From a virus (lineage: Duplodnaviria; Caudoviricetes), in IMG/VR virus record IMGVR_UViG_2917802685_000001, positions 1 through 64,000 of that record: DNA of 64,000 bases; one strand, given 5' to 3'. Of the stretch, positions 1 through 64,000 are shown piece by piece (positions within the stretch are counted from its first letter, which is position 1; each line of letters starts with the position of its first letter). The notes under the pieces were generated by a model, which was not told the DNA's origin, made no database searches, and was given only the letters and a program-made list of their open reading frames with translations. The position numbers were made by a program, and so were the translations under genes.

Positions 1-301
1 CGTCCTGCTGCAGATGATCCAGGTCGGCATGTCCAACGCCGGGCTCATCGGTGAGCCGATCACGGCCGAGACCACGATCAACGTGAAGTCGGCGCTGATC
101 GGTCTGCTGGAGCAGGCGGTCTCCGACGCGATCATCGTCTCCTACGCCAACGCGCAGGTGCGGCAGCAGTCGGCGGACCCGTCGGTCATCGAGGGGACCT
201 TCAGCTACAAGCCGCCGATCCCGATGAACTACGTCGTCGTGAAGTTCGCCGTCGACCTCACGACCGGCGACACGTCCACGGAGACGGACCAGACCGCCTG
301 A
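1..301 (+). CDS. Tail sheath protein, C-terminal part (5' truncated by window)
   Basis: Open frame from the window edge; ends in a sheath-like motif (FSYKPPIPMNYVVVKF); directly precedes the tube gene. Confidence 0.7.
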   Translation, partial: VLLQMIQVGMSNAGLIGEPITAETTINVKSALIGLLEQAVSDAIIVSYANAQVRQQSADPSVIEGTFSYKPPIPMNYVVVKFAVDLTTGDTSTETDQTA

Positions 302-305
302 GCCC

Positions 306-380
306 GCGCGGCAGGCGCTTGTGACGGGCCGCCTGCCGCGCTTCTGGAGGACCCCCGGTGTGAGGGCGCCGGGGGTCCTC
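306..380 (+). terminator. Two GC-rich hairpins after the sheath gene
   Basis: Inverted repeats GCGCGGCAGGCG 306-317/330-341 and GAGGACCCCCGG 347-358/369-380. Confidence 0.55.
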
Positions 381-383
381 TGC

Positions 384-417
384 TGTCCGTGGCCGCCCAT
401 CCCGCACCAGTGGGTGA
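384..417 (+). promoter_or_regulatory. Late-gene motif (variant) upstream of tail tube
   Basis: TGTCC at 384 and AGTGGGTGA at 409 (25-nt offset, as at the other sites). Confidence 0.5.
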
Positions 418-441
418 GACCTACGGATGGGGTGGTGAGCA

Positions 442-945
442 ATGCCTGCAGGCAAGGTCCGCGTCACCGGCTCCGGCTACAGCACGTTTGTGTACGCCGG
501 GAAGCCGATCGCGTTCCTCAACTCGGTGGAGGATTCCGGGCAGCGTGCCTGGTCGGACAAGGGGCAGGCGTACAGCTTCATCCAGCCCCTCGGTTCGCGT
601 ACACCGGTTGAGATCGCGACCTCCCGCGTCCTGGGCGGCGGCACGCTGCAGATGACGATCCAGGAGCTGTGGAACCAGGCGATCTGGGAGCAGCTGGCCG
701 GACTGTCCGGCACGAACAACATCGTCGAGATTTTCGACCGGCTGGCCGGAAGTCCGAACTACGTGACGGCGCAGACGATCATCAAGCCGCCGGGCACCGA
801 GGCCAACCCCTCGAAGTGGCGCGGCAAGATCTATCACAACGTGACGATCGTCGACATCGCCGACGGCGACACCCTGACGGTCGGCGGTCTGGACGTCGCC
901 AAGCCTGTGGTCGCCGCGTACACGCACTCCACCCGACTGCGCTGA
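442..945 (+). CDS. Tail tube protein
   Basis: 167 aa, beta-rich, immediately after sheath and before chaperones and tape measure. Confidence 0.7.
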   Translation: MPAGKVRVTGSGYSTFVYAGKPIAFLNSVEDSGQRAWSDKGQAYSFIQPLGSRTPVEIATSRVLGGGTLQMTIQELWNQAIWEQLAGLSGTNNIVEIFDRLAGSPNYVTAQTIIKPPGTEANPSKWRGKIYHNVTIVDIADGDTLTVGGLDVAKPVVAAYTHSTRLR

Positions 946-958
946 CCAGGAGCGAGCG

Positions 959-1474
959 ATGACGGACACCTACGGCACCTTCGACCCTGCCGACCGGCCG
1001 GGCCGCAAGGCCGCCACGCCGGAGGCCAAGCCGACCCTGCAGGCCGAGGACGGTACGGAGCTGCCCAGCTTCGACGAGCGCTACACCGAGGCGTTCGAGG
1101 GGCTCGCCTTCCTCGGCTCGCTGACCGAGAGCTTCTCCTGGCTCGGGCACGAGTTCACCATCCGCACCCTCGGTGTGGACGAGCAGTTGGCGGTCGCTCA
1201 GGTCACCGCCCGGTACAAGGACGGTGGCGAGCAGCTCGCGTACGTCGCGGCCGTGGTGGCCATGGCGATCGTGACGGTCGACGGCGAGGAGCTGCCCACG
1301 CCGATCGGGGAGGACCAGCAGCTGGCCGAGTGGGCGCACCGGCGGTTCGCCTACGTCAAGGCCAACTGGTACCAGCCGACGATCAACCAGGTCTTCCAGC
1401 GCTACCTGGAGCTGGAGGACACGGTCGCTCAGGTCGTCGAGGCCATGGGAAAAGCGTTCGCCCCGGCCGCATAG
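959..1474 (+). CDS. Tail assembly chaperone (gpG-like)
   Basis: Between tube and tape measure; slippery site G GGA AAA at 1447-1453 near its end. Confidence 0.7.
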   Translation: MTDTYGTFDPADRPGRKAATPEAKPTLQAEDGTELPSFDERYTEAFEGLAFLGSLTESFSWLGHEFTIRTLGVDEQLAVAQVTARYKDGGEQLAYVAAVVAMAIVTVDGEELPTPIGEDQQLAEWAHRRFAYVKANWYQPTINQVFQRYLELEDTVAQVVEAMGKAFAPAA

Positions 1475-1884
1475 ATCCGTGGCTGGAGCGCCGTCTGCGG
1501 ATCGCTGAGCGGCGGGGGCTGCTGTCGGGGCGGCACCTGTCTCGGGTGCAGCAGTTCGGTCTTGAGCTGCTCATCCTCGCTGACGGCTGGAAGGCGACCG
1601 ACCAGGACGAGAAGGCGTTCGAGGACCAGCTGAAGTTCGCTCTGGTGGCTGCGGGCGTGGACGCGACCGATCTGTGGCCGAGGGACGCCGCTGACGTCCC
1701 GGACGACGAGGACGTCGACTACGACTACTCCGCCGTCAGCTGGCAGCAGGGCTCGACCGACGACTGGGAGCGCATGCAGCAGGCGCTCTCGACCTCGCGG
1801 GTGCAGGTGTCCGGGGACCAGGAGCCGGAGGACGAGCCGCCGGTGCCGGACATGGACGACGGATTCGATCGGGAGTGGCAGTAA
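1447..1884 (+). CDS. Tail assembly chaperone -1 frameshift extension (gpGT-like)
   Basis: -1 frame open from the GGGAAAA site to TAA at 1884; acidic product; no good start of its own. Confidence 0.7.
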   Translation, partial: GKSVRPGRIDPWLERRLRIAERRGLLSGRHLSRVQQFGLELLILADGWKATDQDEKAFEDQLKFALVAAGVDATDLWPRDAADVPDDEDVDYDYSAVSWQQGSTDDWERMQQALSTSRVQVSGDQEPEDEPPVPDMDDGFDREWQ

Positions 1885-4085
1885 TGGCGACCCCTACGCC
1901 GCCCCCGGGCGGCAGCACTCCGCCGGGCGGCCTCACAGGCGTTCTGCAGTCGGTGGCTATGCAACTGCAGGCCCTGCTGCACCAGAACCAGACGCTGCAG
2001 AACCTGCCGTCGAGCACGGCCAACGCCCTGCGGCAGGCGCGGCAGAACGTGCTGAACCCGACGGCGCTCTTGGGCGGCCAGGTTCCGACGCCGGTCGCGC
2101 CGAACGCGCAGTGGCTGCAACAGACAGCCGCGCAGTTCCTGAGCCAGGTGGTGCTCAACCAGCCGCAGAACCGCCGCTCCGGCTCTGGCGGTCCGACGCC
2201 GCCCGGCCCCACGCCGCCGACCCCTGCGCCGACTCCGGCGACCCCGCTGCCGCCGTACCCGTACCCGTACAGCCCGTACGGCCACCCGCACATGCCGTAC
2301 ACCTACACGGGCCCCATGCCGGGCTACGGCGGCCCCCTTGTCGCGCCGTCACACCCGGGCAGCAGCGGAGGCCACGCCTCGGGCATCGGCTCCTGGACGA
2401 AGTCGATGCTGCCCCGTGTCGGTGCGGCCATCGGCGGCCCCTGGGGCGCCGTGGCAGGCGCCGCCATCGGTGCCGCCACCGACATCCCGGCCGAGGTCCG
2501 CAGCCAGCGCGACAAGAACGCCTACTACCAGTCGATCGAGGGCGGCTCCAACTTCGACGGGTTCGGCGAACGCGCCTCCGAGGAGCTGTACCGCTGGTCG
2601 ACGTTCGGTGTGCTGTCCTCCGATGAGGCCCGTAAGGCGTTCAAGGGCGTCACGAAGCTGGGCTACAACTCCAAGGTGGAGGGGGGCGTCGGCCGCCAGG
2701 ACGCACTGAACTTCATCTACCACGGCAAGACACGTCGCGGTGAGACCGTGGACGAGTCGCTGCAGCAGCTGCAGGTCAACTCCAAGAACGCCCTCGGGTC
2801 GCTCAACGACCTCAGCAACGCCCTGAACGCGGTCTCCGACAGCGCGGGCAAGGCCGGGGTCAACGCGCAGTCAGCGCGTGCCGAGTTCACGCAGCTGATG
2901 GACCAGGCGATCAAGCAGGGCTACGGCTCCTCCTCGGCGGACGTGGCGTCCCTGGAGCAGCAGACGAAGAACTCCTACGGCCGGTCCTACCAGGACGTGG
3001 ACGTCTCCGGGCGCCTGACGCTCAACCACGCCTACATGGCGGCCTCGATGTCCGGGATGAGCGTCTCGCAGTACCTGACGTCCGGCGTCACGTCCAAGGG
3101 CGCCGCCGACGCGAAGCTGGACCAGGCAACGGCAAGCGCCGTGCTCAAGCCCGGCGTCGAGGGCTGGATCAAGGACCAGATCTCCAAGGCCGGTGGCGCG
3201 GGCAATCTCAACGAGGACGTTGTCCAGCAGATCGCCGAGCAGATGATCCGGCAGTTCTACCCCAACGACTCTCCGGCGATGGCGCAGGTCATCGCCGCCA
3301 TCTCCGGGCAGAGCACGCTGGCCAACGATCCGGTCAAGGCCGCCTTCTGGCTCGTGCAGCAGTACAACGACAAGGGCACCGCCGAGACGACGCACAAGAT
3401 GACGGCCAAGGAGAAGGCCGCCCAGAAGACTGCCAGCAAGGAGAACGCGGTCTCCACCGGCGTCGGCAACAACATGCGCCAGACCCAGGACGACCGAGGC
3501 CCGAACGCGGGCAAGTCCATCCTCGGCGACCTGGACAAGGAGAAGTCCGGCGACTTCCTGGGCTTCGGCGGGCACAACTCGGACGCCTACAACGCGTACC
3601 AGAAGTGGCACGACAAGAACGGCGGCCAGGAGGACCCGGTCGTCTACCACCTGCTCGACAAGATCAAGGGTGACGACAAGACGAAGGTCGCCGTCACCAC
3701 GAAGTCGGGCAAGCGGGTGGTGTCGCTGGCCGACGCGATCAAGAACCACCGCAACGAATTGGCGTCCGGCAAGGCCGTCGTCGTCGAGGGCGACCAGGCG
3801 GGCAAGACGGTCTCCGAGATCCTCGGCAAGGACAAGGTCGACCCGCTGCGCGACTTCTCCAAGGAAGCCAAGGGCACCGACAAGTCCGGCGAGACGTACG
3901 CCAAGTGGGAGAAGGAGCACACCACCAAGGACAAGAAGGGCCGGGACAAGCTGGAGGTCACGCTGTCGGCCGAGGCCCGGCGCCTGCTGACCGTCCTGGA
4001 CTCCACCGGCGTGGCCGGGTCCTCCGCGACCGCCACGCCGCCACTGAGCCCGTACGCGTCCAACCCCAGCTACGGCGGGGAGTAG
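1884..4085 (+). CDS. Tape measure protein
   Basis: About 733 aa, Ala/Gly/Gln-rich and helical, follows the chaperones; ATG overlaps the upstream TAA. Confidence 0.6.
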   Translation: MATPTPPPGGSTPPGGLTGVLQSVAMQLQALLHQNQTLQNLPSSTANALRQARQNVLNPTALLGGQVPTPVAPNAQWLQQTAAQFLSQVVLNQPQNRRSGSGGPTPPGPTPPTPAPTPATPLPPYPYPYSPYGHPHMPYTYTGPMPGYGGPLVAPSHPGSSGGHASGIGSWTKSMLPRVGAAIGGPWGAVAGAAIGAATDIPAEVRSQRDKNAYYQSIEGGSNFDGFGERASEELYRWSTFGVLSSDEARKAFKGVTKLGYNSKVEGGVGRQDALNFIYHGKTRRGETVDESLQQLQVNSKNALGSLNDLSNALNAVSDSAGKAGVNAQSARAEFTQLMDQAIKQGYGSSSADVASLEQQTKNSYGRSYQDVDVSGRLTLNHAYMAASMSGMSVSQYLTSGVTSKGAADAKLDQATASAVLKPGVEGWIKDQISKAGGAGNLNEDVVQQIAEQMIRQFYPNDSPAMAQVIAAISGQSTLANDPVKAAFWLVQQYNDKGTAETTHKMTAKEKAAQKTASKENAVSTGVGNNMRQTQDDRGPNAGKSILGDLDKEKSGDFLGFGGHNSDAYNAYQKWHDKNGGQEDPVVYHLLDKIKGDDKTKVAVTTKSGKRVVSLADAIKNHRNELASGKAVVVEGDQAGKTVSEILGKDKVDPLRDFSKEAKGTDKSGETYAKWEKEHTTKDKKGRDKLEVTLSAEARRLLTVLDSTGVAGSSATATPPLSPYASNPSYGGE

Positions 4086-4088
4086 ACC

Positions 4089-4748
4089 ATGGCTCTCGCA
4101 TCCCTCGGCTTCGCGGGCGGCCCCCAGATCACGTTCCGCATCAACCCCGACTCGATCGACTGGGGCTTCGACATCCACACGTCGGTCACCCCGACCGTCG
4201 GCGGCAGGGTCGTGCAGATCACCGGCGCGACCCTGCGGGACGTCACGATCAATGGCTACCTCGGCGAGAACCGCAAGGCCGGGCCCTCGCCGGACGGCAA
4301 CAAGGACCATGCCGGAGCCAGCTGGCGCTTGCATGAGGCGTTCATCGCGAAGTGCCGGGCCATCATGGAGCACCAGTCCCGGGACTCCAGCACGCCCGGC
4401 AAGATGCACGAACCGGCCGTGTTCAACTACCCGCCGCACGGCTGGCGCTGGAGCGTGTATCTCACCGAGGTCTCCGACATCGACGGCCAGGCGTCGATCG
4501 AGCACCGCACCGGGAAGTACAGCCACGGCTACAAGCTGACGCTGTTCATCGTGCAGGTGGGCTCCGACTCGCTGGTCAAGGCGGGCACCTCGAAGAACGC
4601 GGTCGACTCCGCCCAGGAGAAGGCCATCGCCTCCTACATCGCCCGTATCAGCGAGGGCATCGGCTGGCGTCAGACCGAGTACAACGGTCCGCTCAACGAC
4701 GGCACCGAGGACAAGAGCAGCGACAAGGGTCAGAAGGAGGACAAGTAG
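4089..4748 (+). CDS. Tail tube initiator / baseplate protein
   Basis: FRINPDSI motif typical of tube-initiator proteins; follows tape measure. Confidence 0.5.
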   Translation: MALASLGFAGGPQITFRINPDSIDWGFDIHTSVTPTVGGRVVQITGATLRDVTINGYLGENRKAGPSPDGNKDHAGASWRLHEAFIAKCRAIMEHQSRDSSTPGKMHEPAVFNYPPHGWRWSVYLTEVSDIDGQASIEHRTGKYSHGYKLTLFIVQVGSDSLVKAGTSKNAVDSAQEKAIASYIARISEGIGWRQTEYNGPLNDGTEDKSSDKGQKEDK

Positions 4749-4972
4749 TGGCCAACCAGTGGGGCGCCGACGTGCCCATCTCCATGCCGCAGCCGCTGCG
4801 GGCCGACCAGGAGGCCATCGTCCCCATGAACGGCTTCGTGATGACCCTCGACGGCCTCTACCCGGACATGTCGGCCGCCGACCACGAGCGGCTCGCCACG
4901 CCCGTCTACGCCCCCCACAACCCGCTGCGGAACACCGAGGAGACGGTGCCGGATCCCGACGAGGAGGTGTGA
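4748..4972 (+). CDS. Small hypothetical virion protein (74 aa)
   Basis: GTG overlaps the upstream TAG, AGGAGG RBS upstream, coding-like GC3 (MANQWGADVPISMPQ...). Confidence 0.55.
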   Translation: MANQWGADVPISMPQPLRADQEAIVPMNGFVMTLDGLYPDMSAADHERLATPVYAPHNPLRNTEETVPDPDEEV

Positions 4973-4975
4973 GCC

Positions 4976-5638
4976 ATGGCCGACACCCGCAAGGGCCTGA
5001 ACTGCCTGCTGTTCTACCCCAAGGACAGCAAGACCAACGCCAGCTTCCGGGTCCGCGCCGACGTCCTCGGGCACGGCATGACGATGGTCGCCGACTCCTC
5101 CAGCTCCCGTAACGCCCGCGCGTACTACCCGCACCGGCCGACCCCGTCACGCTTCTACCTTCGGGTGCTGCTCAAGGGGTACAGCGAGCGCAAGGCGTTC
5201 GCCGACTGGATGCAGGGTTACGCCAACTTCGTGATGAACCCGGGCCTGGCCGCCGGTGACTCCTTCCCCGACATGGGGGTCATGCTCGCGAACCGGAACT
5301 TCTACCGCGAGGGCGTGCCCCTGTCCGGCTTCGAGTGGGGCGACACCATCGGCACTGTCGTCTGGACGCCGGTCATCACCTTCGAGTGCACCCGCGAGCC
5401 CCAGGACGTCACAGCGCTCTCCGCGAGCAGCTTCAAGAACGCCCAGGACCCCGAGATGAAGTACTTCTGGCCCATGGGCACGCAGCTCGGCGGCAACGCG
5501 GTCCCGTCCGGCAACTACCAGACCGTCGACCCCGGCAAGGACGGCGGCTCCGACCCGGGCCAGCTGGAGGACCTCCCGGTCAACCCGATGCCCAACGAGG
5601 GCACCCCGCCGAACGAGCGGTACGACTACGGGAACTGA
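4976..5638 (+). CDS. Hypothetical baseplate/tail protein
   Basis: 220 aa, GAGGAGG RBS, within the tail operon. Confidence 0.6.
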   Translation: MADTRKGLNCLLFYPKDSKTNASFRVRADVLGHGMTMVADSSSSRNARAYYPHRPTPSRFYLRVLLKGYSERKAFADWMQGYANFVMNPGLAAGDSFPDMGVMLANRNFYREGVPLSGFEWGDTIGTVVWTPVITFECTREPQDVTALSASSFKNAQDPEMKYFWPMGTQLGGNAVPSGNYQTVDPGKDGGSDPGQLEDLPVNPMPNEGTPPNERYDYGN

Positions 5639-5679
5639 GCGGCCCGCCCCGGGTAGAGCAATCAGCACGGGCGGGCCGC
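5639..5679 (+). terminator. Hairpin, putative terminator
   Basis: GCGGCCCGCCC 5639-5649 pairs with GGGCGGGCCGC 5669-5679. Confidence 0.5.
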
Positions 5680-5715
5680 CATGGGTGCGATGCGTGGTCA
5701 GCGTAGTTGTGCTCG

Positions 5716-5759
5716 TGTCCCTGTGTCTGCCACTCGCCCCAAGGGGCGGAGGTGGTCTC
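5716..5759 (+). promoter_or_regulatory. Late-gene motif with RBS-occluding hairpin
   Basis: TGTCC at 5716, AAGGGGCGG at 5741. Confidence 0.55.
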
Positions 5760-8246
5760 GTGCCGAACTTCGTCCTGGCCCCGGGCGTGAAGGTCTACAT
5801 CGCGACGGAGAAGCACGGGATCATCGACGTCTCGGACGACCTGGTCGAGGGCTCGATGACGCGCCGCTCGGACGGCGTCAGTTCTTTCAACTTCAGTCTG
5901 CAGAACGCCCGCCGGAAGTACGACGGCGTGCTGACCCCGAACGACCGCATCTCGGTGCAGATGAAGCGGTTGAAGTGGGTGCAGGTGTTCACCGGCTACC
6001 TGAACAAGGTGCCGCTCGTGACGGCGTGGCCGCGTGTCGTCCACCTGACCTCGTCCTGCTCGCTCAAGCGGCTGCAGTACTGGTACTGGGACTCCCACAC
6101 CGAAGCGTCGCAGTCCATGGTGCGCGATGCCCTGGTGGACGCGAACAAGGACACCGGGGTCTCCGACGGTGGCATGACGAACGTCGCGCTCACTGTGCTG
6201 AAGAAGGTGGTGGGCTGGCCGGAGTCCAAGGCCCACATCGCCCGCATCCCGAACAACTGGTTCTCGGTCATCGAGGTCCTGGCCAAGCAGATCGACGCCC
6301 AGCTCACCGGCGCCGACGAGATCGCGCGAGCCCTGCTGGATCAGCTCGGTACCGCGTCCGTCGGCGGCACGAGCGGCGCGGACGCCAGCTCGCTGAACGG
6401 AACGTACGGCGGCTTCAACAACCCGGACCAGAAGGCCAACGCCGCGATCATCTACAACGTCGGCAAGGAGAAGGGCGGCTCCACCCGCGACTGCATCATC
6501 GCCATCATGACGGCGATGCAGGAGTCCGGCCTGCGGAACCTCAAGGGCGGTGACCGGGACAGTGCGGGCCTGTTCCAGCAGCGCCCCTCCCAGGGCTGGG
6601 GCACCCACGAGCAGGTGACCGACCCCCGGTACGCGGCTGGGAAGTTCTTCGACGCCCTCTTCAAGGTCACGAACCGCAACAGCATGGAGCTGTGGAAGGT
6701 CTGCGACACCGTCCAGCGCTCCGGCGCGCCGCACGAGTACGCCAAGCACGAGAAGCCCGCCACGGCCATGGTCAGGGACCTGGAGAAGGGTGGGGGCAAG
6801 CTGGACTCCAAGACGAAGCCGCAGGGCACCATCTCCGGCGTCGACCTGGCCCAGCTCTCGGTGAACTTCTGCCAGAAGTACCCGAACATTCCGTACACGC
6901 AGCAGTACGGCGGCACCCAGATGGGCGTGCTGTCGCAGAACCCTCCGCCCGGCCTGGACTGCTCCAGCTTCGTGCAGGCCATGTACCTGCGCGCCCTGGG
7001 CTCGTTGTACGACCTGCCGCGCGTGGCAAACGCGCAGTACGGCGTGTGCAAGAAGGTGACGGTGGCGAAGGCCCTGGCGACGCCGGGCGCACTGGTCTTC
7101 AAGGGCTCCTCGCCGGGCGGCATCTACCACGTGGAGATGAGCCTGGGCGACGGCAAGAGCACGGTCGGCGCGCACCGCGCTGGAGCCAAGCCGCACGACG
7201 TCGGCATCAACCCGCCGTCGGCGCCGTCGTACTGGGACTACGGCGGCTTCCTGCCGCGCGTCGCGTACACCACCGGCGCGGGCACGGTCATCTTCGATGG
7301 GTCGGACGGCACCAGCGGCGGCGTCAACGACATGAGCGGTGACCCGGGGGTCGAGCTGGCCACCGGCGCTGATGCGCCCGGGTACAACCCCAAGGACCCG
7401 TTCGACAAGATGTTTGGCGACAACGCGTGGATGCCGATCTCCACGGCGCAGAACGACCCGAACTACGCGCTGGCGCAGTCCCTGGCCGGTCCGCGAGCGC
7501 TGCTGAACGACCAGCCCCTGCTGCCGTACCTGAAGAACCTGTTCAACTCGTCGATGCGGTCGTTCTGCTCCGCGCCGAACGGCGACCTGATCGCCTGGTA
7601 CCCGGACTACTACGGGATGTGGGGCACGGCCGCCAAGATGGTCATCCAGCCCATCGAGGTGCAGGACTTCGAGGTGTCCTGGTCGGACGACTACATGGTC
7701 ACCCACCAGTTCGTGGTCACGTCGCCGGTCAGCGGGAACCTCTTCGACCCGGCCACGGGGACCGTGCAGCAGTCCATCTCCGACAGCTACCTGTCCCAGT
7801 ACGCCCTCTTCACCACCGGCATCGTCACCATCGACTTCCCGGGCGTGTGGAAGGCGCTGTTCGGGATGGACAAGACAGACAAGCAGGCGAAGGCGTACGC
7901 GGACTGGATCAAGCAGCGGTTCGGCGCCCGGCCGGACTACCAGCAGATGCCAGCCCTCATCGGCCCGAAGGCCGCACTGTTCTCGGCGATCTTCCTCTTC
8001 ATGCGGCAGTTCGCCTTCCAGTACCAGGCCAACATCCCGCTGACGTTCATGCCGGAGCTGTGGCCGGGGATGCTGCTGCAGTTCCCCGCCTTCAACTTCC
8101 AGGGCTACGTGACCACGGTCCAGCACGACTTCAAGTTCGGCGAGGGCGGCTACTTCAAGACCTCGGTGCAGATCGCGGCCCCGGCCCGGCTCACCGGCGA
8201 CAAGGACAAGCGGCTGCTCGGCCTGCCGATGGCGGGAGGCAACTGA
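5760..8246 (+). CDS. Baseplate hub protein with lytic transglycosylase-like and NlpC/P60 domains
   Basis: GTG at 5760 after GGAGG; AMQESGLRNL..GDRDSAGLFQQRPSQGWG (lysozyme-like); GLDCSSFV...YHV (NlpC/P60 Cys-His). Confidence 0.8.
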   Translation: MPNFVLAPGVKVYIATEKHGIIDVSDDLVEGSMTRRSDGVSSFNFSLQNARRKYDGVLTPNDRISVQMKRLKWVQVFTGYLNKVPLVTAWPRVVHLTSSCSLKRLQYWYWDSHTEASQSMVRDALVDANKDTGVSDGGMTNVALTVLKKVVGWPESKAHIARIPNNWFSVIEVLAKQIDAQLTGADEIARALLDQLGTASVGGTSGADASSLNGTYGGFNNPDQKANAAIIYNVGKEKGGSTRDCIIAIMTAMQESGLRNLKGGDRDSAGLFQQRPSQGWGTHEQVTDPRYAAGKFFDALFKVTNRNSMELWKVCDTVQRSGAPHEYAKHEKPATAMVRDLEKGGGKLDSKTKPQGTISGVDLAQLSVNFCQKYPNIPYTQQYGGTQMGVLSQNPPPGLDCSSFVQAMYLRALGSLYDLPRVANAQYGVCKKVTVAKALATPGALVFKGSSPGGIYHVEMSLGDGKSTVGAHRAGAKPHDVGINPPSAPSYWDYGGFLPRVAYTTGAGTVIFDGSDGTSGGVNDMSGDPGVELATGADAPGYNPKDPFDKMFGDNAWMPISTAQNDPNYALAQSLAGPRALLNDQPLLPYLKNLFNSSMRSFCSAPNGDLIAWYPDYYGMWGTAAKMVIQPIEVQDFEVSWSDDYMVTHQFVVTSPVSGNLFDPATGTVQQSISDSYLSQYALFTTGIVTIDFPGVWKALFGMDKTDKQAKAYADWIKQRFGARPDYQQMPALIGPKAALFSAIFLFMRQFAFQYQANIPLTFMPELWPGMLLQFPAFNFQGYVTTVQHDFKFGEGGYFKTSVQIAAPARLTGDKDKRLLGLPMAGGN

Positions 8247-8482
8247 TGATGGGTCCGGGGAACGCCGCTACGCACGGGATCGGCTGGACGGTCAAGCAGG
8301 TCAAGGTCAGCTCGATCCTCACGGACAAGAAGTTCGCCCTGTGCGTCGACACCGAGGGCCAGCAGCTGGAGGTCACCACGGCCATCCACCGCACCGGTAT
8401 CACGCCGGTGGTCGGCCAGGACTGGCTTGTCGACCGCACGTACGGGGTGTGGAGCTTCGCCGCCTGGGTCGACCTGACATGA
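8246..8482 (+). CDS. Small baseplate protein (possible spike/OB-fold)
   Basis: ATG overlaps the hub stop; 78 aa, beta-rich (TPVVGQDWLV). Confidence 0.55.
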   Translation: MMGPGNAATHGIGWTVKQVKVSSILTDKKFALCVDTEGQQLEVTTAIHRTGITPVVGQDWLVDRTYGVWSFAAWVDLT

Positions 8483-8486
8483 AAAA

Positions 8487-8559
8487 AGGAGGGCCCGGAT
8501 TCTGTGACATGCATGTCACAGGTTCGGGCCCTCCTGGAACTGTGACATGCATGTCACAG
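8487..8559. repeat. Two perfect 20-bp palindromes CTGTGACATGCATGTCACAG (parS candidate); the first lies in a terminator-like hairpin
   Basis: Palindromes at 8502-8521 and 8540-8559; outer arms 8487-8497/8525-8535; A6 tract at 8482-8487 gives a U-tail on the minus strand. Confidence 0.75.
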
Positions 8560-8567
8560 CTCTGAGG

Positions 8568-9491
8568 TCAGCCGGTGAGCATGCCTTCTGCCTCGGCCAG
8601 CCTCTTCTTCATGTCGTCCACGTACTCCTGGGCGGACTGCCGGTCGACCGTGACCAGCTCCTTGAGGAGCCCCAGGTCGATCTTCCCGGCGGCCCGAGCC
8701 TCCTTCAGCCGGTCGGCGACCGGGCGCGGCTCGCGGGTACCGATGGCCTTCGGCTCCTTGGCGGCCAGCTCGCTCGCGTCCATCAGGCGGCGCAGGTTCT
8801 TCACTGCCGAAACGGTCACCGGACCGTCATTCGTGAGGTCGACGTACGCAGTCCGGAGCAGGTCGCGATCATCCTTGCCCAGGCTGTAGAGCTGGTCGAC
8901 GACCAGCTGCGCCAGAGGAGCAGTCACCAGCCCGCCGAGCGCCGTGTAGACGACGTGGTGCTTGATCGCACGGTAGTAGGTGTGCCGTTCGATGCCGATC
9001 GCCTTGGCGAACTTGTCGACGGAGTTGTGGCCGCCCGCCTTGTAGCTGCCCTTCGCCTGGACCTCGGCCAGCCAGCGGCCGGTGAGGGTCCAGTAGTCGG
9101 TCTCGATCTGGGCGAACCCGTTTCCCGCCGCTTCTCCGATCTTGCGGATCTGGCGTTCCGCGTGGGCGAGGTGCTGCAGGTCGCTGACGTCGTCCGGCGC
9201 GGGAACGTACTGGAAGGGGTCGTCGGGCTCCCGAGGGTGCACGATCCCCTCGATGGGCGCCGAGGCAACCTGGTGCGGCACCTGGGGCTCTACAGCCGGG
9301 GCGCTCGCTGCGGCGGCTGCGGCGGCCCCGAGGCCATTGTCCTCACCCGGGTCGTTCTCGCCCCGGCGGGCCACGGGCTTGGCCTTCTCGGCGACGGCCT
9401 TGCGGGCGGCGGCGGCTGTGGCGCCCCTGCCTCCGAACCTCTTCGGAGCGGGGGTCTTCCCCTCTTTGGTGTCCTTCGCGGTGGTGCTCAC
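8568..9491 (-). CDS. Partition / centromere-binding protein (non-canonical ParB-like, HTH)
   Basis: GTG overlaps the parA stop; disordered basic N-terminus; HTH-like VDKFAKAIGIERHTYYRAI. Confidence 0.6.
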   Translation of the reverse strand: MSTTAKDTKEGKTPAPKRFGGRGATAAAARKAVAEKAKPVARRGENDPGEDNGLGAAAAAAASAPAVEPQVPHQVASAPIEGIVHPREPDDPFQYVPAPDDVSDLQHLAHAERQIRKIGEAAGNGFAQIETDYWTLTGRWLAEVQAKGSYKAGGHNSVDKFAKAIGIERHTYYRAIKHHVVYTALGGLVTAPLAQLVVDQLYSLGKDDRDLLRTAYVDLTNDGPVTVSAVKNLRRLMDASELAAKEPKAIGTREPRPVADRLKEARAAGKIDLGLLKELVTVDRQSAQEYVDDMKKRLAEAEGMLTG

Positions 9492-10282
9492 GCGGCTTCG
9501 TCCTCCTCTTCGATGATGCCCTTCATGGCGTGGCGAACCAGCAGCCCCCACTCCTCCAGGTCGGCCCTCTTCGGCACGGTGTTCCACGACCGAACGTGGT
9601 GCGGCGCCTTGCTGATGTCGAAGTAGGGGTGGAGGAACGGCGGCGGCACGAAGTCCTCGTCGATGTCGCTGAGGTCTTCGGCCATCGCCTCCCGCTCTTC
9701 CTCGGGCAGGGTGCTGTTGAAGTCGCACTTCACGAAGAAGTTGTAGACGTCGAGCCCCTCGGTGTTGAGGATTGCCGCGCGGGAGGCCGTCTGCAGGGTC
9801 GCCTGGATGCGGTCCGTTTCCCACCCGGACGGCGCACTCGGCATGAAGAGCAGACGCCCCTCCGCGCAGAGGTCGATGAAGGTCTCCTTGTCGCCTCCAC
9901 CGAGGTCCACGATGATGACGTCGTACTCGGACTTGAGGGGCTTCAGCCGCTTCTTGAGCGGGATGGCGTCCGCGCCCTTGGTCGGGTGCACGATCAGCGT
10001 GAAGGGGATCTTGTCGCCCAGCGCCTCGTGCGTGGCGACCCAGCGGGCGATGGACTGCGAGTTGTCGTCGGTGTCGACCACCACGACCTTGAGGTTCAGC
10101 ACCAGGGCGAAGTAGAGGGCCAGGTAGAGCACAGAGGTGCTCTTGCCGGTGCCGCCCTTCAGGATGCCGACCCCGATGATGAAGCCTCTACGGGTCTTGA
10201 CCCACTTGACGATGGACTGAACCGGGGCCATCAGGCGGCGAAGTTCCTTCTCCGTCTTCGGCTCGTGTCTCCAGTTGGACAT
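9488..10282 (-). CDS. parA: ParA family partition ATPase
   Basis: Deviant Walker A KGGTGKST, VVVVDTD, DVIIVD; AGGAG RBS before ATG at 10282. Confidence 0.85.
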   Translation of the reverse strand: MSNWRHEPKTEKELRRLMAPVQSIVKWVKTRRGFIIGVGILKGGTGKSTSVLYLALYFALVLNLKVVVVDTDDNSQSIARWVATHEALGDKIPFTLIVHPTKGADAIPLKKRLKPLKSEYDVIIVDLGGGDKETFIDLCAEGRLLFMPSAPSGWETDRIQATLQTASRAAILNTEGLDVYNFFVKCDFNSTLPEEEREAMAEDLSDIDEDFVPPPFLHPYFDISKAPHHVRSWNTVPKRADLEEWGLLVRHAMKGIIEEEDEAA

Positions 10283-10357
10283 GCTCTCAGCTCCTAGGCG
10301 GGGTTGTCGGGGCCTATCTTGCCGCATGATCGGCACCTGTTTCGTCGTTTGGAGCCG

Positions 10358-10402
10358 TGTTCGAGCAATGTGCCGCGCCCGCAAGGGGTGAGGAGGTGGC
10401 TC
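10358..10402 (+). promoter_or_regulatory. Late-gene motif upstream of gp25
   Basis: TGTTC at 10358, AAGGGGTGA at 10383. Confidence 0.6.
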
Positions 10403-10831
10403 ATGAAGACGTTGGCGCTCGTCGGCGGGGACCTGGCACTGGGTGACGGCGGCTACCGGACGCTCACCGGCGCGGCCCGTATCCGACAGGACCTGGCACT
10501 CGCGCTCGCCGAGCCGTACGGCCACGACACCTACCACCCGCAGTTCGGGTCGGTGCTGGCCTCGCACATCGGCGAGCCACTGACTCCAGAGCTGGAGCTG
10601 CTCGTGCGCGCCGAGGTCGTGCGTGTGGTCCAGCAGTACGTGGACGGCCAGCAGGCCCAGATCGCGGCCGACGCTCTGTCCGGCTCCCGGAGCCGGTTCA
10701 GCTTCCAGGATGTAGTGCAGTCGGTGCAGTCCATCAACACGGATATCCAGTACGACACGATCAAGGTGACGATCGCGCTGAAGACGCAGTCCGGCGGAAC
10801 GGTCCGGGTGCTGCGGACGGTGAGCACCTGA
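10403..10831 (+). CDS. Baseplate wedge protein, gp25/W-like
   Basis: ATG at 10403 after GGAGG; EPYGHDTYHPQFGS motif; precedes baseplate J. Confidence 0.75.
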   Translation: MKTLALVGGDLALGDGGYRTLTGAARIRQDLALALAEPYGHDTYHPQFGSVLASHIGEPLTPELELLVRAEVVRVVQQYVDGQQAQIAADALSGSRSRFSFQDVVQSVQSINTDIQYDTIKVTIALKTQSGGTVRVLRTVST

Positions 10832-10838
10832 CTTTTGC

Positions 10839-10891
10839 TGTGCGGCGCCTCCCTCTCGCCCTCAAGGGGTGACGAGAAGGAGGGCGCCGCA
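10839..10891 (+). promoter_or_regulatory. Late-gene motif with RBS-occluding hairpin
   Basis: TGTGC at 10839, AAGGGGTGA at 10864; arms 10841-10858/10873-10891. Confidence 0.7.
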
Positions 10892-12741
10892 TGGGTGTTT
10901 CCAGGGACGACATCGTCTCGCAGATGCGGGATGCGCTGCTGGTCTCCGACCCGGAGCTGGACACGTCCATCGGCACCCCGGCGCGGAAGATCCTGGACGC
11001 GGTCTCCGCGTCGCTGGCGGACGCGTACGTGGAGAACCACCTGCTGTCGTACGCCTACGACATCGACAGTAAGACCGACGCCGACCTGGACTCCTTCTGC
11101 CAGCTGTTCGGCATCGCGCGGATCGCGGCCCGGCGCTCGGTCGGAACGGTGACCTTCTCCCGGACCGGCGACCTGACCCCGACGGTGTTCATCCCGGTCG
11201 GCACGGAGATCGCGTCCTCGTCGAACTCCTCGATCGTGGTCACCACGGTGGTCGGCGGCACGCTGATGCCGGGCGCCTCCTCGGTCACGGTGCCGGTCCA
11301 GGCCGTGACGGCCGGGCCCGAGGGCAACCTGGGCGCCGGGATGGCTACCCAGATCACCTCCCCGATCCAGGGTGTCAACACCGTCACCAACACGGCGGCC
11401 CTGACCGCTGGCATGTCGCGGGAGACCGACTCGGAGCTGCGGACCCGCTGGAAGTCCACGGTGTTCCGGTCGCTGGCCGGGACGGAGCAGATGTACCGAG
11501 GCGTCGCACTGGACGACGGCGACTGCTACGCGGTGTCCGTCGTCGGCTCCTCGCGGACGCGGTCGGAGATCCTGCAGGTGCCCGTCAGCGGCAACACGGT
11601 CTGCCAGATCACGGACGCCCGCTACATCTACTCCTCGCCGGTGCAGGTGACGAAGTCCGACGGCACGCCGCTGATCAAGGACTACGACTACACCTGGGTT
11701 CCGGCGAACCCGCCCCAGATCGCGGGGTTGTCGGCGTCGTTCCCTGCGGCCGGTGAGCTGCTCACGGTGGCGTACCAGTACCTGCCGGTGGTGAGCCGGA
11801 ACGACCCGGCGAACAACATCACAAACAGAGTGGACCTCTTCGTCGGCGGCACCCGGGCGCAGTCGGCGCAGACGGCGCTGGTGTTCAAGCAGAGCAAGGT
11901 GTTTCAGACCGTCTCGACGCTGGACCTGTACACCGGGGCATGGCTGCGGTCGGACCAGACGCGGCCGGTCGCCAGCAACGTGTTCGTGCCGCTGCCGTTC
12001 GGGCCGATCGTGACCGTGCCGTCCACGCTGTCGGTCGCGGGGACGACATACGGCCTGGCGTCCACGGCGCACCCGCTGGGCACGGTGGCCAACGGCGTGA
12101 CGTACGCCTACACGGTCGTCCACGAGGACACGGTGGACGGCTGGACGCCGACCTCGCGGTTCGGCCTGGAGTGGCACCACACCTACCTGCCCGCCGACGG
12201 CTCGCCGATCTCCGTGGGTGGCAACGGCGACTACACCTACAACGAGGTGCCGTCCTCGGTCCAGGATGCGGTCAACCGGTGGAGGTTGACCGGCATCGAC
12301 GCCAAGGTGCACCAGGCCAAGCAGCGCTGGCTCCGGTTCTCGCTGGGCGTGATGTACACGGTGTCGTCCACCGGGTCGGTTGACTCGGTCCAGGAAGCCA
12401 TCCGGTCCGCCTTGAGTGACTACCTGAACCGGATGGACTTCAACAGCAACGTCCAGATCAGCGACGTCCTCGCGGTCATCCACCAGGTGCCCGGCGTGGA
12501 CAACTGCCGCCTGCTCAATGGCGCGGACGTGACCGGCTACAGCTCGGCCAACCCGAACGCGTCGATCGTGGGCGTCCAGCAGATCGCCCCGAACTCGGCC
12601 CCGAACTCGGCCGCGCTGTCCTCCTACGTCGATGCGCCGACCGGCCGGGCCAAGGACATCTACTTCCGCGACGACGAACTGCCCGTGCTCGGCGGCGTGG
12701 TCTTCAAGACCCTCGCCCGGAACTCCTTCGGGGTGCTGTGA
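10891..12741 (+). CDS. Baseplate J-like protein
   Basis: GTVTF, VQAVTAGPEGN and GMSRETDSELRTR motifs; C-terminal QVPGVDN. Confidence 0.85.
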   Translation: MGVSRDDIVSQMRDALLVSDPELDTSIGTPARKILDAVSASLADAYVENHLLSYAYDIDSKTDADLDSFCQLFGIARIAARRSVGTVTFSRTGDLTPTVFIPVGTEIASSSNSSIVVTTVVGGTLMPGASSVTVPVQAVTAGPEGNLGAGMATQITSPIQGVNTVTNTAALTAGMSRETDSELRTRWKSTVFRSLAGTEQMYRGVALDDGDCYAVSVVGSSRTRSEILQVPVSGNTVCQITDARYIYSSPVQVTKSDGTPLIKDYDYTWVPANPPQIAGLSASFPAAGELLTVAYQYLPVVSRNDPANNITNRVDLFVGGTRAQSAQTALVFKQSKVFQTVSTLDLYTGAWLRSDQTRPVASNVFVPLPFGPIVTVPSTLSVAGTTYGLASTAHPLGTVANGVTYAYTVVHEDTVDGWTPTSRFGLEWHHTYLPADGSPISVGGNGDYTYNEVPSSVQDAVNRWRLTGIDAKVHQAKQRWLRFSLGVMYTVSSTGSVDSVQEAIRSALSDYLNRMDFNSNVQISDVLAVIHQVPGVDNCRLLNGADVTGYSSANPNASIVGVQQIAPNSAPNSAALSSYVDAPTGRAKDIYFRDDELPVLGGVVFKTLARNSFGVL

Positions 12742-14075
12742 TGGCAGACGACTTCCTCCACCAGGGCGACGGCACCTTCGGGACCGCCGTCATCCCGGGC
12801 GGCCTGATCCCGCTGCAGGCCGACGTCACCGTGCCGCAGTCCACCGCGCTGGCCAGCGGCACCGGCATGCTCGTGGCCGACACGGCCGTCGCCGAGCAGC
12901 TGCGTCACTTCCCCGAGGAGGTCTACGACCTCCGGCCCACCAGCCACCTGGTCCGCCTGATGCAGGCGCTCCTCGGGGACTCCGGCGTCGGCCAGCTCCG
13001 CAAGCGGCTGCTGGTGGCCCAGATGCAGAGCCTGTCCGTCTCGGGGGCAAGGTTTTTCGATCTCGACCGGTTCTACGGGGCGATCTTCAACGCCACCAGG
13101 AACGACGCCGAGGTCCTGCCGATCAACCCCATGGAGACGGCGACCGCCACGGCCGCCGAGTGGGACTCGATCGAGGCCGCCGACGCCTCCTTCCGGGACC
13201 GGATGACCGCGCTGGCCAAGGCCATCGCGATGGGTGGCACCGTGCCGGGCCTGCAGGCTGCGGCCGAGGCCATCACCGGCGTCGAGGTCGACGTCTACGA
13301 GTCCTGGGCGCTGCTCGACGCCGCTGGGGACACGGACGAGACCGCGCACGACTGGGCCTGGATGGAGGCCGGTCACTGGAGCGACTACGAGGGCGAGATC
13401 TGGGGCACCTTGGAGGGCACGCCGTTCTACGGCCGCTCCGGCTCCCTGACCCGCTCCGAGGTCCTGGTCCGGGTCAACCGCGACTACCCGACCACCCCGG
13501 AGGGCCGGGCTCAGCAGGCCAGCGACGAGTCGGCGCTGGTGCGCGTTCTTGAGCGGATCAAGCCCGCTCACATGCTTCTCACGGTCGACACGCAGGGCAC
13601 CTCAGCCCTGGTGGCGCGCGGCATCGCCGGGGTGCGCTCGGACAGCGAGAACTGGGAGATCGTCCCTCAAGTCACCCCGAGCCAGGTGCCGACCAGCACG
13701 AACCCCTACCCGCTGTCGGCGATCCAGCAGCAGGACGGGGTGAACCCGAGTTCGGCCCGGGTGCTGCCCCGGCCGCCGCTGACCACCCGGCTCGGGGACG
13801 AGTGGTCGTACGGCCAGCAGGTCCCGACCTGCCGCTCCTACGCGGTCAACCCCGACGACCCGGCCGACTTCACCACACCTGGACCGGTGCCAGACGCCGA
13901 CCTTGACTCGGATGACCAGACGGTTGTCTGGCGTGACGGCACCTTGACCGTCTACCGGGCCTCCCTCGGCGCGCTCGACCCGCTGCTGAGCCACGCCGCG
14001 CGTGCCGGAGGCGACGGAGTGCTCATCGCCAACCCGTACTCCGGTGACCGCCGCACCGTCCTGACGACCGACTGA
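12741..14075 (+). CDS. Baseplate wedge protein (gpI-like)
   Basis: Follows J; GGTVPGL and LERIKPAH motifs. Confidence 0.6.
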   Translation: MADDFLHQGDGTFGTAVIPGGLIPLQADVTVPQSTALASGTGMLVADTAVAEQLRHFPEEVYDLRPTSHLVRLMQALLGDSGVGQLRKRLLVAQMQSLSVSGARFFDLDRFYGAIFNATRNDAEVLPINPMETATATAAEWDSIEAADASFRDRMTALAKAIAMGGTVPGLQAAAEAITGVEVDVYESWALLDAAGDTDETAHDWAWMEAGHWSDYEGEIWGTLEGTPFYGRSGSLTRSEVLVRVNRDYPTTPEGRAQQASDESALVRVLERIKPAHMLLTVDTQGTSALVARGIAGVRSDSENWEIVPQVTPSQVPTSTNPYPLSAIQQQDGVNPSSARVLPRPPLTTRLGDEWSYGQQVPTCRSYAVNPDDPADFTTPGPVPDADLDSDDQTVVWRDGTLTVYRASLGALDPLLSHAARAGGDGVLIANPYSGDRRTVLTTD

Positions 14076-14078
14076 CCC

Positions 14079-14127
14079 TGTCCGGTCCTCCTCAGCCGCC
14101 CTCAAGGGGTGAGCTGAGGAGGACCGG
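14079..14127 (+). promoter_or_regulatory. Late-gene motif inside a perfect 15-bp RBS-occluding inverted repeat
   Basis: TGTCC at 14079, AAGGGGTGA at 14104; CCGGTCCTCCTCAGC 14082-14096 / GCTGAGGAGGACCGG 14113-14127. Confidence 0.75.
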
Positions 14128-17100
14128 TGGCTGACCTGTACCCGAATTACGCTGCGCTGGCAGCCGCGCGGCAGATCGGTGTGGACTACCGCATTCTGGT
14201 CCGTACGCCGCCCGGCTCCCGGCTGGCGCACATCGCCATCCACGGCGGTGGCATCGAGCCGGGTACCACGGAGATCGCGGACTACCTGGCTGGGTCGGCG
14301 AGCCGGTTCTACTCCTTCGACGGCATGCTGTCCTCGGGGAACAGCAACCTGCACATCACCTCGACGAACTACGACGAGCCGCAGGCCCTGGACCTGGTGG
14401 CCGCCGCCGACTACGTCATCTCCTGGCACGGCGCCGCCGGAAGCGACCCGGTCACCTTCGTCGGCGGCCTGGACACGGAGACCGGCGAGCGGATCAAGGA
14501 CGCCCTGGAGCAGGCAGGGTTCACGGTTGCGGCTGGCAGCGACGAGCTGAACGGCAGCGACCCGGCGAACATCACCAACAAGGACGCCCGGCTCATGGGC
14601 GTGCAGATGGAGCTGTCGCTGGCGCAGCGACAGTCCTTCTTCGAGGACTTCACCCGGGTCGGGCGGGACAGCGGGGCGCGCACCTCTGACTTCTACTCCT
14701 ACATGACCGCGATCCAGACGGCACTCAACGGTCTGGATGTACCGGGCAAGGCTGTCGGCTCGGCGTGGAAGGGCCGGGTTGCCCAGCCCGTGACCGGCAC
14801 CGGGTCGGCGTCGGGTGACTTCGGGATCCCGGCGCTGGCTCCCTTGACCGTGGACGGCATGCCCCTTGACTCGCTCAAGGACGCGCTGCGCCTGTCAACC
14901 CAGCGTCAGGCGGCAGGCAACACGGAGCGGTTCTGGTCAAGCCCGCCGCGCGACAACGGTGACCCGACACGGGACGTCTTCGAGTTCTCCCTGTCCACCT
15001 CCCGGCCGGTCAACCGCATCTCGTTCTCCCTGGCCCGGTTCCCCCAGCGGGCCTGGGTGCAGTACCGCGACGCCGACGGGCTGTGGCAGCCACTGCAGAA
15101 CGCGCGCCTGGGCGGCCCGGTCCAGATCAGCATCCTGGACTCAGTCCCGGCAGTCATCCCGCCGGGTGTACCGGACAACCTCAAGTTGCACCCGCAGCAC
15201 TTCGGCGCCGGGCACTGGATGGCGCAGGAGGTCGACGTCCAGCCGGTCGCCGCGAGCCGGTTCAGGATCATCATGACCCGCCTGCCGTCGTCGGCGTACC
15301 CGCGCGGCTCGGACAACCAGCCGGTGTCGTACTCGCTGGGAGTCAAGGACGCGCTGGTGTCCTACCGTGCCTCCAGCTTGACTGACCTACCGTGGCTACC
15401 TCAGCAGGACGCCGAGCACACGGTGCCGATCGCCGGGTCAACCGACCTGCTCGGCTCCCAGGTTGACTACCTGCTCCGGCGCAACCGGGCAGACAACCTG
15501 GTGCCGCCCGCGTCCGGCGTGTGGCGGTGCGCGCCGCAGCCGGTCCCGAACGCCGTGGCGAGCCTGTACCTGGACCTGCGGACCTCGGACGGCAGCGCTC
15601 AAGTCGTCGACCGGCTGTACCTTGACCCGGTCACGTCCGGGGTTTCGTGCAACCTGTACTACACCGACGCCACGGTGGTACCCGAGCGGTTCGAGCCGTG
15701 CGACACCCCGCTGACCTCGCCTCTTGTCCGGGCAAGCACGGACACCCCGGCCGTTGACAGTGAGGGCGTGCTGTTTGACTCGGTCAACTCCTACCTGGAC
15801 GTGGACAACAGGGCCTGTCAGTTCGACCCGACCCAGCCTTTCCTGCTGGGCATGGTGGTCTACCCCCAGTTCACCTCCGGCGACACCGGACAGTTCACCG
15901 TCCTGGACACCCCGGCCCTGACCGTCTGGATCGAGTCCGGGTCGGTCAAGGTGCGCCTGGGCGACCGCACGATGGAGATGGACCCGCTCACCTTCGGAGT
16001 CAACGAGCGCATCCCACTGGCGGTTGCCTACGACGGGTCGACCTTGACCGTGCGCACCCCGTGGTTGACCCGGATCCAGGAGGCAACCCACGTCGTTGAC
16101 CAGGCGCCCCCGAACGTGATCCGGCTCGGCGGCCCGCTCTCCGGTCCGGGCGGCTCGATCCGGCTGCGCAACCTCTTCCTCGCGCTCGGCCGGGCCGCCG
16201 ACGTCGACACCATCGAGGAGTACTGGGACGCCCCGGCCTCCTACGCCCTCAGCCCCGGCTACGGGAAGGACGCCACCGCACACACCAGCGCCAGCGCGAT
16301 CCTGCGCATGGACCCCAGCCTGATCACGGCCGGGGAGGACTCGGTGTGCCCGTGGGGCCTGATCGGCGGGCCGCCGGTCGCCCTGGACGACCTGGTGTGG
16401 ACGCCAGTCCCCGGGGACTTCGTCCTGCGCAAGGGGCTGATGAAGTTCCGGCCGATCAAGGCCCGGCACCTCAAGATGGAGTTCACCAACCTGCAGCCGA
16501 TGGTGCTCACGCCGTCCCAGGCCAGCCCGCTGGTGGAGACCAGGCTGTTCCCGGCCGACACCGGGCAGAAGGGCTCCAGCATCGTCGCCTCCGGCACAGA
16601 GGTCTCTGGCGCGGCCCCGGCGGGCGCCCGGGTCGCCACCGAGCAGGGCGCGGTCTACCAGTACGTGGACGCCAACCGGATCGTGTCCTCCACGGCCAGC
16701 AACGTCCCGTACCTGGCCACGGAGGCCCTGTACGCGCCGGACCCGCTCGCGGCGCAGCAGTTGCGCCGCTCCGGGCAGCGGTTCCCGTACATGCCGCTGC
16801 CGGGTACCAAGGCGCCGCGCTTCACCAGCACGGGCGTGCACCGCTACCACGTGGTGCAGATGGCCATGGACACGAAGGTGGGCTACACCGTGGCGATCAG
16901 CCAGGTGCTGGCCTACCTGGCCGACCCGGTCGCGCAGCGGGACACCGAGCAGTACGTCGAGTTGTTCCACGACACGGCCTACCTGTCCGGCTACGACGCG
17001 TCCCAGCAGGGCGGCTGGAAGCACAACGGCACCGCGATGGTCACCACCGAGCAGCCGTCGTCCGACGGCGCGCAGGCGGTCTCCAAGACGTTCGTGTCCA

Positions 17101-18311
17101 AGAGGCGTGTGCTGGCGGTGCAGTTCGCCTCGCAGACGTCCCAGCCCAAGCAGCTGGTCGCCGACCCGGACTTCGACGACCCGAGCCTCCATTTCTGGCG
17201 GCCGGTCGGCGACGCCACGGCGGAGTCCTCGAACGAGTTCGCCTCCACGATCGGCCGCATGGCCAAGGTCGCTCGCGGCCACTCGGCGTCCTCCTGGGGC
17301 TCGCTGGAGTCCCGCTTCCCGACCTGGGGTGACTTCGAGGACTCCGACCCGCTGCCGAACCGGCCGCTGTGGTGGGAGATCGAGAACGCCACCTCGCAGG
17401 CCGACTTCGGCGGCATCGAGTCGCTGCGGCCGGTGACCCCGGCTCCGCGCGGCCGTCTGTACGCGGCGGCTCGCGTCTACACCGACGGTCCGCTGGCCGC
17501 GCCGCTGCTGCTGCAGCTGGTCAACGGCGACGGCCGGATCATCGCCTCGTCCTCGCACAGCTTCGACTCGGCGCAGATCGGTGAGTGGTACGTGGGTGCC
17601 ACCGTCGACACCAGCCCGCCCAACCCGCTCACCTGGGACGCCGTGTCGGTCCATGGCACCCGCAAGTGGTCGGAGATGGAGACCCTCGGCATGTGGGGCG
17701 ACGTCGCCCAGGACTGGGACGTGGACGACGTCCACGACGTCCGCGTCCGGGTCATCCAGGAGGGCAGCGCGGGCACCGGCGTGTGGCACGTCGACTCGCT
17801 GGCGGTCTTCAACGACCCGATCATCTGGGAGATCTCCCGCGACGGCGGCGTGAACTGGTACGAGATGATCGACATCAAGAACAACCCGCGCGGCGTCTTC
17901 CAGTTCCCGGACCTGCCCAACACCGACCGCTCCGGCGGCACGCAGCTGCGCTGGAGGGCCACCGGCTACGCCTCCGACCTGTCACTGTCCTCGGTCATCC
18001 TGCGGCCCTGGTACGCCACGCTGAGCGGCGCGGTGCCCTATCAGGACACTCTGCAGGCCGCCGGGGCCGCCAGCTCCCTGGCCGACTACTACCCGCCGGT
18101 GGACTCCGACCCGCTGTTCCAGGGCTGGACCAGCCCCATCCCCGAGGACTGGTGGCTCGCGTTCCGCCAGTGGATGCAGCAGAACGCCCCGAAGACCGAC
18201 CCGCTGCCCACGATCACCCTGCCCGACGCGGTGGCCGAGGGCACCAACGAGGGCGCTCCGCCCGCGCTGGCTCGCCACATCCTCACCGACGCCTTCGTCC
18301 TCAACCGCTAA
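14127..18311 (+). CDS. Large tail protein with N-terminal poly-gamma-glutamate hydrolase (PghP-like) domain
   Basis: IAIHGGGIEPGTTEIA, LHITSTNYDEP, VISWHG and GVQMELS motifs of the PghP family, then beta-sandwich-like regions; 1394 aa. Confidence 0.75.
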   Translation: MADLYPNYAALAAARQIGVDYRILVRTPPGSRLAHIAIHGGGIEPGTTEIADYLAGSASRFYSFDGMLSSGNSNLHITSTNYDEPQALDLVAAADYVISWHGAAGSDPVTFVGGLDTETGERIKDALEQAGFTVAAGSDELNGSDPANITNKDARLMGVQMELSLAQRQSFFEDFTRVGRDSGARTSDFYSYMTAIQTALNGLDVPGKAVGSAWKGRVAQPVTGTGSASGDFGIPALAPLTVDGMPLDSLKDALRLSTQRQAAGNTERFWSSPPRDNGDPTRDVFEFSLSTSRPVNRISFSLARFPQRAWVQYRDADGLWQPLQNARLGGPVQISILDSVPAVIPPGVPDNLKLHPQHFGAGHWMAQEVDVQPVAASRFRIIMTRLPSSAYPRGSDNQPVSYSLGVKDALVSYRASSLTDLPWLPQQDAEHTVPIAGSTDLLGSQVDYLLRRNRADNLVPPASGVWRCAPQPVPNAVASLYLDLRTSDGSAQVVDRLYLDPVTSGVSCNLYYTDATVVPERFEPCDTPLTSPLVRASTDTPAVDSEGVLFDSVNSYLDVDNRACQFDPTQPFLLGMVVYPQFTSGDTGQFTVLDTPALTVWIESGSVKVRLGDRTMEMDPLTFGVNERIPLAVAYDGSTLTVRTPWLTRIQEATHVVDQAPPNVIRLGGPLSGPGGSIRLRNLFLALGRAADVDTIEEYWDAPASYALSPGYGKDATAHTSASAILRMDPSLITAGEDSVCPWGLIGGPPVALDDLVWTPVPGDFVLRKGLMKFRPIKARHLKMEFTNLQPMVLTPSQASPLVETRLFPADTGQKGSSIVASGTEVSGAAPAGARVATEQGAVYQYVDANRIVSSTASNVPYLATEALYAPDPLAAQQLRRSGQRFPYMPLPGTKAPRFTSTGVHRYHVVQMAMDTKVGYTVAISQVLAYLADPVAQRDTEQYVELFHDTAYLSGYDASQQGGWKHNGTAMVTTEQPSSDGAQAVSKTFVSKRRVLAVQFASQTSQPKQLVADPDFDDPSLHFWRPVGDATAESSNEFASTIGRMAKVARGHSASSWGSLESRFPTWGDFEDSDPLPNRPLWWEIENATSQADFGGIESLRPVTPAPRGRLYAAARVYTDGPLAAPLLLQLVNGDGRIIASSSHSFDSAQIGEWYVGATVDTSPPNPLTWDAVSVHGTRKWSEMETLGMWGDVAQDWDVDDVHDVRVRVIQEGSAGTGVWHVDSLAVFNDPIIWEISRDGGVNWYEMIDIKNNPRGVFQFPDLPNTDRSGGTQLRWRATGYASDLSLSSVILRPWYATLSGAVPYQDTLQAAGAASSLADYYPPVDSDPLFQGWTSPIPEDWWLAFRQWMQQNAPKTDPLPTITLPDAVAEGTNEGAPPALARHILTDAFVLNR

Positions 18312-18320
18312 GGAGCCGAC

Positions 18321-19142
18321 GTGCGCGCGCACTTCAACCGCGCCCTGCTCGACCTGCAGGGCAACCAGGTGCCCACCGCCACGGTGCGGCTCCTGGTCCC
18401 CGGCACCACCACCTTCTACGGCCAGACCATCTACGCCCAGGCCACCGGCGGCACGACCTACACCAACCCGTGGACGGTCACGACCGGCGAGGTGGACTTC
18501 TACCTCGACGCCCCGGACCGCGTACGGATCGGCGTCCAGGTCGGCACGGACCCAGAGGAGTTCTGGGACAACGTCGATGTGACCGCCGTCAACTCCGACT
18601 CCACCCACCCCGGCGCCGGGGCCCAGTCCCTCCAGATCGGCGTCGGCGCGAACGCCACCGGCGTGCACGCCACCGCCCTCGGCCAGGGCACCCAGGCGAC
18701 CGCCGACTCCACCGTGGCCCTGGGCGAGCAGGCGACGGCCTCCGACATCGGCGCGCTGGCCGCAGGCTCCCAGTCGGACGCCACGGCGCCCGGGGCCGTA
18801 GCCATCGGCCAGTCGGCGCTGGCTCAGGGCTCCCAGTCGACGGCCGTCGGCGACGCGGCGCGGGCGATGTTCAACCGCTCTGTCGCGATCGGAGCAGGCG
18901 CCCAGACCGACCGGCCGCACCAGATCGTCTTCGGTACGGCGGCCGACACCGCTTTCTTCCCCGGCGGGATCGCGCTGCAGAGCCCCAGCGGGCTGACCTT
19001 CATGCTCGCCGTCGCCGACGACGGGCTGCTGTACACCCAGCAGCTGCCCACCTATGTGCCGCCGCCGGAGCCGGACGAGGGCACGGGTGAAAGCTCGGGC
19101 GACGGCGGGGACCCGCTGCCGGGTGACACCGGCGGAGGCTGA
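18321..19142 (+). CDS. Tail fibre with YadA-head-like repeats
   Basis: About 14-aa repeats such as ATALGQGTQATADS. Confidence 0.65.
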   Translation: MRAHFNRALLDLQGNQVPTATVRLLVPGTTTFYGQTIYAQATGGTTYTNPWTVTTGEVDFYLDAPDRVRIGVQVGTDPEEFWDNVDVTAVNSDSTHPGAGAQSLQIGVGANATGVHATALGQGTQATADSTVALGEQATASDIGALAAGSQSDATAPGAVAIGQSALAQGSQSTAVGDAARAMFNRSVAIGAGAQTDRPHQIVFGTAADTAFFPGGIALQSPSGLTFMLAVADDGLLYTQQLPTYVPPPEPDEGTGESSGDGGDPLPGDTGGG

Positions 19143-19152
19143 CGCCGGTTGC

Positions 19153-19199
19153 TGTGCCACGCCTCCCTTGTGACCGAAGGGGTGACGAGGGAGGCGAAG
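19153..19199 (+). promoter_or_regulatory. Late-gene motif with RBS-occluding hairpin
   Basis: TGTGC at 19153, AAGGGGTGA at 19177; GCCTCCCT/AGGGAGGC arms. Confidence 0.65.
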
Positions 19200-20812
19200 T
19201 GGCGCGAGCACACGTGATGCGGCCGATCACCGGCGAGACAGGCGACCTGCTGTACGGCGCGCAGGTCACCGTGCGCGAGGCCGGGCAGTCGGTGAAGGTG
19301 GCCCAGCCGCTGTACGCGGGGCCCACCGGCAACGATCAGCTGACGAATCCGTTCGTCACCGCCAACGGCGTGATCGACTTCTGGATGGACGAGCCGCAGC
19401 GTGTGTCCGTCCTGGTCGAGAAGGACGGCTTCTCCGACATCCTGGTCTACCTCGACGGGCCGCCGCCGCCGGAGGAGACTGCTCGCACCGACAGCCCGCT
19501 GTTGATCGTCGGCAAGCAGGTGCCCGGCAACGTGCTGCTGGCCGGTGACACCCCGGGCCAGGCCGTATGGGGTCCGGTCCCGGCCAACTCCGGCGTCACG
19601 CCGAGGGTGACCGTCATCAACGAGGACTTCGACCTCGCCCGCGACCCGGCAGGATGGTCGTTCACTCAGGCCGCGACCAGCACCCGCGACTACCCGGCCG
19701 AGGCGCCCACCGACTGGGGCCTCACCCGGTCCCTGCACGCCAGGCACACGGGCAACGCAGCCGACCTCGTCGTCCTCACGCCGGGCTTCACCCTCGCCGA
19801 GGCAGGCTTCGTCTCGCTGTGGGTACGGCCGACCCTGGCCACCGGCGAGAGCGTCATCATCGCGGCCACCACGCAGGGCGGCACGAAGACCGTCCTGGAG
19901 ACGATCACCCAGACCCGGCCGTGGGGCTTCTACCGCTACCCGCTGGCCGCTGGCACCTACCAGTCCGTCTCCGTCGAGTTCAAGGGCGCGGCCACCTTCG
20001 TCGCGGGCACCGGCCACGAGGCATGGATGACCGGCCTGCAGGTCATGTACGGAGGCACGGTCCCCGCGCACACCCACGCCGGGTCCGGCACCGGGTCGGT
20101 AGCACTGGGCGCGAACTCGAACGCCTCAGGCCTGAACTCCATCGCCGTCGGCACCTGGGCACAGGCGTGGTACACCAACGCCACGGCCTTCGGTAACGGC
20201 TCGAACGCCACGGCCATAGACACCGTTGCTGTGGGCCCCAGCGCCAAGGCGGTCTCCCAGAATGCGGTCGCCGTGGGCGCGCGTGCCACCGGTTCGCTGG
20301 CCAGCACTGGCTGGACGGCCGTCGGCGCGGACGCTTACGTCGACTCCACCGACGGCACGGCGATCGGCCGCCAGGCCAAGGCGTACGGCTCCGCCGGTAC
20401 CGCCATCGGCACCACCGCCTACGTCGGCCCCGGCGCCACCAACGCCGTGGCGATCGGCAAGAACGCGCAGGCCCTGGCTCCCGCCGCGCTGGCCCTGGGC
20501 GCCAACACCGTCGTGGCCGCCACCCACAACGGCTCCTCGGCCATCGGCGACGCCTCCAAGACCAGCGCGGCCCAGCAGACCACGTTCGGTAACCCCGACT
20601 ACCCGTTCAACGCGGTCGTCGTGGTGAACAAGCTGTACGCCCTCACGACGGTCAACATCGGCACGGATGCCACCAGTCGACTGGGTTTCTTCGGCGCGGA
20701 GGGCACCGTCAAGCCGACCGTGACCGGCTCCGACGGCGGCAACCTCGCGCTGCGCAACCTGATCTCTGCGCTGGCCGGACTGGGCCTGCTGACCAACAAC
20801 ACCACGGCCTGA
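19199..20812 (+). CDS. Tail fibre with YadA-head-like repeats
   Basis: GTG at 19199 after GGAGG; N-terminus paralogous to 18321; many AxAxG repeats. Confidence 0.65.
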   Translation: MARAHVMRPITGETGDLLYGAQVTVREAGQSVKVAQPLYAGPTGNDQLTNPFVTANGVIDFWMDEPQRVSVLVEKDGFSDILVYLDGPPPPEETARTDSPLLIVGKQVPGNVLLAGDTPGQAVWGPVPANSGVTPRVTVINEDFDLARDPAGWSFTQAATSTRDYPAEAPTDWGLTRSLHARHTGNAADLVVLTPGFTLAEAGFVSLWVRPTLATGESVIIAATTQGGTKTVLETITQTRPWGFYRYPLAAGTYQSVSVEFKGAATFVAGTGHEAWMTGLQVMYGGTVPAHTHAGSGTGSVALGANSNASGLNSIAVGTWAQAWYTNATAFGNGSNATAIDTVAVGPSAKAVSQNAVAVGARATGSLASTGWTAVGADAYVDSTDGTAIGRQAKAYGSAGTAIGTTAYVGPGATNAVAIGKNAQALAPAALALGANTVVAATHNGSSAIGDASKTSAAQQTTFGNPDYPFNAVVVVNKLYALTTVNIGTDATSRLGFFGAEGTVKPTVTGSDGGNLALRNLISALAGLGLLTNNTTA

Positions 20813-20822
20813 GCAGGGAGAC

Positions 20823-22145
20823 ATGGCAGCCAACTCCGTAACCGGCCAGGTCGCCGCCGGAACCATCGACGGCTTCCTCCGCGACGACCAGGGCGACGGC
20901 ACCCTCGGTCTGCCGGACTACTCCCTCGTGCCCTACACGTACTCGCAGATGCTCGGCAACGAGACGGCCACTCCGCAGTGGTTCATCGACCAGTACCGCT
21001 TTGCTCGGTTCGCCGGGTTCAAGGGCAGCCCGGACGGCTACGGAGTCCTTCGGGACACCGGCGGCGTGCGGGGAGCGGCCAGCATCTCCGTCATCCCGCA
21101 GAGCACCGGCACCATCACGGCCAGCCCGGACGGCACCCGCGACCCCGACTACACCTGGGGGCCGCGCGACTTCGCCTTCTCGGTCCGCCACCCGGGCACC
21201 ATCTGGCAGAGCACCAGCGCCGCCCGTACGTACGTGGCGCTGACCCAGGGCAACAACACGATCGGCGTCCGCCAGACCATCCCGGGCGCAGGCAACGCGG
21301 TCGGTCCGTGGGACGCCGAGAAGGCCGACTCGGCCGCCATCACGCTGCCCACCGCGATCAAGCCGTGGGACGGCAACCCCCACTCGTACACGCTGTCCAC
21401 GTTCGGCCAGAACGTCTTCTGCCTGATCGACAACTGCATCGGCTTCCCGTTCCGCGCGCCGCGCGCCTACAAGCGCAACGCCAACGGCACCACCAACACC
21501 GCCGTGTTCTCCGACATGTCGGCCTCCGGCAGCTTCATGGGTGCCGACTACCGGGGTACTGACACCGCGCTGTACCAGTGGGACGCGCTGCAGGCCGCCA
21601 GCGGCGAGTTCTTCCTGTACGACATGGGCGCCACGGCCGTGCAGGCCGCTCCCGCCACCACGTACACGCCGACCACCACGCCGTCGGGTGAGACCTGGTC
21701 GCTGTCGGGCACCGTCACGGCCAGCAAGGACGGCATCCTGCTCGCCGCCAACGCGACGGCCTCGTTCAACGTGGACTGGCAGTACGGGGTGCTGACGACC
21801 CGCTGGGGCACCGCGACGGCCGAGGGCGGCCTGGTGTGGCGAAAGGTAGATGCAAACAACTACTACCAGATGACCTCGACCGGCCTGTACTCGTGCATCG
21901 GCGGCACCCTGACGAAGTTCTTCACCTTCACCACGCCGATCGCGGCCGGTGACCACGTCGCGGTGAGGAACTGGCCCGGCCAGATCCGGGTGTACGTCAA
22001 CGGTGTCTCTCAGACCTTCCTCCTGGTCACCACGCTGGCCAATGGCAAGGGCGTCGGCTTCCGCAGTCCGTCCACCGGCACCTCGCAGTGGCGCTACATC
22101 CACTTCCAGCCGCTGGTGTCCGACCCCACCATGCCCACCTCCTGA
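20823..22145 (+). CDS. Tail-associated protein (beta-rich, possible lectin fold)
   Basis: 440 aa, Thr/Gly/aromatic-rich, within the fibre cluster. Confidence 0.55.
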   Translation: MAANSVTGQVAAGTIDGFLRDDQGDGTLGLPDYSLVPYTYSQMLGNETATPQWFIDQYRFARFAGFKGSPDGYGVLRDTGGVRGAASISVIPQSTGTITASPDGTRDPDYTWGPRDFAFSVRHPGTIWQSTSAARTYVALTQGNNTIGVRQTIPGAGNAVGPWDAEKADSAAITLPTAIKPWDGNPHSYTLSTFGQNVFCLIDNCIGFPFRAPRAYKRNANGTTNTAVFSDMSASGSFMGADYRGTDTALYQWDALQAASGEFFLYDMGATAVQAAPATTYTPTTTPSGETWSLSGTVTASKDGILLAANATASFNVDWQYGVLTTRWGTATAEGGLVWRKVDANNYYQMTSTGLYSCIGGTLTKFFTFTTPIAAGDHVAVRNWPGQIRVYVNGVSQTFLLVTTLANGKGVGFRSPSTGTSQWRYIHFQPLVSDPTMPTS

Positions 22146-22154
22146 GGAGCCTTC

Positions 22155-23747
22155 GTGGACCGCTGCCACCTGTACATGCCGCTGGTCGACTCCTCCGGCA
22201 CGCCCTACCCGTACGCCGAGGTGACGCTGCTCGACCTGGACACCGGCAACCCGATCGACGAGCCGGTGTACCTGGACCCGTACGGCGGCGCGCCCCAGGA
22301 GTGGCCCATCCTGGTCGACTCGGCCGTCATCAACTTCTGGACGGACAACCCGCTGCGGGTGACCGTGCAGGCGCTGCTGCCCGGCGGCGCGACCTTCACC
22401 CGCTCCGGCGTCGACATCGTCCCGGCCCCGGCCGCCGCCGTCCGCAGCGATGAGCCGGTGCACATCGGCTCGGCCGACGGCCTGTCCAGCGAGGCCATGC
22501 TGGCCGTCTCCCCGGACGGCTCGGCCGTCTGGCAGGTGCTGGACGTCCTGCGCTTCCACGAGCACGAGGGCGACGCGCCCCATTCCACGGTGCTGGGCAG
22601 CCCCGACCTCACCGACATCTACCCGGGCCAGACCTGGTTCGGCCGGACCCCCACCGGCGCGCAGGGCGAGGACGCGGCGGTCCTCGGTGCTGATGCCCAC
22701 CCGGGCGGCGATGACGCAGTCATCCTCGGCCGGTCGACCGCCGGAGCCAACGCGGTCGCCGCCGGTGCCACGGCCAACGCCACCGGCTCCAGCGTCGCCC
22801 TCGGCGCCGCCACCAACACCGGCCAGCCGAACCAGGTGGTCCTCGGCCGGGCCGCCACGGCCGCCGCCGCACCTGACGGCGCCGTGGTGGTCGGCTCCAA
22901 CGTGACGGCCCCGGCCGCCAATACCGTCACCGTCGGCTCCAGCGCCCAGATCACCTCCGACGGCAAAGTCATCGTCGGCCAGGGCACGTTGCCTGACCTG
23001 AGCTGGCTGAACTGGAGCGTCGCCATCCTCGGCAACGCGGTGATGTCCCGGTTCTTCGCCGCCCGCAAGGACGCGGTCCTCGGCGGCACGGCCAGCCCTG
23101 TCGGCGTGTTCGGCGCGGCCGGAACCCCCCAGCCCCTGGCGAGCAGCAGCGGCGTCACCACCTCCACGCCCGGCCGGACTGCGCTGCTGTCGCTGCTGTC
23201 CGCACTCGACAAGCTCGGGCTCGTCTACCTCACCGACGGCGCGATCGACGACGAGCTGGCCGACTGGACGAAGTCGTACGCCCACGACCCCAACCTCGTC
23301 CTGGAGACCGGCGACGGCGACGGCTCGAAGGCGGGCGACCTCAACCGGGCCAAGCGGAACGCCGCAGGCACCGGGTGGGTCACCTACCTGATGGCCACCG
23401 GCATCCGGGACTTCCGCGCCCACGTCTTCTCCTGGCAGTCGAGCGGTCCGGACCCGGCCACCCTCGCCACCGAGGTCGTCGCCCAGGTCTCGCCGGACAA
23501 CGCGACCTGGACCAGCATCCCGCTGGCCTGGCAAACCATGACCGCGACCACGGCCTCCTGGTACCAGACCTGGCTGGCCAACGCCCGCCCGCTGCCGGGC
23601 GGGATGAAGTACCTGCGCCTGACCCTGCAGGTCAACTCGGCCATCTTCACGCCGCAGCTCGGACGAGTCCTCGTCCGCTCGCGGAACGATCCCCTGACCG
23701 GCTTCGGCAGCGGCGCCTACGGCTCAGGCAAGTTTGGAGGCCAGTAA
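22155..23747 (+). CDS. Tail fibre with YadA-head-like repeats and C-terminal beta-sandwich
   Basis: N-terminus paralogous to 18321 and 19199; AVVLG/SVALG repeats. Confidence 0.6.
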   Translation: MDRCHLYMPLVDSSGTPYPYAEVTLLDLDTGNPIDEPVYLDPYGGAPQEWPILVDSAVINFWTDNPLRVTVQALLPGGATFTRSGVDIVPAPAAAVRSDEPVHIGSADGLSSEAMLAVSPDGSAVWQVLDVLRFHEHEGDAPHSTVLGSPDLTDIYPGQTWFGRTPTGAQGEDAAVLGADAHPGGDDAVILGRSTAGANAVAAGATANATGSSVALGAATNTGQPNQVVLGRAATAAAAPDGAVVVGSNVTAPAANTVTVGSSAQITSDGKVIVGQGTLPDLSWLNWSVAILGNAVMSRFFAARKDAVLGGTASPVGVFGAAGTPQPLASSSGVTTSTPGRTALLSLLSALDKLGLVYLTDGAIDDELADWTKSYAHDPNLVLETGDGDGSKAGDLNRAKRNAAGTGWVTYLMATGIRDFRAHVFSWQSSGPDPATLATEVVAQVSPDNATWTSIPLAWQTMTATTASWYQTWLANARPLPGGMKYLRLTLQVNSAIFTPQLGRVLVRSRNDPLTGFGSGAYGSGKFGGQ

Positions 23748-24664
23748 TGGTTACCACCGTCCCCACAGGGACCCTCAACTGGGACGTGCCGCTCAACGCG
23801 GCCCTGACCGATCTGCAGGGCCAGATCACCAACAAGAGGCTGGACCAGCTGGTCGCCCCCACCGCTTCCGTCGGCGCGGGCGGCCAGAAGATCATCAACC
23901 TGGCCAACGGGGCTGCGGCGAACGATGCTGCCGCGTTCGGCCAGATACCTGTCGCCGGTACCGCCGCCGGTACCTATGCGGCGGGCAACGACTCCCGCAT
24001 CACGAACGCGCTGCCCTCAAACGGCGGCGCCATGTCCGGGACGTACTCAGGGAACCCGAACTTCTCCGGCGTGCCCTCCTTCGCCCAGTCCCTCCGTGTC
24101 GGCACCGCCTCGACGCTCGGGGACAACGGCGTCGGCGAGATCCAGCTGGCCGACGCCGCGACCGTCCCCACCACCAATCCCTCCGGCGGATCGGTGATCT
24201 ACAGCCAGTCGGCAGCGGGGGTTCCGCTCCGGATGCGGGACGTCTCCGGCAACGTGCGCGGCCTGGTGCCTGCGCGTGCCCTCTCTGCAGCAGCCGAGAC
24301 CAACAGCACCACGACGCAGCAGGCCTCGACCTCCCTGACGATCCCCGTGGAAGCCGGGGCCACGTACCAGATGTTCGCGTTCCTGGTCGTCCAGACTCCG
24401 TCCGGCGTGAGCTTCACCCACTCCTTCACCGGTCCGTCCGGAGCCACCATGGTCTGGGGCGACAACACGGCCACCTTCGTCGCCACCATCACCGGCGTGG
24501 ACACCTGGTCCGGCTCCGGCGCGAACAAGGCGGTCACCCTGCACGGGACGCTGATCACCGCTGCCACCGCCGGGAACCTCGTGGTCACCTTCGCCACCGC
24601 CACGGCCGGTCAGACCGCCACCCTCGGCGCGAGCAGCTGGATCCGCCTCGACCGAATCAAGTAA
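23747..24664 (+). CDS. Tail fibre / receptor-binding protein
   Basis: ATG overlaps the upstream TAA; NWDVPLNAAL, KIINLANG and AAGNDSRI fibre motifs. Confidence 0.65.
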   Translation: MVTTVPTGTLNWDVPLNAALTDLQGQITNKRLDQLVAPTASVGAGGQKIINLANGAAANDAAAFGQIPVAGTAAGTYAAGNDSRITNALPSNGGAMSGTYSGNPNFSGVPSFAQSLRVGTASTLGDNGVGEIQLADAATVPTTNPSGGSVIYSQSAAGVPLRMRDVSGNVRGLVPARALSAAAETNSTTTQQASTSLTIPVEAGATYQMFAFLVVQTPSGVSFTHSFTGPSGATMVWGDNTATFVATITGVDTWSGSGANKAVTLHGTLITAATAGNLVVTFATATAGQTATLGASSWIRLDRIK

Positions 24665-24667
24665 CAC

Positions 24668-24687
24668 TTCAACGGAAAAATGGATTT
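24668..24687. repeat. AT-rich 20-bp site, 19/20 inverted match to 55699-55718
   Basis: TTCAACGGAAAAATGGATTT versus AAATCCATTTTTCCATTGAA. Confidence 0.6.
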
Positions 24688-24765
24688 CTGTTTTTCTCGA
24701 TCCATCGGCAGATGGATAAATCTCTAAATTCACCTCCCGCCTCTCTCATACCTACGGTGACCTGC

Positions 24766-26319
24766 ATGGACGCCCCGCCCGTCTTCCACAGCCCGCACGG
24801 CCTGTTCCCGTGCCAGCAGGAGGGCACAGGGTTCGCCTACGCCCAGCGCTCCGGCCTGCTCGTGGCGGACACCGGCATCGGCAAGTCCGTCATCGCCATG
24901 GCGCTCGCCGCGCTGCTCGCCGAGGACGGCGCCGAGGACCTGGTCCTGCTCGTGTGCAAGCAGAACAAGCTCACCGAGTGGCACGAGGACTTCGGCGCCT
25001 TCACCACGCTCCCGGCCACCGTCCACCACGGCCCCAGCCGGATGAAGGCCCTGCGGCACGGCCTGCCCCGCGTCGTGATCAGCACGTACGAGACGCTCCG
25101 TGCCGACCTGGCGCGCTTCTCCATCCCCAAGGGCAAGCGGTCCCGGGTCCCCACCCCGGGGCCGGTCCTGGAGGCCCTGCTGGCCGCCCAGGCCGACGGC
25201 CGCCGCGTCCTCGTGGTCTACGACGAGATGTCCGACAAGCTGCGCAACCGCTCCAGCCAGTTGTACAAATCTCACGGCTACGCCCTCGCCCAGCTGCGCC
25301 GACACCAGAAGGACCTCCGCGTCATCGGCCTGACGGCCACACCGATCAGCCGCTCCTACGAAGACGGCTTCAACCTGCTGCGCCTGGCCGTCCCGGCCGC
25401 CATGCCGACGGTGAAGGTGTTCGAGGACGCGGTGATCAAGAGCCGGGACGACTACGGCCGCCCGCGCTACGCCGACGACGGAGTCGAGCAGTTCGTCGCC
25501 CTGGCCCGGCCGCACATCTGGCGCAAGCGCAAGACCGACCCCGACGTCCGCGACCTGTTCCCTCGCCGGATCGAGGAGTTCCGCACGCTGCAGATGGGCC
25601 GGGAGCAGGAGCGGTTCTACGACGAAGTGGCGTCCCTCCAGGGGGACTTCCAGGAGCCCGTTCCCGGCCTGCACGCGGCCCTGAGACAGATCGCCGCGCA
25701 CCCGATGGCCCTGGCCCACTCCGCGTCCGCCGGAACGTCTCAGCTGGCCATGGAGCTGGTCCGGGCATACGGGGTGGACCACCTGCAGTCGCTGCCGTCC
25801 AGGAAGACCGAGGAGCTTGTCGAGTACCTGTCATCCATCGTGCACGGGCAGGGCGACAAGGCCGTCGTGTTCTCCCAGTTCGGGCCGTCCGTCCTGCCGC
25901 TGCTGGAGGAGGCCCTGCGCAAGGAGGGCATCCGCAGCTACCTCTACACCGGCGCCCTGGACGGCCCCGAGCGCGAGCGCGCCCGCACCGGCTTTCGCGC
26001 CGACCCCGAGCCCTGTGTGTTCCTGACCAGCGACGCGGGCAAGGACGGCATCAACCTGCCCGAGGCCACCTACCTGGTCGAGTACGAGTCGGCGCTGACC
26101 TACGAGACCCGCACCCAGCGCCTAGGCCGGATCGACCGCATCACCTCGCAGGCCGCCTCGATCACCTGCACCACGTTCGTCCTGCAGGGCACCGTGGAGG
26201 AGGGGATCGTGGAGTCCATGCTGGCCCGCAACGAGATGGCCGACCGATTCCTGGGCGACACCGGCGCGGAGGGCCACGTGGGGGCCGTGCAGCGGCGCCG
26301 CAGCTACCTGGTGGCATAA
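24766..26319 (+). CDS. SNF2-family helicase
   Basis: ADTGIGKS, VVYDE, LTATP, VVFSQF, DAGKDGINL and QRLGRIDR motifs. Confidence 0.85.
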   Translation: MDAPPVFHSPHGLFPCQQEGTGFAYAQRSGLLVADTGIGKSVIAMALAALLAEDGAEDLVLLVCKQNKLTEWHEDFGAFTTLPATVHHGPSRMKALRHGLPRVVISTYETLRADLARFSIPKGKRSRVPTPGPVLEALLAAQADGRRVLVVYDEMSDKLRNRSSQLYKSHGYALAQLRRHQKDLRVIGLTATPISRSYEDGFNLLRLAVPAAMPTVKVFEDAVIKSRDDYGRPRYADDGVEQFVALARPHIWRKRKTDPDVRDLFPRRIEEFRTLQMGREQERFYDEVASLQGDFQEPVPGLHAALRQIAAHPMALAHSASAGTSQLAMELVRAYGVDHLQSLPSRKTEELVEYLSSIVHGQGDKAVVFSQFGPSVLPLLEEALRKEGIRSYLYTGALDGPERERARTGFRADPEPCVFLTSDAGKDGINLPEATYLVEYESALTYETRTQRLGRIDRITSQAASITCTTFVLQGTVEEGIVESMLARNEMADRFLGDTGAEGHVGAVQRRRSYLVA

Positions 26320-26411
26320 GGGGCCGGGAGCCCCGTGGATGACCTCCCTGGGGCTCCCGACGGCTGGACCTCCTGGGCTGGAGGAGGACCGCTCGGTGGG
26401 TCAGGTACCCA

Positions 26412-26485
26412 GTTTCTCAGCAACGACACAACCCCAGGGGGGCGCAGCCTGGGGGGTCATATCGAATGTGTCAAAGCTGAGAAAC
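26412..26485. repeat. 74-bp element with GTTTCTCAG...CTGAGAAAC ends; inverted copy inside rep (origin/iteron candidate)
   Basis: Its reverse complement aligns along the whole length with 27405-27479, with a few mismatches. Confidence 0.75.
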
Positions 26486-26735
26486 CCCAGGTCAGACTGC
26501 TCTTACTGGGCTTCTTGGAGGACCGCAGGAGAGCTGCGCTGGCCTTGGAGAGGTTCGCATCGGGCTGGAAGCCGACGTAGACGGCCCATCCGGCGCCGTA
26601 CCTGTCGATCTCGGCGCACATGTCGTAGGGCGCCCGGGTGAAGCCCTGGCTCTTGAGGTCATCACGGACGCGGCGGAGGGCTGCCTTGGCCTCATCGAAG
26701 GGCAGACTCCGAGTGGCGGGAATCGGTCGCTGCAT
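26457..26735 (-). CDS. Small hypothetical protein downstream of rep
   Basis: 92-aa ORF; first two thirds have coding-like GC3; 3' end overlaps the repeat element. Confidence 0.35.
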   Translation of the reverse strand: MQRPIPATRSLPFDEAKAALRRVRDDLKSQGFTRAPYDMCAEIDRYGAGWAVYVGFQPDANLSKASAALLRSSKKPSKSSLTWGFSALTHSI

Positions 26736-26816
26736 GGGGGCACGCTAAGCGACTCAGAAAAACCTGACAAGACCATGTACGGGGCCTGAGCAGGAAGAAC
26801 AGTCGTACTGGAAGGG

Positions 26817-28259
26817 TCAGGCGGCGCAGGCGAGGGCGTTGCGGCGGACCAGCTCGTCGTAGTCCAGGTCCTCAACGAGCATCAGGTACCGGCCATCTGA
26901 CGCGACGACGAAGTCCTCGACGATCTCGCCGGTCACCGGGTCGATGACCTCGCTGCCCCACCTGCAGCGCCGGTCGACCTCGTCCCCCCGAACGGGGACA
27001 ACGTCGGGCATCCGGCGCTCGCGCATGCGGGGGACGACCATGCCGTGCCAGACCGCACGCTGGTCCTTGTGGGCCTGCTGACGGCGCCAGGAGGTCCCGT
27101 ACGTGCCGATCTCGGCCGCCACGGTGTCCCAGCCCTCCCAGGCTCCTGCGAGGGCCTCAGCGGCCGTCTCAGTGAGTGCCCACAGGCTGTCCTCGCGGGT
27201 CACCAGGCCGTACTCGGCAAGGCGCTTGAGGTGTCGGTACGCGGTCGCCTGGCTGACCATGGCGGTCTGCTGCAGCTCGGCGACGGACTGGGGATCCCGC
27301 AGGTGGAGGGCGGCGAGCATCTTCAGGGAGGAGGCGCCAAGGCCCCGGTGGGCGAAGGCGTCCAGGCCCATCAGGCGCTCGATGACGGCGCCGTCCAGCT
27401 CACCGTTTCTCAGCTCTGACACATTCGACTGTGCCCCCCCAGGCTGCGCCCCCTTGGGGTTGTGTCGCTGGTGAGAACCGTCCTTCAGGTACCAGGTGGA
27501 TCCCTTGTCGGGAGTACCCACCTCGACCAGGTTCAGCCAGCCCCAGAAGACCAGGCGCTTCGAGGCCACGTACGCGGTGCGGGCGGTGCACCCGGCGATC
27601 TCTGCGGCCTCGCGGTGGGACAGGGTGTACATCCGGCCACCGGACTTCTTCGCGGTGTGCCAGTGGGCCATGAGGACCCGCAGAGCGGTCGAACCGGCCA
27701 TGCCGCGCCAGCAGTTGGCGGAGGCGATCGAGTCCCGCAGGGCCACCAGGTCGACCACGGAACCCTGACGGGAGTCGATGACCTGGGTGGTGCTGACGTG
27801 GTGCTGCGCGCGGGTCCAGATCTTGTCCAGGTAGCGCTCGGCGCCCGGCTGGCTCATCTCGCGGACGAACCCACCCGGCCGGGAGGGCCAGTCGATCATG
27901 GCCTCGGAGAACTGGTCCCGGGTCCAGCCGCTGCGGACGGCTCCTGCAGCTACAGCAGCCATGACGGCGTGCTGGTGCTGGGCCTTGATCCGGCTGCTGG
28001 ACGAGGAAGTGGAGGAGCCGTAGCGCTGGCCGGTGTCGCCGTCGACCATCAGCGTCGTCATGTTCGGCGACAGCTGCGGGAAGCGACGGATCCAGTGCTG
28101 CGGGTGAAGAAGGCGGGAAGACGCGCTCGCGGAAGCGGCGGTTCCCTGAATTTTGGCGAGTTTTTCGCCTTGGGTGGCGTGCGGCACGGGTGCGTGGCCC
28201 GTAAACTGGCGTGGCACGGCGGGAGGTGCCCTCTCTATTGGTAGTGGACAAGGGCCCAA
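26817..28259 (-). CDS. Putative plasmid replication initiator with two winged-HTH domains (start uncertain)
   Basis: wHTH-like LSHREAAEIAGCTARTAYVASKRL and SVAELQQTAMVSQATAYRHLKRL; internal copy of the 74-bp element; long non-coding leader. Confidence 0.55.
   Translation of the reverse strand: MGPCPLPIERAPPAVPRQFTGHAPVPHATQGEKLAKIQGTAASASASSRLLHPQHWIRRFPQLSPNMTTLMVDGDTGQRYGSSTSSSSSRIKAQHQHAVMAAVAAGAVRSGWTRDQFSEAMIDWPSRPGGFVREMSQPGAERYLDKIWTRAQHHVSTTQVIDSRQGSVVDLVALRDSIASANCWRGMAGSTALRVLMAHWHTAKKSGGRMYTLSHREAAEIAGCTARTAYVASKRLVFWGWLNLVEVGTPDKGSTWYLKDGSHQRHNPKGAQPGGAQSNVSELRNGELDGAVIERLMGLDAFAHRGLGASSLKMLAALHLRDPQSVAELQQTAMVSQATAYRHLKRLAEYGLVTREDSLWALTETAAEALAGAWEGWDTVAAEIGTYGTSWRRQQAHKDQRAVWHGMVVPRMRERRMPDVVPVRGDEVDRRCRWGSEVIDPVTGEIVEDFVVASDGRYLMLVEDLDYDELVRRNALACAA
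27405..27479. repeat. Second (inverted) copy of the 74-bp element, in the linker between the two HTH domains
   Basis: GTTTCTCAGCTCTGACACATTCGA...TTGTGTCGCTGGTGAGAAC. Confidence 0.75.
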
Positions 28260-29023
28260 CCACCGTGGAGGCGATGGTCAGACCGACTAGGTCGCGTCGT
28301 CTGAGGGACTGGTAATCCCTTGTGGGAAGTGCACTCTTGGCGGAGAGACTCCCACCGGCCCTACGGGCCGCTAAGCGAAGAGGGGCGTCACGGAGATGGA
28401 GGTCTCCGGGCGCCCCTCAAGCCGTTTCTGAGGAAGTCCGTGCATCGTCAGCCCCCTTGGCGGGTTCGGGCACGCCTGTGCCCGGGGGTGGTCTGTGGTG
28501 GTGGCTCCAGGCTGGCGGGCCCGGTACGGAAGACATTGAACATCATCGGGGGCAGAAATGGACAGCCGCCCTCCGAACGGATTGCAGGCGCTGCTCTGTG
28601 GCGGCGTGTCTGCACCTCGGGTCGTGTACACCGAGGGCAGTTTTTGGGTAGGCTGGCTCATGCCAGCGACCTCCTTGGACGTGGATCTTCAAGTGGGTAT
28701 GAGGTTGTTGGCCCCACCGACAGAAGATGACCGGCCAAGGTCTCTGTCGGACGGCCGCCGAGGGATGGGGATCCCGATGACGCGGCCGTTGGTGTTTCTG
28801 GAGCCAGGTGAAGCAGACACGACCCTCGGTGGGCGGAACCGACGATGGTCGCGTGGGTCACCCTAGTACCTCTGTGGTGCCAGATGCACGGACCCTGCGC
28901 ACGAAACCTACAGGCGCGCCCCGCTGACACCCCGTCGGGAAATCCGCCGGAGCAAAAACGCGACTTCGCCGCTGGCCGCTGTGTAGCGTCGCGCACGCCG
29001 CCAGACTTGCCCTGCTCACCGCC

Positions 29024-31168
29024 ATGAGCAGCATCACCACCTTCAAGGGGCCCTCCATGCCGTCCGCTCCGCCTGCGACCTTTTTGTCCCTGCAAGAGCT
29101 GTTCGCCCGCCACCTCCCGGGCTACCGACGCCGTCCGCAGCAGGAGCACCTGGCGCAGGCCATCGAGCTGACGCTGACCCAGGACCTCACCGCGCACGAG
29201 CCCATGCACCTCCTGGCTGAGGCGGGCACCGGCACTGGCAAGTCGTACGCCGCCCTCGTCGCCGCGATCCTCGCCAGCCGCGCCGGGGGAGAGGACGTAC
29301 CCCGCAAGAGGTTCGTCGTCGCCACCGCGACCAACGCCCTCCTGACCCAGTACACAAAAAAAGATCTCCCGTGGCTGGAGGAGGTCCTGGCCGAGGTCGG
29401 CATCGACTTCACCTGGGCCCCGCTCAAGGGCATCGGCAACTTCATCTGCCTGGCCAAGATGGCCGACAGCCCCAAGATCGAGAACCTGCAGGCGCTGCGC
29501 GAGGAGATCGCGCCGGACGAGAACGGCCAGCTCACCCACACCGGCGACCGCGACGACGTCACCACGCCGGTCGACCAGCGCCGCGAGTGGCCGCTGGTGT
29601 CCGCCTCCAGCGACGAGTGCCCCGGCCGGGGGAAGTGCGGGTTCGCCGAGCAGTGCTTCGGCCTGCGGCACAAGGACGCCGCCATGGGCGCCGACATCGT
29701 CGCGACCAACATGGCGGTCCTGCTCACCGACACCAAGATCGCCCGGGAGACCGCCGGGGACGACGGGGAGGGCCCCCGGATCCACGTCCTTCTCGGCGAG
29801 TACGACGGCCTGATCATCGACGAGGCCCACGAGCTGGAGGACCAGGCGACCAGCCACCTCGGGTTCGACATCAAGCAGGGCGGCCTGCTCAAGTGGGCCG
29901 ACCAGGCCATGAGCTTCCTCGCCGTCCACGAGGACGTGGACGAGCAGCGCGCCGGGAAGAGCTTCGACGCCCACCAGGACGTCGTGAACGCCATCGAGGC
30001 CCTGACCCAGCCGATCGCCGACCAGCTGGAGCACGACCAGACCGGCGCCATCGACGCCGACTTCATCGGCTACCACGCCGACCGGTTCGTGGCGCTGTGG
30101 ATGGCGCTCGAAGTCCTGCGCCAGCGCGTGGTCAAGCGGAAGATCGCCGACTCCTCCGACCAGGAGAGGGAGGAGGCCATCCGCAACCGGATCATCACCG
30201 TCGGCCGCAACTTCCTGGCCAACATCAAGGCCGTCATGCTCGCCGACCCCAACGAGATGGTCCGCTGGGCCGAGATGTACGGCAACGAGCGCATGACCAT
30301 CGGCAAGCGCTGGATGATCAAGGCCGCGCCCATCGGCGTCGGCCCCTACCTCCGCGAGGAGCTGTGGAGCCGTTACCCGGCCGTCCTGATGTCCGCCACC
30401 CTCAGCGCGGGTACCGGCGAGCGCCGCTTCGACTACATCGCCCGCCGCCTCGGCCTGAAGGACACCGCCGCCACTCTCGACGTCGGTAGCCCCTTCAACT
30501 ACCGCGCTCAGGCCCTCACCTTCCACCCCGCCGCCGACGTCCCGGCCCCGGCCGGGGAGACCCGAGGCGAATGGGAGACCTGGGTCGCGGCTGCCACCCT
30601 GGCCCTGGTGCGCGCTGCCGGGGGAGGAGCCCTGCTGCTCTACACCTCCCGCAAGGCCATGACCGAGGCATACAACGTCGTCGGCGGCCAGCTGCGTGCC
30701 GACGGCTACGCCACCTTCGTCCAGGGCGGCGACATGAGCGTCAAGGAGATGGCCGAGCGCTTCCGCGCCGACGAGCACAGCGTCCTGTTCGGCTTGAGGT
30801 CCTTCATGACCGGCATGGACTTCCCCGGCAACACCTGCCGCCTCGTCGTCGTCGACAAGCTCCCCTTCGCCGTCCCCAGCGACCCCATCCACAAGGCCCG
30901 CAGCGAGGCCATCGAGCGCCAGGGCGGCAATGCCTTCGCCGACCTGGTCGTGCCGTCCATGACCCTGACCCTCCTGCAGGCGTACGGCCGCCTCATCCGC
31001 AGCGTGGGTGACTCCGGCGTCGTCGCCCTGATGGACCCGCGCCTGGCCAGCAAGGGCTACGGCCGGGGCATCGTCAAGGCTCTCCCGCCCGCGCCCGTCA
31101 CCACGGCACTGGGAGACGTCGTCGGCTTCTACAAGGGATTCCAGGTGGAACTGCCCGCCGCCGCTTGA
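29024..31168 (+). CDS. dinG: DinG-family ATP-dependent helicase (Fe-S); start may be 29057
   Basis: EAGTGTGKS, Cys cluster, IIDEAH, MSATL, GMDFPG and QAYGRLIR motifs. Confidence 0.85.
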   Translation: MSSITTFKGPSMPSAPPATFLSLQELFARHLPGYRRRPQQEHLAQAIELTLTQDLTAHEPMHLLAEAGTGTGKSYAALVAAILASRAGGEDVPRKRFVVATATNALLTQYTKKDLPWLEEVLAEVGIDFTWAPLKGIGNFICLAKMADSPKIENLQALREEIAPDENGQLTHTGDRDDVTTPVDQRREWPLVSASSDECPGRGKCGFAEQCFGLRHKDAAMGADIVATNMAVLLTDTKIARETAGDDGEGPRIHVLLGEYDGLIIDEAHELEDQATSHLGFDIKQGGLLKWADQAMSFLAVHEDVDEQRAGKSFDAHQDVVNAIEALTQPIADQLEHDQTGAIDADFIGYHADRFVALWMALEVLRQRVVKRKIADSSDQEREEAIRNRIITVGRNFLANIKAVMLADPNEMVRWAEMYGNERMTIGKRWMIKAAPIGVGPYLREELWSRYPAVLMSATLSAGTGERRFDYIARRLGLKDTAATLDVGSPFNYRAQALTFHPAADVPAPAGETRGEWETWVAAATLALVRAAGGGALLLYTSRKAMTEAYNVVGGQLRADGYATFVQGGDMSVKEMAERFRADEHSVLFGLRSFMTGMDFPGNTCRLVVVDKLPFAVPSDPIHKARSEAIERQGGNAFADLVVPSMTLTLLQAYGRLIRSVGDSGVVALMDPRLASKGYGRGIVKALPPAPVTTALGDVVGFYKGFQVELPAAA

Positions 31169-31189
31169 GAATCCTGTTTTCCGCTTTTC

Positions 31190-31219
31190 TTGTCACCCAC
31201 CCCCTCCAGGGGGTAGGGT
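31190..31219 (+). promoter_or_regulatory. Housekeeping-sigma-type promoter
   Basis: TTGTCA-N18-TAGGGT, followed by a CCGCCA-loop hairpin at 31227-31244. Confidence 0.6.
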
Positions 31220-31273
31220 GAAACCACGTTCTCCGCCAAGAGCGAATAACCTCACACGCACAGGAGCAATAAC

Positions 31274-32026
31274 GTGACTTCCGCCGCCGCCACGGAATCC
31301 ACCAGCACCGAACTCGTTCCCTCCCTTCCGTTCGACTTCGACAAGCTCGGCGTCGAGCTGAAGAACGACCCCGGCCTCAACATCTCCGACGTGCTGGCCA
31401 GGCTCGCGACCATTCCGCCCATCGACCCGGACAAGCCGGTCAAGATGGCCTCCGTCGTCGAGCTGGTCACCGGCGAACTCATGCACGCCATCGAGGAGAT
31501 CCCCGACGTCTTCGGCAAGGTCAAGCCGCCTGCCAGCCGCCGCGTCCTCAACACCACCGAGCTGGCCAAGCTCCGGGCCGAGAAGATCCAGATCGACACC
31601 GCCATGAAGGCGCTGGCGGCCCGCAAGAACGAGATCCACACCATGGTCTCCGTCCACTTCGACGTCGTCGCGGAGCAGCAGAAGGGGATCGACCCCACGA
31701 AGACCCCGACGAACAAGAAGGGCCACTACCTGATCGCCTCTCCCGGAAACCCGGAGCGGGCCGATGTCAAGGACGGCCTGAAGTACTTCACCCGCGAAAA
31801 GGCCAAGGACACCGTCGAGTGGAGCATGGACGCCCTGCTCGACCTCCTGGAAAGCGGCAAGATCACCCGCGCCGAATTCCGTGCGATCACCAGCACCCAG
31901 GCTGTCATCGACCTCGACAAGGTCAAGCGCGTGCTCACCCTCAAGAGCAAGATGCCCCGCTTTCAGGAGATCGTCAGCCAGATCAGCACGGTGAAGCACG
32001 GCACGCTGAGCATCAACCTGCGCTAG
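31274..32026 (+). CDS. Hypothetical protein
   Basis: 250 aa, AGGAG RBS, coding-like GC3. Confidence 0.7.
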   Translation: MTSAAATESTSTELVPSLPFDFDKLGVELKNDPGLNISDVLARLATIPPIDPDKPVKMASVVELVTGELMHAIEEIPDVFGKVKPPASRRVLNTTELAKLRAEKIQIDTAMKALAARKNEIHTMVSVHFDVVAEQQKGIDPTKTPTNKKGHYLIASPGNPERADVKDGLKYFTREKAKDTVEWSMDALLDLLESGKITRAEFRAITSTQAVIDLDKVKRVLTLKSKMPRFQEIVSQISTVKHGTLSINLR

Positions 32027-32115
32027 GCATTACGCGATCCCTACGACACCATTACAGCCCCCGCCGCCTCCGCCCGTGACCCGGGCGGAGGCTCGCGGCA
32101 TGTGGAAGGACGAAT

Positions 32116-32610
32116 ATGCCTCCCCTGACCCTGGAGCCCATCATCGTCGAGCCCCAAGACCTCACCGCCCGGGTCTCCGACCCCGAGCGCGAACGGTTCA
32201 TCCTGTACGACACGGACTTCCCCGTGGAGACCGACCCGAAGTACGCCGTCGCCCCCGGCTTCCGGCCGCTGGCTGTACCGCACTTCGGCGTCGGCGAGGT
32301 CGCCTGTTTCGTGTTCGCCGGACAGCTCGACTGGCTCAAGCGCCAGCTCAAGGGCAAGCCCTACAAGCTCACCACCGGCGAGACGAAGACCTGGCCCCTC
32401 CTGCTGAACGACCAGGTCCTGACCTTCCGCAGCGTCGCCCGAGGCGGAGCCACTGCCCCCAAGCGGTACACGCTGCCCGACATCGAACGCCTCGCCTGCG
32501 CCCTGTACGAGCGCGGCGACATCGACGGCCACGAACTCCAGCGCGTCTGCCAGATCCTCCTCGCCGTCGCCCGCCAGTACTGGGCCCGCACCAAGAAGCG
32601 CGAGGACTGA
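32116..32610 (+). CDS. Hypothetical protein, possible MerR-like HTH
   Basis: FGVGEVACF...KRYTLPDIERL. Confidence 0.55.
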   Translation: MPPLTLEPIIVEPQDLTARVSDPERERFILYDTDFPVETDPKYAVAPGFRPLAVPHFGVGEVACFVFAGQLDWLKRQLKGKPYKLTTGETKTWPLLLNDQVLTFRSVARGGATAPKRYTLPDIERLACALYERGDIDGHELQRVCQILLAVARQYWARTKKRED

Positions 32611-33488
32611 TGCGCCCGCTCCTGCTCATCGACGGCAACAACCTCCTCATACGCGCCGTCGAGGCCACCCGCCGCTCCGCCATGCACAGCGACGACGGCA
32701 CCGACACCAGCGCCCTCGTCGTCTTCATCAAGACCATCTCCCGCTACATACGCGAAGAGAAGCCCTACCGCGTCATGGTGCTCTGGGACAGCGGCCCGGA
32801 CTGGCGCAAGCAGATCTACCAGCAGTACAAGGCCCACCGGCCCCAGGTCACCGACGAGTACCGCAGCGCCACCCGCCGACTCGTCCGAGAGTTCCTGCAG
32901 CTCGCCCGGGTGCCCTGGACCTACCTGCCAGGGTTCGAGGCCGACGACCTCATCGCCGCGCACTGGCGCTACGCCCACGAGCCGGTCGTCATCCTCTCCA
33001 GCGACAAGGACATGCTCCAGCTCGTCGGCGAGACCCCGACCGGGCACCCGTGCACACAGATTCGTGTCTCCAGTGCCAACACCCCCACCGACCGCTGGGA
33101 CGAGGCCAAGGTCATCGAGCGCTACGGCTGCACGCCCGCCCAGCGCCCCCTCGTGATGTCCCTGACCGGCGACGCCTCCGACGGCATCCCCGGCGTGAAG
33201 GGCATCGGCGACGTCTACGCCCTCAAGCACCTCACCGCCGCCGACTGGGACCTGGACGCCGTCGAGCACCCGGCCATCGTCGAGGCCCGCGACAAGGGCG
33301 AGATCGCCGTCTACCGGCAGCTCGTCGACCTCCGCGACGTCCCGTACGAGATGATCCCCACCGGCCCCGGCCCGTTCATGCCCGTCACCCCCGGCCCGGA
33401 CGCCGCCTGGAAGGCCCTGTGGGCGTTCCTGAACCGCTACCAGCTGCGCGAGATCGAGCGCCGCCTGATGGCCGGAGAACTCTGGTAG
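32610..33488 (+). CDS. 5'-3' exonuclease / flap endonuclease
   Basis: LLIDGNNL, YKAHR, EADDLIA, SSDKDM and GDASDGIPGVKGIG motifs. Confidence 0.9.
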   Translation: MRPLLLIDGNNLLIRAVEATRRSAMHSDDGTDTSALVVFIKTISRYIREEKPYRVMVLWDSGPDWRKQIYQQYKAHRPQVTDEYRSATRRLVREFLQLARVPWTYLPGFEADDLIAAHWRYAHEPVVILSSDKDMLQLVGETPTGHPCTQIRVSSANTPTDRWDEAKVIERYGCTPAQRPLVMSLTGDASDGIPGVKGIGDVYALKHLTAADWDLDAVEHPAIVEARDKGEIAVYRQLVDLRDVPYEMIPTGPGPFMPVTPGPDAAWKALWAFLNRYQLREIERRLMAGELW

Positions 33489-33497
33489 GGCGATTTC

Positions 33498-33527
33498 TTG
33501 CTCTCGACCTGGACCGGCGGTTAGCGT
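33498..33527 (+). promoter_or_regulatory. Housekeeping-sigma-type promoter
   Basis: TTGCTC-N18-TAGCGT, followed by CCGCCA-loop hairpins. Confidence 0.45.
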
Positions 33528-33611
33528 CAAAACGCCTCCCCGCCAGGAGGCCCTCTTCCACGGCAGACCGTCATTTTGCCGTGCCCAGCCACCGCCAGGT
33601 TGGAGACCTCT

Positions 33612-34043
33612 GTGCTCGACTTCTCTGCTGCCGCTTACGGCAAGGCCGCCACCACAACCGTGGTCCGGCCGCTCTCTCCGACGTTCGATGGCATACACCC
33701 GGTGCACGCCCGCCCGGTCGCCACCGCTGGGCCCGTCACCATGGCCGCCAGCGACCTCCTCGACGCCCCCATGGACTGGTCCTGGGAGCAGCTGCGCGAC
33801 TACGTCATGCGCTCCATCGCTGAGCGCCACGGCCCCCAGCCGCGCCACGAGAGCGCCAAGGTCAACTCGATCTTCAAGTCCTTCGCCGCACGATGGGGCA
33901 ACCAGGCCGGGCCGATCGCGCAGTTCGCCTTCGAGCAGCAGGACGGCTTCTGGCGGGACGCGCCGGTCACCATCACCCGCTTCACCAAGGGCAACGACGG
34001 CTACTTCGCAGGCCCGATCTCCGAGCGGCTGGCCGGTGCCTGA
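33612..34043 (+). CDS. Hypothetical protein
   Basis: GTG at 33612 after GGAG; first gene of the dnaC/dnaB operon. Confidence 0.6.
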   Translation: MLDFSAAAYGKAATTTVVRPLSPTFDGIHPVHARPVATAGPVTMAASDLLDAPMDWSWEQLRDYVMRSIAERHGPQPRHESAKVNSIFKSFAARWGNQAGPIAQFAFEQQDGFWRDAPVTITRFTKGNDGYFAGPISERLAGA

Positions 34044-34344
34044 ACTCATCTTCGTCGTCCCAGAGACGTACCGGTCTCCCCACGGCGAGCCCACCTGCTG
34101 CCCCGACTCCTACATCTGCCTCAGCGGTGGGGCGCCGGAGATGGAGTGCCCGCGCCACGGCGGCTTTGACGTCTGCTGCGACCAGCCGGAGGCGCACGTC
34201 CTGCAGAACCGCGAGGACTGGCATCGGCTCATGGACCGGTGGGAGCAGGGCCTGCTCGACCAGCACATCTCGCGCTACAAGATCCTCCAGGCGTTCGAGC
34301 TGGAATCCACGCCCCTCGCGGACCTGCTCAGCGACCGCATCTGA
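34036..34344 (+). CDS. Small Cys-rich hypothetical protein
   Basis: GTG overlaps the upstream gene; CCPDSYIC...CPRHGGFDVCC. Confidence 0.55.
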   Translation: MPELIFVVPETYRSPHGEPTCCPDSYICLSGGAPEMECPRHGGFDVCCDQPEAHVLQNREDWHRLMDRWEQGLLDQHISRYKILQAFELESTPLADLLSDRI

Positions 34345-34391
34345 TCCATCACCGCCCGGCCGCCACCGGGCCCTCATCAAGGACCGCCACC

Positions 34392-35240
34392 TTGAAACGA
34401 CCTCCCCCTCCTCCGACCTGCCAGCCGCTGTCCAACCCGGACTTCGACCGGCTCAAGGCCGTCCGCCCCCGCCTGTGGACCAGCCCCAAGGACACCTGCC
34501 TGACCTGCCTCAAGCGGGACGGCAACACCTACCGCTGGTACGCCGCCGACGCTGCGAACCGCCGCACCGAGGAGGTCGTCACCTACGAGTGCGACTGCCG
34601 CGACCAGTGGCTCATGCACCTGTGGTTCCTCAACGCGGGCATCCCACTGAACTATCAGCGCCTGGGCTGGGACGACATCAAGGCCGTTCCGCAGCACATC
34701 GTTGAGCAGGTCATGGGCTATGCCCTCCAGGCGGCCCGCAACATCGCCTCCGGACGCAACCTGATCCTCTGGTCCAAGGACCCTGGCACCGGCAAGACGC
34801 TTTTCCTCGCCCTGCTGTGCAAGTTCCTCATGGCCAACGGATTTCAGGCCCACTTCTCGCAGTTCAACGACGTCATCGACCTCTTCACCTCCACCTGGCG
34901 CGACAAGGACGAGCGGGAGCACTGGACGCGCCGCGTGCGCAACGTGGACGTCCTCGCCATGGACGACATGGGCAAAGAGAACAAGGGCCGGATCGACGTA
35001 GTCGAGGACATGGTCGACCGCATCATCCGCGCCCGCGTCTCCGACGCCGCGCCCACGATCATCACCAGCAACCGATCTCCCCAGGAGATCCAGCAGGGTT
35101 ACGGCGTCTACGCGATGAGCCTGCTCAGCGAGTCCGCCGACTTCATCGAGATCCCCGGCACCGACTACCGGCCCGCGCGACGCGAACTCTCCCGCCAGGA
35201 AGCCGACCTCGGCCTGGCCCGACCCATCACGGCGGTATGA
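34392..35240 (+). CDS. DnaC/IstB-like AAA+ helicase loader
   Basis: CLTC...CDC Zn motif, PGTGKT, VLAMDDMG, TIITSN; TTG start. Confidence 0.85.
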   Translation: MKRPPPPPTCQPLSNPDFDRLKAVRPRLWTSPKDTCLTCLKRDGNTYRWYAADAANRRTEEVVTYECDCRDQWLMHLWFLNAGIPLNYQRLGWDDIKAVPQHIVEQVMGYALQAARNIASGRNLILWSKDPGTGKTLFLALLCKFLMANGFQAHFSQFNDVIDLFTSTWRDKDEREHWTRRVRNVDVLAMDDMGKENKGRIDVVEDMVDRIIRARVSDAAPTIITSNRSPQEIQQGYGVYAMSLLSESADFIEIPGTDYRPARRELSRQEADLGLARPITAV

Positions 35241-35902
35241 CCATGAGCATCGACGACATGTCCTTCAACCTGGACCACGGCACTTCGGTCCCCATGACCC
35301 CCGGCCTTCCCTACGCCTGGCAGGCCACGGCCGACAACAGCGTCACCCGGCACTACACCCCGAAGGCGGGCATGACCGCCGAGAAGGCCGGTGAGCAGGT
35401 CCGCGTCGTCCACCACAAGCTCCAGACCCTGCAGAAGCTCATGGGCACGTCGAGGACCGAGGCCGACGAGCTGGAGAAGCGGATCCGCGACCTGGTCGCC
35501 GACTTCCGGGCCCCCGAGTCCGAACTGGCCACGGCGAACCAGGCCCTGCTCGACCTGCAGAAGCGCAACGACGCCGTGATCGCGGAGTGCCGCCGCTGGA
35601 AGGAACGCTCCGAGCAGCAGCGCTACACCGTGTCCAACGCACTCGGACTCGGCAGCGGCGCCTCGTGGCCCGCGATTTACGAGCGGGCGGCAGAGCTGTT
35701 CGAGAAGACGCTGGCCACCCCGGAGACCCCGAACGTCGTGACCTTCATCCGCCAGCGCACCCCGGGCGACTCCGTCCGCCACCTGGCCGGTGAGATCATG
35801 AAGCACGCCGGGCCCGACGGCAACATCGAGCTGGCTGGGATCGCCGTGGCACTGCGCATGGTCGCCGCCGACGTCGACAGCCTCCCCCAGGGCACCCCGT
35901 GA
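35237..35902 (+). CDS. Hypothetical coiled-coil protein
   Basis: ATGA overlap with dnaC; heptad-rich core. Confidence 0.6.
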   Translation: MTMSIDDMSFNLDHGTSVPMTPGLPYAWQATADNSVTRHYTPKAGMTAEKAGEQVRVVHHKLQTLQKLMGTSRTEADELEKRIRDLVADFRAPESELATANQALLDLQKRNDAVIAECRRWKERSEQQRYTVSNALGLGSGASWPAIYERAAELFEKTLATPETPNVVTFIRQRTPGDSVRHLAGEIMKHAGPDGNIELAGIAVALRMVAADVDSLPQGTP

Positions 35903-36138
35903 CCCTGACGGCCAAGAGCCTCGGTGACCCCCTCTCGCCGAGGGAGGGGGAGATCGTCCAACTCGCCAGCCGGGGCTACACAGACCCCGAAATCGCCGCC
36001 GAGTTGACGATCAGCGAACACACCGTCCGCGAGTACTGGCGCTACCGCATCCGCCCCTGCCTCGGCGCCGACAACCGCACGCACGCAGTCGCCCTGGCCG
36101 TCGCCCAGGGCCTGGCGTTCCCACAGGTGACCGCATGA
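35899..36138 (+). CDS. LuxR-family HTH regulator (stand-alone)
   Basis: LSPREGEIVQLASRGYTDPEIAAELTISEHTV...NRTHAV. Confidence 0.85.
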   Translation: MTLTAKSLGDPLSPREGEIVQLASRGYTDPEIAAELTISEHTVREYWRYRIRPCLGADNRTHAVALAVAQGLAFPQVTA

Positions 36139-37439
36139 CCTTGCACGCAGAGACCACCCTCTACGCCAGCATCACCGACGTAGACGCGCTGGAGCAGTTG
36201 GCCGACACCGGCCTGGATCCGGCGTGCATTCCGACGACCGGCATGCGCGACGTCGTCGAGTGGGCGGTCTCGTACTTCTACCGCTCCGGTCGCACCAAGG
36301 CGCCCTCCCGTGAACTCCTGCAGGAGCAGTGGGGGCACAGGCTGGAGCAGTGCAACATCACGCTGCCGGACGAGGACCTGGAAGTCGACGAGGTCTTCGC
36401 GGCGATCGAGTACCTGCAGTCGCAGTACGTCCTCGCCGAGTCCCAGCGCCTGCAGCGCGAGGCCGCCGTCGAGATGGCCAACGCCGAGCCCCACGAACGC
36501 GTCGAGGCCGTCCACCGCGCCTCGGCCGCCTTCCACAACCTCTCCATGTCGGTCCGCAACCGGCAGAACGAAGTCGAAGGCGTCCAGGGCCTGCGCGACT
36601 CCCTCGCCCGCTACGACCAGCGCGCCGCCGCACCGAAGGTCGTCACCGGCATGTCTCTCGGGATGGAGGCCGTCGACAACCACACCCTGGGCGTCCACGG
36701 CGGCGAGATCTGCGCCTGGTGCGCACCCCCCAAGGGCGCCAAGTCGTTCAGCGCCACCCACGTTGCCCACACCGAGTGGAAGCGCGGCCGGGAGACCGTC
36801 CTGGCCACGCTGGAGAACAGCGTGCTCATGACGTACGACCGGCTCGCCTGCCAGATCTGCTGCGTCGACTACCGCGAGTACCAGAAGGGCACCGCCACCC
36901 CCGAGGACGTCGACCGCGTCCGCACCTGGCTCGACGAGAACGAGACGGACCTGAAGGACGGCCTGCACGTCCTCTCCCCGGACGACGGCCTGCGCACTCC
37001 CGCCGCCCTTATTCGGCAGGCCCAGTCCTACGGAGCGAAGTCGATCATCGTCGACCAGCTCTCCCACATCCAGCACCCCAGCCCGAACCCCCGGCGCCCC
37101 AAACACGAAACGATCGCAGAGATCATGAACGAGCTGTCCACGCTCATCACCACCGGCCGCTACATGCCATCGGTGCTCCTGAACTGCCAGATCAACCGTG
37201 AGGGCGTCGCCTCCGCCCAGAAGGCCGGACGCCTGGAGATGCAGCACATCGCCGACTCCTCCGCGATCGAACGCTACAGCTCCTGGGTCTTCGGCCTCAT
37301 CCGCTCAGAAACCGAGGTAGCCGCCGGTATGGCCACCCTGCAGATGCTCGCGTCCCGACGCATGGACCTGACCAACTGGCGCTGCGCCTGGGAGCCCTGG
37401 TACGGCACCCAGCACATCCTCGGCGAGGTGACCCTGTGA
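36135..37439 (+). CDS. DnaB-like replicative helicase
   Basis: APPKGAKS, TLEN, IIVDQL, CQINR and IADSSAIE SF4 motifs. Confidence 0.8.
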   Translation: MTLHAETTLYASITDVDALEQLADTGLDPACIPTTGMRDVVEWAVSYFYRSGRTKAPSRELLQEQWGHRLEQCNITLPDEDLEVDEVFAAIEYLQSQYVLAESQRLQREAAVEMANAEPHERVEAVHRASAAFHNLSMSVRNRQNEVEGVQGLRDSLARYDQRAAAPKVVTGMSLGMEAVDNHTLGVHGGEICAWCAPPKGAKSFSATHVAHTEWKRGRETVLATLENSVLMTYDRLACQICCVDYREYQKGTATPEDVDRVRTWLDENETDLKDGLHVLSPDDGLRTPAALIRQAQSYGAKSIIVDQLSHIQHPSPNPRRPKHETIAEIMNELSTLITTGRYMPSVLLNCQINREGVASAQKAGRLEMQHIADSSAIERYSSWVFGLIRSETEVAAGMATLQMLASRRMDLTNWRCAWEPWYGTQHILGEVTL

Positions 37440-38008
37440 CCGCCTACGCCTTCCCCTGCGCCGTCAAGCCCGAGCTGTTCGACACCGGCAAGGGGCGCAA
37501 TACCAGGGTCGTCCGCAAGGCCCTGCGGATCTGCGACACCTGCCCCGTCCAGCTCGCCTGCCGACGCGCTGGCCGCGAAGGCCGCGAGTTCGGCATCTGG
37601 GGCGGAGAGACCCAGCCCGAGCGCTGGGCCGCACTCGGCATTGTCGAGTCGGACGCTCTCCCGCAGGAGTGCGGTACTGAGAAGGCCCTCAGTCGCCACA
37701 AGTCCCTCGGCGTGACCTGCGAGACCTGCGAGCAAGAGCAGAGCAAGCGCGACGAGGAAGCCAAAGCCGCCAAGATCGCCAGCGAGAAGAGCCAGCGCAC
37801 CGAGTCCGAGGAGATCCCCGGGAGCCGGGTGAACCCCTTCCACTCCCCGCTCCGGCCGATCTGCGGCACCGAACGCGGCTACCGCGCGCACCTGAGACGC
37901 AGCGAACTCCAGCTCCCCCCGCACCCCCAGTGCACCTGCCGGGAAGCCCGGCAAGCCCTGCGCGCCGCCGAACGCGCCCTGTTGAAGGAAGCGCAGGTCT
38001 CCGCATGA
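37436..38008 (+). CDS. WhiB-family regulator with C-terminal CGT-H-CxxC repeats
   Basis: Four WhiB cysteines plus GIWGG; two CGTE..H..C..C modules. Confidence 0.8.
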   Translation: MTAYAFPCAVKPELFDTGKGRNTRVVRKALRICDTCPVQLACRRAGREGREFGIWGGETQPERWAALGIVESDALPQECGTEKALSRHKSLGVTCETCEQEQSKRDEEAKAAKIASEKSQRTESEEIPGSRVNPFHSPLRPICGTERGYRAHLRRSELQLPPHPQCTCREARQALRAAERALLKEAQVSA

Positions 38009-38301
38009 CCTCCACCGCCCTGGGGCCGTGGCTCGTCGCCTTCACCGGCGACCCGGAGAGCCGCTGCCCCAAATGCGCAGCCCTGGCTGCCCAGACCGAG
38101 TGGCACGACACCGTCGTCGTCGGCATGTGCAAGGAGCGCCGCGACGCCATCGTCGCCATGAGCGATAACCCCGACGACGTCCCCGACGAGACCACCGAGC
38201 ACCTGTGCCGGGCCTGCTACTGCGGCTACTTCTGGAGCGAGCACGTGGCCTCCCCGGCCGACCTGGCCCGCATCAAGGCCGCCGCCGCCCATGACAACTG
38301 A
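38005..38301 (+). CDS. Zn-ribbon hypothetical protein
   Basis: CPKC...CYCGY; ATGA overlap. Confidence 0.55.
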   Translation: MTSTALGPWLVAFTGDPESRCPKCAALAAQTEWHDTVVVGMCKERRDAIVAMSDNPDDVPDETTEHLCRACYCGYFWSEHVASPADLARIKAAAAHDN

Positions 38302-39394
38302 CCTCGACCAGCTCGCCGCGCTCCCCGACGAGCAGAAGTCCCAGATCGCCAAGGACGTCCTCGACTCCCTCGGCATCCAGTTCAAGCGGCAGATCCGGGA
38401 CGAGCTGATCATTCCGTGCCCGGTCGGCCAGTTCCACAACGACCAGGAGCGGAACCCCACCGCCGCCCTGAACTTCAAAAAACTCCTGTTCAACTGCCTC
38501 GGCTGCGACTCCAGCGGCACCATCCTGTGGCTCATCGCCACGGTGCGCGGCGACATCACCATCGACGAGGCCCGCGAATGGCTCCTCGGCGAAGCCGGAC
38601 TCACCCGCGCCGTCGGCCTGCCCGACATGCTCGCCTTCTTCGACGCCCTCTACACGCCGAAGACCCGGCCGCCGATGCCGGTCTACAGCCCCCGCATGCT
38701 GGAGCGCTGGCGAAGCGTCCCCGACTACATCGTCCGCGAACGGGGCATCCCGATCGAGACCTGCGAGCGGATGGACATCTGCCTCGACCCCGACGGCTTC
38801 ATGGGGCCGCCCGAAGCCCGGGTGCGCACCGGCCCGCGCGCCGTCATCCCGCACTACTGGGACGGCCAGCTCGTCGGCTGGCAGTCCCGCCGCCTGCCCG
38901 GCGCCGACCCGAGCACACCGAAGTACCTGAGCACCCCCGGGTTCCCCCGCGACGAGACGATCTTCGGCCGCGAGTACCTCCGGAGCGAAGTCGTCGTCGT
39001 CGAGTCGCCGATGAGCCAGCTCCGCCACCAGCACCACAGCAGCATCGAGGCCACCTTCGGCGCCGTCGTCACCGACGAGCAGATCGAGGAGCTGGTGCGG
39101 GGCCGCAAGAAGCTCATCTGGTTCATGGACAACGACACCGCCGGATGGCGCGCCGTCGCGGGCCGGACCTTCAACGGCCGGTTCTTTCCCGGCGCCCCCG
39201 AGCGCGCCTCCCGCTGGTGCCAGAACTGGGTCGTCCAGAGCCCCTTCGCTGCCGACCCCGCCGAGATGTCCGACGAGCTGTACCACGTCCTCGTCACCGA
39301 GTACGTGGTGCCCTGGCAGGTCTGGGAACAGCCGAAGGTCCTGTACTGCCACCGCTGCTTCCAGCGCGCCCACCCAGGAGCCTGCCGTGGCTGA
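38291..39394 (+). CDS. DNA primase (Zn finger + Toprim)
   Basis: CPVGQFH...CLGC, VGWQSR, KYLST, VVVES, MDNDTAG. Confidence 0.85.
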   Translation: MTTDLDQLAALPDEQKSQIAKDVLDSLGIQFKRQIRDELIIPCPVGQFHNDQERNPTAALNFKKLLFNCLGCDSSGTILWLIATVRGDITIDEAREWLLGEAGLTRAVGLPDMLAFFDALYTPKTRPPMPVYSPRMLERWRSVPDYIVRERGIPIETCERMDICLDPDGFMGPPEARVRTGPRAVIPHYWDGQLVGWQSRRLPGADPSTPKYLSTPGFPRDETIFGREYLRSEVVVVESPMSQLRHQHHSSIEATFGAVVTDEQIEELVRGRKKLIWFMDNDTAGWRAVAGRTFNGRFFPGAPERASRWCQNWVVQSPFAADPAEMSDELYHVLVTEYVVPWQVWEQPKVLYCHRCFQRAHPGACRG

Positions 39395-39551
39395 GTGCCC
39401 TCCCGGCGTCCACTCGATGTTCGACTTCTGCCCCGGCGACTGCACCGAGCCCCTGGAAGACGTGGTACGCCACACCGTGGACGGCGTGGTGTACCTCTGC
39501 TACCCCGACGACCACTACTGTCCTCCCGGCTCCCTGCCACCCAAGGAGTGA
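39387..39551 (+). CDS. 54-aa Cys/His-rich hypothetical protein (not in ORF track)
   Basis: AGGAG at 39376, GTG at 39387, MAECPPGVHSMFDFCPGDC..., TGA at 39549-39551. Confidence 0.45.
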   Translation: MAECPPGVHSMFDFCPGDCTEPLEDVVRHTVDGVVYLCYPDDHYCPPGSLPPKE

Positions 39552-39560
39552 CCCAGGGAG
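39519..39560 (+). promoter_or_regulatory. Late-gene motif with RBS-occluding hairpin inside the replication operon
   Basis: TGTCC at 39519, AAGGAGTGA at 39543; CTCCCTG 39530-39536 / CAGGGAG 39554-39560. Confidence 0.6.
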
Positions 39561-39566
39561 GCACGT

Positions 39567-39713
39567 ATGCTCAAGTTCGGCACCGGCACGATTACCGCCG
39601 TCGCGAAGGACACCGAAGAGGGCCAGCTGGTCCGCACCGCCGTGGCACTCACCGAGACGGAGCGCGCGGGCATCCTCGCCGAGGGCGAGGAGACGGACAG
39701 CGAGGGGGAGTAG
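39567..39713 (+). CDS. 48-aa acidic protein (not in ORF track), probably late-expressed
   Basis: GGGAGG RBS; MLKFGTGTITAVAKDTEEGQLVRTAVALTETERAGILAEGEETDSEGE. Confidence 0.6.
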   Translation: MLKFGTGTITAVAKDTEEGQLVRTAVALTETERAGILAEGEETDSEGE

Positions 39714-39716
39714 GCG

Positions 39717-40457
39717 ATGACGGGACTGCGGATCGCGGGCCGTCCCGAGCACATCATCATCTCCACCAGCACCGCCCTGGCGCTGCGCCCCGCGCCGGTC
39801 GTCCACGACGTCAACGGCTACTACGCCAGGCTCGACGTATCGCCGACCGCGACCAAGCGGGAGATCCGCGAGGCGTACCAGGCCCTTGGCGGCCCCAATG
39901 ACGCCGAGCTGACCGAGATCTTCAAGGTGCTCATCAACCGCGAGAGCCGGGCCGCGTACGACCACAAGCAGCCCGGCAGCACCTTCGTGGACCGGGCGGT
40001 CGTGCAGGCCATTCTGCGCAAGGCAGCCGCCCAAGCCGCCCAGGAGAACGCCGAGTTCGGCACCGGAAGGACCGCCAGAGACATTATTGGAACTCTGGCT
40101 GAGGAGACCGGAAATCCGCTCCTCCAATTTCTTGCTTCGGGTTCCACCGAAGGCTTTGATGATGACGGAGACAGGGACCGCCATCCCCGATCCGACCCCC
40201 CGGCCGCATGGCCGTACTCCTACCTGCTTCTGGCCTCTACCTGCGACGACGTCGACAGGCTGGCTCGGTGGCGGGAAGGGCTCGCGCAGGCCCTGACGGG
40301 CCGTGGTTGCTCCCACTTCGCCGTGGGATTCCACGCCTTCAACGACCTGCCGTTCCTCGTGGTGCGAGACATCGGAATTCCCGTCGTCTTTCTCCACGAA
40401 GAGGCCACGGTGACCGGGGAGTTGATTACGGCAGCCTCCACCGCCGTCGTCGCATAA
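39717..40457 (+). CDS. J-domain-like protein lacking HPD
   Basis: YYARLDVSPTATKREIREAY...IFKVL...RAAYD. Confidence 0.6.
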   Translation: MTGLRIAGRPEHIIISTSTALALRPAPVVHDVNGYYARLDVSPTATKREIREAYQALGGPNDAELTEIFKVLINRESRAAYDHKQPGSTFVDRAVVQAILRKAAAQAAQENAEFGTGRTARDIIGTLAEETGNPLLQFLASGSTEGFDDDGDRDRHPRSDPPAAWPYSYLLLASTCDDVDRLARWREGLAQALTGRGCSHFAVGFHAFNDLPFLVVRDIGIPVVFLHEEATVTGELITAASTAVVA

Positions 40458-40495
40458 CTGGCTTCACCTGCCATCAAAGATCTTCAGGAGCCTTC

Positions 40496-41488
40496 GTGAC
40501 CGCCAACACGAGCCCCGTCATCAACTTCCGCCGAGGCGGCACCGCCGCCGAGCAGGCCGAGAAGGAGGCAAGCGTCTCCTCCAGCGGCCGACGCGGACCC
40601 GACTACTTCGGCCTCAAGGACGACGGCGACTCCGCAGTCGTCCGCCTCCTCACGGACCACGACGACTGGATCTGGGTCAACCAGCACTCGTTTGTGCCGA
40701 CCAAGCCGGGCCCCAAGGACGCCGAGAAGTGGCCCAAGAACATGACCTCGGTGTGCCGCTACGACAAGGCGTTCGGCGGCCACTACCAGGACTGCTACAT
40801 CGACGACTCCAAGCTGAAGAACTCCTTCGGCAAGGTCGCCACCCCGCGCCCCCGCGTCTGGGCCCTCGCCATCGAGCGGGAGATCGTGCGCGGCGACGGC
40901 AGCGAGGCCCTTGGCGGCCCGGCCAAGCAGGGTGTCGTCGTCGGCATCCGAGACAAGATCGACGAGGTCGACGAGCTGGGCCCCGACGGCAAGCCCACCG
41001 GCCTCAAGCTGAAGTACCCCCGCATCCTGGTGATCAACCAGCCCATGAAGGGCTTCTTCGCCCACTTCAAGGCCCTCCACGGCCTGTACGGGACGGTCGT
41101 AGACCGGGACTTCAGCGTCACCCGCAGCGGCACCGGCACCGACACCGAGTACAAGATCGTCCCGATCGACCCGATCACGGACCCGGCGACCGGCCAGAAC
41201 CTCATCAAGCCGGGCACCCCCATCTGGGAGAAGTACCTCCAGGCCGTCGCCGAGCGCGAGGTCAGCCTGGAAGGCATCGTCGCCGACAAGGCCAGCGACG
41301 AGTACTACGCCCGCTTCTTCGACCCGACCAAGTCGGTCGAGAAGGACGGCACCATCACCGCCGCCACGGCGGCCACCGGGGGCATGGTGAACCTCCCGGC
41401 CGACGCCGCCAGCGGCCCGGCGGACATCTCGGACGACCTGCGCAGCCGCATCGCGAACCTCGGCGTACCGCAGACTCCCGCCGCCTGA
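40496..41488 (+). CDS. Single-stranded DNA-binding protein (gp32-like)
   Basis: YFGLKDDGDSAVVRLL, DRDFSVTRSGTGTDTEY; directly upstream of the polymerase. Confidence 0.6.
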   Translation: MTANTSPVINFRRGGTAAEQAEKEASVSSSGRRGPDYFGLKDDGDSAVVRLLTDHDDWIWVNQHSFVPTKPGPKDAEKWPKNMTSVCRYDKAFGGHYQDCYIDDSKLKNSFGKVATPRPRVWALAIEREIVRGDGSEALGGPAKQGVVVGIRDKIDEVDELGPDGKPTGLKLKYPRILVINQPMKGFFAHFKALHGLYGTVVDRDFSVTRSGTGTDTEYKIVPIDPITDPATGQNLIKPGTPIWEKYLQAVAEREVSLEGIVADKASDEYYARFFDPTKSVEKDGTITAATAATGGMVNLPADAASGPADISDDLRSRIANLGVPQTPAA

Positions 41489-41614
41489 TCCAGGCGCACA
41501 CATCGCCGGTCCGTCCCGGTGCCGTCAGATACGGCGCTCAGCGTTCTGCGCTGCGTTCTTCCCCGGGACGGGCCGGACCATCTTCAGCACCCTTCACGCG
41601 CAAGGACCACCACC

Positions 41615-44600
41615 GTGCTGCGCCTCATCACCTCATACGCCCATGAGCGCTTCCCCGGCGGGACGCACCGTGTCGGCGGCCTGAACATCCACCTTCCCGC
41701 CCTCGTCGAGCACGAAGACGACGGCACCCGCTGGCTGCTCGTTCCCGCTGTCCCGCCCATCATCGTCACACCGCAGACATGGCGCCGCGCGCTGAACGGC
41801 GGCGCGGCCGGAGTCATGGAGGCGTTGCAGGACGGCGTCACTGCCGTCCCGGCGCACATGATCGAAGAGCAGGACATCGACGGCGGCAGGCTGTGCCTCG
41901 CCTACAGCCGTAACGCCATCTTCGGCGACAACGAGGGCATCCCCACCTACCACGAGGTCCTCGACCAGCTCGAAGCCAAGCAGGACCCGCCCAGGGCGGG
42001 CTCCGGGTTCGTGCACCTGCACACCCACAGCGAGTACAGCCCCCTCGACGGCCTGTCCCGCATGGACGAGATCGTCCGCGAGGTCACCTCCCACGGCCAG
42101 GACGCCGTCGCCATCACCGACCACGGCACCTGTGCCGGGCACCCCGAGCTGCAGCGCGCAGCCGACAAGGCCGGGGTCAAGCCGATCTTCGGCATCGAGG
42201 CCAACCTGTGCGACGACCGGCACCTCCGCCGGGTCGAGGACGAAGACGTCCCCGAGGACAGTCCCATGCGGAAGGTCTTCGACGACAAGGGCAACCCCGT
42301 CCCCTTCCGGCGCCAGATCCTGAACAACTACTGGCACCTGTGCCTGTTCGCCATGGACAACACCGGCCTGCGCAACATCTGGGCCGCCTCCACCGAGTCC
42401 TACCGCGACGGCTTCTACGGCCGCCCCCGCATGGACTGGGACACCCTCTCCCGCTTCAACGAGGGCGTCATCGCCTCCACCGGCTGCCTGCGCGGCCCCG
42501 TGGCCGTCGCGCTCAAGAACGGCGACGTCGAGCTGGCCGCTGCCCGCCTCACCCGCCTCATGGACCTCTTCCCGGGCCGCCTGTACGTCGAGCTGCAGCC
42601 CAACGACATGCCCGACCAGGTCCGCCTCAACCAGATCCTCGTGGAGTTCGCCCGCCAGTTCCGCCTGCCACTGCTGGCCACCGTCGACTCCCACTTCCCG
42701 ACGAAGGGCGACGCGCACTCCCACGACGTCTGGATCGCCTGCCAGACCAACAAGGACGTCCAGGACGAAGGCGACCTGTTCGCCGAGGACCTGAACCTCT
42801 ACGTCATGGGAGAGGCCGAGGTTCGCGCCGGACTCGCCTACCTCGGCGAGGACGTCGTCGAGGAGGCCATCGCCAACACCACGGCGCTGGCCGAGCGTTG
42901 CAACGCCCGCATCGAGGGTGAGACCGCGATGCCGTCCTTCACCGGCGATCCGGCCGAGGACGAGCGGCGCCTGCGCGAACTCTGCCAGAACAATTGGGAT
43001 CGCCTGCCCATGAACCAGACCGGGTTCAAGGTGCCGACCTCGCTGCAACAGGAGTATCTCGACCGCTTCCGCCGCGAGATGGATCTGCTCGTCACGAAGG
43101 GCTTCTGCGGCTACTACCTGATGGTCGCGGATTACGTCGGCTGGGCCAAGGACCACGGCATCCTCGTCGGCCCCGGGCGCGGCTCCGGCGGTGGCTCCCT
43201 CGTCGCCTACCTCGCCCGCATCACCAGCCTCGACCCGGTCAAGCATGACCTCCTCTTCGAGCGCTTCCTGACCATGGGCCGTGCCGGGTTGCCGGACTTC
43301 GACGTCGACTTCCCCGCCTCGAAGAAGGCCGAGATCCTCGGCTACCTCCGCGAGCGCTGGGGCGAGCGCAACGTCGTCTCCATCGGCTCCGAACTGCGCC
43401 TGAAGAACAAGGCCGTCATCAACGAGCTGGTCCGCGCGCTGGCCTCCTCCCTGCCGGAGAACGCCGCCGCCGACCTGCGCCAGGTCTCCGCCCTGATCGA
43501 CGAGGCCGAAGCGGGCACCGCCGGACTCGGCATGTCCTGGGAGGACCTCTGGATCCAGCACGGCGAGCAGCTCCAGCCGTTCGCCGACCGCTACCCCGAG
43601 CTGTTCGCCATGGCAGAGCGCCTGGTCGGCCGCCTGAAGTCCTACGGCCGCCACGCGGCCGGTGTGGTTATCTCCACCGGCGCCCCGCTCACCGACTGGC
43701 TGCCGATGCGCACCATCGACGGCGAAGAGCAGATGGTGACGCAGTGGGCCATGAACGACGTCGAGGCGATCGGCCTGGTCAAGTTCGACATCTTGACCTT
43801 GAGGACCTTGGACACCATCCAGGAGACCCTCGACCTGGTCCGCGAGCAGCGCCGGTACGAGATCGACCTGGAGGCGTGGGAGGTCGAGTTCGAGGATCCC
43901 CTGGTCTGGGACGAGCTGCAGGCCGCCCACACCCTCGGCGTCTTCCAGATCGAGACCCACTCCGGCACCCGCCTGTGCGAGCGCATGCGGCCCAAGAACG
44001 TCGCCGAACTTGCCGACATGGTCACCATCGTCCGGCCCGGCCCGATGAACTCCGGCCTGACCGACCTCTACTTGCGCCGCCGCGCGGGCGAGCAGGCCGT
44101 CTCCTACCCCGACCCCCGCCTGGAGCAGGTCCTGGCGCCCACCTACGGCGCGATGATCTACCAGGAGCAGGTCATGGCCGTCACCCAGCTCCTCGCCGGG
44201 TACGACGAATCCGAGGCCGACGGCGTCCGCCGCATCCTCGGCAAGAAGAAGGTCAGCGCCATCGCCGACGCCGGGCAGGAGTTCCTCTCCCGCGTCGACA
44301 TGCCCCGCGAGCAGGCCGAGCGCCTGTGGTCCCAGATGGCCGAGTTCAGCAAATACGGCTTCAACAAGTCCCACGCCTACGCGTACGCGTTCCTCGCGTT
44401 CTGGACCGCGTTCCTCAAGGTCAACTACCCCCGCGAGTTCCTCGTCGCCGCCATGTCCACCGTCGACAAGGACCGCGTCCCGGAGTTCGTGAAGGAGGCC
44501 CGGCGCCTGGACGTCGAGGTCCTCCCGCCGGACATCAACACCTCCGGTCCCGGCTTCACCGCCGACCCCGAGCTGTACGCCGTCCGCTACGGCCTCGGCT

Positions 44601-45385
44601 CCGTCAAGGGCGTCGGCGACGTCGCCGTCAAGGCCCTCGTCGAGACCCAGCCGTACGCCTCCTGGGACGACTTCGAGGAGCGCCGGAGCCCCAAGGCCAA
44701 CGCTGGAGTCGTCGCCCTCCTCGCACGCATCGGCGCCTTCGACACCCTCGTCCCCAACCGGCGCGGCCTGGAGGCCAAGCTGCTCGCCGTCAAGACCGGC
44801 GAGGACGCCCGCTGCTTCTACAAGGACGACGGCCTGCGGACCAGCCTGGAGCTGCTGCACCCGGACGCCCCGGAGGTCTGCGGGTTCGACTGGCACGCGG
44901 AGCCCGCCCGGGTCAACCAGCGCACCGGCAAGATCCTCAAGCGGAAGGCCCCGGCGAAGCGCTGCACGAAGGCGTGCCGCCAGTACGTACCCCGGCAGCC
45001 GCTGCAGATCGAGTCGGTCGAGCCCTACAGCCCGGTGGACATCCGCACCATCGAGCACGAGATGCTCGGCACCTACCTCTCCAGCACGCCGTTCGACGAT
45101 CTCGACCCGGGCGACCGCGCCGTCTGCCGGGCTCAGGCTGAGCAGCTGGCCGCCGGACCCAACGGCACGTACTACGTCGCCGCGATCGTCGCCGGAGCCC
45201 GCCCCCACAAGACGGGCGACATGGGCTTTTTGACCCTTGAGACCGAACTGTCCACCCTTCGCGTCGCAGTGTTCCGTGACGCCTGGGCCGTCGAGCAGCG
45301 CCGCTTCGTCAAGGGCGCCCTCTGCCTGGCCGAACTCCGCAAGAACGACCGGGGCTTGTCCCTCGTCGCCTACCAGCCCCTGTGA
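41615..45385 (+). CDS. dnaE: DNA polymerase III alpha subunit
   Basis: FVHLHTHSEYS..DG (PHP), GRGSGGGSLVAY, PDFDVDF, KFDIL, YGFNKSHA. Confidence 0.95.
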   Translation: MLRLITSYAHERFPGGTHRVGGLNIHLPALVEHEDDGTRWLLVPAVPPIIVTPQTWRRALNGGAAGVMEALQDGVTAVPAHMIEEQDIDGGRLCLAYSRNAIFGDNEGIPTYHEVLDQLEAKQDPPRAGSGFVHLHTHSEYSPLDGLSRMDEIVREVTSHGQDAVAITDHGTCAGHPELQRAADKAGVKPIFGIEANLCDDRHLRRVEDEDVPEDSPMRKVFDDKGNPVPFRRQILNNYWHLCLFAMDNTGLRNIWAASTESYRDGFYGRPRMDWDTLSRFNEGVIASTGCLRGPVAVALKNGDVELAAARLTRLMDLFPGRLYVELQPNDMPDQVRLNQILVEFARQFRLPLLATVDSHFPTKGDAHSHDVWIACQTNKDVQDEGDLFAEDLNLYVMGEAEVRAGLAYLGEDVVEEAIANTTALAERCNARIEGETAMPSFTGDPAEDERRLRELCQNNWDRLPMNQTGFKVPTSLQQEYLDRFRREMDLLVTKGFCGYYLMVADYVGWAKDHGILVGPGRGSGGGSLVAYLARITSLDPVKHDLLFERFLTMGRAGLPDFDVDFPASKKAEILGYLRERWGERNVVSIGSELRLKNKAVINELVRALASSLPENAAADLRQVSALIDEAEAGTAGLGMSWEDLWIQHGEQLQPFADRYPELFAMAERLVGRLKSYGRHAAGVVISTGAPLTDWLPMRTIDGEEQMVTQWAMNDVEAIGLVKFDILTLRTLDTIQETLDLVREQRRYEIDLEAWEVEFEDPLVWDELQAAHTLGVFQIETHSGTRLCERMRPKNVAELADMVTIVRPGPMNSGLTDLYLRRRAGEQAVSYPDPRLEQVLAPTYGAMIYQEQVMAVTQLLAGYDESEADGVRRILGKKKVSAIADAGQEFLSRVDMPREQAERLWSQMAEFSKYGFNKSHAYAYAFLAFWTAFLKVNYPREFLVAAMSTVDKDRVPEFVKEARRLDVEVLPPDINTSGPGFTADPELYAVRYGLGSVKGVGDVAVKALVETQPYASWDDFEERRSPKANAGVVALLARIGAFDTLVPNRRGLEAKLLAVKTGEDARCFYKDDGLRTSLELLHPDAPEVCGFDWHAEPARVNQRTGKILKRKAPAKRCTKACRQYVPRQPLQIESVEPYSPVDIRTIEHEMLGTYLSSTPFDDLDPGDRAVCRAQAEQLAAGPNGTYYVAAIVAGARPHKTGDMGFLTLETELSTLRVAVFRDAWAVEQRRFVKGALCLAELRKNDRGLSLVAYQPL

Positions 45386-45393
45386 GGCCCGCC

Positions 45394-45861
45394 ATGACCC
45401 GCACGATCGAGAACACCACCACCGAGGCCCAACACGACTGGCCCGAGAGCGTCTACATCCAGGGCGGCGAACACGGCGTCGTGTTCGGCGCGGCGGACGG
45501 CCCCTACCAGACAGCCTTCTTCGAGGCCTTCCCCGGCGGCACCTTCCTGCGCGGCGAGGGCAAGACCCTCGCCGAGGCCGAGGAGAAGTGCTGGAAGCAG
45601 TACCAGGTCTTCACCGCCTGCGACGGCACCGGCGAGCCCCACGGGCCTTTCGAGCGTCGCCAGTACACCAATGGCGCCGGATTCTGTACCCGCTGCGGCA
45701 TCTGGATGAGCCAGGTCTTCGACCCCATCCCGGACGACCCGAACCGCGAGCGTCGCCTCATCGAGCGGGTCTTCGTCGACAGAGACCCCGAGGCGATCGA
45801 GGAAGTCCTCACCACCGTGGCGGACGCCGCCAGCCTGCCCCACGCCCCCAGCGGCGACTGA
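45394..45861 (+). CDS. Hypothetical protein
   Basis: AFFEAFP..TFLRGEG; Cys/His motif. Confidence 0.6.
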   Translation: MTRTIENTTTEAQHDWPESVYIQGGEHGVVFGAADGPYQTAFFEAFPGGTFLRGEGKTLAEAEEKCWKQYQVFTACDGTGEPHGPFERRQYTNGAGFCTRCGIWMSQVFDPIPDDPNRERRLIERVFVDRDPEAIEEVLTTVADAASLPHAPSGD

Positions 45862-45877
45862 CCCCAGGAGTACCGCC

Positions 45878-46516
45878 ATGTCGATCATCTCCTCCATCAA
45901 CCACCCCTACTGGTCCCCCCTCGGCGCAGCCGCCAAGGCGACCCGCAACGGCCTGCAGATCTCCCAGGCTGCCGTCGCTCAGCACACCGGCCTCACCGTC
46001 CGTCAGTACGCGGCCCTGGAGAGCGGCTTTATCCCGCCCGATGTCGCCGACGGCCTCGGCCGCATGAGCCTCTCCCGCCTCGACGAAGCCCTCGGCTGGG
46101 ACGACGGCACCGCCCGGACCCACGTCGAGAAGGCCATGACGGCCGCCATGTTCCCGACCACCGTCGCCAGCACCTTGCCGGTCGACGGCGAGACGCTCAC
46201 CAACCTCGACCGCTCCACCTACCCGCAGGCCGCCTGGCGCCGTCTCGGCAAGGCCATCCAGGCCTCCCGCATGTCCTTCAACATGAGCCGGGGGGCTCTG
46301 GGCTACGGCGTCCAGTCCACCAGCAAGAGCATCCTGCGCATCGAAGAGGGCCGCGTGTACGGCGATCCGCGCACCGCGCCTCCTGGCGACTACCAGTCCG
46401 AGAGGTACGTCCTCAAGCGCCTGGCGCTGCTGGAGATGGCCCTGGAGTGGGAGATGGGCCAGGCCGCCCAAATCCTCGAAGGCCAGAATCGGGCCTCTGT
46501 CAGTCCTGCGGCGTAA
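45878..46516 (+). CDS. Tandem XRE-type HTH regulator (repressor candidate)
   Basis: ISQAAVAQHTGLTVRQYAALESG and MSRGALGYGVQSTSKSILRIEEG. Confidence 0.7.
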   Translation: MSIISSINHPYWSPLGAAAKATRNGLQISQAAVAQHTGLTVRQYAALESGFIPPDVADGLGRMSLSRLDEALGWDDGTARTHVEKAMTAAMFPTTVASTLPVDGETLTNLDRSTYPQAAWRRLGKAIQASRMSFNMSRGALGYGVQSTSKSILRIEEGRVYGDPRTAPPGDYQSERYVLKRLALLEMALEWEMGQAAQILEGQNRASVSPAA

Positions 46517-46591
46517 GCTGCGAAATCGAGCCAACCGCCATTGGCCACAGCTGACCGCCATCAGCTACTCCCTGCAAGGAGACCCCGCACC

Positions 46592-47719
46592 ATGCCTCCC
46601 AAGAGCCGTCTCGCCAAGCTGCGCGCGGACCTGACCAAGGTCTACGGCGACCGCGTCACCCGGCGCGACGCGATGGTCCGACCCACCTTCATATCCAGCG
46701 GCAGCCTCACCCTCGACTACGCCCTCGGTGGCGGCTTCGCCCTGAAGCGCACCCACGAGATCGTCGGTCCCGAGGGCATGGGCAAGACGACGCAGTGCAT
46801 CCTCGCCATGGTCGACGCCCAGCGGATGTTCCCCGACCGGGGTGTCGCGATCATCGACATGGAGCAGTCCTTCGACTTCGAGTGGGCCGAGAAGCTCGGC
46901 CTCGATCTCGATGAAGACCGGTTCGTCCACATCTACCCGGACCACTCCGAGGACGTTTCCGACCAGATCAGCATGTTCCTCCGAGATGGAGAAATCTCCC
47001 TCGTCGTCGTCGACTCCGTCGGCGGCATGGAGTCCAAGGCCGCCTTCGAAAAGCGCGCCGAGGACTCCGCCATGGGCAAGAACTCCCAGGTCATCTCCCG
47101 CATGGTCAAGCGCGTCGCGGGCCTGTGCCGCGCGAACAACGCGGCCGTGATCTTCGTGAACCAGTACCGGGCCGACATCGGCAACCCGCGCGGCGGCCAG
47201 AAGTCCGCCGGACCGAGCGCCCTGAAGTACAACACCACCACGAAGATCAAGATGAGCCGCACCGGTGAGCCGACGAAGAAGGTGTCCATCACCGACGCCG
47301 TCTCCAAGGCCCCGGCCGAGCTGGAAGTCGCCCGCCAGATCCGCGCCAGGGTCGAGCGCAACAAGCTCGCCGCGCAGGGCAGGGTCGCCGACTTCTGGTT
47401 CCGCAACGTCGCCACCGACAAGTACGGACCCGTCGGCATCGACCGCGCCGACGAGGCCATCACCCTCGGCATCGCCACCGGCGCCATCAAGCGCCTGTCC
47501 ACCGTGTCGTACGAGTTCCCCGACGGCAGCACCGTCAAGGGCGGACGTCCCGGCGTCGAGGCCGCCATCGCCGAGCGCCCCGAACTGGTCGAGGTGATCC
47601 GAGAGAGGGCCCTGGCCTCCATCTCCGGCGACGTCAAGGCCGACCACGAGGTCACCTACGACGACGTCCCCGACGGCGTCGACACCACCACCGGCGAGAT
47701 CCTGGAGGACGCCGCATGA
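46592..47719 (+). CDS. recA: RecA-like recombinase
   Basis: SSGSLTLDYALGGG, GPEGMGKTT, VVVDSV, IFVNQ, ALKY. Confidence 0.9.
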   Translation: MPPKSRLAKLRADLTKVYGDRVTRRDAMVRPTFISSGSLTLDYALGGGFALKRTHEIVGPEGMGKTTQCILAMVDAQRMFPDRGVAIIDMEQSFDFEWAEKLGLDLDEDRFVHIYPDHSEDVSDQISMFLRDGEISLVVVDSVGGMESKAAFEKRAEDSAMGKNSQVISRMVKRVAGLCRANNAAVIFVNQYRADIGNPRGGQKSAGPSALKYNTTTKIKMSRTGEPTKKVSITDAVSKAPAELEVARQIRARVERNKLAAQGRVADFWFRNVATDKYGPVGIDRADEAITLGIATGAIKRLSTVSYEFPDGSTVKGGRPGVEAAIAERPELVEVIRERALASISGDVKADHEVTYDDVPDGVDTTTGEILEDAA

Positions 47720-48162
47720 ACCGCCTGAAGCGCGCATGGGCCATCGCTGGAGAGCCCTGGTTCTTCTACATCGTCATGAGCTTGTGCGCCCTCGTCATCG
47801 CCTACGCCTGGTACGTGGTCGGACAGCAGGTCGACCTCAACCAGATCGGCCAGGACATCCACTACAAGCTCGGCGTCATGGCCGCCCTGACCGCCGTGGT
47901 CCTGGGCGCCTTCCTGGGCGTCACCGCCAGCCACCTCGTCCGCCGGTACGGCCCGACCAAGACCCTGCCCGTCGACCCGGACTTCCCGCCGACCCTGCCC
48001 GTCGATCCCGACTTCCCGCCGACCAAGATGGTCTACCTGCAGGGCGAAGGAGCGCCGGAGCGCTGCGCCTGCCACGACCAGGTCATCGAGGACGGCACCG
48101 AGATCTGGCACTGGCCCCAGCCCGCCAAGCTCGTCTGCGTCAAGAAGGGCGACGCCAAGTGA
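47716..48162 (+). CDS. Membrane protein with a duplicated TLPVDPDFPP segment
   Basis: Two hydrophobic helices; 30-bp tandem repeat at 47961-48020. Confidence 0.6.
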   Translation: MNRLKRAWAIAGEPWFFYIVMSLCALVIAYAWYVVGQQVDLNQIGQDIHYKLGVMAALTAVVLGAFLGVTASHLVRRYGPTKTLPVDPDFPPTLPVDPDFPPTKMVYLQGEGAPERCACHDQVIEDGTEIWHWPQPAKLVCVKKGDAK

Positions 48163-48344
48163 CCTGGCATGTCTGCGACCGCCTCCCCCCGCCGGGAGCT
48201 TGCATGACCGTCGTCACCCGCTGCGCCGGATGCGGAGTCTTCTGGAAGCGCGTCTACCGCACCGGTGAGGGATTCCGCTGGAAGCCGGTCAACGGCTTCT
48301 CGTCCTGGCGTCTGCGCCGCCGGTTTGCGGGGGTCAAGCCGTGA
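48159..48344 (+). CDS. Small Cys-containing hypothetical protein
   Basis: GTGA overlaps at both ends; HVCDRLP...CAGCG. Confidence 0.45.
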   Translation: MTWHVCDRLPPPGACMTVVTRCAGCGVFWKRVYRTGEGFRWKPVNGFSSWRLRRRFAGVKP

Positions 48345-48799
48345 CCCTCGACAAGGGCCTCAACAAGCGCATGGGTGACGCGCACGAGCAGCGGCTGGCC
48401 GAGGTGCTGGGTATGCGCCAGACCCGGGGGAGCGGCAACCAGTGGCGTGACCAGATGGACGCCAAGCACGACCGCACGGCATGCACCTTCGCCTTCGCAG
48501 TCGACGGCAAGTCCACCCTGGCCAAGTCCATCAGCATCACCCGCGCCATGTGGGAGAAGGCCGGAGAGCAAGCCAGCGGCGAACTCCCCATGCTCGCACT
48601 CCGCTTCTACAACAACGCCTCCCTGGAAGTCCACGCCGACCTGGCCGTCTGCGACCTCCTGGACTTCGCCGAGATGCGCGAGGCCGCCGAGAACTGGCAC
48701 AAGGCCAAGCCCATCCTGCAGGCCCTCGTCGAACGCCACCCGCGCTGCATCCCGGTCCTCGTGGGCCTCGCGCAGCAACTCATCAACGCTGATCAGTGA
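48341..48799 (+). CDS. PD-(D/E)XK nuclease (Hjc-like resolvase)
   Basis: GDAHEQRLA...RGSGN..D...VDGKST. Confidence 0.6.
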   Translation: MTLDKGLNKRMGDAHEQRLAEVLGMRQTRGSGNQWRDQMDAKHDRTACTFAFAVDGKSTLAKSISITRAMWEKAGEQASGELPMLALRFYNNASLEVHADLAVCDLLDFAEMREAAENWHKAKPILQALVERHPRCIPVLVGLAQQLINADQ

Positions 48800-48813
48800 A
48801 GTGAGACCTCATC

Positions 48814-49224
48814 ATGCACGGTGACCTGAACGACTACTGGAACTACATCCTCTCCGGCATCGACGTCGTCGGCCTGGTCGCCCTGCGCGCCGTCGGCAAG
48901 AAGGACGCGAAGGGCTGGCTGTGGGCGATGTTCACTCAGGCCGTCTGGATGGTGTACTCCGTCTCCACTCTCCAGTGGGGCTTCCTCGCCGTCGCGGCCG
49001 TCAAGTTCGGCGTCTACACCTGGAACTGGATCTCCTGGATCCGCAGCGATAAGGCCGAGGCCAAGCCCAAGACGCGTGAAGAGCTGGCCCTGGAGCTGGC
49101 CCGCGAGCGACTGCCGAAGGGCACCGACGAACTCACGATCCTGCGGGCCGCATCCATGCTGAGCAAGGCGCTCAAGGTAGTGGAGCTGTACCCGGAGCAG
49201 ACGAAGGTGAGACCGACGACGTGA
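48814..49224 (+). CDS. Small membrane protein (PnuC-like segment)
   Basis: Hydrophobic helices; GWLWAMFTQAVW...WNWISW. Confidence 0.5.
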   Translation: MHGDLNDYWNYILSGIDVVGLVALRAVGKKDAKGWLWAMFTQAVWMVYSVSTLQWGFLAVAAVKFGVYTWNWISWIRSDKAEAKPKTREELALELARERLPKGTDELTILRAASMLSKALKVVELYPEQTKVRPTT

Positions 49225-50060
49225 CCTTCACCCCCTCCTTCCGCCGGGTCGGCTCCATCGGCAGCGACCTGGTGCTCATCCCGCTCGTCGAGAACGCCGT
49301 CCAGCAGTGCGCCTTCCCCACGGACTTCGTGGTGCGCCTGGGCTCGTACGCCGCCAAGCGCGAGCCGGACGGCTGGTTCCACCCCTCGACCCACCCGACC
49401 ATGGACGAGCGGCAGCTGTACTACTACCTCGCCCAGCCGGACAAGTGGGACGAGCCGGAGTTCGAGTACGGACCCCGGATGTCGGTCCTCATGGGCACCG
49501 TCATGCACGACGTCATGCAGACCGTCATGACCAAGCTCGGCCTGCTCGTCGCCCCGAGGGGCACCTGCGTGTGCTGCGGCAAGCCCCACGGCAAGGGCCG
49601 GGGCAAGTGCGACGAGTGGGGCGTGCGAGACGACCTCCTCGGCCGACGCGGCCACATGGACGGCCTCCTCAACATCCCCGGCTGGTGCGAGCCCGGCGAC
49701 GGCATCTTCGACCTGAAGACCTGCGCCCCACCCGTCATCCGTGGCATCGACAACAACGACCTCGACGCCTTCAAGATCAAGTGGCCCAAGTACTTCGGCC
49801 AGGCCCAGGAGTACATGGCCTGCACCGGCAAGCAGAAGGCGCTCATCCTCTTCCTCGCCATGAGCGAGGGCTGGGTGATGCGCGAGTTCACCATCCCCCG
49901 CGACGACCTGTACATCGCCCGCCTGGAAGCGAAGTACCGCGCCGTCCGCGCCCACGTAGACGCCGGGACCCCGCCTCCCATCGCCTGCTGCCCCGGTGGC
50001 GCCAAGGCCCGCAAGTGCCCCGCCACCCGTTGCACCGTCAAGACCGGGCTCGCCGCCTGA
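49221..50060 (+). CDS. Cas4-like / PD-(D/E)XK exonuclease
   Basis: FHPS, GTVMH, GHMDG, DLKT, QAQEYM; C-terminal Cys cluster. Confidence 0.75.
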   Translation: MTFTPSFRRVGSIGSDLVLIPLVENAVQQCAFPTDFVVRLGSYAAKREPDGWFHPSTHPTMDERQLYYYLAQPDKWDEPEFEYGPRMSVLMGTVMHDVMQTVMTKLGLLVAPRGTCVCCGKPHGKGRGKCDEWGVRDDLLGRRGHMDGLLNIPGWCEPGDGIFDLKTCAPPVIRGIDNNDLDAFKIKWPKYFGQAQEYMACTGKQKALILFLAMSEGWVMREFTIPRDDLYIARLEAKYRAVRAHVDAGTPPPIACCPGGAKARKCPATRCTVKTGLAA

Positions 50061-50093
50061 GCCTCCCACCTCTGACCGCCATCGGAGACCCCT

Positions 50094-50738
50094 GTGAAGA
50101 ACCAGCTCGCCATACCCGCCGTCGAGCGCATTGCCCGCCGCAACGCCTTCCGACCGCCGTCCTTCGAGGACTTCGCCGTCACCACGGTGCAGGCCTTCGA
50201 CCAGTCCCTGAACAACACCGGCGTGGTCATCCTGCGCTCGTACGGCACCGGCATCACCCTCCTGGCCACCGGCATGATCCGCCCCTCCGCCGGGGCCACC
50301 GACCAGGTGAGCTGGGAGGGCAACTACGCCCGCGCCGAGGACATCTACGAGGGCGTCGCCTACCACCGCAAGGGCTACGCCTCCATGGTGGAGAACGTCG
50401 TCTACGAGCGCCCCCCGGTCCACGGCAAGCGGACCGAGTCCATCATCCTGGCCGGACGCGAGGTCCACCGCGCCACCGGCGGCAAGGCCGTCATGGTCGA
50501 CAACCGGCACGCGAAGAAGCTCGTCGTCGGCCGGGCCGGGTCCAGTCAGAACCCCGTCACCAAGGCCCACGTCAAGGAAGCTGTCGAGGCGTACATCACC
50601 CCGCCCGAGGCCAGCGGCAAGCTCATGCCCTGGAACGAGCACGTCCGCGACGCCTGCATGCTCGCCCTCGCATGGCTCCTCGACGAGAAGCAGCGCCAGG
50701 CCCAGGAGGCCGTCGTAGAGCTGGAGGCCGCCGCGTGA
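50094..50738 (+). CDS. RuvC-like Holliday junction resolvase
   Basis: AFDQSLNNTG, VVYE, KAHV, HVRDA. Confidence 0.7.
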   Translation: MKNQLAIPAVERIARRNAFRPPSFEDFAVTTVQAFDQSLNNTGVVILRSYGTGITLLATGMIRPSAGATDQVSWEGNYARAEDIYEGVAYHRKGYASMVENVVYERPPVHGKRTESIILAGREVHRATGGKAVMVDNRHAKKLVVGRAGSSQNPVTKAHVKEAVEAYITPPEASGKLMPWNEHVRDACMLALAWLLDEKQRQAQEAVVELEAAA

Positions 50739-50899
50739 ACTCCGAGATGACAGGCGAGGGAGTCTGGCGCCCGGCCGTTCCGCTGCCCTTCTACAGCGGG
50801 CTGCTGAAGAAGCGCTGCCCCTTCTGCTGGAAGCCCTTCTGGACCGCGAAGCGCTACCGGAAGCACTGCCGCCGTCAGCACGTGGGAGGAGCCGAATGA
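50735..50899 (+). CDS. Small C2H2-like Zn-finger protein
   Basis: CPFC...YRKHCRRQH; overlapping start and stop. Confidence 0.5.
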   Translation: MNSEMTGEGVWRPAVPLPFYSGLLKKRCPFCWKPFWTAKRYRKHCRRQHVGGAE

Positions 50900-51594
50900 G
50901 CGACCTCACCGACATGATCGACAACGATCAAGCGGCCAGGCAGGCCACCCGGGTCGTCGGCGAACTCGCCCGCGAGGCCGACCAGCCGCTCAGTGTCGAC
51001 ATCGACCCCGACCGCACCCGTGAGACGGCCACGGCCGGGTTCTCCCGGATGCGCACCGAGTGGCGACCTGGGGAGGCTGCCGAGGTCGCAGGCGTTATGC
51101 AGCAGGCCCAGGGCATCATCCACCGGGCCTTCCCTGGCGTCTACCTGATCATGAACGAGCTGTGGATGACCGTACGAGAACCGGTCGTGGACGAGGCCTC
51201 CGGCGAGATCCAGACCGACATCTTCGGCTGGCCGCTCTGGAAGAAGCTCCCCTCCGGCGCCTACATCGAGGACTACTCCCGCCTCACCGACCGGGAGAAG
51301 GACGACTTCCTGCTGCGCATCACCACCGGCCTGCTGGAGTGGCACCAGCAAGCGGCCAACCTGTGGGGTGAGTCCATGCTGGCCAAGGGGCGCTGGGAGG
51401 AGGCCATGGGTGTCGGCTTCATCTCGCCGACCGGCCGGGTCACCGTCGAGGAGCGCACGCAGCGCGGTCGGGTGTACGCCGCCGAGGACCGCTACCACGC
51501 GATCTTCCGCTCGGCCGTCAACCGCTCAGCCGAGGCCCTCGTCAGAAGTATGGAGCTGATCGGGCAGCGGCTCAAGGACTCCCTGACGGCCTGA
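50896..51594 (+). CDS. Hypothetical protein
   Basis: 232 aa, GGGAGGAG RBS. Confidence 0.7.
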   Translation: MSDLTDMIDNDQAARQATRVVGELAREADQPLSVDIDPDRTRETATAGFSRMRTEWRPGEAAEVAGVMQQAQGIIHRAFPGVYLIMNELWMTVREPVVDEASGEIQTDIFGWPLWKKLPSGAYIEDYSRLTDREKDDFLLRITTGLLEWHQQAANLWGESMLAKGRWEEAMGVGFISPTGRVTVEERTQRGRVYAAEDRYHAIFRSAVNRSAEALVRSMELIGQRLKDSLTA

Positions 51595-51743
51595 GTCCTG
51601 TCTGTGGTCCAACTTCGATCGACGAAAAGTTGGAGTTGCGGGCGGGGGCCTGCTTATGCTGACACAGAATTCCAGATGTGCTGCCGCCACATGCACATCC
51701 GGGAAGGCGCGACCGCCACGCGTCAGTAAAGGAACCCGCCTGC

Positions 51744-52136
51744 ATGACCATTGACGTGCGCGTGCTCCGGGAACTGTTCCGGCATCTCCAGGCGTGGAAC
51801 ACCCTCTATGAAACGGAGGGTATGGACACGATAACTGGCCCGGACGGTACCGAGTACTGCATCCACGACATCGTCCACCTCTACAAGAACGCCGTCGAAA
51901 GACGCGGCGAAAACGGAAAGCACCTGCTTTCCCCCCGCCAGCGCGAAGCAATTCAGCTGTTCCTCATCGAGAACCGGCCCGAGCGGGAAGTCGCCCGCCT
52001 CATGGGCGTCTCCGAGGACAACCCCGTCGCCTCCTACGCCACCCAGGGCCTCGTCCGCCTCAACGAGCTGATCAAGGCAGGCGTCATCCCCGGCAACGGC
52101 AGCGCCGACGAGGGGCTGGAGGTCGCGGCAGCATGA
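51744..52136 (+). CDS. Sigma-70 region-4-like HTH protein
   Basis: LSPRQREAIQLFLIENRPEREVARLMGVS; no region 2 recognised. Confidence 0.7.
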   Translation: MTIDVRVLRELFRHLQAWNTLYETEGMDTITGPDGTEYCIHDIVHLYKNAVERRGENGKHLLSPRQREAIQLFLIENRPEREVARLMGVSEDNPVASYATQGLVRLNELIKAGVIPGNGSADEGLEVAAA

Positions 52137-52426
52137 GCGACCGCATCCGCAACGGCATCGACGCCGACCTCGAAGCCCAGGCCGACGCGATCTTGCGCCA
52201 GTCCTTCCTCGACAACCCCGATCCCGAGGAAAAGGCCAAGATCCTCACGCCCTACATGCTGCAGAACCGGCTCAAGCGCGAGGTCTTCGTGCCCGGCGGC
52301 ACCCCCGACGGAGCCGTCCGCAAGGGCAGCTTCCACCGGGCCATCAACCGCCAGCACCCCCACCTCAACGCAGCAGAGGGCGTCGCCCGGCCGCAGCACC
52401 GAGTCCCGCTGAAGGCCGAAGAGTGA
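52133..52426 (+). CDS. Hypothetical protein
   Basis: 97 aa, ATGA overlap. Confidence 0.6.
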   Translation: MSDRIRNGIDADLEAQADAILRQSFLDNPDPEEKAKILTPYMLQNRLKREVFVPGGTPDGAVRKGSFHRAINRQHPHLNAAEGVARPQHRVPLKAEE

Positions 52427-53070
52427 GCGACAACCTGCCCGAGGTCCTCGACCCTGACGCCTCCGGCCCGGTCAGCATGGTCATGGTGCGCGTCGGCAAC
52501 CGGACCGTGCCCGCCAAGACCGGCTCCCGCTGCCGCGTCTGCCAGTCCCCCCACCGCGCCCAGATCGAGGCATGGATCCTGGAGGGCTACACCCGGCCCA
52601 CCATCCTCGCCTGGCTCAAGGACATGGAGGAAGGCCCCCTCGGCCACCCCACCGAGAAGGCCCTGCGCAGCCACACCGACCGCCACCTCCCGCTCGGCGC
52701 CCGCGCCGAGGCCGCCATCCTGGAGCGCCGGACCGAAGCGCTCGGCGAGGAGATAGAAAAATTTGGCGGCCGTGTCGCAGACCATCTCACCGCCCTGGAT
52801 ATGGTCGTTCTGAAGGGCTTCCAGGCCCTCCAGGAAGGCAACATCAAGCTCGGCGCCTCCGACCTCATGAAGGCCATCGACCTCAAGCAGAAGATCGACG
52901 CTTCTGTCGAGGGCGGGCTGGACGACAAGAAGTGGCGCGGAATCCTCATGGAGTACATGAAGATAGCCGTCGAGTTCATCCCGCCAGAGAACCGACAGGC
53001 TTTCGCAAGAGCCCTCAGCCAAAGCCCAGTACTCACCGCGCTGTCACAAAGCAATCAGCAACAAATGTAA
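52423..53070 (+). CDS. Zn-ribbon/HTH protein (possible small terminase or regulator)
   Basis: CRVC...H..RH followed by a helical domain. Confidence 0.5.
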   Translation: MSDNLPEVLDPDASGPVSMVMVRVGNRTVPAKTGSRCRVCQSPHRAQIEAWILEGYTRPTILAWLKDMEEGPLGHPTEKALRSHTDRHLPLGARAEAAILERRTEALGEEIEKFGGRVADHLTALDMVVLKGFQALQEGNIKLGASDLMKAIDLKQKIDASVEGGLDDKKWRGILMEYMKIAVEFIPPENRQAFARALSQSPVLTALSQSNQQQM

Positions 53071-53133
53071 AAAACTCCGGTCCGCCACCCGGAAACCACC
53101 ACCACTCCTTCCGCCAGAGGAGAACAGCCCGTC

Positions 53134-54126
53134 ATGCACCTCCGCGAGCCCTCAACCACCACACTCGCCGACCTCGACCGCGCCTGGAAGAACCGCGACC
53201 GCGAGTGGACCTCCGACGCCTGCGTCCCCTCCGTCGACTTCCCCCAGGCCCCCGGCGTCGAGCCGACCATCCTCCTCGGCGACCACGAGATCACCCTGGA
53301 CGAGAAGGCCATCGAGCTGCTGTGCGCCTTCTACCAGGTCCCCACCGCGTACTTCCGGCGCATCACCGCCGAAGAGCGGCACTACGTGATGAACATGCGG
53401 ATGACCCACGCCCTGGGCGAGGTGACGATCACCTACAACGACCGAGGCCTCACCGACGTCCGCAAGCCGACCAAGCCCCGCCTGGAGGCCGAGGAGTTCG
53501 TCCGCATCGCCCACCGGCTCTACCCGGCCTCCTCCACCGTGCTGGACGCCTGGGTCACCGCCGACGAGCTGCGCCTGGACGTCCTGGGCCGCCACGCCGA
53601 GGACGGCGTCTGGGGAGGACTGCGCTTCGGCCAGAACCGTAAGCAGAACCTCGCCCCCACCGTGACCCCCATCCTCTTCCACGAGGACACCACCACGGTG
53701 ATCGAGATCCCCGACCCCTCCCTGAAGATCGACGCACGCGGCGTCTCCATCGACAAGATCGGCGAACGTCTCGCCGCCGAGGCCCTGCGCGCCGACGCCC
53801 GCCTGTACAAGGACGCCGAGCACCTGCTGGGCCTGGTCAACAGCTCCATCGCCGGGGACCGCATCATCCGCCTGCACCGCATCGCTGCCGAGCACAAGAT
53901 GCCCGTCCGGCCGCTCGCCGACATCACCGTCGCGCTCTCCCGCAACGACCAGCCGACCCTGCTCGACATGGTGCTGGCCATCGCCAACACGGCCAACGCC
54001 CCCAAGATCCTGCAGGACCCCGACAAGCGGAAGCTGCGCACCACCCTCCAGGCCATCGCCGGAGCCGTCGTGGTCGACGAAGCCGAACGCTGCATCTCCT
54101 GCCACGCCCTCGTCGCCGCCGCCTGA
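53134..54126 (+). CDS. Hypothetical protein
   Basis: 330 aa, RBS AGGAG; C-terminal CxxC. Confidence 0.7.
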   Translation: MHLREPSTTTLADLDRAWKNRDREWTSDACVPSVDFPQAPGVEPTILLGDHEITLDEKAIELLCAFYQVPTAYFRRITAEERHYVMNMRMTHALGEVTITYNDRGLTDVRKPTKPRLEAEEFVRIAHRLYPASSTVLDAWVTADELRLDVLGRHAEDGVWGGLRFGQNRKQNLAPTVTPILFHEDTTTVIEIPDPSLKIDARGVSIDKIGERLAAEALRADARLYKDAEHLLGLVNSSIAGDRIIRLHRIAAEHKMPVRPLADITVALSRNDQPTLLDMVLAIANTANAPKILQDPDKRKLRTTLQAIAGAVVVDEAERCISCHALVAAA

Positions 54127-54231
54127 CCGCCACCAGGAGACAACCGTGAACATGAACGACAACGCCAGAAGGGCGATCGTCACCGTCGCGTGGCTCGCCT
54201 TCGTCGCCTTCATCTTCTGGCTGGACGCCCG

Positions 54232-54786
54232 ATGACCGAGAACCTGCGCCAGCGAGACGGCGACCAGCCGCTGCCCACCGAGGGCCAGGAGAACGTCCAG
54301 GACGCCCTGATCGAGCGCATCAAGGAGCGCCGCGCGCTGGGCATCCAGCGCTACGGCCGCCCGCTGCAGACCTTCAACGGCCGCAACGCCGTACGCGATG
54401 CCCTCGAAGAGGCCCTCGACCTCTCCACCTACCTCATGCAGGTCGAGATGGAGCAGAAGGCCGTACAGGCACGGATCAGGCATGCACTGACGCTGCACGT
54501 CTCCGGCCTCAGCGGACTGTGCCTCACCTGCAAGTCGGCGGCCCCCTGTGCCACCCGAGAGGCCCTCACCAGCTCGCGGCCCGCACTCAAGGTCACCATC
54601 ATCGAGCCTTCCGAGGAACTCGTCTGCTCGCCGGACGCCGTGGAGGAGATCCGGCGCCAGTTCGGCGTCACCGAGGAACAGACCGGCCTGACCGGCATAG
54701 GCAGCCTGATGGGCTTCCCCGTCTTCGTGGATGACGAACTTCCGCCAGGCACTGTCCGCCTGCAGCCCAGCACCCCCAAGAAGTAA
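54232..54786 (+). CDS. All-alpha NTP pyrophosphohydrolase-like protein
   Basis: RRALGIQRYGRPL...DALEEALDLSTYL. Confidence 0.5.
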   Translation: MTENLRQRDGDQPLPTEGQENVQDALIERIKERRALGIQRYGRPLQTFNGRNAVRDALEEALDLSTYLMQVEMEQKAVQARIRHALTLHVSGLSGLCLTCKSAAPCATREALTSSRPALKVTIIEPSEELVCSPDAVEEIRRQFGVTEEQTGLTGIGSLMGFPVFVDDELPPGTVRLQPSTPKK

Positions 54787-54817
54787 CCACCCCCTCTCCT
54801 TCCGCCAGAGGAGCACC

Positions 54818-55297
54818 ATGACCGCCAGCAACCCGTCCGGCCTGATCCTGCCGCCGGGCGTCCAGTCCTCCAGCCCGTTCGGGCCCGCCGCCGACCGCTT
54901 CGACAAGGAGTACGGCGGCGTCCACCAGCGCAGCGAGCTGGCCCAGGGCGACATCCTCGACAGCGAGATCCTTGCGCTGGAGGCGATCTTCAAGGACATG
55001 CAGGACCGCTACGGCGTCCGCTCCTTCAACGTCACGGAGTTCGAGCGCGAGGCCAAGGACCGCTGCCACGACCAGCTCGGCCTCGCCATCGACATCCGCT
55101 GGAAGGCCCTCGCCGACGGCACCGGCCGCATCATCGAGGGCGCCGCCAGCCCCGAGATCGAGATCGTCGGCCGCGTCCAGAAGAAGGCGTTCGACCACGA
55201 CCACAAGGTCCACGAGGTCACCCGCGACATCCTCGACCTCGGCACCCAGGGCGTCATCGCCTCCGAGGAGCCCGCGCGCGGAGGACACCCCCACTGA
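54818..55297 (+). CDS. Hypothetical protein
   Basis: ATG at 54818 after AGGAG. Confidence 0.65.
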   Translation: MTASNPSGLILPPGVQSSSPFGPAADRFDKEYGGVHQRSELAQGDILDSEILALEAIFKDMQDRYGVRSFNVTEFEREAKDRCHDQLGLAIDIRWKALADGTGRIIEGAASPEIEIVGRVQKKAFDHDHKVHEVTRDILDLGTQGVIASEEPARGGHPH

Positions 55298-55434
55298 TGA
55301 GCTACCTCCGCGCCTTCCTGGTCAGGCGGCTCAGACTGCCCTATCTCCACGACGACATGCCGGACTGGCACGTGGAGTACAGCACCGCCCAGCTGTGGCG
55401 CTGGTATGAGCAGGTGCGCGAGGTGCGCCGATGA
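55297..55434 (+). CDS. 45-aa hypothetical protein (not in ORF track)
   Basis: TGATG and ATGA couplings at both ends; MSYLRAFLVRRLRLPYLH... Confidence 0.4.
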   Translation: MSYLRAFLVRRLRLPYLHDDMPDWHVEYSTAQLWRWYEQVREVRR

Positions 55435-55700
55435 GGGACAGCCGCCTGCACGACTGGGACGACGACAGCGTCACCGTGGCGATCATCCCCCAGGCATGCG
55501 GGAACTGCGGTGAGCGCACCGACCGCGTCCGCATGTCCCTGGAGGTCCTCGCCTCCGGCAGCAGCGGCTTCGTCGGCATCCACACCGTCGCCGAGACGCC
55601 CTGCTGCGGCGGCAAGCGCAACTCCGCCTACCCATCCGAGTACCTGGCCCGGCTTCTGGACCACCTCAAGGTCTGCCCGAACCACCACCGGAAACCGTAA
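55431..55700 (+). CDS. Zn-finger hypothetical protein
   Basis: CGNC...CC...HLKVC. Confidence 0.5.
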   Translation: MRDSRLHDWDDDSVTVAIIPQACGNCGERTDRVRMSLEVLASGSSGFVGIHTVAETPCCGGKRNSAYPSEYLARLLDHLKVCPNHHRKP

Positions 55701-55739
55701 ATCCATTTTTCCATTGAACCGTTGAAGGAGAACACCGCC

Positions 55740-56213
55740 ATGTCCCGCAACCGCGAAATCAACCTGGGCCCCGTCGCCCTCGTCGTCGGCGCCATCGTCG
55801 CCCTCGCCCTCGTCGTCGGCGTGTTCATGGGCGCCATCGCAGGCTTCAAGGCGTTCGGCCGCTACCAGGCCGTCACCGACGCGAAGAACGCGGCCACGGT
55901 CGCCCGGATCAAGGCCAACAACGACGTCTCCGTCACCGGCATCCAGATCAAGAACCAACAGCAGCGCGTCCAGGTCGCCAAGCAGCAGGCCCAGATCCGG
56001 TTCGAGAACGCCAAGGGCATCCGCGAGTCCCAGGACGAGATCGCCAAGACCCTGACACCGCTGTACGTGCAGTTCGAGATGACCGAGGCCCTGAAGGAGA
56101 TCGCCAAGAGCGGCAAGAACTCCTCGGTGGTGTACATCCCCTCCGGCGCCAACGGCGTGCCGCTGGTCTCTGGCGTCAACGGCCAGCCGTCGGTCACCAG
56201 CCCGGCGAAGTAG
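55740..56213 (+). CDS. Membrane-anchored coiled-coil protein (SPFH C-terminal-like)
   Basis: N-terminal TM helix; IAKTLTPLYVQF...VVYIP. Confidence 0.6.
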   Translation: MSRNREINLGPVALVVGAIVALALVVGVFMGAIAGFKAFGRYQAVTDAKNAATVARIKANNDVSVTGIQIKNQQQRVQVAKQQAQIRFENAKGIRESQDEIAKTLTPLYVQFEMTEALKEIAKSGKNSSVVYIPSGANGVPLVSGVNGQPSVTSPAK

Positions 56214-56220
56214 CGGTCGC

Positions 56221-56269
56221 TGTCCCACCGGCGCCCTCCCGCCCCAGAAGGGGTGAGGAGGGCGCCGCC
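56221..56269 (+). promoter_or_regulatory. Late-gene motif with 11-bp RBS-occluding inverted repeat
   Basis: TGTCC at 56221, AAGGGGTGA at 56248; CGGCGCCCTCC 56229-56239 / GGAGGGCGCCG 56257-56267. Confidence 0.65.
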
Positions 56270-58471
56270 ATGATCAGCAAGAACAACGAGGACACCTCGC
56301 CCCTGGCGAACTTTGATCCCACGGAGATTCACCAGCTGTTCCTGGGATTGGAGGTGCCCGATCCGATTACGTTCGTGGTCTCGCCGAGGTATCTGAACCG
56401 GCCAAACCTCTACCCGCGCCAGGCCACCCTCATGAAGGTGTTCTTCCTGCGCGAGGACCTCTTCACCGACTACGACTACCGGGTCGTCGCCGAGTGGGAC
56501 GAGTCCTACCGCACCGCCAAGTCCTCCAACGAACAGCGGGCCGCGCGCGCCGCTGAACTCGCCGAGACCAGCCCCGAAGCCGCCCTCGAAGCCGAGGTCG
56601 ACGGCATCATGACCGAGGCCCTCGACGCCATCGCCGCCCAGGCCCTGCTGGAGGGCAACGAGGACGCCCCCAAGATGCCCCTGTCCGGCTCCCCGGACCT
56701 CCTGGGCCGCATGCGCGCCTGCAAGGCTCTCGGCTACAGCTGGTTCAAAGAGATCCTCCTGGTCATGGGCCGCCGCGCAGGCAAGGGCCACATCAGCGCC
56801 CTGGCCATGGCCTACGTCCTGTGGTGCTACATGGCCAAGGGCGACCCCCAGGAGTTCTACGGCGTCGACCGCGACAAGAAGCTCGCCGTGCTGATCTTCG
56901 CCGGTAAGCGCGACCAGGCCAAACAGAACCTGTGGCGCGACCTCGTCAACGTCGTCACCGGCGGCCCGTGTTTCGCCCCCTACATCGCCGACAGCCTCGG
57001 CGAGAAGCTCTCCGTCTACGCGCCGAACGACTTCGTCCGCATGGAAGACATGCGCAAGCGCGGCATCAAGACCGCCATGGACATGGCCACCTTCCACATC
57101 CTGCCCAAGGAATCCACCGTCATGGCGGGCCGTGGCCCGGCCTCCATGATCCTCGGCTTCGACGAGATGGCCCACGTCGTCAACAGCGGCGCCAACCGCT
57201 CCGCCGGAGAGGTCTACGACGCCTCCACCCCCTCCCTCGACCAGTTCGGCAGAGACGGCTTCATCGTCGAGCCCAGCTCGCCGTGGGAGATGAGCGGCAA
57301 GTTCTACGACAACTGGCTGCGCGCCACCAGCTACGAGGACGACGGCACCCCCACCTACGCGAACGTCATGATGATCCAGCTCCCCAGCTGGGACGTCTAC
57401 CTCGACTGGCAGATCGCCCACGAACTGCCCCTCTTCCCCGAGGGCTTCACCGGCGACAACGGCGAGTACGCCGACTGCGACCCGCCCGGCTTCAAGCCCC
57501 TCAAGGGCGCCATCCAGAACTTCGACGAAGAGATGCGCAAGCTGGAGAAGGCCGACCCCGACACCTTCGCCGTCGAGCGCCGCGCCCAGTGGGCCACCGT
57601 CCTGGACGCCTACCTCAATCCGGACAAGGTCGAATCCGTCTTCGGCCCCTGGCACGAGCGCCCCGTCGAATACGGCAGCCCGCTCATCCTGCCCACCACC
57701 CAGGGCATCCTCGCCTACACCTACAAGGGCCACGCCGACCCCAGCTCCGTCAACTGCCGCTTCGGCGTCGCCCTCGCCCACACAGAGATCGACGCCGAGG
57801 GCCGCCCCCACGTCGTCTTCGACAAGATCCACTACTTCGATCCGGCCGACTTCCCGAACCACACCATCGACTACGAGGAAGTCGAGGACTGGATCTGGCA
57901 CGACATGATCGTCCCCTTCAGCCCCGACGACTTCACCTTCGACCAGTACCAGTCGGTCGGATCCATCCAGTCACTCGTCAAGCGGACCGCCAAGACGCGC
58001 CTGCCCAAGAAGGTCAACATCTGGGAGCGCACCGCCACCAACCAGATCAACTGGCGCTACGCCGAGACCTTCAAGGCCGCGATCAACATGGGCCTGGTCC
58101 ACGCGCCCGAGCACGAAGAGGGCATGCTGGAGCTGAAGTTCCTCCAGAAGAAGCCCGGCATCAACCGCGTCGATCACCCCACCATCGGTCCCGTCCAGAC
58201 CAAGGACATCGCCGATGCGATCATGATCACAACGTTCGCGCTCATCGGTGACTGGATCGAGGGCTACAAGGAGATGCTCAACGGCGCCAGGCCCGCTGGC
58301 GCCATGGTGGGTGGCCTGCACGGATCCAGCGCCCGCACCCCCGACATGGCCATGCCTGACCAGGACACACAGGCCCGCCTGAACGCCCTGCGCAGCTTCA
58401 CCCGCACCCGTACAGGACGCCAGGGCTGGGATCAAGGCCTCGGCCGCACAAGGTCCGGATATCGCCGCTGA
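56270..58471 (+). CDS. terL: Terminase large subunit
   Basis: YPRQ, MGRRAGKG (Walker A), ILGFDEMAH (Walker B), SSP; nuclease HADPS, TFDQY, KDIADA. Confidence 0.85.
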   Translation: MISKNNEDTSPLANFDPTEIHQLFLGLEVPDPITFVVSPRYLNRPNLYPRQATLMKVFFLREDLFTDYDYRVVAEWDESYRTAKSSNEQRAARAAELAETSPEAALEAEVDGIMTEALDAIAAQALLEGNEDAPKMPLSGSPDLLGRMRACKALGYSWFKEILLVMGRRAGKGHISALAMAYVLWCYMAKGDPQEFYGVDRDKKLAVLIFAGKRDQAKQNLWRDLVNVVTGGPCFAPYIADSLGEKLSVYAPNDFVRMEDMRKRGIKTAMDMATFHILPKESTVMAGRGPASMILGFDEMAHVVNSGANRSAGEVYDASTPSLDQFGRDGFIVEPSSPWEMSGKFYDNWLRATSYEDDGTPTYANVMMIQLPSWDVYLDWQIAHELPLFPEGFTGDNGEYADCDPPGFKPLKGAIQNFDEEMRKLEKADPDTFAVERRAQWATVLDAYLNPDKVESVFGPWHERPVEYGSPLILPTTQGILAYTYKGHADPSSVNCRFGVALAHTEIDAEGRPHVVFDKIHYFDPADFPNHTIDYEEVEDWIWHDMIVPFSPDDFTFDQYQSVGSIQSLVKRTAKTRLPKKVNIWERTATNQINWRYAETFKAAINMGLVHAPEHEEGMLELKFLQKKPGINRVDHPTIGPVQTKDIADAIMITTFALIGDWIEGYKEMLNGARPAGAMVGGLHGSSARTPDMAMPDQDTQARLNALRSFTRTRTGRQGWDQGLGRTRSGYRR

Positions 58472-58522
58472 CCTGGAATGGCTGCCTTGCCCACGAGGAA
58501 AACTCCGTGGCACGATGGCGTC

Positions 58523-58691
58523 GTCTCGTGAATGGGTTGCAGCCAGGGGTCCTTTCGGCCCGGGAACAACTGCAGCTGGCAGGCGTGCCTCAACGTGCCA
58601 CCCGGCGCCAGACCGATCAGGTCGGCCGGATGGCGCCGGGGTGTGGTGGAGTCTGGCGGGACTGACCACTACTTAAAACGTCTCACGAGAC
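58523..58691 (+). ncRNA. Candidate ~170-nt multi-stem structured RNA (strand not proven)
   Basis: TTGCCC-N18-CACGAT promoter-like site at 58487-58516; closing stem GTCTCGTGA/TCACGAGAC; four internal helices; downstream hairpin. Confidence 0.55.
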
Positions 58692-58698
58692 ACGAGAT

Positions 58699-58730
58699 GC
58701 CCCCCGGACAGGTACCGCCGGGGGGCTCTC
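58699..58730 (+). terminator. Hairpin after the candidate ncRNA
   Basis: GCCCCCCGG 58699-58707 / CCGGGGGGC 58718-58726. Confidence 0.55.
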
Positions 58731-58739
58731 CCATTCCCA

Positions 58740-58783
58740 TGTCCACCAGCTCTTCACCGACGTGAAGGGCTGGAGGTGCAGGG
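58740..58783 (+). promoter_or_regulatory. Late-gene motif (variant) with hairpin over the RBS
   Basis: TGTCC at 58740, AAGGGCTGG at 58765; CCAGCTCTTCA/TGAAGGGCTGG arms. Confidence 0.55.
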
Positions 58784-61471
58784 ATGACGGACATCAGCGC
58801 GACCAGCTTCTTCCGCCAGGCGGGCGTCGCCGACGGCGGCATCGACTTCGACCACGAAGAGACCGACACCGGCAGCTCGATCTGGCCGACCAGGATCAAG
58901 CTCAAGGCCCTGCACCCCGAGACCGGCGAGGAGATGGGCTTCCTCGACTACCAGGTGCCCCGCCGCAAGACCAACAAGATCACCGTCCATGAGCTGAAGA
59001 CCCACGAGGACTACCAGCGCAAGGGCGTCGGCTCCGCCCTCATGGACGAGATGCAGCGCCGCCACCCCGGCACGCCTGTAGATCACGGCGACCGCACCCC
59101 CGCCGGTAAGGCGTGGTGGAAGGGCTACACCGACGGCAAGAAGGTCACCCGGGGCCGAACCATGGCCACCCGCACGACGGCCGCCGCCCCGGAGACCTTC
59201 GCGCGCGGCGACGGCGAGGATTGGCTGGCGCACCGCCAGCGCGTCCGCCACGGCCTGTCCACGGGCCGCATCTCCTACCCGCAGGCCCGCGAGCACGGCT
59301 ACGACGGCGATGCGCGAGAGGACACCCGCGACAGCTGGACCGGACAGCACACCGAAGGCAAGGGCTGGCAGCCCCTGCCCCACCAGCTCTACCACACCAC
59401 CACCGACGCCGCCGGAGTCGCCGCCCACGGCCTGCGCAGCGGCGGAGAACTCGGTCAGGACAGGGGCCACGGTCTCGGCGGCACCCCCGAGTGGCTGTCC
59501 CTGACCGACCACCACGACAACGCCCACAACATGCTCGATGCGATGCACGAGTACCACGCCCACCTCAACGGCAAGACCAGCTTCCCTGACCTCCACCGAG
59601 CGGCCGAGAGCGGAGAGGGCGCCCAGCAGCCCTTCCACAAGCCCTTCGTGGACGGCATCTCGGAGATGTACAACGAGCACCACCGAGACTCGCTGATGCG
59701 GGGGAAGCGCATCGAGCCCGGCTTCGCCACCTACGACGAGGCCAAGGAGAAGGGCTGGACGCCACACCCGACCCTCCACAAGGACTTCGGCGAGGACAAG
59801 CACGGCCGCCACATCGGCACCGGCTGGGAGCGCGACTCCAACCTCGAAGAGCGCCACGACGAGTACGGAGCCTTCTCCCGCGCCCGCCAGTTCTCCGGCA
59901 ACGGCAAGCCCTCCGTGCTGTTCACCAGCAACGACCGCCGGGCGTTCGCCGACAAGGACCCCAGGAACTTCGCCGTCCTCCACGTCCGCCCCCGCCCCGG
60001 CGGCCACGGCTTCCCCGGCGGCGACAAGCACGAGTGGCGCACCGGCAGCGGCGACGCCGTTGAGGTCCACGGCGAGCCCATCCGCCGTCAGGCCCTACGC
60101 GTCACGGCGGCCGTCCAGGACGGCGACGACATCCCGTCCCGCCTCCTCAACCCCCACGGCCACCACGTCCGCGCCCGGGTCGAGGGCAACACGAACGTTG
60201 AGATGGTCCCGCGCCACGAGGTCGAGCGCTACGCCAGCCAGCCGACCGACGACGCGCACACCAAGGAGGTCGGCACCCACGTCGCCACCAGCGGCGAGAT
60301 GGAGCCCCTCCTCCTGCACTACCACCCCGCCAGCGGTGAGGCCTACCTCGGCGAGGGCAACCACCGCTTGCGCGCCGCCAAGGCCCTGGGTATGGACCAC
60401 GTCCCCCTGCGCGTGAGCCGCTCCAGCTACGGCCTGCCCGGCCCCGGCGTGAAGGTCCCCCAGGACCACCCCGCCATCGCGGCAGGCGGCCACGTCCCGG
60501 CCGACATCTACCCCAGCCACATCGGCCTCACCGCAGTGGACAAGCCCGCCATCCCGGAGGGTGACCTGCGCAGCGCCAGGAACGACTACAACCTCACCGG
60601 CCGCCCCCGCCTGGCGGCAGCCGACACCCCCGTGCCGGACAACACCCAGCCGTACCAGCACGAGCACGACTGGCTTCCCCACGGCCACTTCTTCGGCCCC
60701 GGGAAGAAGGGCCTGGACCCGCGCCTGTTCGACGAGAACGACCGGATGCACCCGATCGTCCGCCAGCACCTGCTGTCTCTGCTCAACGCCTTCTGGACCC
60801 CGAAGTACGGCGACTCCTGGCAGTCCTGGGCCCGCGTCTACCTCACCGGCTCCGAGGCCTCCCACTGGTACGGCAACGGCGACCTCGACGTCCTCATCGG
60901 CATTGACCACGAGGCCCTCAACCACCACGTCGACCACTTCACCGGCGAGCCGGACGACGCGGTCGACGAGCGCCTCACCAACGAGCTGCGCGAGGGCCTC
61001 AACGACGACCACCGGATGTTCCCCGGCCCGGACGGCAAGGACACCGGCCCCTGGGAGTCGACCTTCTACGTCAACCCGGGCTCGTACGACATCCGCGACC
61101 TCAAGCCCTACGCCGCCTACGACATCACCCGCGACGAGTGGGCCGTCAAGCCGGTCGAGGTCCCCGACGACTTCGGGCCCGAGAAGCTCCCCGAGTCCAC
61201 CTGGGACGTCCTCGACGCGCTGCAGAAGCTCATCGGCGCCATCCAGGAGCTGCCCGCCGGAACCCGGGAGCGCGAGGGCGCCGCGCTGTACGATTACCTC
61301 CACGCTGACCGCCACAGCGCTTTCGGCCCCGAGGGATCGGGCCTCTATGACCCTGCCAACGCTGTCTGGAAGGCCCTCGACAAGGCCCCCGGCAAGCCGC
61401 TGCAGCAGCTCATCGACTGGAAACACGCCCACGACGGGACCGCCGCCACGGACCTGGAGACCGCAGCATGA
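58784..61471 (+). CDS. Polyvalent protein 1: GNAT + ART-like + ParB/Srx-like + nucleotidyltransferase
   Basis: YQRKGVGSALM; LYHTT..GL..WLSLT..HEW; GEGNHRLRAA; LTGSEAS..DLDVLI. Confidence 0.75.
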   Translation: MTDISATSFFRQAGVADGGIDFDHEETDTGSSIWPTRIKLKALHPETGEEMGFLDYQVPRRKTNKITVHELKTHEDYQRKGVGSALMDEMQRRHPGTPVDHGDRTPAGKAWWKGYTDGKKVTRGRTMATRTTAAAPETFARGDGEDWLAHRQRVRHGLSTGRISYPQAREHGYDGDAREDTRDSWTGQHTEGKGWQPLPHQLYHTTTDAAGVAAHGLRSGGELGQDRGHGLGGTPEWLSLTDHHDNAHNMLDAMHEYHAHLNGKTSFPDLHRAAESGEGAQQPFHKPFVDGISEMYNEHHRDSLMRGKRIEPGFATYDEAKEKGWTPHPTLHKDFGEDKHGRHIGTGWERDSNLEERHDEYGAFSRARQFSGNGKPSVLFTSNDRRAFADKDPRNFAVLHVRPRPGGHGFPGGDKHEWRTGSGDAVEVHGEPIRRQALRVTAAVQDGDDIPSRLLNPHGHHVRARVEGNTNVEMVPRHEVERYASQPTDDAHTKEVGTHVATSGEMEPLLLHYHPASGEAYLGEGNHRLRAAKALGMDHVPLRVSRSSYGLPGPGVKVPQDHPAIAAGGHVPADIYPSHIGLTAVDKPAIPEGDLRSARNDYNLTGRPRLAAADTPVPDNTQPYQHEHDWLPHGHFFGPGKKGLDPRLFDENDRMHPIVRQHLLSLLNAFWTPKYGDSWQSWARVYLTGSEASHWYGNGDLDVLIGIDHEALNHHVDHFTGEPDDAVDERLTNELREGLNDDHRMFPGPDGKDTGPWESTFYVNPGSYDIRDLKPYAAYDITRDEWAVKPVEVPDDFGPEKLPESTWDVLDALQKLIGAIQELPAGTREREGAALYDYLHADRHSAFGPEGSGLYDPANAVWKALDKAPGKPLQQLIDWKHAHDGTAATDLETAA

Positions 61472-63954
61472 CCGAGTTCAACGCCGTCGCCCACTTCCGC
61501 CAGGCTGCCTGGTCCGACGAGGAAGGCCTGTCCGACAAGACCCGGGCCGCCGTCGACCGGGCCGAGGGCGACTGGCACACCCACCGGCAGTACCTCGCCG
61601 AAGACCACATGAACAAGCAACTGGACCCGGAGACCAACCGGCTCGCCCACCAGGGCCACGCCCAGCGCACCGCCAACAAGATCACCGACGCCGAGGGCCT
61701 GCCCCCCGTCAAGGTCCTCGTCCACGACTCACCGAACGTCGCCGGGCGCGGCACAGCCCACGACGGCAGCCCGGTCATCGCGCTCGGCGAGAACACCCTG
61801 AAGCACACCACCCTCATCCACGAGCTGACGCACCACATGCGCCAGCCCCACGAGGACGACCCCGACCACAACGCGGGCGGCTTCTACGGCGACTACATCG
61901 GCATGCTGCAGCGCCACCACCCCGACCCCGACGCGTACGTGCACATGATGGACGCCAACAAGCTCGCCGTGGCCCACATGCGCGCCCACCCCGGCAACTT
62001 CCCACCCCGGACCGCGAGTGCGGCCTACGATGCCCCAGAAGGAGGCAGCCATGGATCCGAACGAGCAGGACGAGACGATGGACCCCGAGGTCGAAGCGGA
62101 GATCCTGCAGAGGCACGACACTCCCGGGGAGCGCAGCACGGTCAGCGTGAACGAGCTGCGGCACCGGGCCGCCGTGTCCGCGCAGCAGCAGGCGTAGAGC
62201 GCCACCCCGAGCTGCAGGGCGACCTCGACCGCCTCGGCGGAGGCGCCCGCCACGTCCAGGAGACCATCGACGCCCTGCACCACGGCGGCTCCGGCGGCGC
62301 CGTCACCTACCCGCTCTCGCACCCGCTGGAGGGCTGGCACGCAGCCCTCACCAGCGGCGGCCACCAGGTCGTGCACCGGCACGACGGCGAAACCCTCCAC
62401 GTCGGCTACGCCGGACACAACATCGCCGACGCCGAGCAGCGCCTGGGCGCCAGCAACGGAAACGGCTCCCTGCCGGTGGAGTTCCACAAGGGCGCCGAGA
62501 AAGACTTCGACGGCCTCCACCCCGAGGTCCAGGAGAAGGCCCTCAACACCATCGACCGCCTCGCACGCGGCGAGCAGCACAAGTACGACCACGCCCTCAA
62601 CGGCGGACAATGGGAGAGCGGCGGCTGGCGATCGGCCCGCGCCGACTTCCTGCACCGCGTCACCCACCGCTTCGAGGACGCCGACGGCAACCCCACTCCT
62701 CCCGAGCGCGCGGCCCGGCTGTTCGTCGGCCACATTGGCCCGCACAACTACGGCGACGCCGCCAAGCGCCTCTCCAGCCTGACCGGCTTCTTCCGGCAGG
62801 CCAGCCTGCCGCAGGAGTGGTACCACGGCTCCGGGGCCGTCTTCGACCGCTTCGATCCGAGCAAGGACAAGACCGTCCAGGACGAGAGCGCCGAGCCCAA
62901 GCACTGGAACAGCCACCTCGGCTCCCACTTCTCCAGCGACCACCGCGTCGCCCAGGAGTTCGCCCAGCGCCAGGGCGGCGGCCACGTCTACCACGTCCAG
63001 CTCAACCTGCAGAACCCCAAGCACTACGAGTCCGAGCACGACCTGGACAAGGAAGCTGTCCTGTGGGCTCACCACAACGGCCACGACATGGGGCCGTCGG
63101 TGAGCAAACCGGCCTACCGCGAGCACATCGAGCCGGACGAGTGGCAGTTCTTCCCCAAGTACGACGACCACGGCGACCCCCGGCCGAACACCCAAGAGAT
63201 CGCCCACGGCTTCCGTGACCACCTCAAGGCCCAGGGGCACGACGGCATCACCTACGGCAACGAGTTCGAGGGCGCCCACAACGGCTTCCACGCCGGAGAA
63301 CGGCACCTCAGCGCTATCGCCTTCCACCCTGACCAGGTCACCATCACGCAGCGGCACAGAGGCAACGAGCCCCACACCGCCGCCCTGCAACTGACCGAGG
63401 CCGAAAACCGTCTGCTGCAGCGTCAGGCGGCGGCCGTCGAGAACGGCAGTGGCGTGATGGTTGCGTTCGTCCCGCCGCACGAGGTGGCAGAGCAACTCGC
63501 CCTGCACGGCGGCCAATTGGTCGATGACCTGCACATCACCCTGGCGTACCTGGGCAATGTGGCCGACTACACCAAAGAGCAGCTGACACTGCTGCCGCAA
63601 TTGGTTTCGGCCTGGGCAATGAGGCAAAAGGCAGTTACGATCCACATCGGAGGCGTTGGAACGTTCAACAACGCCTACAAAGACCAGCACGTCCTGTGGG
63701 CGCACCCCGACATACCCGGTGGGGTGCAGATGCACGTCAGCCTGGCTGACTACCTGGAACGGTACGGGTACCGTCTTCCCAGTGAGCACGGCTGGACGGC
63801 CCATATGACGCTGCAATACGTCGACCGGCACAAGCGGTTCATGCCGCAGCTGCCAGAAGTCGGCTGGGAGGCGACCGAGGTGGTCACCTTTGTCGGAGCG
63901 GCTCGCCACGCCGCGCGCCTCGGCCTCCGTCCCAGCACACCCACCACGCTCTAG
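61468..63954 (+). CDS. Polyvalent protein 2: zincin + two RelE/ParE-like + ART-PolyVal-like + 2H phosphoesterase
   Basis: HELTH; VEFHKGAEKDF..HRVTHRF..HIGPH; WYHGS..HFS..LQNP..GHDGI; LHITL...AHMTL. Confidence 0.75.
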   Translation: MTEFNAVAHFRQAAWSDEEGLSDKTRAAVDRAEGDWHTHRQYLAEDHMNKQLDPETNRLAHQGHAQRTANKITDAEGLPPVKVLVHDSPNVAGRGTAHDGSPVIALGENTLKHTTLIHELTHHMRQPHEDDPDHNAGGFYGDYIGMLQRHHPDPDAYVHMMDANKLAVAHMRAHPGNFPPRTASAAYDAPEGGSHGSERAGRDDGPRGRSGDPAEARHSRGAQHGQRERAAAPGRRVRAAAGVERHPELQGDLDRLGGGARHVQETIDALHHGGSGGAVTYPLSHPLEGWHAALTSGGHQVVHRHDGETLHVGYAGHNIADAEQRLGASNGNGSLPVEFHKGAEKDFDGLHPEVQEKALNTIDRLARGEQHKYDHALNGGQWESGGWRSARADFLHRVTHRFEDADGNPTPPERAARLFVGHIGPHNYGDAAKRLSSLTGFFRQASLPQEWYHGSGAVFDRFDPSKDKTVQDESAEPKHWNSHLGSHFSSDHRVAQEFAQRQGGGHVYHVQLNLQNPKHYESEHDLDKEAVLWAHHNGHDMGPSVSKPAYREHIEPDEWQFFPKYDDHGDPRPNTQEIAHGFRDHLKAQGHDGITYGNEFEGAHNGFHAGERHLSAIAFHPDQVTITQRHRGNEPHTAALQLTEAENRLLQRQAAAVENGSGVMVAFVPPHEVAEQLALHGGQLVDDLHITLAYLGNVADYTKEQLTLLPQLVSAWAMRQKAVTIHIGGVGTFNNAYKDQHVLWAHPDIPGGVQMHVSLADYLERYGYRLPSEHGWTAHMTLQYVDRHKRFMPQLPEVGWEATEVVTFVGAARHAARLGLRPSTPTTL
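62051..62197 (+). CDS. Nested +1-frame 48-aa ORF, putative antitoxin
   Basis: GAAGGAGG RBS at 62038-62045; MDPNEQDETMDPEVEAEILQRHDTPGERSTVSVNELRHRAAVSAQQQA; ends where the first RelE-like domain starts. Confidence 0.6.
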   Translation: MDPNEQDETMDPEVEAEILQRHDTPGERSTVSVNELRHRAAVSAQQQA

Positions 63955-64000
63955 AGTCCCGCCAGACCGGAGCAGTCAGGAGAACGCTCAAGTGAGCACC

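Follow-up and report, generated by a model that had tools for sequence, protein, structure and literature searches.

The window, the whole 64,000-nucleotide stretch analysed here, comprises bases 1-64000 of plasmid pRLB1-9.1, a myovirus-like phage-plasmid of 154 kb from Streptomyces sp. RLB1-9. A two-box signal, consisting of CTGTC, about 20 free bases and then AAGGGGTGA, is located 5' of its virion genes. The sites in the window, with the hairpins next to them and one gene discussed below, are:

302..383, + strand: two strong terminator-like hairpins, from the upstream stop codon to site 1 (MFE -67.2, z -7.4)
384..417, + strand: site 1, TGTCC-N20-AGTGGGTGA, 24.3 bits, 5' of a virion structural gene (442-945)
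5639..5715, + strand: terminator-like hairpins, from the stop of gene 4976-5638 to site 2 (z -3.0)
5716..5749, + strand: site 2, TGTCC-N20-AAGGGGCGG, 25.0 bits, 5' of an NlpC/P60 virion protein gene (5760-8246)
10358..10391, + strand: site 3, 27.1 bits, in the divergent gap after parA (- strand) and 5' of a baseplate gene (10403-10831)
10839..10893, + strand: site 4, motif (10839-10872) and hairpin, 33.0 bits, z -3.56
14079..14127, + strand: site 5, motif (14079-14112) and hairpin, 33.3 bits, z -5.52
19153..19207, + strand: site 6, motif (19153-19185) and hairpin, 27.1 bits, z -8.27
39519..39563, + strand: site 7, TGTCC-N19-AAGGAGTGA, 26.2 bits, 5' of a small gene (39567-39713) and a J-domain gene
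51744..52136, + strand: candidate specificity factor of 130 aa, Pfam Sigma70_r4_2 only, low confidence
54753..54786, + strand: weak candidate site, TGTCC-N20-AAGAAGTAA, 15.0 bits, 5' of gene 54818-55297
56221..56276, + strand: site 8, motif (56221-56256) and hairpin, 27.9 bits, z -7.58
58740..58780, + strand: site 9, TGTCC-N20-AAGGGCTGG, 18.6 bits, z -3.49, 5' of a polyvalent protein gene (58784-61471)

Exact copies of AAGGGGTGA are present at five of the nine sites, and the deviating 3' boxes are those at 409, 5741, 39543 and 58765 (sites 1, 2, 7 and 9). The 5' box is better given as (G)CTGTC[CT], and the full motif as (G)CTGTC[CT]-N19-22-(C)AAGGGGYGR. A preliminary description of this DNA had listed nine pairs of TGT and AAG coordinates, offset by 25, 24 or 27, and placed eight of them 5' of virion, terminase or polyvalent genes; we found both the coordinates and the gene assignments to be as claimed. 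The weak candidate at 54753 was absent from that list, and no hairpin was found when one was looked for there.

The 3' box alone, allowing one mismatch on both strands, showed no enrichment in the window (8 found vs 10.4 expected); only the bipartite, oriented form is enriched, giving a strand-specific signal far above chance. Plasmid-wide there are 11 copies of AAGGGGTGA on the + strand but none on the - strand, and all 16 + strand copies of AAGGGG[TC]G[AG] have a TGT 24-26 nt upstream. Scanning the whole plasmid with a two-block PWM at a threshold of at least 18 bits identified 25 sites, every one of them on the + strand. With a single exception these lie in gene junctions, 19-63 nt 5' of an annotated + strand start; the exception, 129504, is inside gene 128087-131122 and scored 18.0 bits in one PWM tally and 16.2 bits in another listing. 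Motif sites cluster at 118-154 kb and 0-20 kb, the virion module, and stand mostly 5' of virion genes, and unbiased k-mer and dyad enrichment on upstream regions returned CTGT-N22/23-AAGGG at rank 1.

This strand bias extends to relatives of the element, in which the motif matched 93 times on the + strand and not once on the - strand. It is retained down to 44% baseplate J identity (44 matches vs 0 for a reversed control), and in four host genomes there were 7-10 matches on the 150-kb element vs 0-2 in the other 8-10 Mb. At orthologous sites TGT and box keep a fixed linear spacing and the spacer is hypervariable between relatives, as seen for site 3 across 15 of them. Site 9 is kept in relatives, site 7 in closer relatives only.

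Compared with dinucleotide shuffles, five of the nine window sites fold significantly (10839, 14079, 19153, 56221 and 58740; z -3.49 to -8.27), and at the first four of these the ribosome-binding site is covered. The arms of site 4 (10839-10855/10874-10893), where the upstream gene ends 8 nt from the TGT, cover the Shine-Dalgarno sequence (SD) and ATG of a baseplate J gene (10891-12741); at site 6 the SD and GTG of gene 19199-20812 are enclosed by arms 19153-19170/19186-19207; and at site 8 arms 56221-39/56257-76, which covary in relatives through compensatory changes, take in both SD and ATG of terL, the large terminase gene (56270-58471). At site 5 a perfect 15-bp stem (14082-14096/14113-14127), whose arms differ in relatives, covers the SD of the gene for a 1394-aa tail protein. 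The remaining four sites (384, 5716, 10358 and 39519) fold no better than shuffles (z -0.10 to -1.04). The pairing 388-408/425-444 at site 1 is weak (z -0.10); at site 2 the SD adjoins the box and there is only an apical stem, CGCCCC/GGGGCG, with no lock in any relative (orthologue group mean z -0.25); site 3 has no hairpin (orthologue group mean z -0.02); and site 7, which overlaps the 3' end of the upstream gene, 39387-39551, the motif's TGA serving as that gene's stop codon, has weak anti-SD pairing (z -0.50). The perfect complements quoted in the preliminary description, 15 bp at 14082/14113 and 11 bp at 56229/56257, are exact. Its statement that the spacer mirrors the downstream SD region as a reverse complement at the majority of sites is too broad: four of the nine have no significant fold, and the stem at 58740 pairs the spacer mainly with the box rather than with the SD.

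Across the plasmid, a stable hairpin that takes in the SD, the start codon or both is found at about half of 23 sites. The mean z at motif sites was -2.6 vs +0.16 at 57 non-motif upstream regions (p 1e-5), and predicted accessibility from SD to AUG was 0.35 at motif sites vs 0.50 at non-motif genes; it was 0.30 in read-through RNA vs 0.51 in RNA starting after the box. Strong hairpins are found at junctions with less than 20 nt between the end of the upstream gene and the motif, and these compact junctions have a mean z of -4.5 (n=11) vs -1.3 for the others (n=12; p 0.002). Every tested gap of 52-82 nt holds a separate terminator-like hairpin just 5' of the TGT; some of these have a T-run, as in GGGCCC...GGGCCCTTTTGC 5' of 144078, and so partly resemble intrinsic terminators. 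The compact-junction hairpins do not have the form of an intrinsic terminator, being followed by start codon and coding sequence with no T-run, and the divergent junctions have no significant hairpin. In two relatives the compact-junction rule was a trend only (p 0.07), obtained with a crude, noisy GC3 gene caller that miscalled high-GC antisense ORFs as genes.

RNAalifold on orthologous sites gave a weak consensus with little covariation by column, since the pairing register of the arms slides from lineage to lineage, and it was replaced by per-orthologue z-scores and a test of cognate against non-cognate arms. We found that cognate 5' and 3' arms fold better than non-cognate chimeras (p<2e-4 for the groups of 14079 and 19153; p 0.01 for that of 10839). 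Where the leader is long (131939, 133315 and 139514), the 5' arm bypasses nearer sequence and pairs with the SD and start, as expected of a lock aimed at the ribosome site. The hairpins are under selection: their arms co-evolve, and they bury the ribosome site more deeply than it is buried at genes lacking the motif. They are not systematic, occurring at about half of the sites and mainly in compact junctions. The 'systematic translation lock' proposed earlier is partly supported; what the hairpins do to read-through RNA may be a translation lock, termination or processing.

Three sites, 10358, 71164 and 138821, follow opposite-strand genes. In these divergent junctions, where the downstream gene needs a promoter of its own, the motif is the sole conserved signal. 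We found no sigma-70-type promoter in 10250-10420, the single junction scanned: this interval has no TTGACA-like and TATAAT-like hexamers 16-18 bp apart, and the box has no TANNNT. Counting against a promoter, the 3' box is unlike any known -10 element, and an offset of 25 bp is long for a plain -35/-10 pair. From the fixed spacing around a variable spacer, the element specificity, the divergent junctions and the position after terminator-like hairpins in long gaps we infer that the 'non-housekeeping late promoter' of the preliminary description is apt, and that the two-box signal is most likely the phage-plasmid's own late promoter.

We favour, with a probability of about 0.6, a late promoter that would be read through an element-encoded factor, with the compact-junction hairpin insulating the gene from read-through RNA. 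Host RNA polymerase with the element-encoded specificity factor would read the motif as a family-wide late promoter, and transcription would probably start at or just after the 3' box, so that the promoter's own mRNA would begin a few bases 5' of the Shine-Dalgarno sequence. Late genes would then form many short units. Given enough space, the promoter would be preceded by a terminator-like hairpin; with an upstream gene ending less than 20 nt away, the spacer would have evolved to pair with the downstream leader, Shine-Dalgarno and start codon. The 5' arm is the spacer between the boxes, so the transcript from the predicted start would not include that arm and would be translated. Read-through RNA would have both arms and fold, hiding the ribosome site, and might also be terminated or cut. 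The pairing of the spacer with the next gene's ribosome site under tight packing therefore suggests that probably only promoter-initiated RNA is translated. We speculate that the hairpins silence late genes during plasmid carriage.

A candidate for the reading factor is the 130-aa protein encoded at 51744-52136, which is conserved in all relatives. In its AF2 model only the C-terminal ~70 aa resembles region 4 of ECF sigma factors, the -35-binding domain, with structural matches that are weak by E-value. Neither Pfam nor the AF2 model revealed a sigma region 2, so it does not qualify as a complete sigma factor, and Pfam, PHROGs and Atlas gave no region-2-like partner among its neighbours. Gene 52423-53070 may encode a small terminase. 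A bolder proposal, which we put forward tentatively and would not bet on at even odds, is an undescribed promoter class with a split or minimal sigma-like reader (a region-4-only protein for CTGTC and a partner for AAGGGGTGA) and genome-wide insulation of every late unit by a terminator or an RBS-masking hairpin, family-wide in Streptomyces phage-plasmids.

It is also conceivable, if rather unlikely, that the motif is a late promoter and the compact hairpins act mainly on the upstream transcript, by terminating it, stabilising it or marking it for RNase III cleavage. Coverage of the ribosome site would then be a by-product, as the spacer and the next leader are the only free sequence around the promoter. 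This would fit the separate terminator-like hairpins, some with a T-run, at the same relative place in long gaps, and the appearance of in-motif hairpins exactly where there is no room for a separate one; the strong hairpins at 125861 and 152872 leave the SD uncovered, and RNase III cuts duplexes of 15-25 bp, the size of the near-perfect stems seen here. It accounts poorly for what follows the compact hairpins (start codon and coding sequence, no T-run), for the specific drop in SD accessibility, and for the long-leader sites, where the 5' arm still aims at SD and start and not at the nearest sequence.

Two explanations in which the motif is no promoter fare less well. The box AAGGGGUGA is almost completely complementary to the 16S rRNA 3' end (AAGGAGGUGA minus one A), and this SD-like box sits at or near the hairpin top just 5' of the real SD, in hairpins whose arms co-evolve; the motif could be an RNA-level element on a hairpin gating the true SD in polycistronic late mRNA, either a standby site for ribosomes or a loop bound by a protein. 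We regard this as improbable: TGT keeps its linear distance with or without a hairpin, the box is paired with a C-rich pre-box in most folds rather than free, the motif is found in places that call for a promoter (divergent junctions and the DNA just downstream of terminator-like hairpins), and Rfam 15 gave no match at gathering score in the window. Still more improbable is that a DNA-binding regulator encoded by the element (a plasmid-state repressor or roadblock, or an activator) uses the motif as its operator, with the real promoters elsewhere. A repeated, element-specific motif would suit such a regulator, and the element encodes several HTH proteins (GerE-like, 35899-36138; XRE-like, 45878-46516; WhiB-like, 37436-38008; and the sigma-r4-like protein). 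However, the motif is asymmetric and strictly gene-oriented, with none of 25 sites on the other strand, compact junctions leave no room for a second promoter between upstream stop codon and SD, and the divergent gap 10250-10420 has no sigma-70-type promoter. Two further ideas were set aside. In translational coupling a terminating ribosome would melt the hairpin, but the stop codon lies 4-11 nt 5' of the stem, so a ribosome would be expected to melt no more than the first base pairs of a helix of 15-25 bp; and an N4-type DNA-hairpin promoter was set aside because half of the sites have no hairpin.

The late promoter that we favour recalls a design of phage T4, in which that of soc is nested in a hairpin. 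Genes e (lysozyme) and I-TevI of T4 have a late promoter nested in an RBS-sequestering hairpin (Uzan and Miller 2010, PMC3014915). At e and I-TevI the promoter lies within the DNA encoding the 5' arm of a ribosome-site hairpin; upstream transcripts fold and are poorly translated, and transcripts from the nested promoter do not carry the 5' arm. For our element the same arrangement, with the same fate of the two kinds of transcript, is predicted. The T4 case is experimentally shown, whereas ours is a prediction from sequence and folds. The T4 promoter is TATAAATA, read by gp55/gp33, in contrast to a bipartite GC-rich motif with a putative reader, and T4 uses the design at few genes, compared with about half of roughly 25 putative late promoters here, by the compact-junction rule. 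Late promoters are also read by gp33/34 in SPO1 and by gp36 in phiEco32. These are phage-encoded sigma-like late factors (PMC12276001), and gp55/gp33 of T4 are likewise phage-encoded (PMC2988020). Our motif resembles the late promoters of these three phages in being a phage-specific consensus, absent from host promoters and repeated many times 5' of virion genes; its consensus is unrelated to theirs, and in place of a complete sigma-like gene only the 130-aa protein with a region-4-like half was recognised.

Cluster K mycobacteriophages have start-associated sequences, SAS and ESAS (Pope et al. 2011, PMC3203893). Both they and our motif are short, oriented, phage-specific repeats just 5' of actinophage start codons, of unproven function, with an inverted repeat at about half of the copies. 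SAS (GGGATAGGAGCCC) contains the SD and the ESAS arms are conserved, whereas our motif has its box apart from the SD and another box 25 bp upstream, with hairpin arms that differ from site to site and co-evolve. Promoters of ECF41 and ECF42 sigma factors have a TGTC-type -35 element. Our upstream element also contains TGTC, and the candidate reader resembles ECF sigma region 4, but the downstream element does not resemble CGTC, the two elements are farther apart, and the candidate has no region 2. Literature on the box sequence and on Streptomyces and actinophage late promoters yielded nothing relevant and no published description of the motif.

To our knowledge, late-gene control in large actinophages and phage-plasmids is essentially unmapped. 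The motif pinpoints about 25 candidate late promoters in each genome, its element-specific consensus is a handle for finding the reading factor, and the design rule, a terminator before the promoter or a promoter folded into an RBS-masking hairpin, is testable. If the bolder proposal above is true, an occasional T4 trick would become a systematic silencing of virion genes in the plasmid state. If confirmed, the rule would explain how a quiet plasmid element avoids leaky virion-protein synthesis, and would provide tightly insulated, factor-dependent expression parts for Streptomyces engineering.

Beyond the relatives, Rhodococcus phage E3 has six oriented copies of TCAAT[AT]GG, two of them with TGTC 25 nt upstream, which as a possible distant version of the motif are suggestive only, and in mycobacteriophage Cali we saw only early-type GGGAATGA-N-GTTATACT promoters; the motif is thus not extendable to E3 or Cali. 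The early promoters of our element have a different motif, TAGAGTGG, with a strand bias of 17:0.

Bases 1–64000 of NZ_CP041653.1, the circular 154,158-bp plasmid pRLB1-9.1 of Streptomyces sp. RLB1-9, are identical to the window; coordinates above 64,000 below are those of the plasmid. pRLB1-9.1 carries a complete myovirus gene set, including baseplate J and an HK97-fold capsid protein; its terminase shares approximately 30% identity with the terminases of Bxz1-type mycobacteriophages and of Rhodococcus phage E3. Because parA and a replication module are present alongside these genes, pRLB1-9.1 is by gene content a phage-plasmid. The literature naming strain RLB1-9 treats conjugation and genome flux, and not the regulation of pRLB1-9.1.

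The preliminary description had proposed a late promoter motif made of a 5′ box, a spacer and a 3′ box (hereafter, the box), set within hairpins that hide the ribosome-binding sites of late genes. All nine of its TGT/AAG coordinate pairs were correct (TGT at 384, 5716, 10358, 10839, 14079, 19153, 39519, 56221 and 58740; sites are named by this position). Searched for by itself with one mismatch on both strands, the box was not enriched in the window, unlike the oriented bipartite signal. The plasmid as a whole has 11 copies of AAGGGGTGA on the (+) strand and none on the (−) strand, and all 16 (+) strand copies of AAGGGG[TC]G[AG] have a TGT 24–26 nt upstream, which added ten sites beyond the window and redefined the 5′ box as (G)CTGTC[CT]. 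Scanning with a two-block weight matrix at a cut-off of at least 18 bits gave 25 sites on the (+) strand and none on the (−) strand. All but one lie in gene junctions, 19–63 nt before an annotated (+) strand start, the exception being 129504, within the gene at 128087–131122. CTGT-N22/23-AAGGG was also the top gapped dyad in an unbiased search of upstream regions. The sites are concentrated in the virion region, from 118 kb across the record’s origin to 20 kb, and the remainder precede a handful of genes elsewhere, including those for the terminase and a polyvalent protein. Site 39519 overlaps the 3′ end of the upstream gene; the stop codon of this 54-codon gene (39387–39551) is the TGA of the box at 39543–39551, and the motif copy is partly coding.

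Searches with three proteins (baseplate J, terminase and the J-domain protein) retrieved over 50 loci of relatives, sharing 44–99% protein identity, on ~150-kb elements found in soil viromes and Streptomyces genomes. The weight matrix found 93 sites on the gene strand of these relatives and none on the opposite strand, and five whole relatives held 44 pattern matches versus none with a reversed control. At orthologous sites the spacing of TGT and box is constant while the spacer is free to vary, most clearly at the 10358-type site, where relatives show 15 different spacers. In four host genomes (complete or draft), the element’s contig has 10, 7, 8 and 10 copies of the strict pattern, against 1, 0, 1 and 2 in the rest of the respective genomes (8–10 Mb). 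This near-absence from the remaining host DNA (0–2 copies, versus 7–10 on the element) rules out a host regulon. In the most distant relatives, G002 and G003 (the records behind loci L029 and L031), most copies have an extra conserved CTGAGC approximately 7–12 nt before the box, in the three-element form TGTC-N9-CTGAGCCC-N3-GAAGGGGTGR; this third element is missing from the window’s lineage.

We found that folding at the motif, scored against dinucleotide-preserving shuffles, was significant at five of the nine window sites (10839, z −3.56; 14079, −5.52; 19153, −8.27; 56221, −7.58; 58740, −3.49) and not at 384, 5716, 10358 and 39519. The two perfect complements reported earlier between spacer and downstream leader are exact. 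Plasmid-wide, mean z was −2.6 at motif sites versus +0.16 at 57 other upstream regions (p 1e-5), and accessibility from the Shine-Dalgarno sequence (SD) to AUG was 0.35 versus 0.50 (p 4e-4). When the RNA was assumed to start after the box, computed accessibility rose from 0.30 to 0.51. The box pairs with a C-rich pre-box in most folds, so that the hairpin is a single long helix with a 3–5 nt loop.

Where hairpins occur follows the arrangement of the flanking genes, which we divided into three junction classes from the record’s annotation. In compact junctions the upstream co-directional gene stops less than 20 nt short of TGT, and the hairpins there are strong (mean z −4.5, n=11, versus −1.3, n=12, at non-compact sites; Mann-Whitney p 0.002). 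With a crude gene caller, two relatives showed this rule only as a trend (p 0.07). Junctions with long gaps of 52–82 nt have a separate strong terminator-like hairpin between stop codon and TGT in six of six tested:

window 302–383, terminator-like hairpin
window 5639–5715, terminator-like hairpin
plasmid 132875–132934, terminator-like hairpin
plasmid 144001–144077, terminator-like hairpin
plasmid 147911–147962, terminator-like hairpin
plasmid 151411–151463, terminator-like hairpin

Some of these finish with a T-run continuous with the 5′ box’s TTGCTGT flank. Divergent junctions, after opposite-strand genes (10358, 71164 and 138821), have no significant hairpin, and the one scanned for a sigma-70-type promoter (gap 10250–10420) contained none. 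Site 10358 comes directly after the parA operon (8568–10282, (−) strand), an antisense insertion within the virion module, and as a putative promoter would restart late transcription past it.

Among relatives, the 10839, 14079 and 19153 groups keep a significant hairpin in every member (mean z −3.4 to −4.4) with differing arm sequences and sometimes differing register, and the 5716 and 10358 groups have a hairpin in none. Column-based covariation in RNAalifold was weak because the arms slide. We therefore folded chimeras whose 5′ and 3′ halves came from different orthologues; cognate halves, from a single orthologue, were 6–8 kcal/mol stabler than these at 14079 and 19153 (permutation p<2e-4 for both groups), and the 10839 group gave p 0.01. 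Arm versions at the terminase site include GCGCC/GGCGC, GTGCC/GGCAC and GCACC/GGTGC. The evidence for arm co-evolution is good but not overwhelming, as the independent lineages are few.

Four features suggest that the motif is most likely a promoter and not an RNA element: its two short conserved boxes keep a constant linear distance around a spacer that varies freely, it is strictly oriented, it is specific to the element, and copies of it directly follow terminator-like hairpins and occupy divergent junctions. Transcription would start at or just after the final purine of the box; this fits the SD, which abuts the box in AAGGGGTGAGGAGGTGG at 10383 and overlaps it at no site. The hairpins would then act on RNA arriving from upstream, since only such RNA holds both arms. 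At the long-leader sites 131939, 133315 and 139514, the predicted 5′ arm pairs with SD and start codon, bypassing nearer sequence, which favours masking of the ribosome site. The hairpins may also terminate read-through RNA or feed RNase III processing; these roles may coexist with masking, and a masking lock is inseparable here from termination. Thus the late promoter proposed in the preliminary description is likely and its translational lock is plausible at part of the sites, but the lock is not universal, four of nine window sites having no significant hairpin; the role in plasmid carriage which that description assigned to it is speculative.

One candidate reader of the motif is a sigma-like protein conserved in all relatives:

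51744–52136, 130-aa protein with a Sigma70_r4_2 match

In its AlphaFold model (pLDDT 86), ~70 C-terminal residues match ECF sigma region 4, with Foldseek probabilities of 0.97–0.99 but E-values of only 0.1–0.4, and region 2 is absent from the protein. Together with its DUF7236 neighbour (52133–52426) the protein has weak syntenic counterparts in gp210–gp211 of the cluster C1 mycobacteriophage Cali. The protein could read CTGTC, which we offer as a lead only, and might equally be part of a packaging module; further candidates are the GerE-like (35899–36138), WhiB-like (37436–38008) and XRE-like (45878–46516) genes. The pair (51744–52426), with a Holliday-junction resolvase gene just before it, is syntenic with Cali gp208–gp211, and the whole set looks like a core block conserved among Bxz1-like actinophages.

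A promoter nested in an RBS-masking hairpin is a known kind of mechanism, demonstrated by experiment at T4 genes e and I-TevI (PMC3014915) and here predicted from sequence. The literature searched holds no description of this promoter consensus, of its reader or of such a design applied by rule to about half of ~25 probable late promoters. Among actinophage elements described so far, the SAS/ESAS repeats of Cluster K mycobacteriophages come closest but differ in anatomy, and the late dyad was not found in E3 or Cali. E3 has six oriented TCAAT[AT]GG copies before structural genes and none on the other strand, two of which (36561 and 44542) are preceded by TGTC at a distance of exactly 25 nt; this sequence may be a divergent relative of the motif. 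On pRLB1-9.1, upstream regions are also enriched in CCCGCCA, and in the 8-mer TAGAGTGG (17 copies on the (+) strand and none on the (−) strand plasmid-wide, mostly at 65–118 kb) along with GCAA-N14/15-GAGTG; the last two form a separate, predicted early-type promoter regulon. In Cali, GGGAATGA-N14-16-GTTATACT recurs ~15 times between genes, ahead of CA-rich leaders, as a predicted family of strong early-type promoters.

Follow-up and report, generated by a model that had tools for sequence, protein, structure and literature searches.

A CCGCCA leader motif in a Streptomyces phage-plasmid and two candidate small RNAs with complementary loops

The stretch of DNA analysed in this study (the window) comprises bases 1-64000 of the 154-kb phage-plasmid pRLB1-9.1, a myovirus-like element from Streptomyces sp. 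RLB1-9. No close relatives were found among isolated phages, the terminase sharing about 29% identity with its counterparts in Cluster C mycobacteriophages. Nearly all genes lie on the + strand, and copies of the hexamer CCGCCA were observed in front of about 70 genes of the phage-plasmid, dispersed over more than 100 kb. A sequence-only reading of the window had described 18 intergenic hairpins with CCGCCA in the loop, and the hexamer was present at 18/18 of these positions. The sites are collected in Table 1 together with two candidate small RNA loci, sRNA-1 and sRNA-2. A literature search found no published description of the CCGCCA leader motif, in agreement with the sequence-only reading.

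Table 1. Leader sites and candidate small RNA features in the window. Loop starts are those of the sequence-only reading; (-) denotes the other strand.
Feature	Coordinates	Strand	Loop start and stem	Context or basis
Candidate reader sRNA-1, weaker paralogue of sRNA-2	28210..28436	+		between rep/HTH and dinG-like genes
sRNA-1 GACCGAnnAGGUC hairpin	28281-93	+		same hairpin as in sRNA-2
sRNA-1 CUCU-UGGCGG-AGAG hairpin	28334-47	+	28343(-), 4 bp	28343(-) site of the sequence-only reading
sRNA-1 GC-rich hairpin, then GUUUCUG	within 28210..28436	+		predicted fold
Further UGGCGG (complement) copies	28458, 28513, 28599	+	28518(-), 6 bp	downstream in rep-dinG region
Linear copy	28998	+		directly follows TAGCGT -10-like box
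Hairpin, CCGCCA loop	29012-29031	+	29019, 7 bp	dinG-like helicase ATG 29024 starts within loop; orthologues
Hairpin, one G-U	31227-31244	+	31233, 6 bp	after promoter-like pair TTGTCA-N18-TAGGGT; orthologues
Tandem hairpin 1, GCCTCC/GGAGGC	33534-51	+	33540, 6 bp	stem count, orthologues
Tandem hairpin 2, CCAGCC-ACCGCCA-GGTTGG	33585-603	+	33592, 6 bp	3' arm with Shine-Dalgarno GGAG of GTG 33612
Tandem pair GCCCGG/CCGGGC and TCAAGG-ACCGCCA-CCTTGA	34354..34395	+	34360, 6 bp; 34384, 6 bp	annotated TTG start (34392) within 3' arm of second
Hairpin TTCGTG-aCCGCCAa-CACGAG, absent from the sequence-only reading	40492..40513	+		annotated GTG (40496) in 5' arm
Linear CCGCCATG copies (four) abutting start codon	45389, 45873, 55735, 56265 (range 45389..56270)	+		56265 = terminase start
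Tandem pair GCCAA/TTGGC and AGCTGA/TCAGCT	46530..46566	+	46535, 5 bp; 46555, 6 bp	before RecA-family gene (46592)
Hairpin CTCTGA/TCGGAG, one G-U	50070..50087	+	50076, 6 bp	Shine-Dalgarno in 3' arm, 12 nt upstream of GTG 50094
Irregular hairpin, then GGCGCG-ACCGCCA-CGCGTC	51675..51724	+	51684, 4 bp with 9-nt loop or ATGTGC/GCACAT with 11-nt loop; 51713, 6 bp	upstream of sigma-70 region-4 gene (51744)
Tandem pair TCCGG/CCGGA and CTCCTT/GAGGAG	53076..53122	+	53082, 5 bp; 53111, 6 bp	Shine-Dalgarno in 3' arm of second
Hairpin	54122..54137	+	54127, 4 bp	3' arm CAGG continues into Shine-Dalgarno GGAG, then GTG 54146
Hairpin CTCCTT/GAGGAG	54796..54813	+	54802, 6 bp	Shine-Dalgarno in 3' arm, before ATG 54818; orthologues
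Candidate reader sRNA-2	58523..58730	+		conserved, covarying structure after terminase gene
sRNA-2 closing stem	58523-31 with 58683-91	+		predicted fold
sRNA-2 GACCGAUCAGGUC hairpin	within 58523..58730	+		predicted fold
sRNA-2 apical hairpin with invariant UGGCGGG	58654-58660	+		predicted fold
sRNA-2 GC-rich 3' hairpin	within 58523..58730	+		predicted fold
Hairpin CGCTG-ACCGCCA-CAGCG within coding sequence, absent from the sequence-only reading	61303..61320	+		kept in relatives; CACTG/CAGTG in relative L020
Weak site	63956..63967	+	63959, 3 bp	L020 orthologue 5 bp

The counting of sense-strand intergenic hexamers over the whole plasmid demonstrated that CCGCCA ranks first, with 61 copies observed against 9.1 expected, a 6.7-fold excess over composition. 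Coding sense sequence holds 214 copies versus 210 +/- 10 expected from a synonymous-codon shuffle, which is the chance level. An enrichment of the kind by which the sequence-only reading had proposed to judge the motif was found, and a Chi-like or genome-wide DNA word was rejected because the coding copies match the shuffle expectation. A general Streptomyces leader feature was rejected by a 320-kb intergenic sample of the host chromosome, in which CCGCCA ranks 157th. Intergenic copies number 70 on the + strand and 11 on the other strand. The proposed family of 18 is real but larger than supposed, with about 70 intergenic sense copies extending beyond the window. Nor is the motif confined to the window's early and replication genes, as a large number of copies are found at 64-120 kb. 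Its reported absence from the leaders of tail genes was borne out, as bases 1-27000 hold a lone copy, at 5676, that forms no hairpin.

The distance from motif to start codon ranges from 0 to 66 nt and more, and many sites lie inside operons, 12-33 nt before the start codon. Ten CCGCCATG copies in the whole plasmid abut start codons, and several copies are found directly downstream of TAGAGT-type -10 boxes. Many first hairpins begin 1-19 nt past the upstream stop codon and others just after -10-like boxes, a placement that would suit RNA processing or stability elements, namely sites at which a hairpin-specific endoribonuclease would cut polycistronic early transcripts before each gene, or protective 5'/3' stem-loops, the conserved loop being the nuclease or protection determinant. 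RNA-active domains are also encoded, including a 2H/2'-5' ligase family protein (61468-63954). However, no candidate nuclease was found, and processing accounts neither for the hairpin-less CCGCCATG copies nor for the complementary sRNA loops and flank co-changes described below; we regard it as improbable.

Stem length was taken as the number of uninterrupted pairs; G-U pairs were accepted, and the loop could be widened by 0-1 nt on either side. By this count, stems of at least 5 bp enclose 21/71 intergenic versus 8/214 coding-sense copies (Fisher p = 1.4e-8; whole plasmid), and stems of at least 6 bp enclose 13/71 versus 3/214 (p = 1.7e-6); about 30% of the intergenic copies lie in the loops of 5-8 bp hairpins versus 4% in coding sequence. 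The target loops are hexa- to octaloops, the loop word is often (A/C)CCGCCA, and the conserved part is limited to 6-7 nt. Most of the 18 hairpins have stems of 4-7 bp, except that 51684 is irregular and 63959 has only 3 bp in this element. Other parts of the original description were upheld: hairpins occur in tandem pairs (33534..33603, 34354..34395, 46530..46566, 53076..53122), the Shine-Dalgarno sequence is placed in the 3' arm (33585-603, 50070..50087, 53076..53122, 54796..54813), and the stems vary among sites and among orthologues yet keep pairing. The first stem of 53076..53122, for example, is recoded in orthologues as AATCTGG/CCAGATT, CTCCGGC/GCCGGAG, TCTGGT/GCCGGA and AAATCC/GGATTT.

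The several G-U pairs that had been noticed also proved informative. At interior non-Watson-Crick positions, G-U occurs 23 times and A-C 8 times (p = 0.01), against the C/A-rich composition, which indicates that the sense strand folds, most likely as RNA. The covarying stems, the excess of G-U over A-C and the restriction to leaders support the proposed RNA-level operator on the sense strand. An alternative is that a repressor binds oriented intergenic CCGCCA in duplex DNA, with the reversed cluster in the rep-dinG control region. The short intergenic location and the single orientation relative to transcription resemble stoperators (PMC9283540, PMC6550527), 4-6 copies are clustered between the divergent HTH gene and the early operon, and the motif switches between lineages. 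Nevertheless, 6-7 conserved bases and 214 coding copies in the same orientation would leave a duplex binder no specificity, complementary variable flanks and a preference for G-U over A-C would serve no purpose in double-stranded DNA, and the regions with reversed copies fold as + strand RNAs with G-U pairs, so that we consider DNA sites very improbable.

Relatives with at least 74% terminase identity share both the CCGCCA leaders and the UGGCGGG sRNA-2, a co-occurrence confounded by phylogeny in that it compares essentially one clade with outgroups. In four related genomes, CCGCC and CGCCA rank highest among the 5-mers found in the loops of intergenic hairpins. The loop conservation on which the motif was also to be judged was confirmed among these relatives, whereas G004, at 67% terminase identity, uses CCUGCCA instead (36 observed versus 7.7 expected) and lacks sRNA-2. 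The rep-dinG region of G004 has four copies of UGGCAGG, and a terminator-like hairpin carries one of these in its loop. L102, an independent 67% lineage, has kept two UUGGCGG hairpins after the terminase gene, the rest of the RNA being unalignable, but its 22 kb contain few target hairpins. A covariance model of the sRNA module gave only spurious matches inside coding sequence in G004 and G005.

The change to CCUGCCA in one lineage speaks against a host reader, such as 16S rRNA complementarity or a tRNA 3'-end mimic. It also bears on the explanation that there is no dedicated reader at all and that generic Shine-Dalgarno-sequestering hairpins tune translation, with CCGCCA as a favoured C-rich loop or spacer that is either stable or unstructured. 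The leaders of the element are C/A-rich, the 3' arms are often just the Shine-Dalgarno sequence with the 5' arms as its complement, and late genes have analogous hairpins with a different loop word. However, the loop words are class-specific, which argues for recognition; in addition, the 6.7-fold excess of a single hexamer, the absence of CCGCCA from host leaders and the concerted switch in the sister lineage all make hairpins lacking a reader quite improbable.

Among 12 sequence variants of sRNA-2, with 64% mean column identity, TGGCGGG is the longest invariant run and the sole one of 7 nt. The alignment has 86% of its cells paired, compared with 40-50% (mean about 45%) when the partners are slid, and 13 pairs with double changes, a number reached in 0/500 shuffles; several U-G variants occur, on the + strand. 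UGGCGGG lies at a hairpin tip in nearly all single-sequence folds. RNAalifold, applied to the first alignment, paired UGGCGG with the GACCGA hairpin region, and this pairing was not adopted because the single-sequence folds and helix counts favour the local hairpin; it may represent an alternative fold that masks the sRNA-2 loop. Phage and plasmid collections contained no match to sRNA-2 other than the element itself. No known RNA family was matched by the hairpins or the sRNAs: Rfam gave no match at gathering score for the window, and in either RNA locus no family, C4 included, matched at E <= 5. Both RNA loci were scanned in a simple way for sigma-70 promoters and for terminators, with nothing convincing returned.

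A covariance model of the 3' module gave + strand matches only in the rep-dinG region (E = 1e-4, 0.014 and 0.022), and the + strand fold of this region contains 14 compensated pairs as well as numerous G-U pairs. The sequence-only reading had placed two of its targets, 28343(-) and 28518(-), in the rep leader. The former lies inside the + strand sRNA-1 and the latter just downstream; neither is a secure target, and the strand of 28343(-) was probably misread, while that of 28518(-) may have been. It is equally possible that the complement copies of this region belong to the leader of the divergent rep gene as same-sense targets.

In the predicted folds, the apical loops are complementary, with UGGCGG(G) at the tips of sRNA-2 and sRNA-1 and (C)CCGCCA in the target loops. 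A duplex of 6 bp has an energy of -9.9 kcal/mol, and one of 7 bp has -13.2 kcal/mol. In the minimum-free-energy folds, U-G and C-G pairs close the loop down to a GGCG tetraloop, and the six loop bases may therefore not all be accessible. The chance of a 6-mer complement anywhere in a 200-nt G+C-rich RNA is roughly 5-10%.

The flanks of the two loops were also compared between lineages. The base 5' of the sRNA UGGCGG is C in the element itself and G001 and U in G002, G003 and L072, and across these C/U lineages target position +1 is A in 22/72 versus 19/140 copies (p = 0.005); in L072, 4/7 targets have A and none has G at this position. The second base 3' of the sRNA UGGCGG is U only in G001, and in the comparison with this genome target position -2 is A in 24/70 versus 23/142 copies (p = 0.005). 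The sRNA loop flanks and target flanks thus appear to shift together between lineages at two positions, with p about 0.005 each, values that reflect one or two evolutionary events, about four inspected positions and a Shine-Dalgarno-biased context. Targets of the element's own lineage show no preference at position -2 for the base predicted by sRNA-2.

These data also bear on a reading by protein, in which a phage RNA-binding protein would recognise single-stranded (A/C)CCGCCA in loops and open leaders, like T4 RegA, Mu Com, CsrA or coat-protein repressors, and the UGGCGG RNAs would be anti-operators competing with the protein, or unrelated. A short position-flexible motif, tandem hairpins and frequent overlap with the ribosome-binding site are typical of protein translational operators; the concerted one-base motif switch of G004 demands an element-encoded reader, possibly a protein; and most early proteins belong to no known family, so that a novel RNA binder could hide among them. 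On the other hand, a protein reader explains neither why the invariant sRNA loop is the exact complement of the motif nor why the sRNA loop and target flanks shift in complementary directions, and we judge it unlikely. A Pfam search of 30 early proteins revealed no RNA-binding domain, and a six-frame search of the element revealed no ANTAR (PF03861) or CsrA (PF02599) domain. Between the RNA-binding protein and the trans-acting sRNA that had been suggested as readers, only the sRNA has a concrete candidate.

The CCGCCA leader tags and the two candidate RNAs with complementary loops point to an RNA-against-RNA switch for a gene class. Our best reading, which is favoured tentatively, is that loop-loop pairing between phage sRNAs and leaders sets translation. 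CCGCCA, often (A/C)CCGCCA, would mark the 5' leaders of the phage-plasmid's non-late genes as an address tag at the RNA level. In about 40% of the leaders the tag lies in the loop of a short hairpin whose 3' arm frequently holds the Shine-Dalgarno sequence or start codon, and the remaining tags are unpaired, beside the start codon or near the predicted transcript 5' end. The tag would be read through base pairing by the apical loop UGGCGG(G) of structured small RNAs that the phage encodes: sRNA-2, which follows the terminase gene, and probably a second, sRNA-1, which is placed between the rep/HTH and dinG-like genes. A G+C-rich loop-loop or seed duplex of 6-8 bp, about -10 to -13 kcal/mol, is predicted on or beside the ribosome-binding site and therefore would set the translation, and possibly the stability, of the whole gene class together. 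We infer sRNA transcription, leader pairing and the direction and timing of the effect as parts of this best explanation, with repression as the likelier direction.

A more far-reaching proposal, which we consider possible but somewhat doubtful, is that one or two sRNAs act as a genome-wide 'RNA repressor': by means of a U-turn-like UGGCGGG loop they would kiss some 70 leader tags and keep an entire temporal gene class off, an RNA equivalent of stoperator immunity. In this proposal, one-base re-coding, as in the CCUGCCA/UGGCAGG lineage, would create RNA-defined immunity groups among related Streptomyces phage-plasmids. The silencing of lytic genes in the plasmid state, raised by the sequence-only reading, is speculation.

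Little is understood of gene control in Streptomyces phages or in phage-plasmids at large, and we know of no phage that addresses a whole class of its own mRNAs via one loop word and small RNAs that it encodes itself. If confirmed, a single 6-7-nt tag with a single sRNA loop would constitute a compact, re-codable post-transcriptional switch, which would account for the way in which dozens of genes are kept expressed or timed in a phage-plasmid of 154 kb, provide a model for RNA-based immunity specificity and supply orthogonal hairpin/sRNA parts for Streptomyces synthetic biology. Even with a protein reader, the motif defines a regulon and its gene membership.

Concerning known systems, the Y-U-G-G of the sRNA loop fits the YUNR (U-turn) pattern, and L102 has UUGGCG, the hexanucleotide of the Inc RNA loop. 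As in kissing plasmid antisense RNAs (IncI-alpha/IncB Inc RNA-repZ, R1 CopA/CopT and ColE1 RNA I/RNA II; background in PMC4872101, PMC10724649), the candidates have a G+C-rich apical loop of 6-7 nt that is predicted to be complementary to a hairpin loop beside a ribosome-binding site. Unlike Inc, CopA and RNA I, which are cis-encoded with one target, the replication gene, the candidate RNAs are trans-encoded with about 70 loop-word targets and have no sequence or Rfam relationship to these RNAs. They are intergenic and lie opposite no target, and so do not class as cis-antisense RNAs.

In P1/P7 C4 and P4 CI, a small structured immunity RNA is complementary to short sites on the phage's own lytic transcripts. 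Candidate sRNA-1 sits in a comparable control region. The targets of C4 and CI, however, are two or three sites of a single operon, the C4 covariance model gave no match, and C4 and CI belong to an unrelated host and phage lineage (for mentions of C4, see PMC8201110, PMC8546580).

The stoperators of Cluster A phages are dozens of oriented short asymmetric intergenic words, spread genome-wide, that co-evolve with a phage-encoded reader and hence differ between lineages (PMC9283540, PMC6550527). The sites of the element likewise occupy short intergenic regions and share a single orientation with respect to transcription; however, stoperators are 13-bp duplex-DNA sites for a monomeric repressor, whereas the element has 6-7 nt in sense-strand hairpins with covarying stems. 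The SAS/ESAS of Cluster K also form a conserved word by the starts of a subset of actinophage genes, sometimes flanked by inverted repeats and of obscure function (PMC3203893). The word of the element similarly adjoins the translation starts of a gene subset, but SAS is a 13-nt sequence that takes in the Shine-Dalgarno sequence, at a fixed distance of 3-8 nt from the start, while CCGCCA is separate from the Shine-Dalgarno sequence and lies at 0-66 nt.

Short loop motifs on variable stems, in tandem and with the second hairpin overlapping the Shine-Dalgarno sequence, are shared with the CsrA/RsmA-CsrB and ANTAR systems. The loop words differ, being GGA for CsrA, A1/G4 hexaloops for ANTAR and CCGCCA for the element; the 7-nt ACCGCCA loops fit the A1/G4 rule and tandem pairs exist, but plain CCGCCA hexaloops (C1, C4) do not fit. 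CsrB decoys carry same-sense repeats, whereas the non-coding RNAs of the element carry the complement of the motif. In lambda N/boxB the loop is a GNRA-like pentaloop, present at a small number of nut sites where operons begin, in contrast to the hexa- to octaloops of the element at about 70 sites, many of which are intra-operon.

This analysis showed that the CCGCCA hairpins of the window form a real family, which is peculiar to this phage lineage and is folded on the sense strand. The window is bases 1-64000 of NZ_CP041653.1, the circular plasmid pRLB1-9.1 (154,158 bp, 69% G+C) of Streptomyces sp. RLB1-9, which carries nearly all of its genes on the + strand. Among its products are ParA, a baseplate protein and an HK97-fold capsid protein, and its large terminase shares about 29% identity with the enzymes of Cluster C mycobacteriophages and of Rhodococcus phage E3. 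The replication and recombination module comprises a dinG-like helicase, a 5'-3' exonuclease, a DnaB-like helicase, a primase-like protein, Pol III alpha and a RecA-family protein. From this gene content, pRLB1-9.1 is a myovirus-like phage-plasmid; the phage collection compared contained no close isolated phage.

All 18 CCGCCA positions named by the sequence-only reading were present, and 16 of them had 4-7 contiguous flanking pairs, the stem at 51684 being irregular and that at 63959 only 3 bp long. Among the 71 strictly intergenic copies in the whole plasmid, 21 had stems of at least 5 bp and 13 of at least 6 bp, compared with 8 and 3 of the 214 coding-sense copies (Fisher p = 1.4e-8 and 1.7e-6, respectively). 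CCGCCA was the commonest sense-strand intergenic hexamer (61 observed vs 9.1 expected from composition), and an unbiased listing of intergenic hairpins gave CCGCC (36) and CGCCA (31) as the leading loop 5-mers, the next best reaching 12. Inside genes the word stayed at the level of synonymous-codon shuffles (214 vs 210 +/- 10), and its excess is limited to leaders. In a 320-kb sample of a related host's chromosome (strain cg35), it ranked 157th among intergenic hexamers, with 0.8 per kb vs 5.2 per kb in the plasmid. In plasmid genes, the complement word UGGCGG was rarer in the mRNA sense than in synonymous-codon shuffles (66 vs 90 +/- 7, z ~ -3.2), perhaps because pairing with the leader tag is avoided.

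Three classes (see the table) can be distinguished among the roughly 70 intergenic copies of the + strand, and their flanks show a preference for C or A at -1 and at no other position. Hairpin-loop copies are often tandem, spaced by 20-52 nt; the first hairpin of a pair usually lies 1-19 nt past the upstream stop, and the second holds the Shine-Dalgarno sequence or start codon in its 3' arm. Class-3 tags would, judging from their promoter-like context, stand at the extreme 5' end of transcripts. The plasmid region at 78-116 kb (L002, L003) contains many small genes with an upstream TAGAGT-type -10 box and CCGCCA 7-20 nt further 3'. One hairpin lies within a coding sequence and is kept in five relatives, its stem being changed with compensation in the relative L020. 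The unannotated ORF at 54146-54235 has the 54127 hairpin and a GGAG 5' of it, and the 99 nt annotated as 'leader' of the 54232 gene probably represent a small coupled gene.

Coordinates of tag copies, late-word leaders and candidate RNA features (window positions unless stated)
Feature	Position	Strand	Details
Tag class 1, hairpin loop		+	About 26-30 copies; loops CCGCCA, ACCGCCA or ACCCGCCA
Tag class 2, start-abutting	10 copies, one abutting the terminase start (56270)	+	As CCGCCATG
Tag class 3, near -10-like box	Plasmid 78-116 kb (TAGAGT boxes)	+	A few bases 3' of TAGCGT, TAGGGT or TAGAGT
Tag hairpin within a gene	61303-61320	+	In coding sequence 58784-61471, about 150 nt 5' of next gene
Unannotated ORF	54146-54235	+	29 codons, GTG 54146 to TGA overlapping ATG 54232 (ATGA); hydrophobic peptide
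Late-word leaders	10845-10890, 14080-14126, 19150-19198; plasmid 121-152 kb (L003)		Carry CAAGGGGTGA
Large terminase gene	56270-58471	+
Candidate sRNA-2	58523-58730	+	3' of terminase gene
Longest invariant run in sRNA-2	58654-58660	+	TGGCGGG, exact complement of CCCGCCA
Candidate sRNA-1	28210-28436	+	rep-dinG region
Match to sRNA-2 3' module	28277-28337	+	E = 0.022
Further UGGCGG copies	28458, 28513, 28599		3' of sRNA-1 hairpin
RF02928-like stretch	28740-28850	+	Sub-threshold match to Rfam Actinomyces-1 RNA, 32.1 bits vs gathering 39.1, E = 0.0035

The hairpin stems are entirely unlike between sites, yet they pair, and the stem of the 53082 hairpin is recoded among orthologues (variants TCCGG/CCGGA, AATCTGG/CCAGATT, TTCCGG/CCGGGG, CTCCGGC/GCCGGAG, TCTGGT/GCCGGA and AAATCC/GGATTT). 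At interior non-Watson-Crick positions of 88 hairpins from four genomes, G-U outnumbered A-C by 23 to 8 (p = 0.01), which is opposite to expectation because the sense strand is rich in C and A. These recoded paired stems, the G-U excess and the confinement to leaders support the earlier idea of an RNA-level operator. A six-base word that is found at chance frequency in genes (214 copies) cannot alone guide a duplex-DNA binder.

A terminase search for relatives yielded about 30 contigs, viral or metagenomic, besides two genome records of Streptomyces, and five complete relatives (G001-G005) were compared. Where terminase identity was 74% or higher, CCGCCA again ranked first among leader hexamers (observed/expected 52/7.8, 64/10.9 and 68/10.2). 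The leading words of G004 (67% identity) were CCTGCC (36/7.7) and CTGCCA (34/4.3), filling equivalent places, some in hairpin loops (GCCGACCG-ACTGCCA-CGGTCGGC and CTGCCATG are examples) and others just 5' of the Shine-Dalgarno sequence. Neither form of the word was seen in G005 or in further relatives near 50% identity. As a one-base change was made together at dozens of sites in G004, the reader must be encoded by the element.

The sequence-only reading had proposed a phage protein or a trans-acting sRNA as this reader. A protein remains plausible: a search of 30 early proteins gave no RNA-binding domain, and the element yielded neither a CsrA nor an ANTAR domain, but most of these proteins belong to no known family. 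For the sRNA alternative, there are now concrete candidates that are conserved. The 312-bp gap 3' of the terminase gene, containing sRNA-2, is kept in all CCGCCA lineages. Its alignment (12 distinct variants, mean column identity 64%) supports a + strand structure of four helices, in which 86% of cells were paired, compared with 40-50% (mean ~45%) when partners were slid, and the 13 double-changed pairs were equalled in 0/500 shuffles. Several variants are U-G pairs that the opposite strand could not form, and the closing stem is ACG/CGU instead of GUG/CAC in the relative L072. UGGCGG lies at a hairpin tip in nearly all single-sequence folds; no Rfam family matched sRNA-2.

A covariance model of the sRNA-2 3' module (GACCGAnnAGGUC hairpin and UGGCGGG hairpin) ranked orthologues first, followed by the + strand of the rep-dinG region, with E = 1e-4 in G001 and 0.014 in G002 besides the window match. 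Within the plasmid, the 15-mer AGACCGAnnAGGTCG occurs exactly at the sRNA-1 and sRNA-2 loci only, and the sRNA-1 fold has many G-U pairs, 14 compensated pairs and a GC-rich end hairpin followed by GUUUCUG. From these similarities, sRNA-1 is a probable paralogue of sRNA-2. The site 28343(-), earlier counted as a rep-leader target, is a CUCU-UGGCGG-AGAG hairpin inside this fold, so that it more probably belongs to a reader RNA than to the targets. Read on the + strand, the 28513-28518 hairpin contains an A-C mismatch, which becomes G-U on the - strand; it may fold on either. The RF02928-like stretch, kept in G002 and G003, is part of this non-coding region of 962 bp. In the rep-dinG region of G003 (L062), a relative of the CCGCCA lineage, UGGCAG occupies the loop of a GGGGAAC/GUUCCCC hairpin, the loop of its near-twin G002 being unrelated; this is a possible intermediate in loop-word recoding.

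G004 has no sRNA-2. In its rep-dinG region, UGGCAGG, which is complementary to the tag of G004 itself, occurs four times, once within the 10-nt loop of a hairpin that has a 12-bp stem and GUUUUCUG after it; the hairpin at the equivalent position in G001 carries UGGCGG in its loop. In L102, which is an independent lineage at 67% and has kept CCGCCA, the post-terminase RNA is shorter and unalignable, with two UUGGCGG hairpins. Flanking bases also changed: C stands immediately 5' of UGGCGG in pRLB1-9.1 and G001, and U takes its place in G002, G003, L071 and L072, and A at target +1 occurs at 22/72 sites in G002 vs 19/140 in pRLB1-9.1 plus G001 (p = 0.005), the +1/+2 context being biased by the Shine-Dalgarno sequence; in L072, +1 is A in 4/7 and G in none. 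At the second position 3' of UGGCGG, G001 alone has U, and there target -2 is A in 24/70 vs 23/142 elsewhere (p = 0.005); own-lineage targets show no preference at -2. Both shifts run in the complementary direction, within the scope of few independent evolutionary events and about four positions inspected.

Leaders of tail genes, in which the sequence-only reading had seen no such hairpin, lack CCGCCA, and so do those of head genes. Their conserved word is CAAGGGGTGA, preceded by TGCTGTC at a distance of about 20-23 nt; it usually occupies the loop of a long hairpin (11-13 bp) in which the Shine-Dalgarno sequence forms the 3' arm and is thus sequestered. GGGGTG is enriched in leaders of both G001 and G004, so the late word was kept where the early word changed; the loop words are class-specific.

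sRNA-1 and sRNA-2 are candidate readers of the tag, and their transcription and their pairing with the leaders are predicted. A G+C-rich loop-loop duplex of 6-7 bp (-9.9 to -13.2 kcal/mol) would form on or beside the ribosome-binding site, the leader hairpins themselves having energies of -3.5 to -11.4 kcal/mol. In the simplest case it would keep the 30S subunit from binding, or would lock those hairpins in which the Shine-Dalgarno sequence is hidden, while activation or a change in RNA decay would be alternative effects; pairing might silence genes in the plasmid state or shut off non-late genes late in infection. Stoperator-like DNA sites, processing sites and hairpins without a reader account for fewer of the findings. 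The literature searched contained no prior description of the CCGCCA motif or of either RNA. Fast-pairing antisense loops follow the YUNR pattern, and the sRNA loop, which starts with Y-U-G-G, fits this pattern.

Follow-up and report, generated by a model that had tools for sequence, protein, structure and literature searches.

Sequence conservation points to a structured non-coding RNA downstream of terL in 155-kb phages, with an invariant loop complementary to a motif in the phages' gene leaders

The DNA analysed here, hereafter the window, comprises the first 64 kb of a viral record of 154,158 bp that has a G+C content of 69% and is estimated to be 99% complete. The ORF at 56270-58471 matches phrog_2 and encodes the large terminase (terL); the closest terL proteins of cultured phages belong to Gordonia, Rhodococcus and Mycobacterium cluster-C-like myophages and are ~30% identical to it. 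The next ORF (58784-61471) encodes an 895-aa polyvalent protein, and both it and the ORF that follows belong to the polyvalent enzyme proteins. Between terL and this next ORF there are 312 non-coding bases, and it is here that the RNA element described below is located (Table 1). One relative of this phage, G003, has the same sequence as a 156,949-bp contig, bearing terminal repeats, in the assembly of Streptomyces sp. MH60, a correspondence reached through a pattern match (L207), which makes Streptomyces the most likely host group.

Table 1. Positions in the window of the predicted RNA, its helices and flanking signals, and candidate target leaders
Feature	Position	Strand	Remarks
Promoter-like box	58487..58516	+	TTGCCC 58487-92, 18-nt spacer, TGG-CACGAT (58511-16), extended -10-like
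Structured RNA core	58519..58696	+	covariance model R1, 160 positions, 44 pairs
P1 closing stem	58523-31 with 58683-91	+	both-side changes in 7/9 pairs
P2 hairpin	58536-42 with 58570-76	+	3 compensatory pairs
P1b	GGCGU 58582-86 with ACGUC 58678-82	+	RNAalifold; MFE of 7/9 homologues
P3 long hairpin	58587..58642	+	P3a 58587-90/58639-42, P3c 58602-06/58625-29, P3d 58611-14/58620-23
P4 hairpin	58643..58672	+	P4a 58643-49/58666-72 (GUGGUGG/CCACUAC), P4b 58651-53/58660-62 (GUC/GAC), loop UGGCGG 58654-59
GC hairpin, 9 bp	58699..58726	+	candidate 3' end/terminator of the RNA
SD-overlapping hairpin (GGAGG)	58742..58783	+	next gene starts at ATG 58784
Candidate target UGCUCA-CCGCCA-UGAGCA	29013..29030	+	leader of DinG-like helicase gene (29057)
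Candidate target GCCCGG-CCGCCA-CCGGGC	34354..34371	+	before DnaC/IstB-like gene (34392)
Candidate target AGCUGA-CCGCCA-UCAGCU	46549..46566	+	before RecA-like gene (46592)
Candidate target CUCCUU-CCGCCA-GAGGAG	53105..53122	+	SD in 3' arm, gene at 53134
Candidate target CUCCUU-CCGCCA-GAGGAG	54796..54813	+	same hairpin as 53105-22; gene at 54818
Candidate target GUCCCGCCAGACC	63955..63967	+	13-nt perfect complement of 58651-63, -28.9 kcal/mol

An initial annotation, made from the letters of this DNA alone, had described a structured RNA after terL, and the features on which it was built (the TTGCCC-N18-CACGAT box, the closing stem, the P2 helix, the P4 hairpin and the GC hairpin) are all present in the sequence. 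The fold that it drew is reproduced by single-sequence minimum free energy prediction, with a z score of -5.0 on the + strand relative to shuffled sequences. A covariance model of the core, R1, matches its own locus with 156.9 bits, and this is the sole strong match in the 154-kb genome. We collected 11 distinct homologues, all in related 155-kb phage contigs: nine were recovered via loci with a similar terL, and two more divergent ones, L346 (terL 76% identical, 57.7 bits) and L347/G157 (terL 74% identical, 36.9 bits), came from a profile search.

The structural conservation in relatives that the first reading implied is borne out by these 11 homologues: the structure accounts for paired bases in 92-93% of pair cells, and for 33-45% when the partners are slid as a control. 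In a MAFFT alignment, on which we imposed a structure that we had derived ourselves, the values are 92.2% against 34-45%, and nine pairs show compensatory changes as opposed to at most one after sliding. In an alignment of the 11 sequences fitted to the model, the values are 92.9% against 33-42%; here compensatory changes are seen at 22/44 pairs against at most five in the slid controls, numbers to be read with the knowledge that such an alignment leans towards its model.

The homologues range in length from 142 to 194 nt, the length differences are not multiples of three, and most of the sequences have stop codons in all frames with no conserved ORF; the locus is therefore not protein-coding. 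The minus strand of the element also folds (z = -4.35). Among the curated covarying helices there are 56 G-U pairs and 4 A-C pairs (92% canonical when read on the + strand, 79% on the - strand), and among pairs predicted on both strands there are 10 G-U and 0 A-C. This excess of G-U over A-C marks the + strand as the functional strand.

Comparison with known families, which the initial annotation had recommended, returned no assignment. None of the 4227 models of Rfam 15, among them those for riboswitches, 6S, 6C, pRNA, Y RNA and tmRNA, reached its gathering score anywhere in the window, and the C4 model gave nothing up to an E value of 10 over 58300-58900; the best sub-threshold match was to sbcD RNA, at 17.4 bits relative to a gathering score of 40. 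ARAGORN found no tRNA or tmRNA within the element, a DNA search against 50,697 phage records produced no match, and a covariance-model search of 150 other Streptomyces genomes revealed no copy. A scan of IMG/VR for the loop together with the CUUAAAACG box recovered the known clade and, beyond it, a single chance match in a low-GC phage. A relaxed pattern applied to metagenome and genome contigs gave chance matches among the matches listed, with L207 alone being useful. On the strength of the covariation and base-pair composition, we conclude that the core is a genuine structured non-coding RNA, read from the + strand, of a family new to the catalogues.

The conserved fold retains three of the five helices originally proposed (the closing stem, P2 and P4), and the other two, a GGCA-GGCG-UGCC hairpin and a perfect 10-bp helix, are single-sequence solutions that the comparative data replace with P1b and P3. 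The most divergent homologue by terL identity, L347, has P1 fully flipped to GUCUCACG/CGUGAGAC. P1b extends P1 into the junction and is part of the invariant CUUAAAACGUC (58672-82); because it is nearly invariant, it comes without covariation evidence. In P2 it is the distal part that is variable, with the length of the hairpin differing by 17-48 nt among relatives. Compensatory pairs are distributed along P3, with three in P3a, four in P3c and two in P3d, and in per-sequence folds its middle segment covaries between GUGCC/GGCAC and GCGCU/AGCGC. The tip formed by P3d reads GACC-GAUCA-GGUC in this genome, and GACC-GAnnA-GGUC is conserved among relatives. The junction sequences CUUAAAACGUC and GGCGUGCC are both invariant.

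The element is flanked by signals that may define a transcript. The promoter-like box, which is single-copy in the genome, is preserved in all relatives as two conserved blocks around a spacer of variable sequence and fixed length, so that the initial identification of this box is upheld as far as its presence and conservation are concerned, but it fails a scan for the sigma-70 consensus. As a putative promoter it would set +1 near 58523. On the 3' side, the stem of the GC hairpin covaries (CCCCCCGG/CCGGGGGG, CCCCCGGG/CCCGGGGG and CCUCCCGG/CCGGGAGG), and there is no U-tract after it. Given the negative sigma-70 scan and the lack of a U-tract, we can only infer that the RNA is transcribed independently, with 5' and 3' ends of its own. 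We also considered a minus-strand terminator-like match at 58697-58681, which was set aside since its flank is not conserved, and a pairing of the P4 loop with a CCGCC carried by the loop of the GC hairpin, which was dropped as relatives have CCACC there.

The hairpin that overlaps the SD sequence of the next gene is kept in all relatives, including L014, which does not have the RNA, and it is therefore part of the leader of the downstream gene rather than of the RNA module. In L014/G001, 36 nt separate terL from this same gene and the element is absent. The R1 model finds no copy anywhere in the complete genomes G001 and G002, and a search of the same two genomes for remnants of the RNA's conserved boxes found none. 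From these comparisons, the RNA element behaves as an insertable module.

The segment of the RNA that stands out for its conservation is the loop of P4. UGGCGGG is invariant in 11/11 homologues, which span 74% to 100% terL identity, while the stems vary, and the loop is predicted to be exposed in 7/9 homologues. Its hexamer UGGCGG is the exact complement of CCGCCA, a word that is abundant ahead of the genes of this phage. With genes called by GC3 frame bias and all hexamers counted across the 45 nt upstream of each start codon, CCGCCA is present in 35/182 leader windows versus 5.3% of coding windows (p = 3e-10), making it the top leader word after SD words and the -10 box. It begins at a median of 27 nt before the start codon, and the median gap to the SD sequence is 7 nt, with a gap of 0-1 nt in 52/174 sites.

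Leader copies of CCGCCA are also predicted to be accessible. Their predicted unpaired probability is 0.69-0.72, compared with 0.46-0.47 for copies in coding sequence (p ~1e-7 in each of three genomes), and 41-51% of leader sites lie in loops closed by stems of at least 4 bp. In this genome the motif is often an exact hexaloop on a 6-7-bp stem, with the SD sequence within the 3' arm. When orthologous leaders of G003 and G004 were compared, the motif was kept in 18/23, as opposed to 6/59 for motif-less leaders, and it was kept even where flanks or exact position had changed. Several of the candidate targets in Table 1 illustrate this. At 53105-53122 the motif forms an exact hexaloop with an unpaired probability of 0.96 and persists in the orthologues from G003 and G004; at 29013-29030, ahead of a gene in which helicase domains were found, it sits on a 7-bp stem with an unpaired probability of 1.0, and the hairpin is conserved in both relatives; and at 46549-46566 the same relatives keep the motif at a shifted position with diverged flanks.

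The predicted contacts between loop and leaders differ in length. Pairing of the core loop with the motif amounts to only 6 bp and -9.9 kcal/mol, and for the leaders at 53105-22 and 54796-813 the predicted duplex with the RNA loop extends to 10 bp and -18.2 kcal/mol, in agreement with the ~10-nt pairing that had been noticed near 53109 and 54800. The 13-nt complementarity to 63955-63967 that was likewise pointed out is exact and is located 25 nt before a GTG at 63992; in relatives this site retains the CCGCCA core only, so that the 13-nt extension is specific to this genome. Chance alone predicts roughly one 14-mer match with up to two mismatches per window, and the 13-nt complementarity is not significant by itself. 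When loop flanks were swapped between RNAs, the leaders of G003 and G004 preferred the flank of their own RNA and the leaders of G000 did not, a comparison that is confounded by SD-like purines. What the RNA and the leaders have in common with base-pairing sRNA systems is a conserved, accessible seed complementary to conserved, accessible leader sites, the accessibility being that predicted from folding.

The enrichment of CCGCCA in leaders follows the distribution of the RNA. It is 3.6x in G000, 5.1x in G005, 3.7x in G003, 3.5x in G004 and 4.1x in G157, all of which bear the RNA (p from 1e-7 to 1e-13), and 0-1.6x, with no significant value, in seven genomes in which the model detects no RNA (G001, G002, G158, G160, G161, G162 and G163). 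In 223 kb of host chromosome from Streptomyces sp. MH60, CCGCCA is found in 2/198 leaders and is not enriched. In 4/5 RNA-bearing genomes it is the top non-SD leader hexamer, and in the fifth, G000, only the TAGAGT promoter box ranks above it. Since the RNA-bearing genomes, with terL identities of 74% or more, all fall within a single clade, the joint presence of RNA and motif represents one evolutionary event.

Relatives that do not have the RNA possess leader motifs of their own: CCCUGCCA(A) in G001, where it too is presented in hairpin loops and some of these sequester the SD sequence; CCGCACYGGAGG in G161, where it is found in 37 leaders; and GCCAGAG in G162. Private leader motifs thus appear to be a general habit of this phage group. 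A search for an RNA cognate to the motifs of G001, G161 and G162 found none; in the search of G001 for a UGGCAGG-bearing RNA, the best-looking site, at 42226, lies within an XRE-like gene (by-eye translation) and the others were ambiguous. Motifs of this kind may therefore have a reader other than an antisense RNA.

We propose, and give an even chance to, a model in which the RNA is a multi-target regulator that acts through loop-loop contacts, pairing in trans with the leaders of ~35 of the phage's genes to co-regulate, and probably repress, their translation. The gap after terL would constitute a separate RNA module, with what appear to be its own promoter-like box and GC-rich 3' hairpin, that yields a + strand non-coding RNA of ~170 nt in which the P1/P1b closing stem bears the arms P2, P3 and P4. 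The P4 loop, UGGCGG(G), would pair in trans with CCGCCA in leaders to form a kissing contact of 6-10 bp, and the ~35 targets, all genes of the phage itself, would include the DinG-like helicase, DnaC-like loader and RecA-like genes. The most likely effect of binding beside the SD sequence, or on a hairpin of which the SD forms the 3' arm, is that the ribosome-binding site would be blocked or locked, and the outcome would be that the whole gene set is translationally repressed together. Activation by the opening of SD-sequestering hairpins is the less likely direction.

The alternative that survives best is that the RNA is real but has some other role, for example as a protein-binding scaffold, an enzyme or a structural component, and that the match between loop and motif is coincidental, with a phage protein or some other factor as the reader of the motif, as must be the case for the different motifs of RNA-free relatives. 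The four-arm architecture goes well beyond what an sRNA needs for presenting a seed, as do the invariant junctions, and together these suggest that the RNA does more than present a seed; the existence of lineage-specific leader motifs in G001, G161 and G162 with no detectable cognate RNA points the same way, and only a single phylogenetic transition ties the RNA to its motif. Yet the hexamer in the invariant loop is exactly complementary to the word that ranks first among non-SD leader hexamers in four of five RNA-bearing genomes, and both partners are predicted to be displayed in loops. We estimate the probability of such a match by chance at ~0.01-0.02, counting ~15 conserved unpaired hexamers and a few top motifs among 4096 words. 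A different role with a coincidental loop is, in our assessment, unlikely, but the most probable of the alternatives.

We regard as improbable a second alternative, in which the RNA is a cis-acting leader of the gene for the 895-aa polyvalent protein, either a riboswitch-like attenuator or an element of put-like antitermination, that governs read-through of the hairpin at 58699-58726. The order of features at the locus (structured RNA, GC hairpin, SD hairpin, gene) resembles that of an attenuator. However, L014/G001 have the same downstream gene directly after terL with the element absent, a by-eye look at the 3' part of the RNA revealed no alternative pairing with the hairpin, the hairpin is without a U-tract, and the element matches no riboswitch family.

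The initial annotation had listed two further possibilities. According to one, a leftward transcript would act as a decoy, its GUC-CCGCCA-GAC hairpin mimicking the leaders and titrating whatever binds them; P4 in reverse complement forms a perfect hexaloop hairpin of the leader type and, as noted above, the minus strand folds well, but the preponderance of G-U over A-C pairs, both in the covarying helices and among the pairs predicted on both strands, disfavours this orientation, the neighbouring genes, promoter-like box and 3' hairpin are all oriented in the + direction, and the minus-strand terminator-like match is not conserved, so that we attach very little credence to it. According to the other, least credible of all, the adjacency to terL and size of ~170 nt would reflect a packaging RNA that acts with the terminase or portal like the pRNA of phi29, but there is no Rfam pRNA match, a pair of mutually complementary 8-nt sequences present in this genome (CGCCAGAC/GUCUGGCG) is lost in L004 and others, and complete relatives with a homologous terL, including those with the same terL-to-next-gene junction, are without the RNA.

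Returning to the multi-target regulator, its likeness to known phage RNAs is partial. The P1/P7 c4 and P4 CI RNAs are also phage-encoded structured RNAs that act in trans, with loops that pair with leader boxes near the RBS (PMC12197685), a pairing that in our case is predicted. Phage regulatory RNAs have been reviewed with c4 RNA as the loop-based antisense prototype and nothing comparable given for actinophages, and neither a kissing-loop regulon nor any regulatory RNA of mycobacteriophages or Streptomyces phages is listed in the review (PMC12197685). The differences from c4 and CI are considerable. There is no Rfam C4 match, the RNA described here is ~170 nt long with four arms (as against ~70-77 nt), it lies between terL and a polyvalent-protein gene rather than in an immunity operon, where RNAs of the C4 kind are encoded ahead of their target and matured by RNase P, and its ~35 candidate targets are dispersed, as opposed to one or two sites in one operon; they are replication and other genes rather than an ant-type operon. 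In the initial annotation this RNA was seen as a multi-target regulator or an immunity RNA by analogy with P1 C4 and P4 CI. The conserved + strand RNA, with its invariant loop complementary to an enriched and accessible motif, makes the first half of that proposal plausible; the analogy to lysogeny immunity finds no support, there being no Rfam match and no immI-like context.

Actinobacteria are without Hfq, and the action of loop-seed sRNAs is plausible there, as the S. aureus RNAIII/Rsa RNAs and the actinobacterial 6C RNA are Hfq-independent and have loop seeds that pair with many leaders near the SD sequence. The phage RNA resembles this group in having a short conserved hairpin-loop seed directed at many leaders near the SD. 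It differs in that their seeds are C-rich and pair with the G-rich SD itself, whereas here a G-rich seed would pair with a C-rich motif upstream of the SD, in that it is phage-encoded with the phage's own genes as candidate targets, and, from 6C in particular, in having no Rfam 6C match. With ColE1 RNA I/RNA II and R1 CopA/CopT it would share initiation by loop-loop contact through fully complementary loops of 6-7 nt, although each of those RNAs is encoded in cis and has full complementarity to one target, and the complementarity here is 6-10 nt (13 nt in one instance) to many unlinked targets. As a functional analogue, T4 RegA is also one phage factor that recognizes a short signal near many phage start sites and co-regulates their translation, as we propose here; RegA is a protein, and the factor proposed here is an RNA with a private motif upstream of the SD. 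The phage regulatory RNAs known so far have one or a few target sites, or are directed at host genes, and no phage is known to have an RNA that controls, as a master regulator, a translational regulon spanning the whole virus.

More tentatively, with a probability that we would place well short of even, the data can be fitted to a broader picture in which these ~155-kb actinophages use private leader codes just upstream of the SD sequence (CCGCCA, CCCUGCCA and CCGCACYGGAGG), with the CCGCCA code being read by a dedicated structured RNA through hexaloop kissing, such that ~35 genes, replication genes included, are switched as a block. If the pairing is real, the RNA would co-regulate dozens of the phage's own genes via a private leader signal in an Hfq-less host group, and it would offer a handle on why large actinophages have lineage-specific motifs before their ribosome-binding sites. 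Whatever its function, the element adds a new and well-supported structured RNA family to the catalogues.

Elsewhere in the window, a highly conserved structured non-coding region occupies 28255-28655, in the interval that separates the helicase gene from a divergent wHTH gene. It contains two sites that read UGGCGG on the + strand and CCGCCA on the - strand and that are kept in 5/5 sequences, and a third that is kept in 3/5, with UCGGCGG in its place in G003 and G004; G001 instead has four copies of UGGCAGG in its orthologous region, matching the leader motif of G001 itself. The consensus energy is -123.7 on the + strand versus -85.8 on the - strand, the z scores relative to shuffled sequences are -1.28 and -3.88, respectively, and two comparisons of shared pairs gave G-U:A-C ratios of 8:3 and 4:5. 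Rightward transcription would make the region a second anti-leader RNA with real cross-clade covariation; under leftward transcription, its sites would simply be further leader hairpins.

The non-coding stretch between the divergent wHTH gene and the DinG-like helicase gene carries, if read on its plus strand, the same loop sequence as the structured RNA that follows terL (the terL RNA). Two hairpin sites within it, reading UGGCGG on the plus strand and CCGCCA on the minus strand, are kept in 5/5 sequences, and a third site of this kind is kept in three of the five. The region also contains a GACC-GAnnA-GGUC hairpin that resembles the tip of P3 in the terL RNA, GACC-GAUCA-GGUC. Its ortholog in G001, a related phage genome in which no terL RNA was found, has four copies of UGGCAGG in place of UGGCGG. 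The minus-strand ORF that overlaps the region is probably non-coding, judging from its sequence: GC3 is low (about 71% by our own count), and indels among relatives break the frame.

Each of three relatives in which the RNA was not found, G001, G161 and G162 (loci L282-289, L394-401 and L410-415), has a separate leader motif, located directly 5' of the Shine-Dalgarno sequence (SD). These are CCCUGCCA(A) in G001 (CTGCCA in 15 leaders, 12.5x), CCGCACYGGAGG in G161 (37 leaders, 7.9x) and GCCAGAG in G162 (13-14 leaders).

Past the window end, many of the transcripts predicted for a family of near-identical promoters have (C)CCGCC(A/G) close to the -10 box, within about 10-25 nt. A conserved intergenic site elsewhere in the genome is similar when read on its minus strand, where what resembles a -10-type box is followed by CCCGCCAGAC, as in the TAGAGT promoters.

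Features of the regions discussed (window coordinates unless marked as genome)
Feature	Position	Strand	Remarks
wHTH gene	26817-28217	-	divergent; flanks the structured region
Structured non-coding region	28255-28655	both	highly conserved; between the wHTH and DinG-like genes
96-aa ORF	28371-28661	-	conserved GGAGG-N7-ATG start, found in G001 too
Hairpin plus U5	~28615-28650	+	within the structured region
Hairpin that overlaps the SD of the gene starting at 58784	58742-58783		conserved even in L014, which is without the terL RNA
UUCCGCCAGG, encoding F-R-Q-A	58807-58818 and 61491-61502		about 30 nt past the start codon of both polyvalent-protein genes
Promoter, about 20 near-identical copies	genome 64,845-116,467, past window end	+	TTGACA or TAGACA, then palindrome GCAAC-N4-GTTGC, then TAGAGT-GGG
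Intergenic UCUGGCGGG(G)UGACAUAUUCUCACC	genome 145,860-145,930, outside window; G003 40,340-40,400	+	conserved

Both polyvalent-protein genes downstream of the terL RNA contain UUCCGCCAGG, a complement of the RNA loop; the match may be a coincidence arising from the encoded protein motif, or a dual use of the sequence.

One phage of the clade that carries the terL RNA (L207/G003) is present in the genome assembly of Streptomyces sp. MH60 as a free contig of 156,949 bp that has direct repeats at its ends, and its presence there points to Streptomyces as the host and to a source that can be cultured. Finally, the 96-nt tRNA-Asp called by ARAGORN at 29488-29583 on the minus strand lies inside the DinG-like ORF and is probably a false positive.
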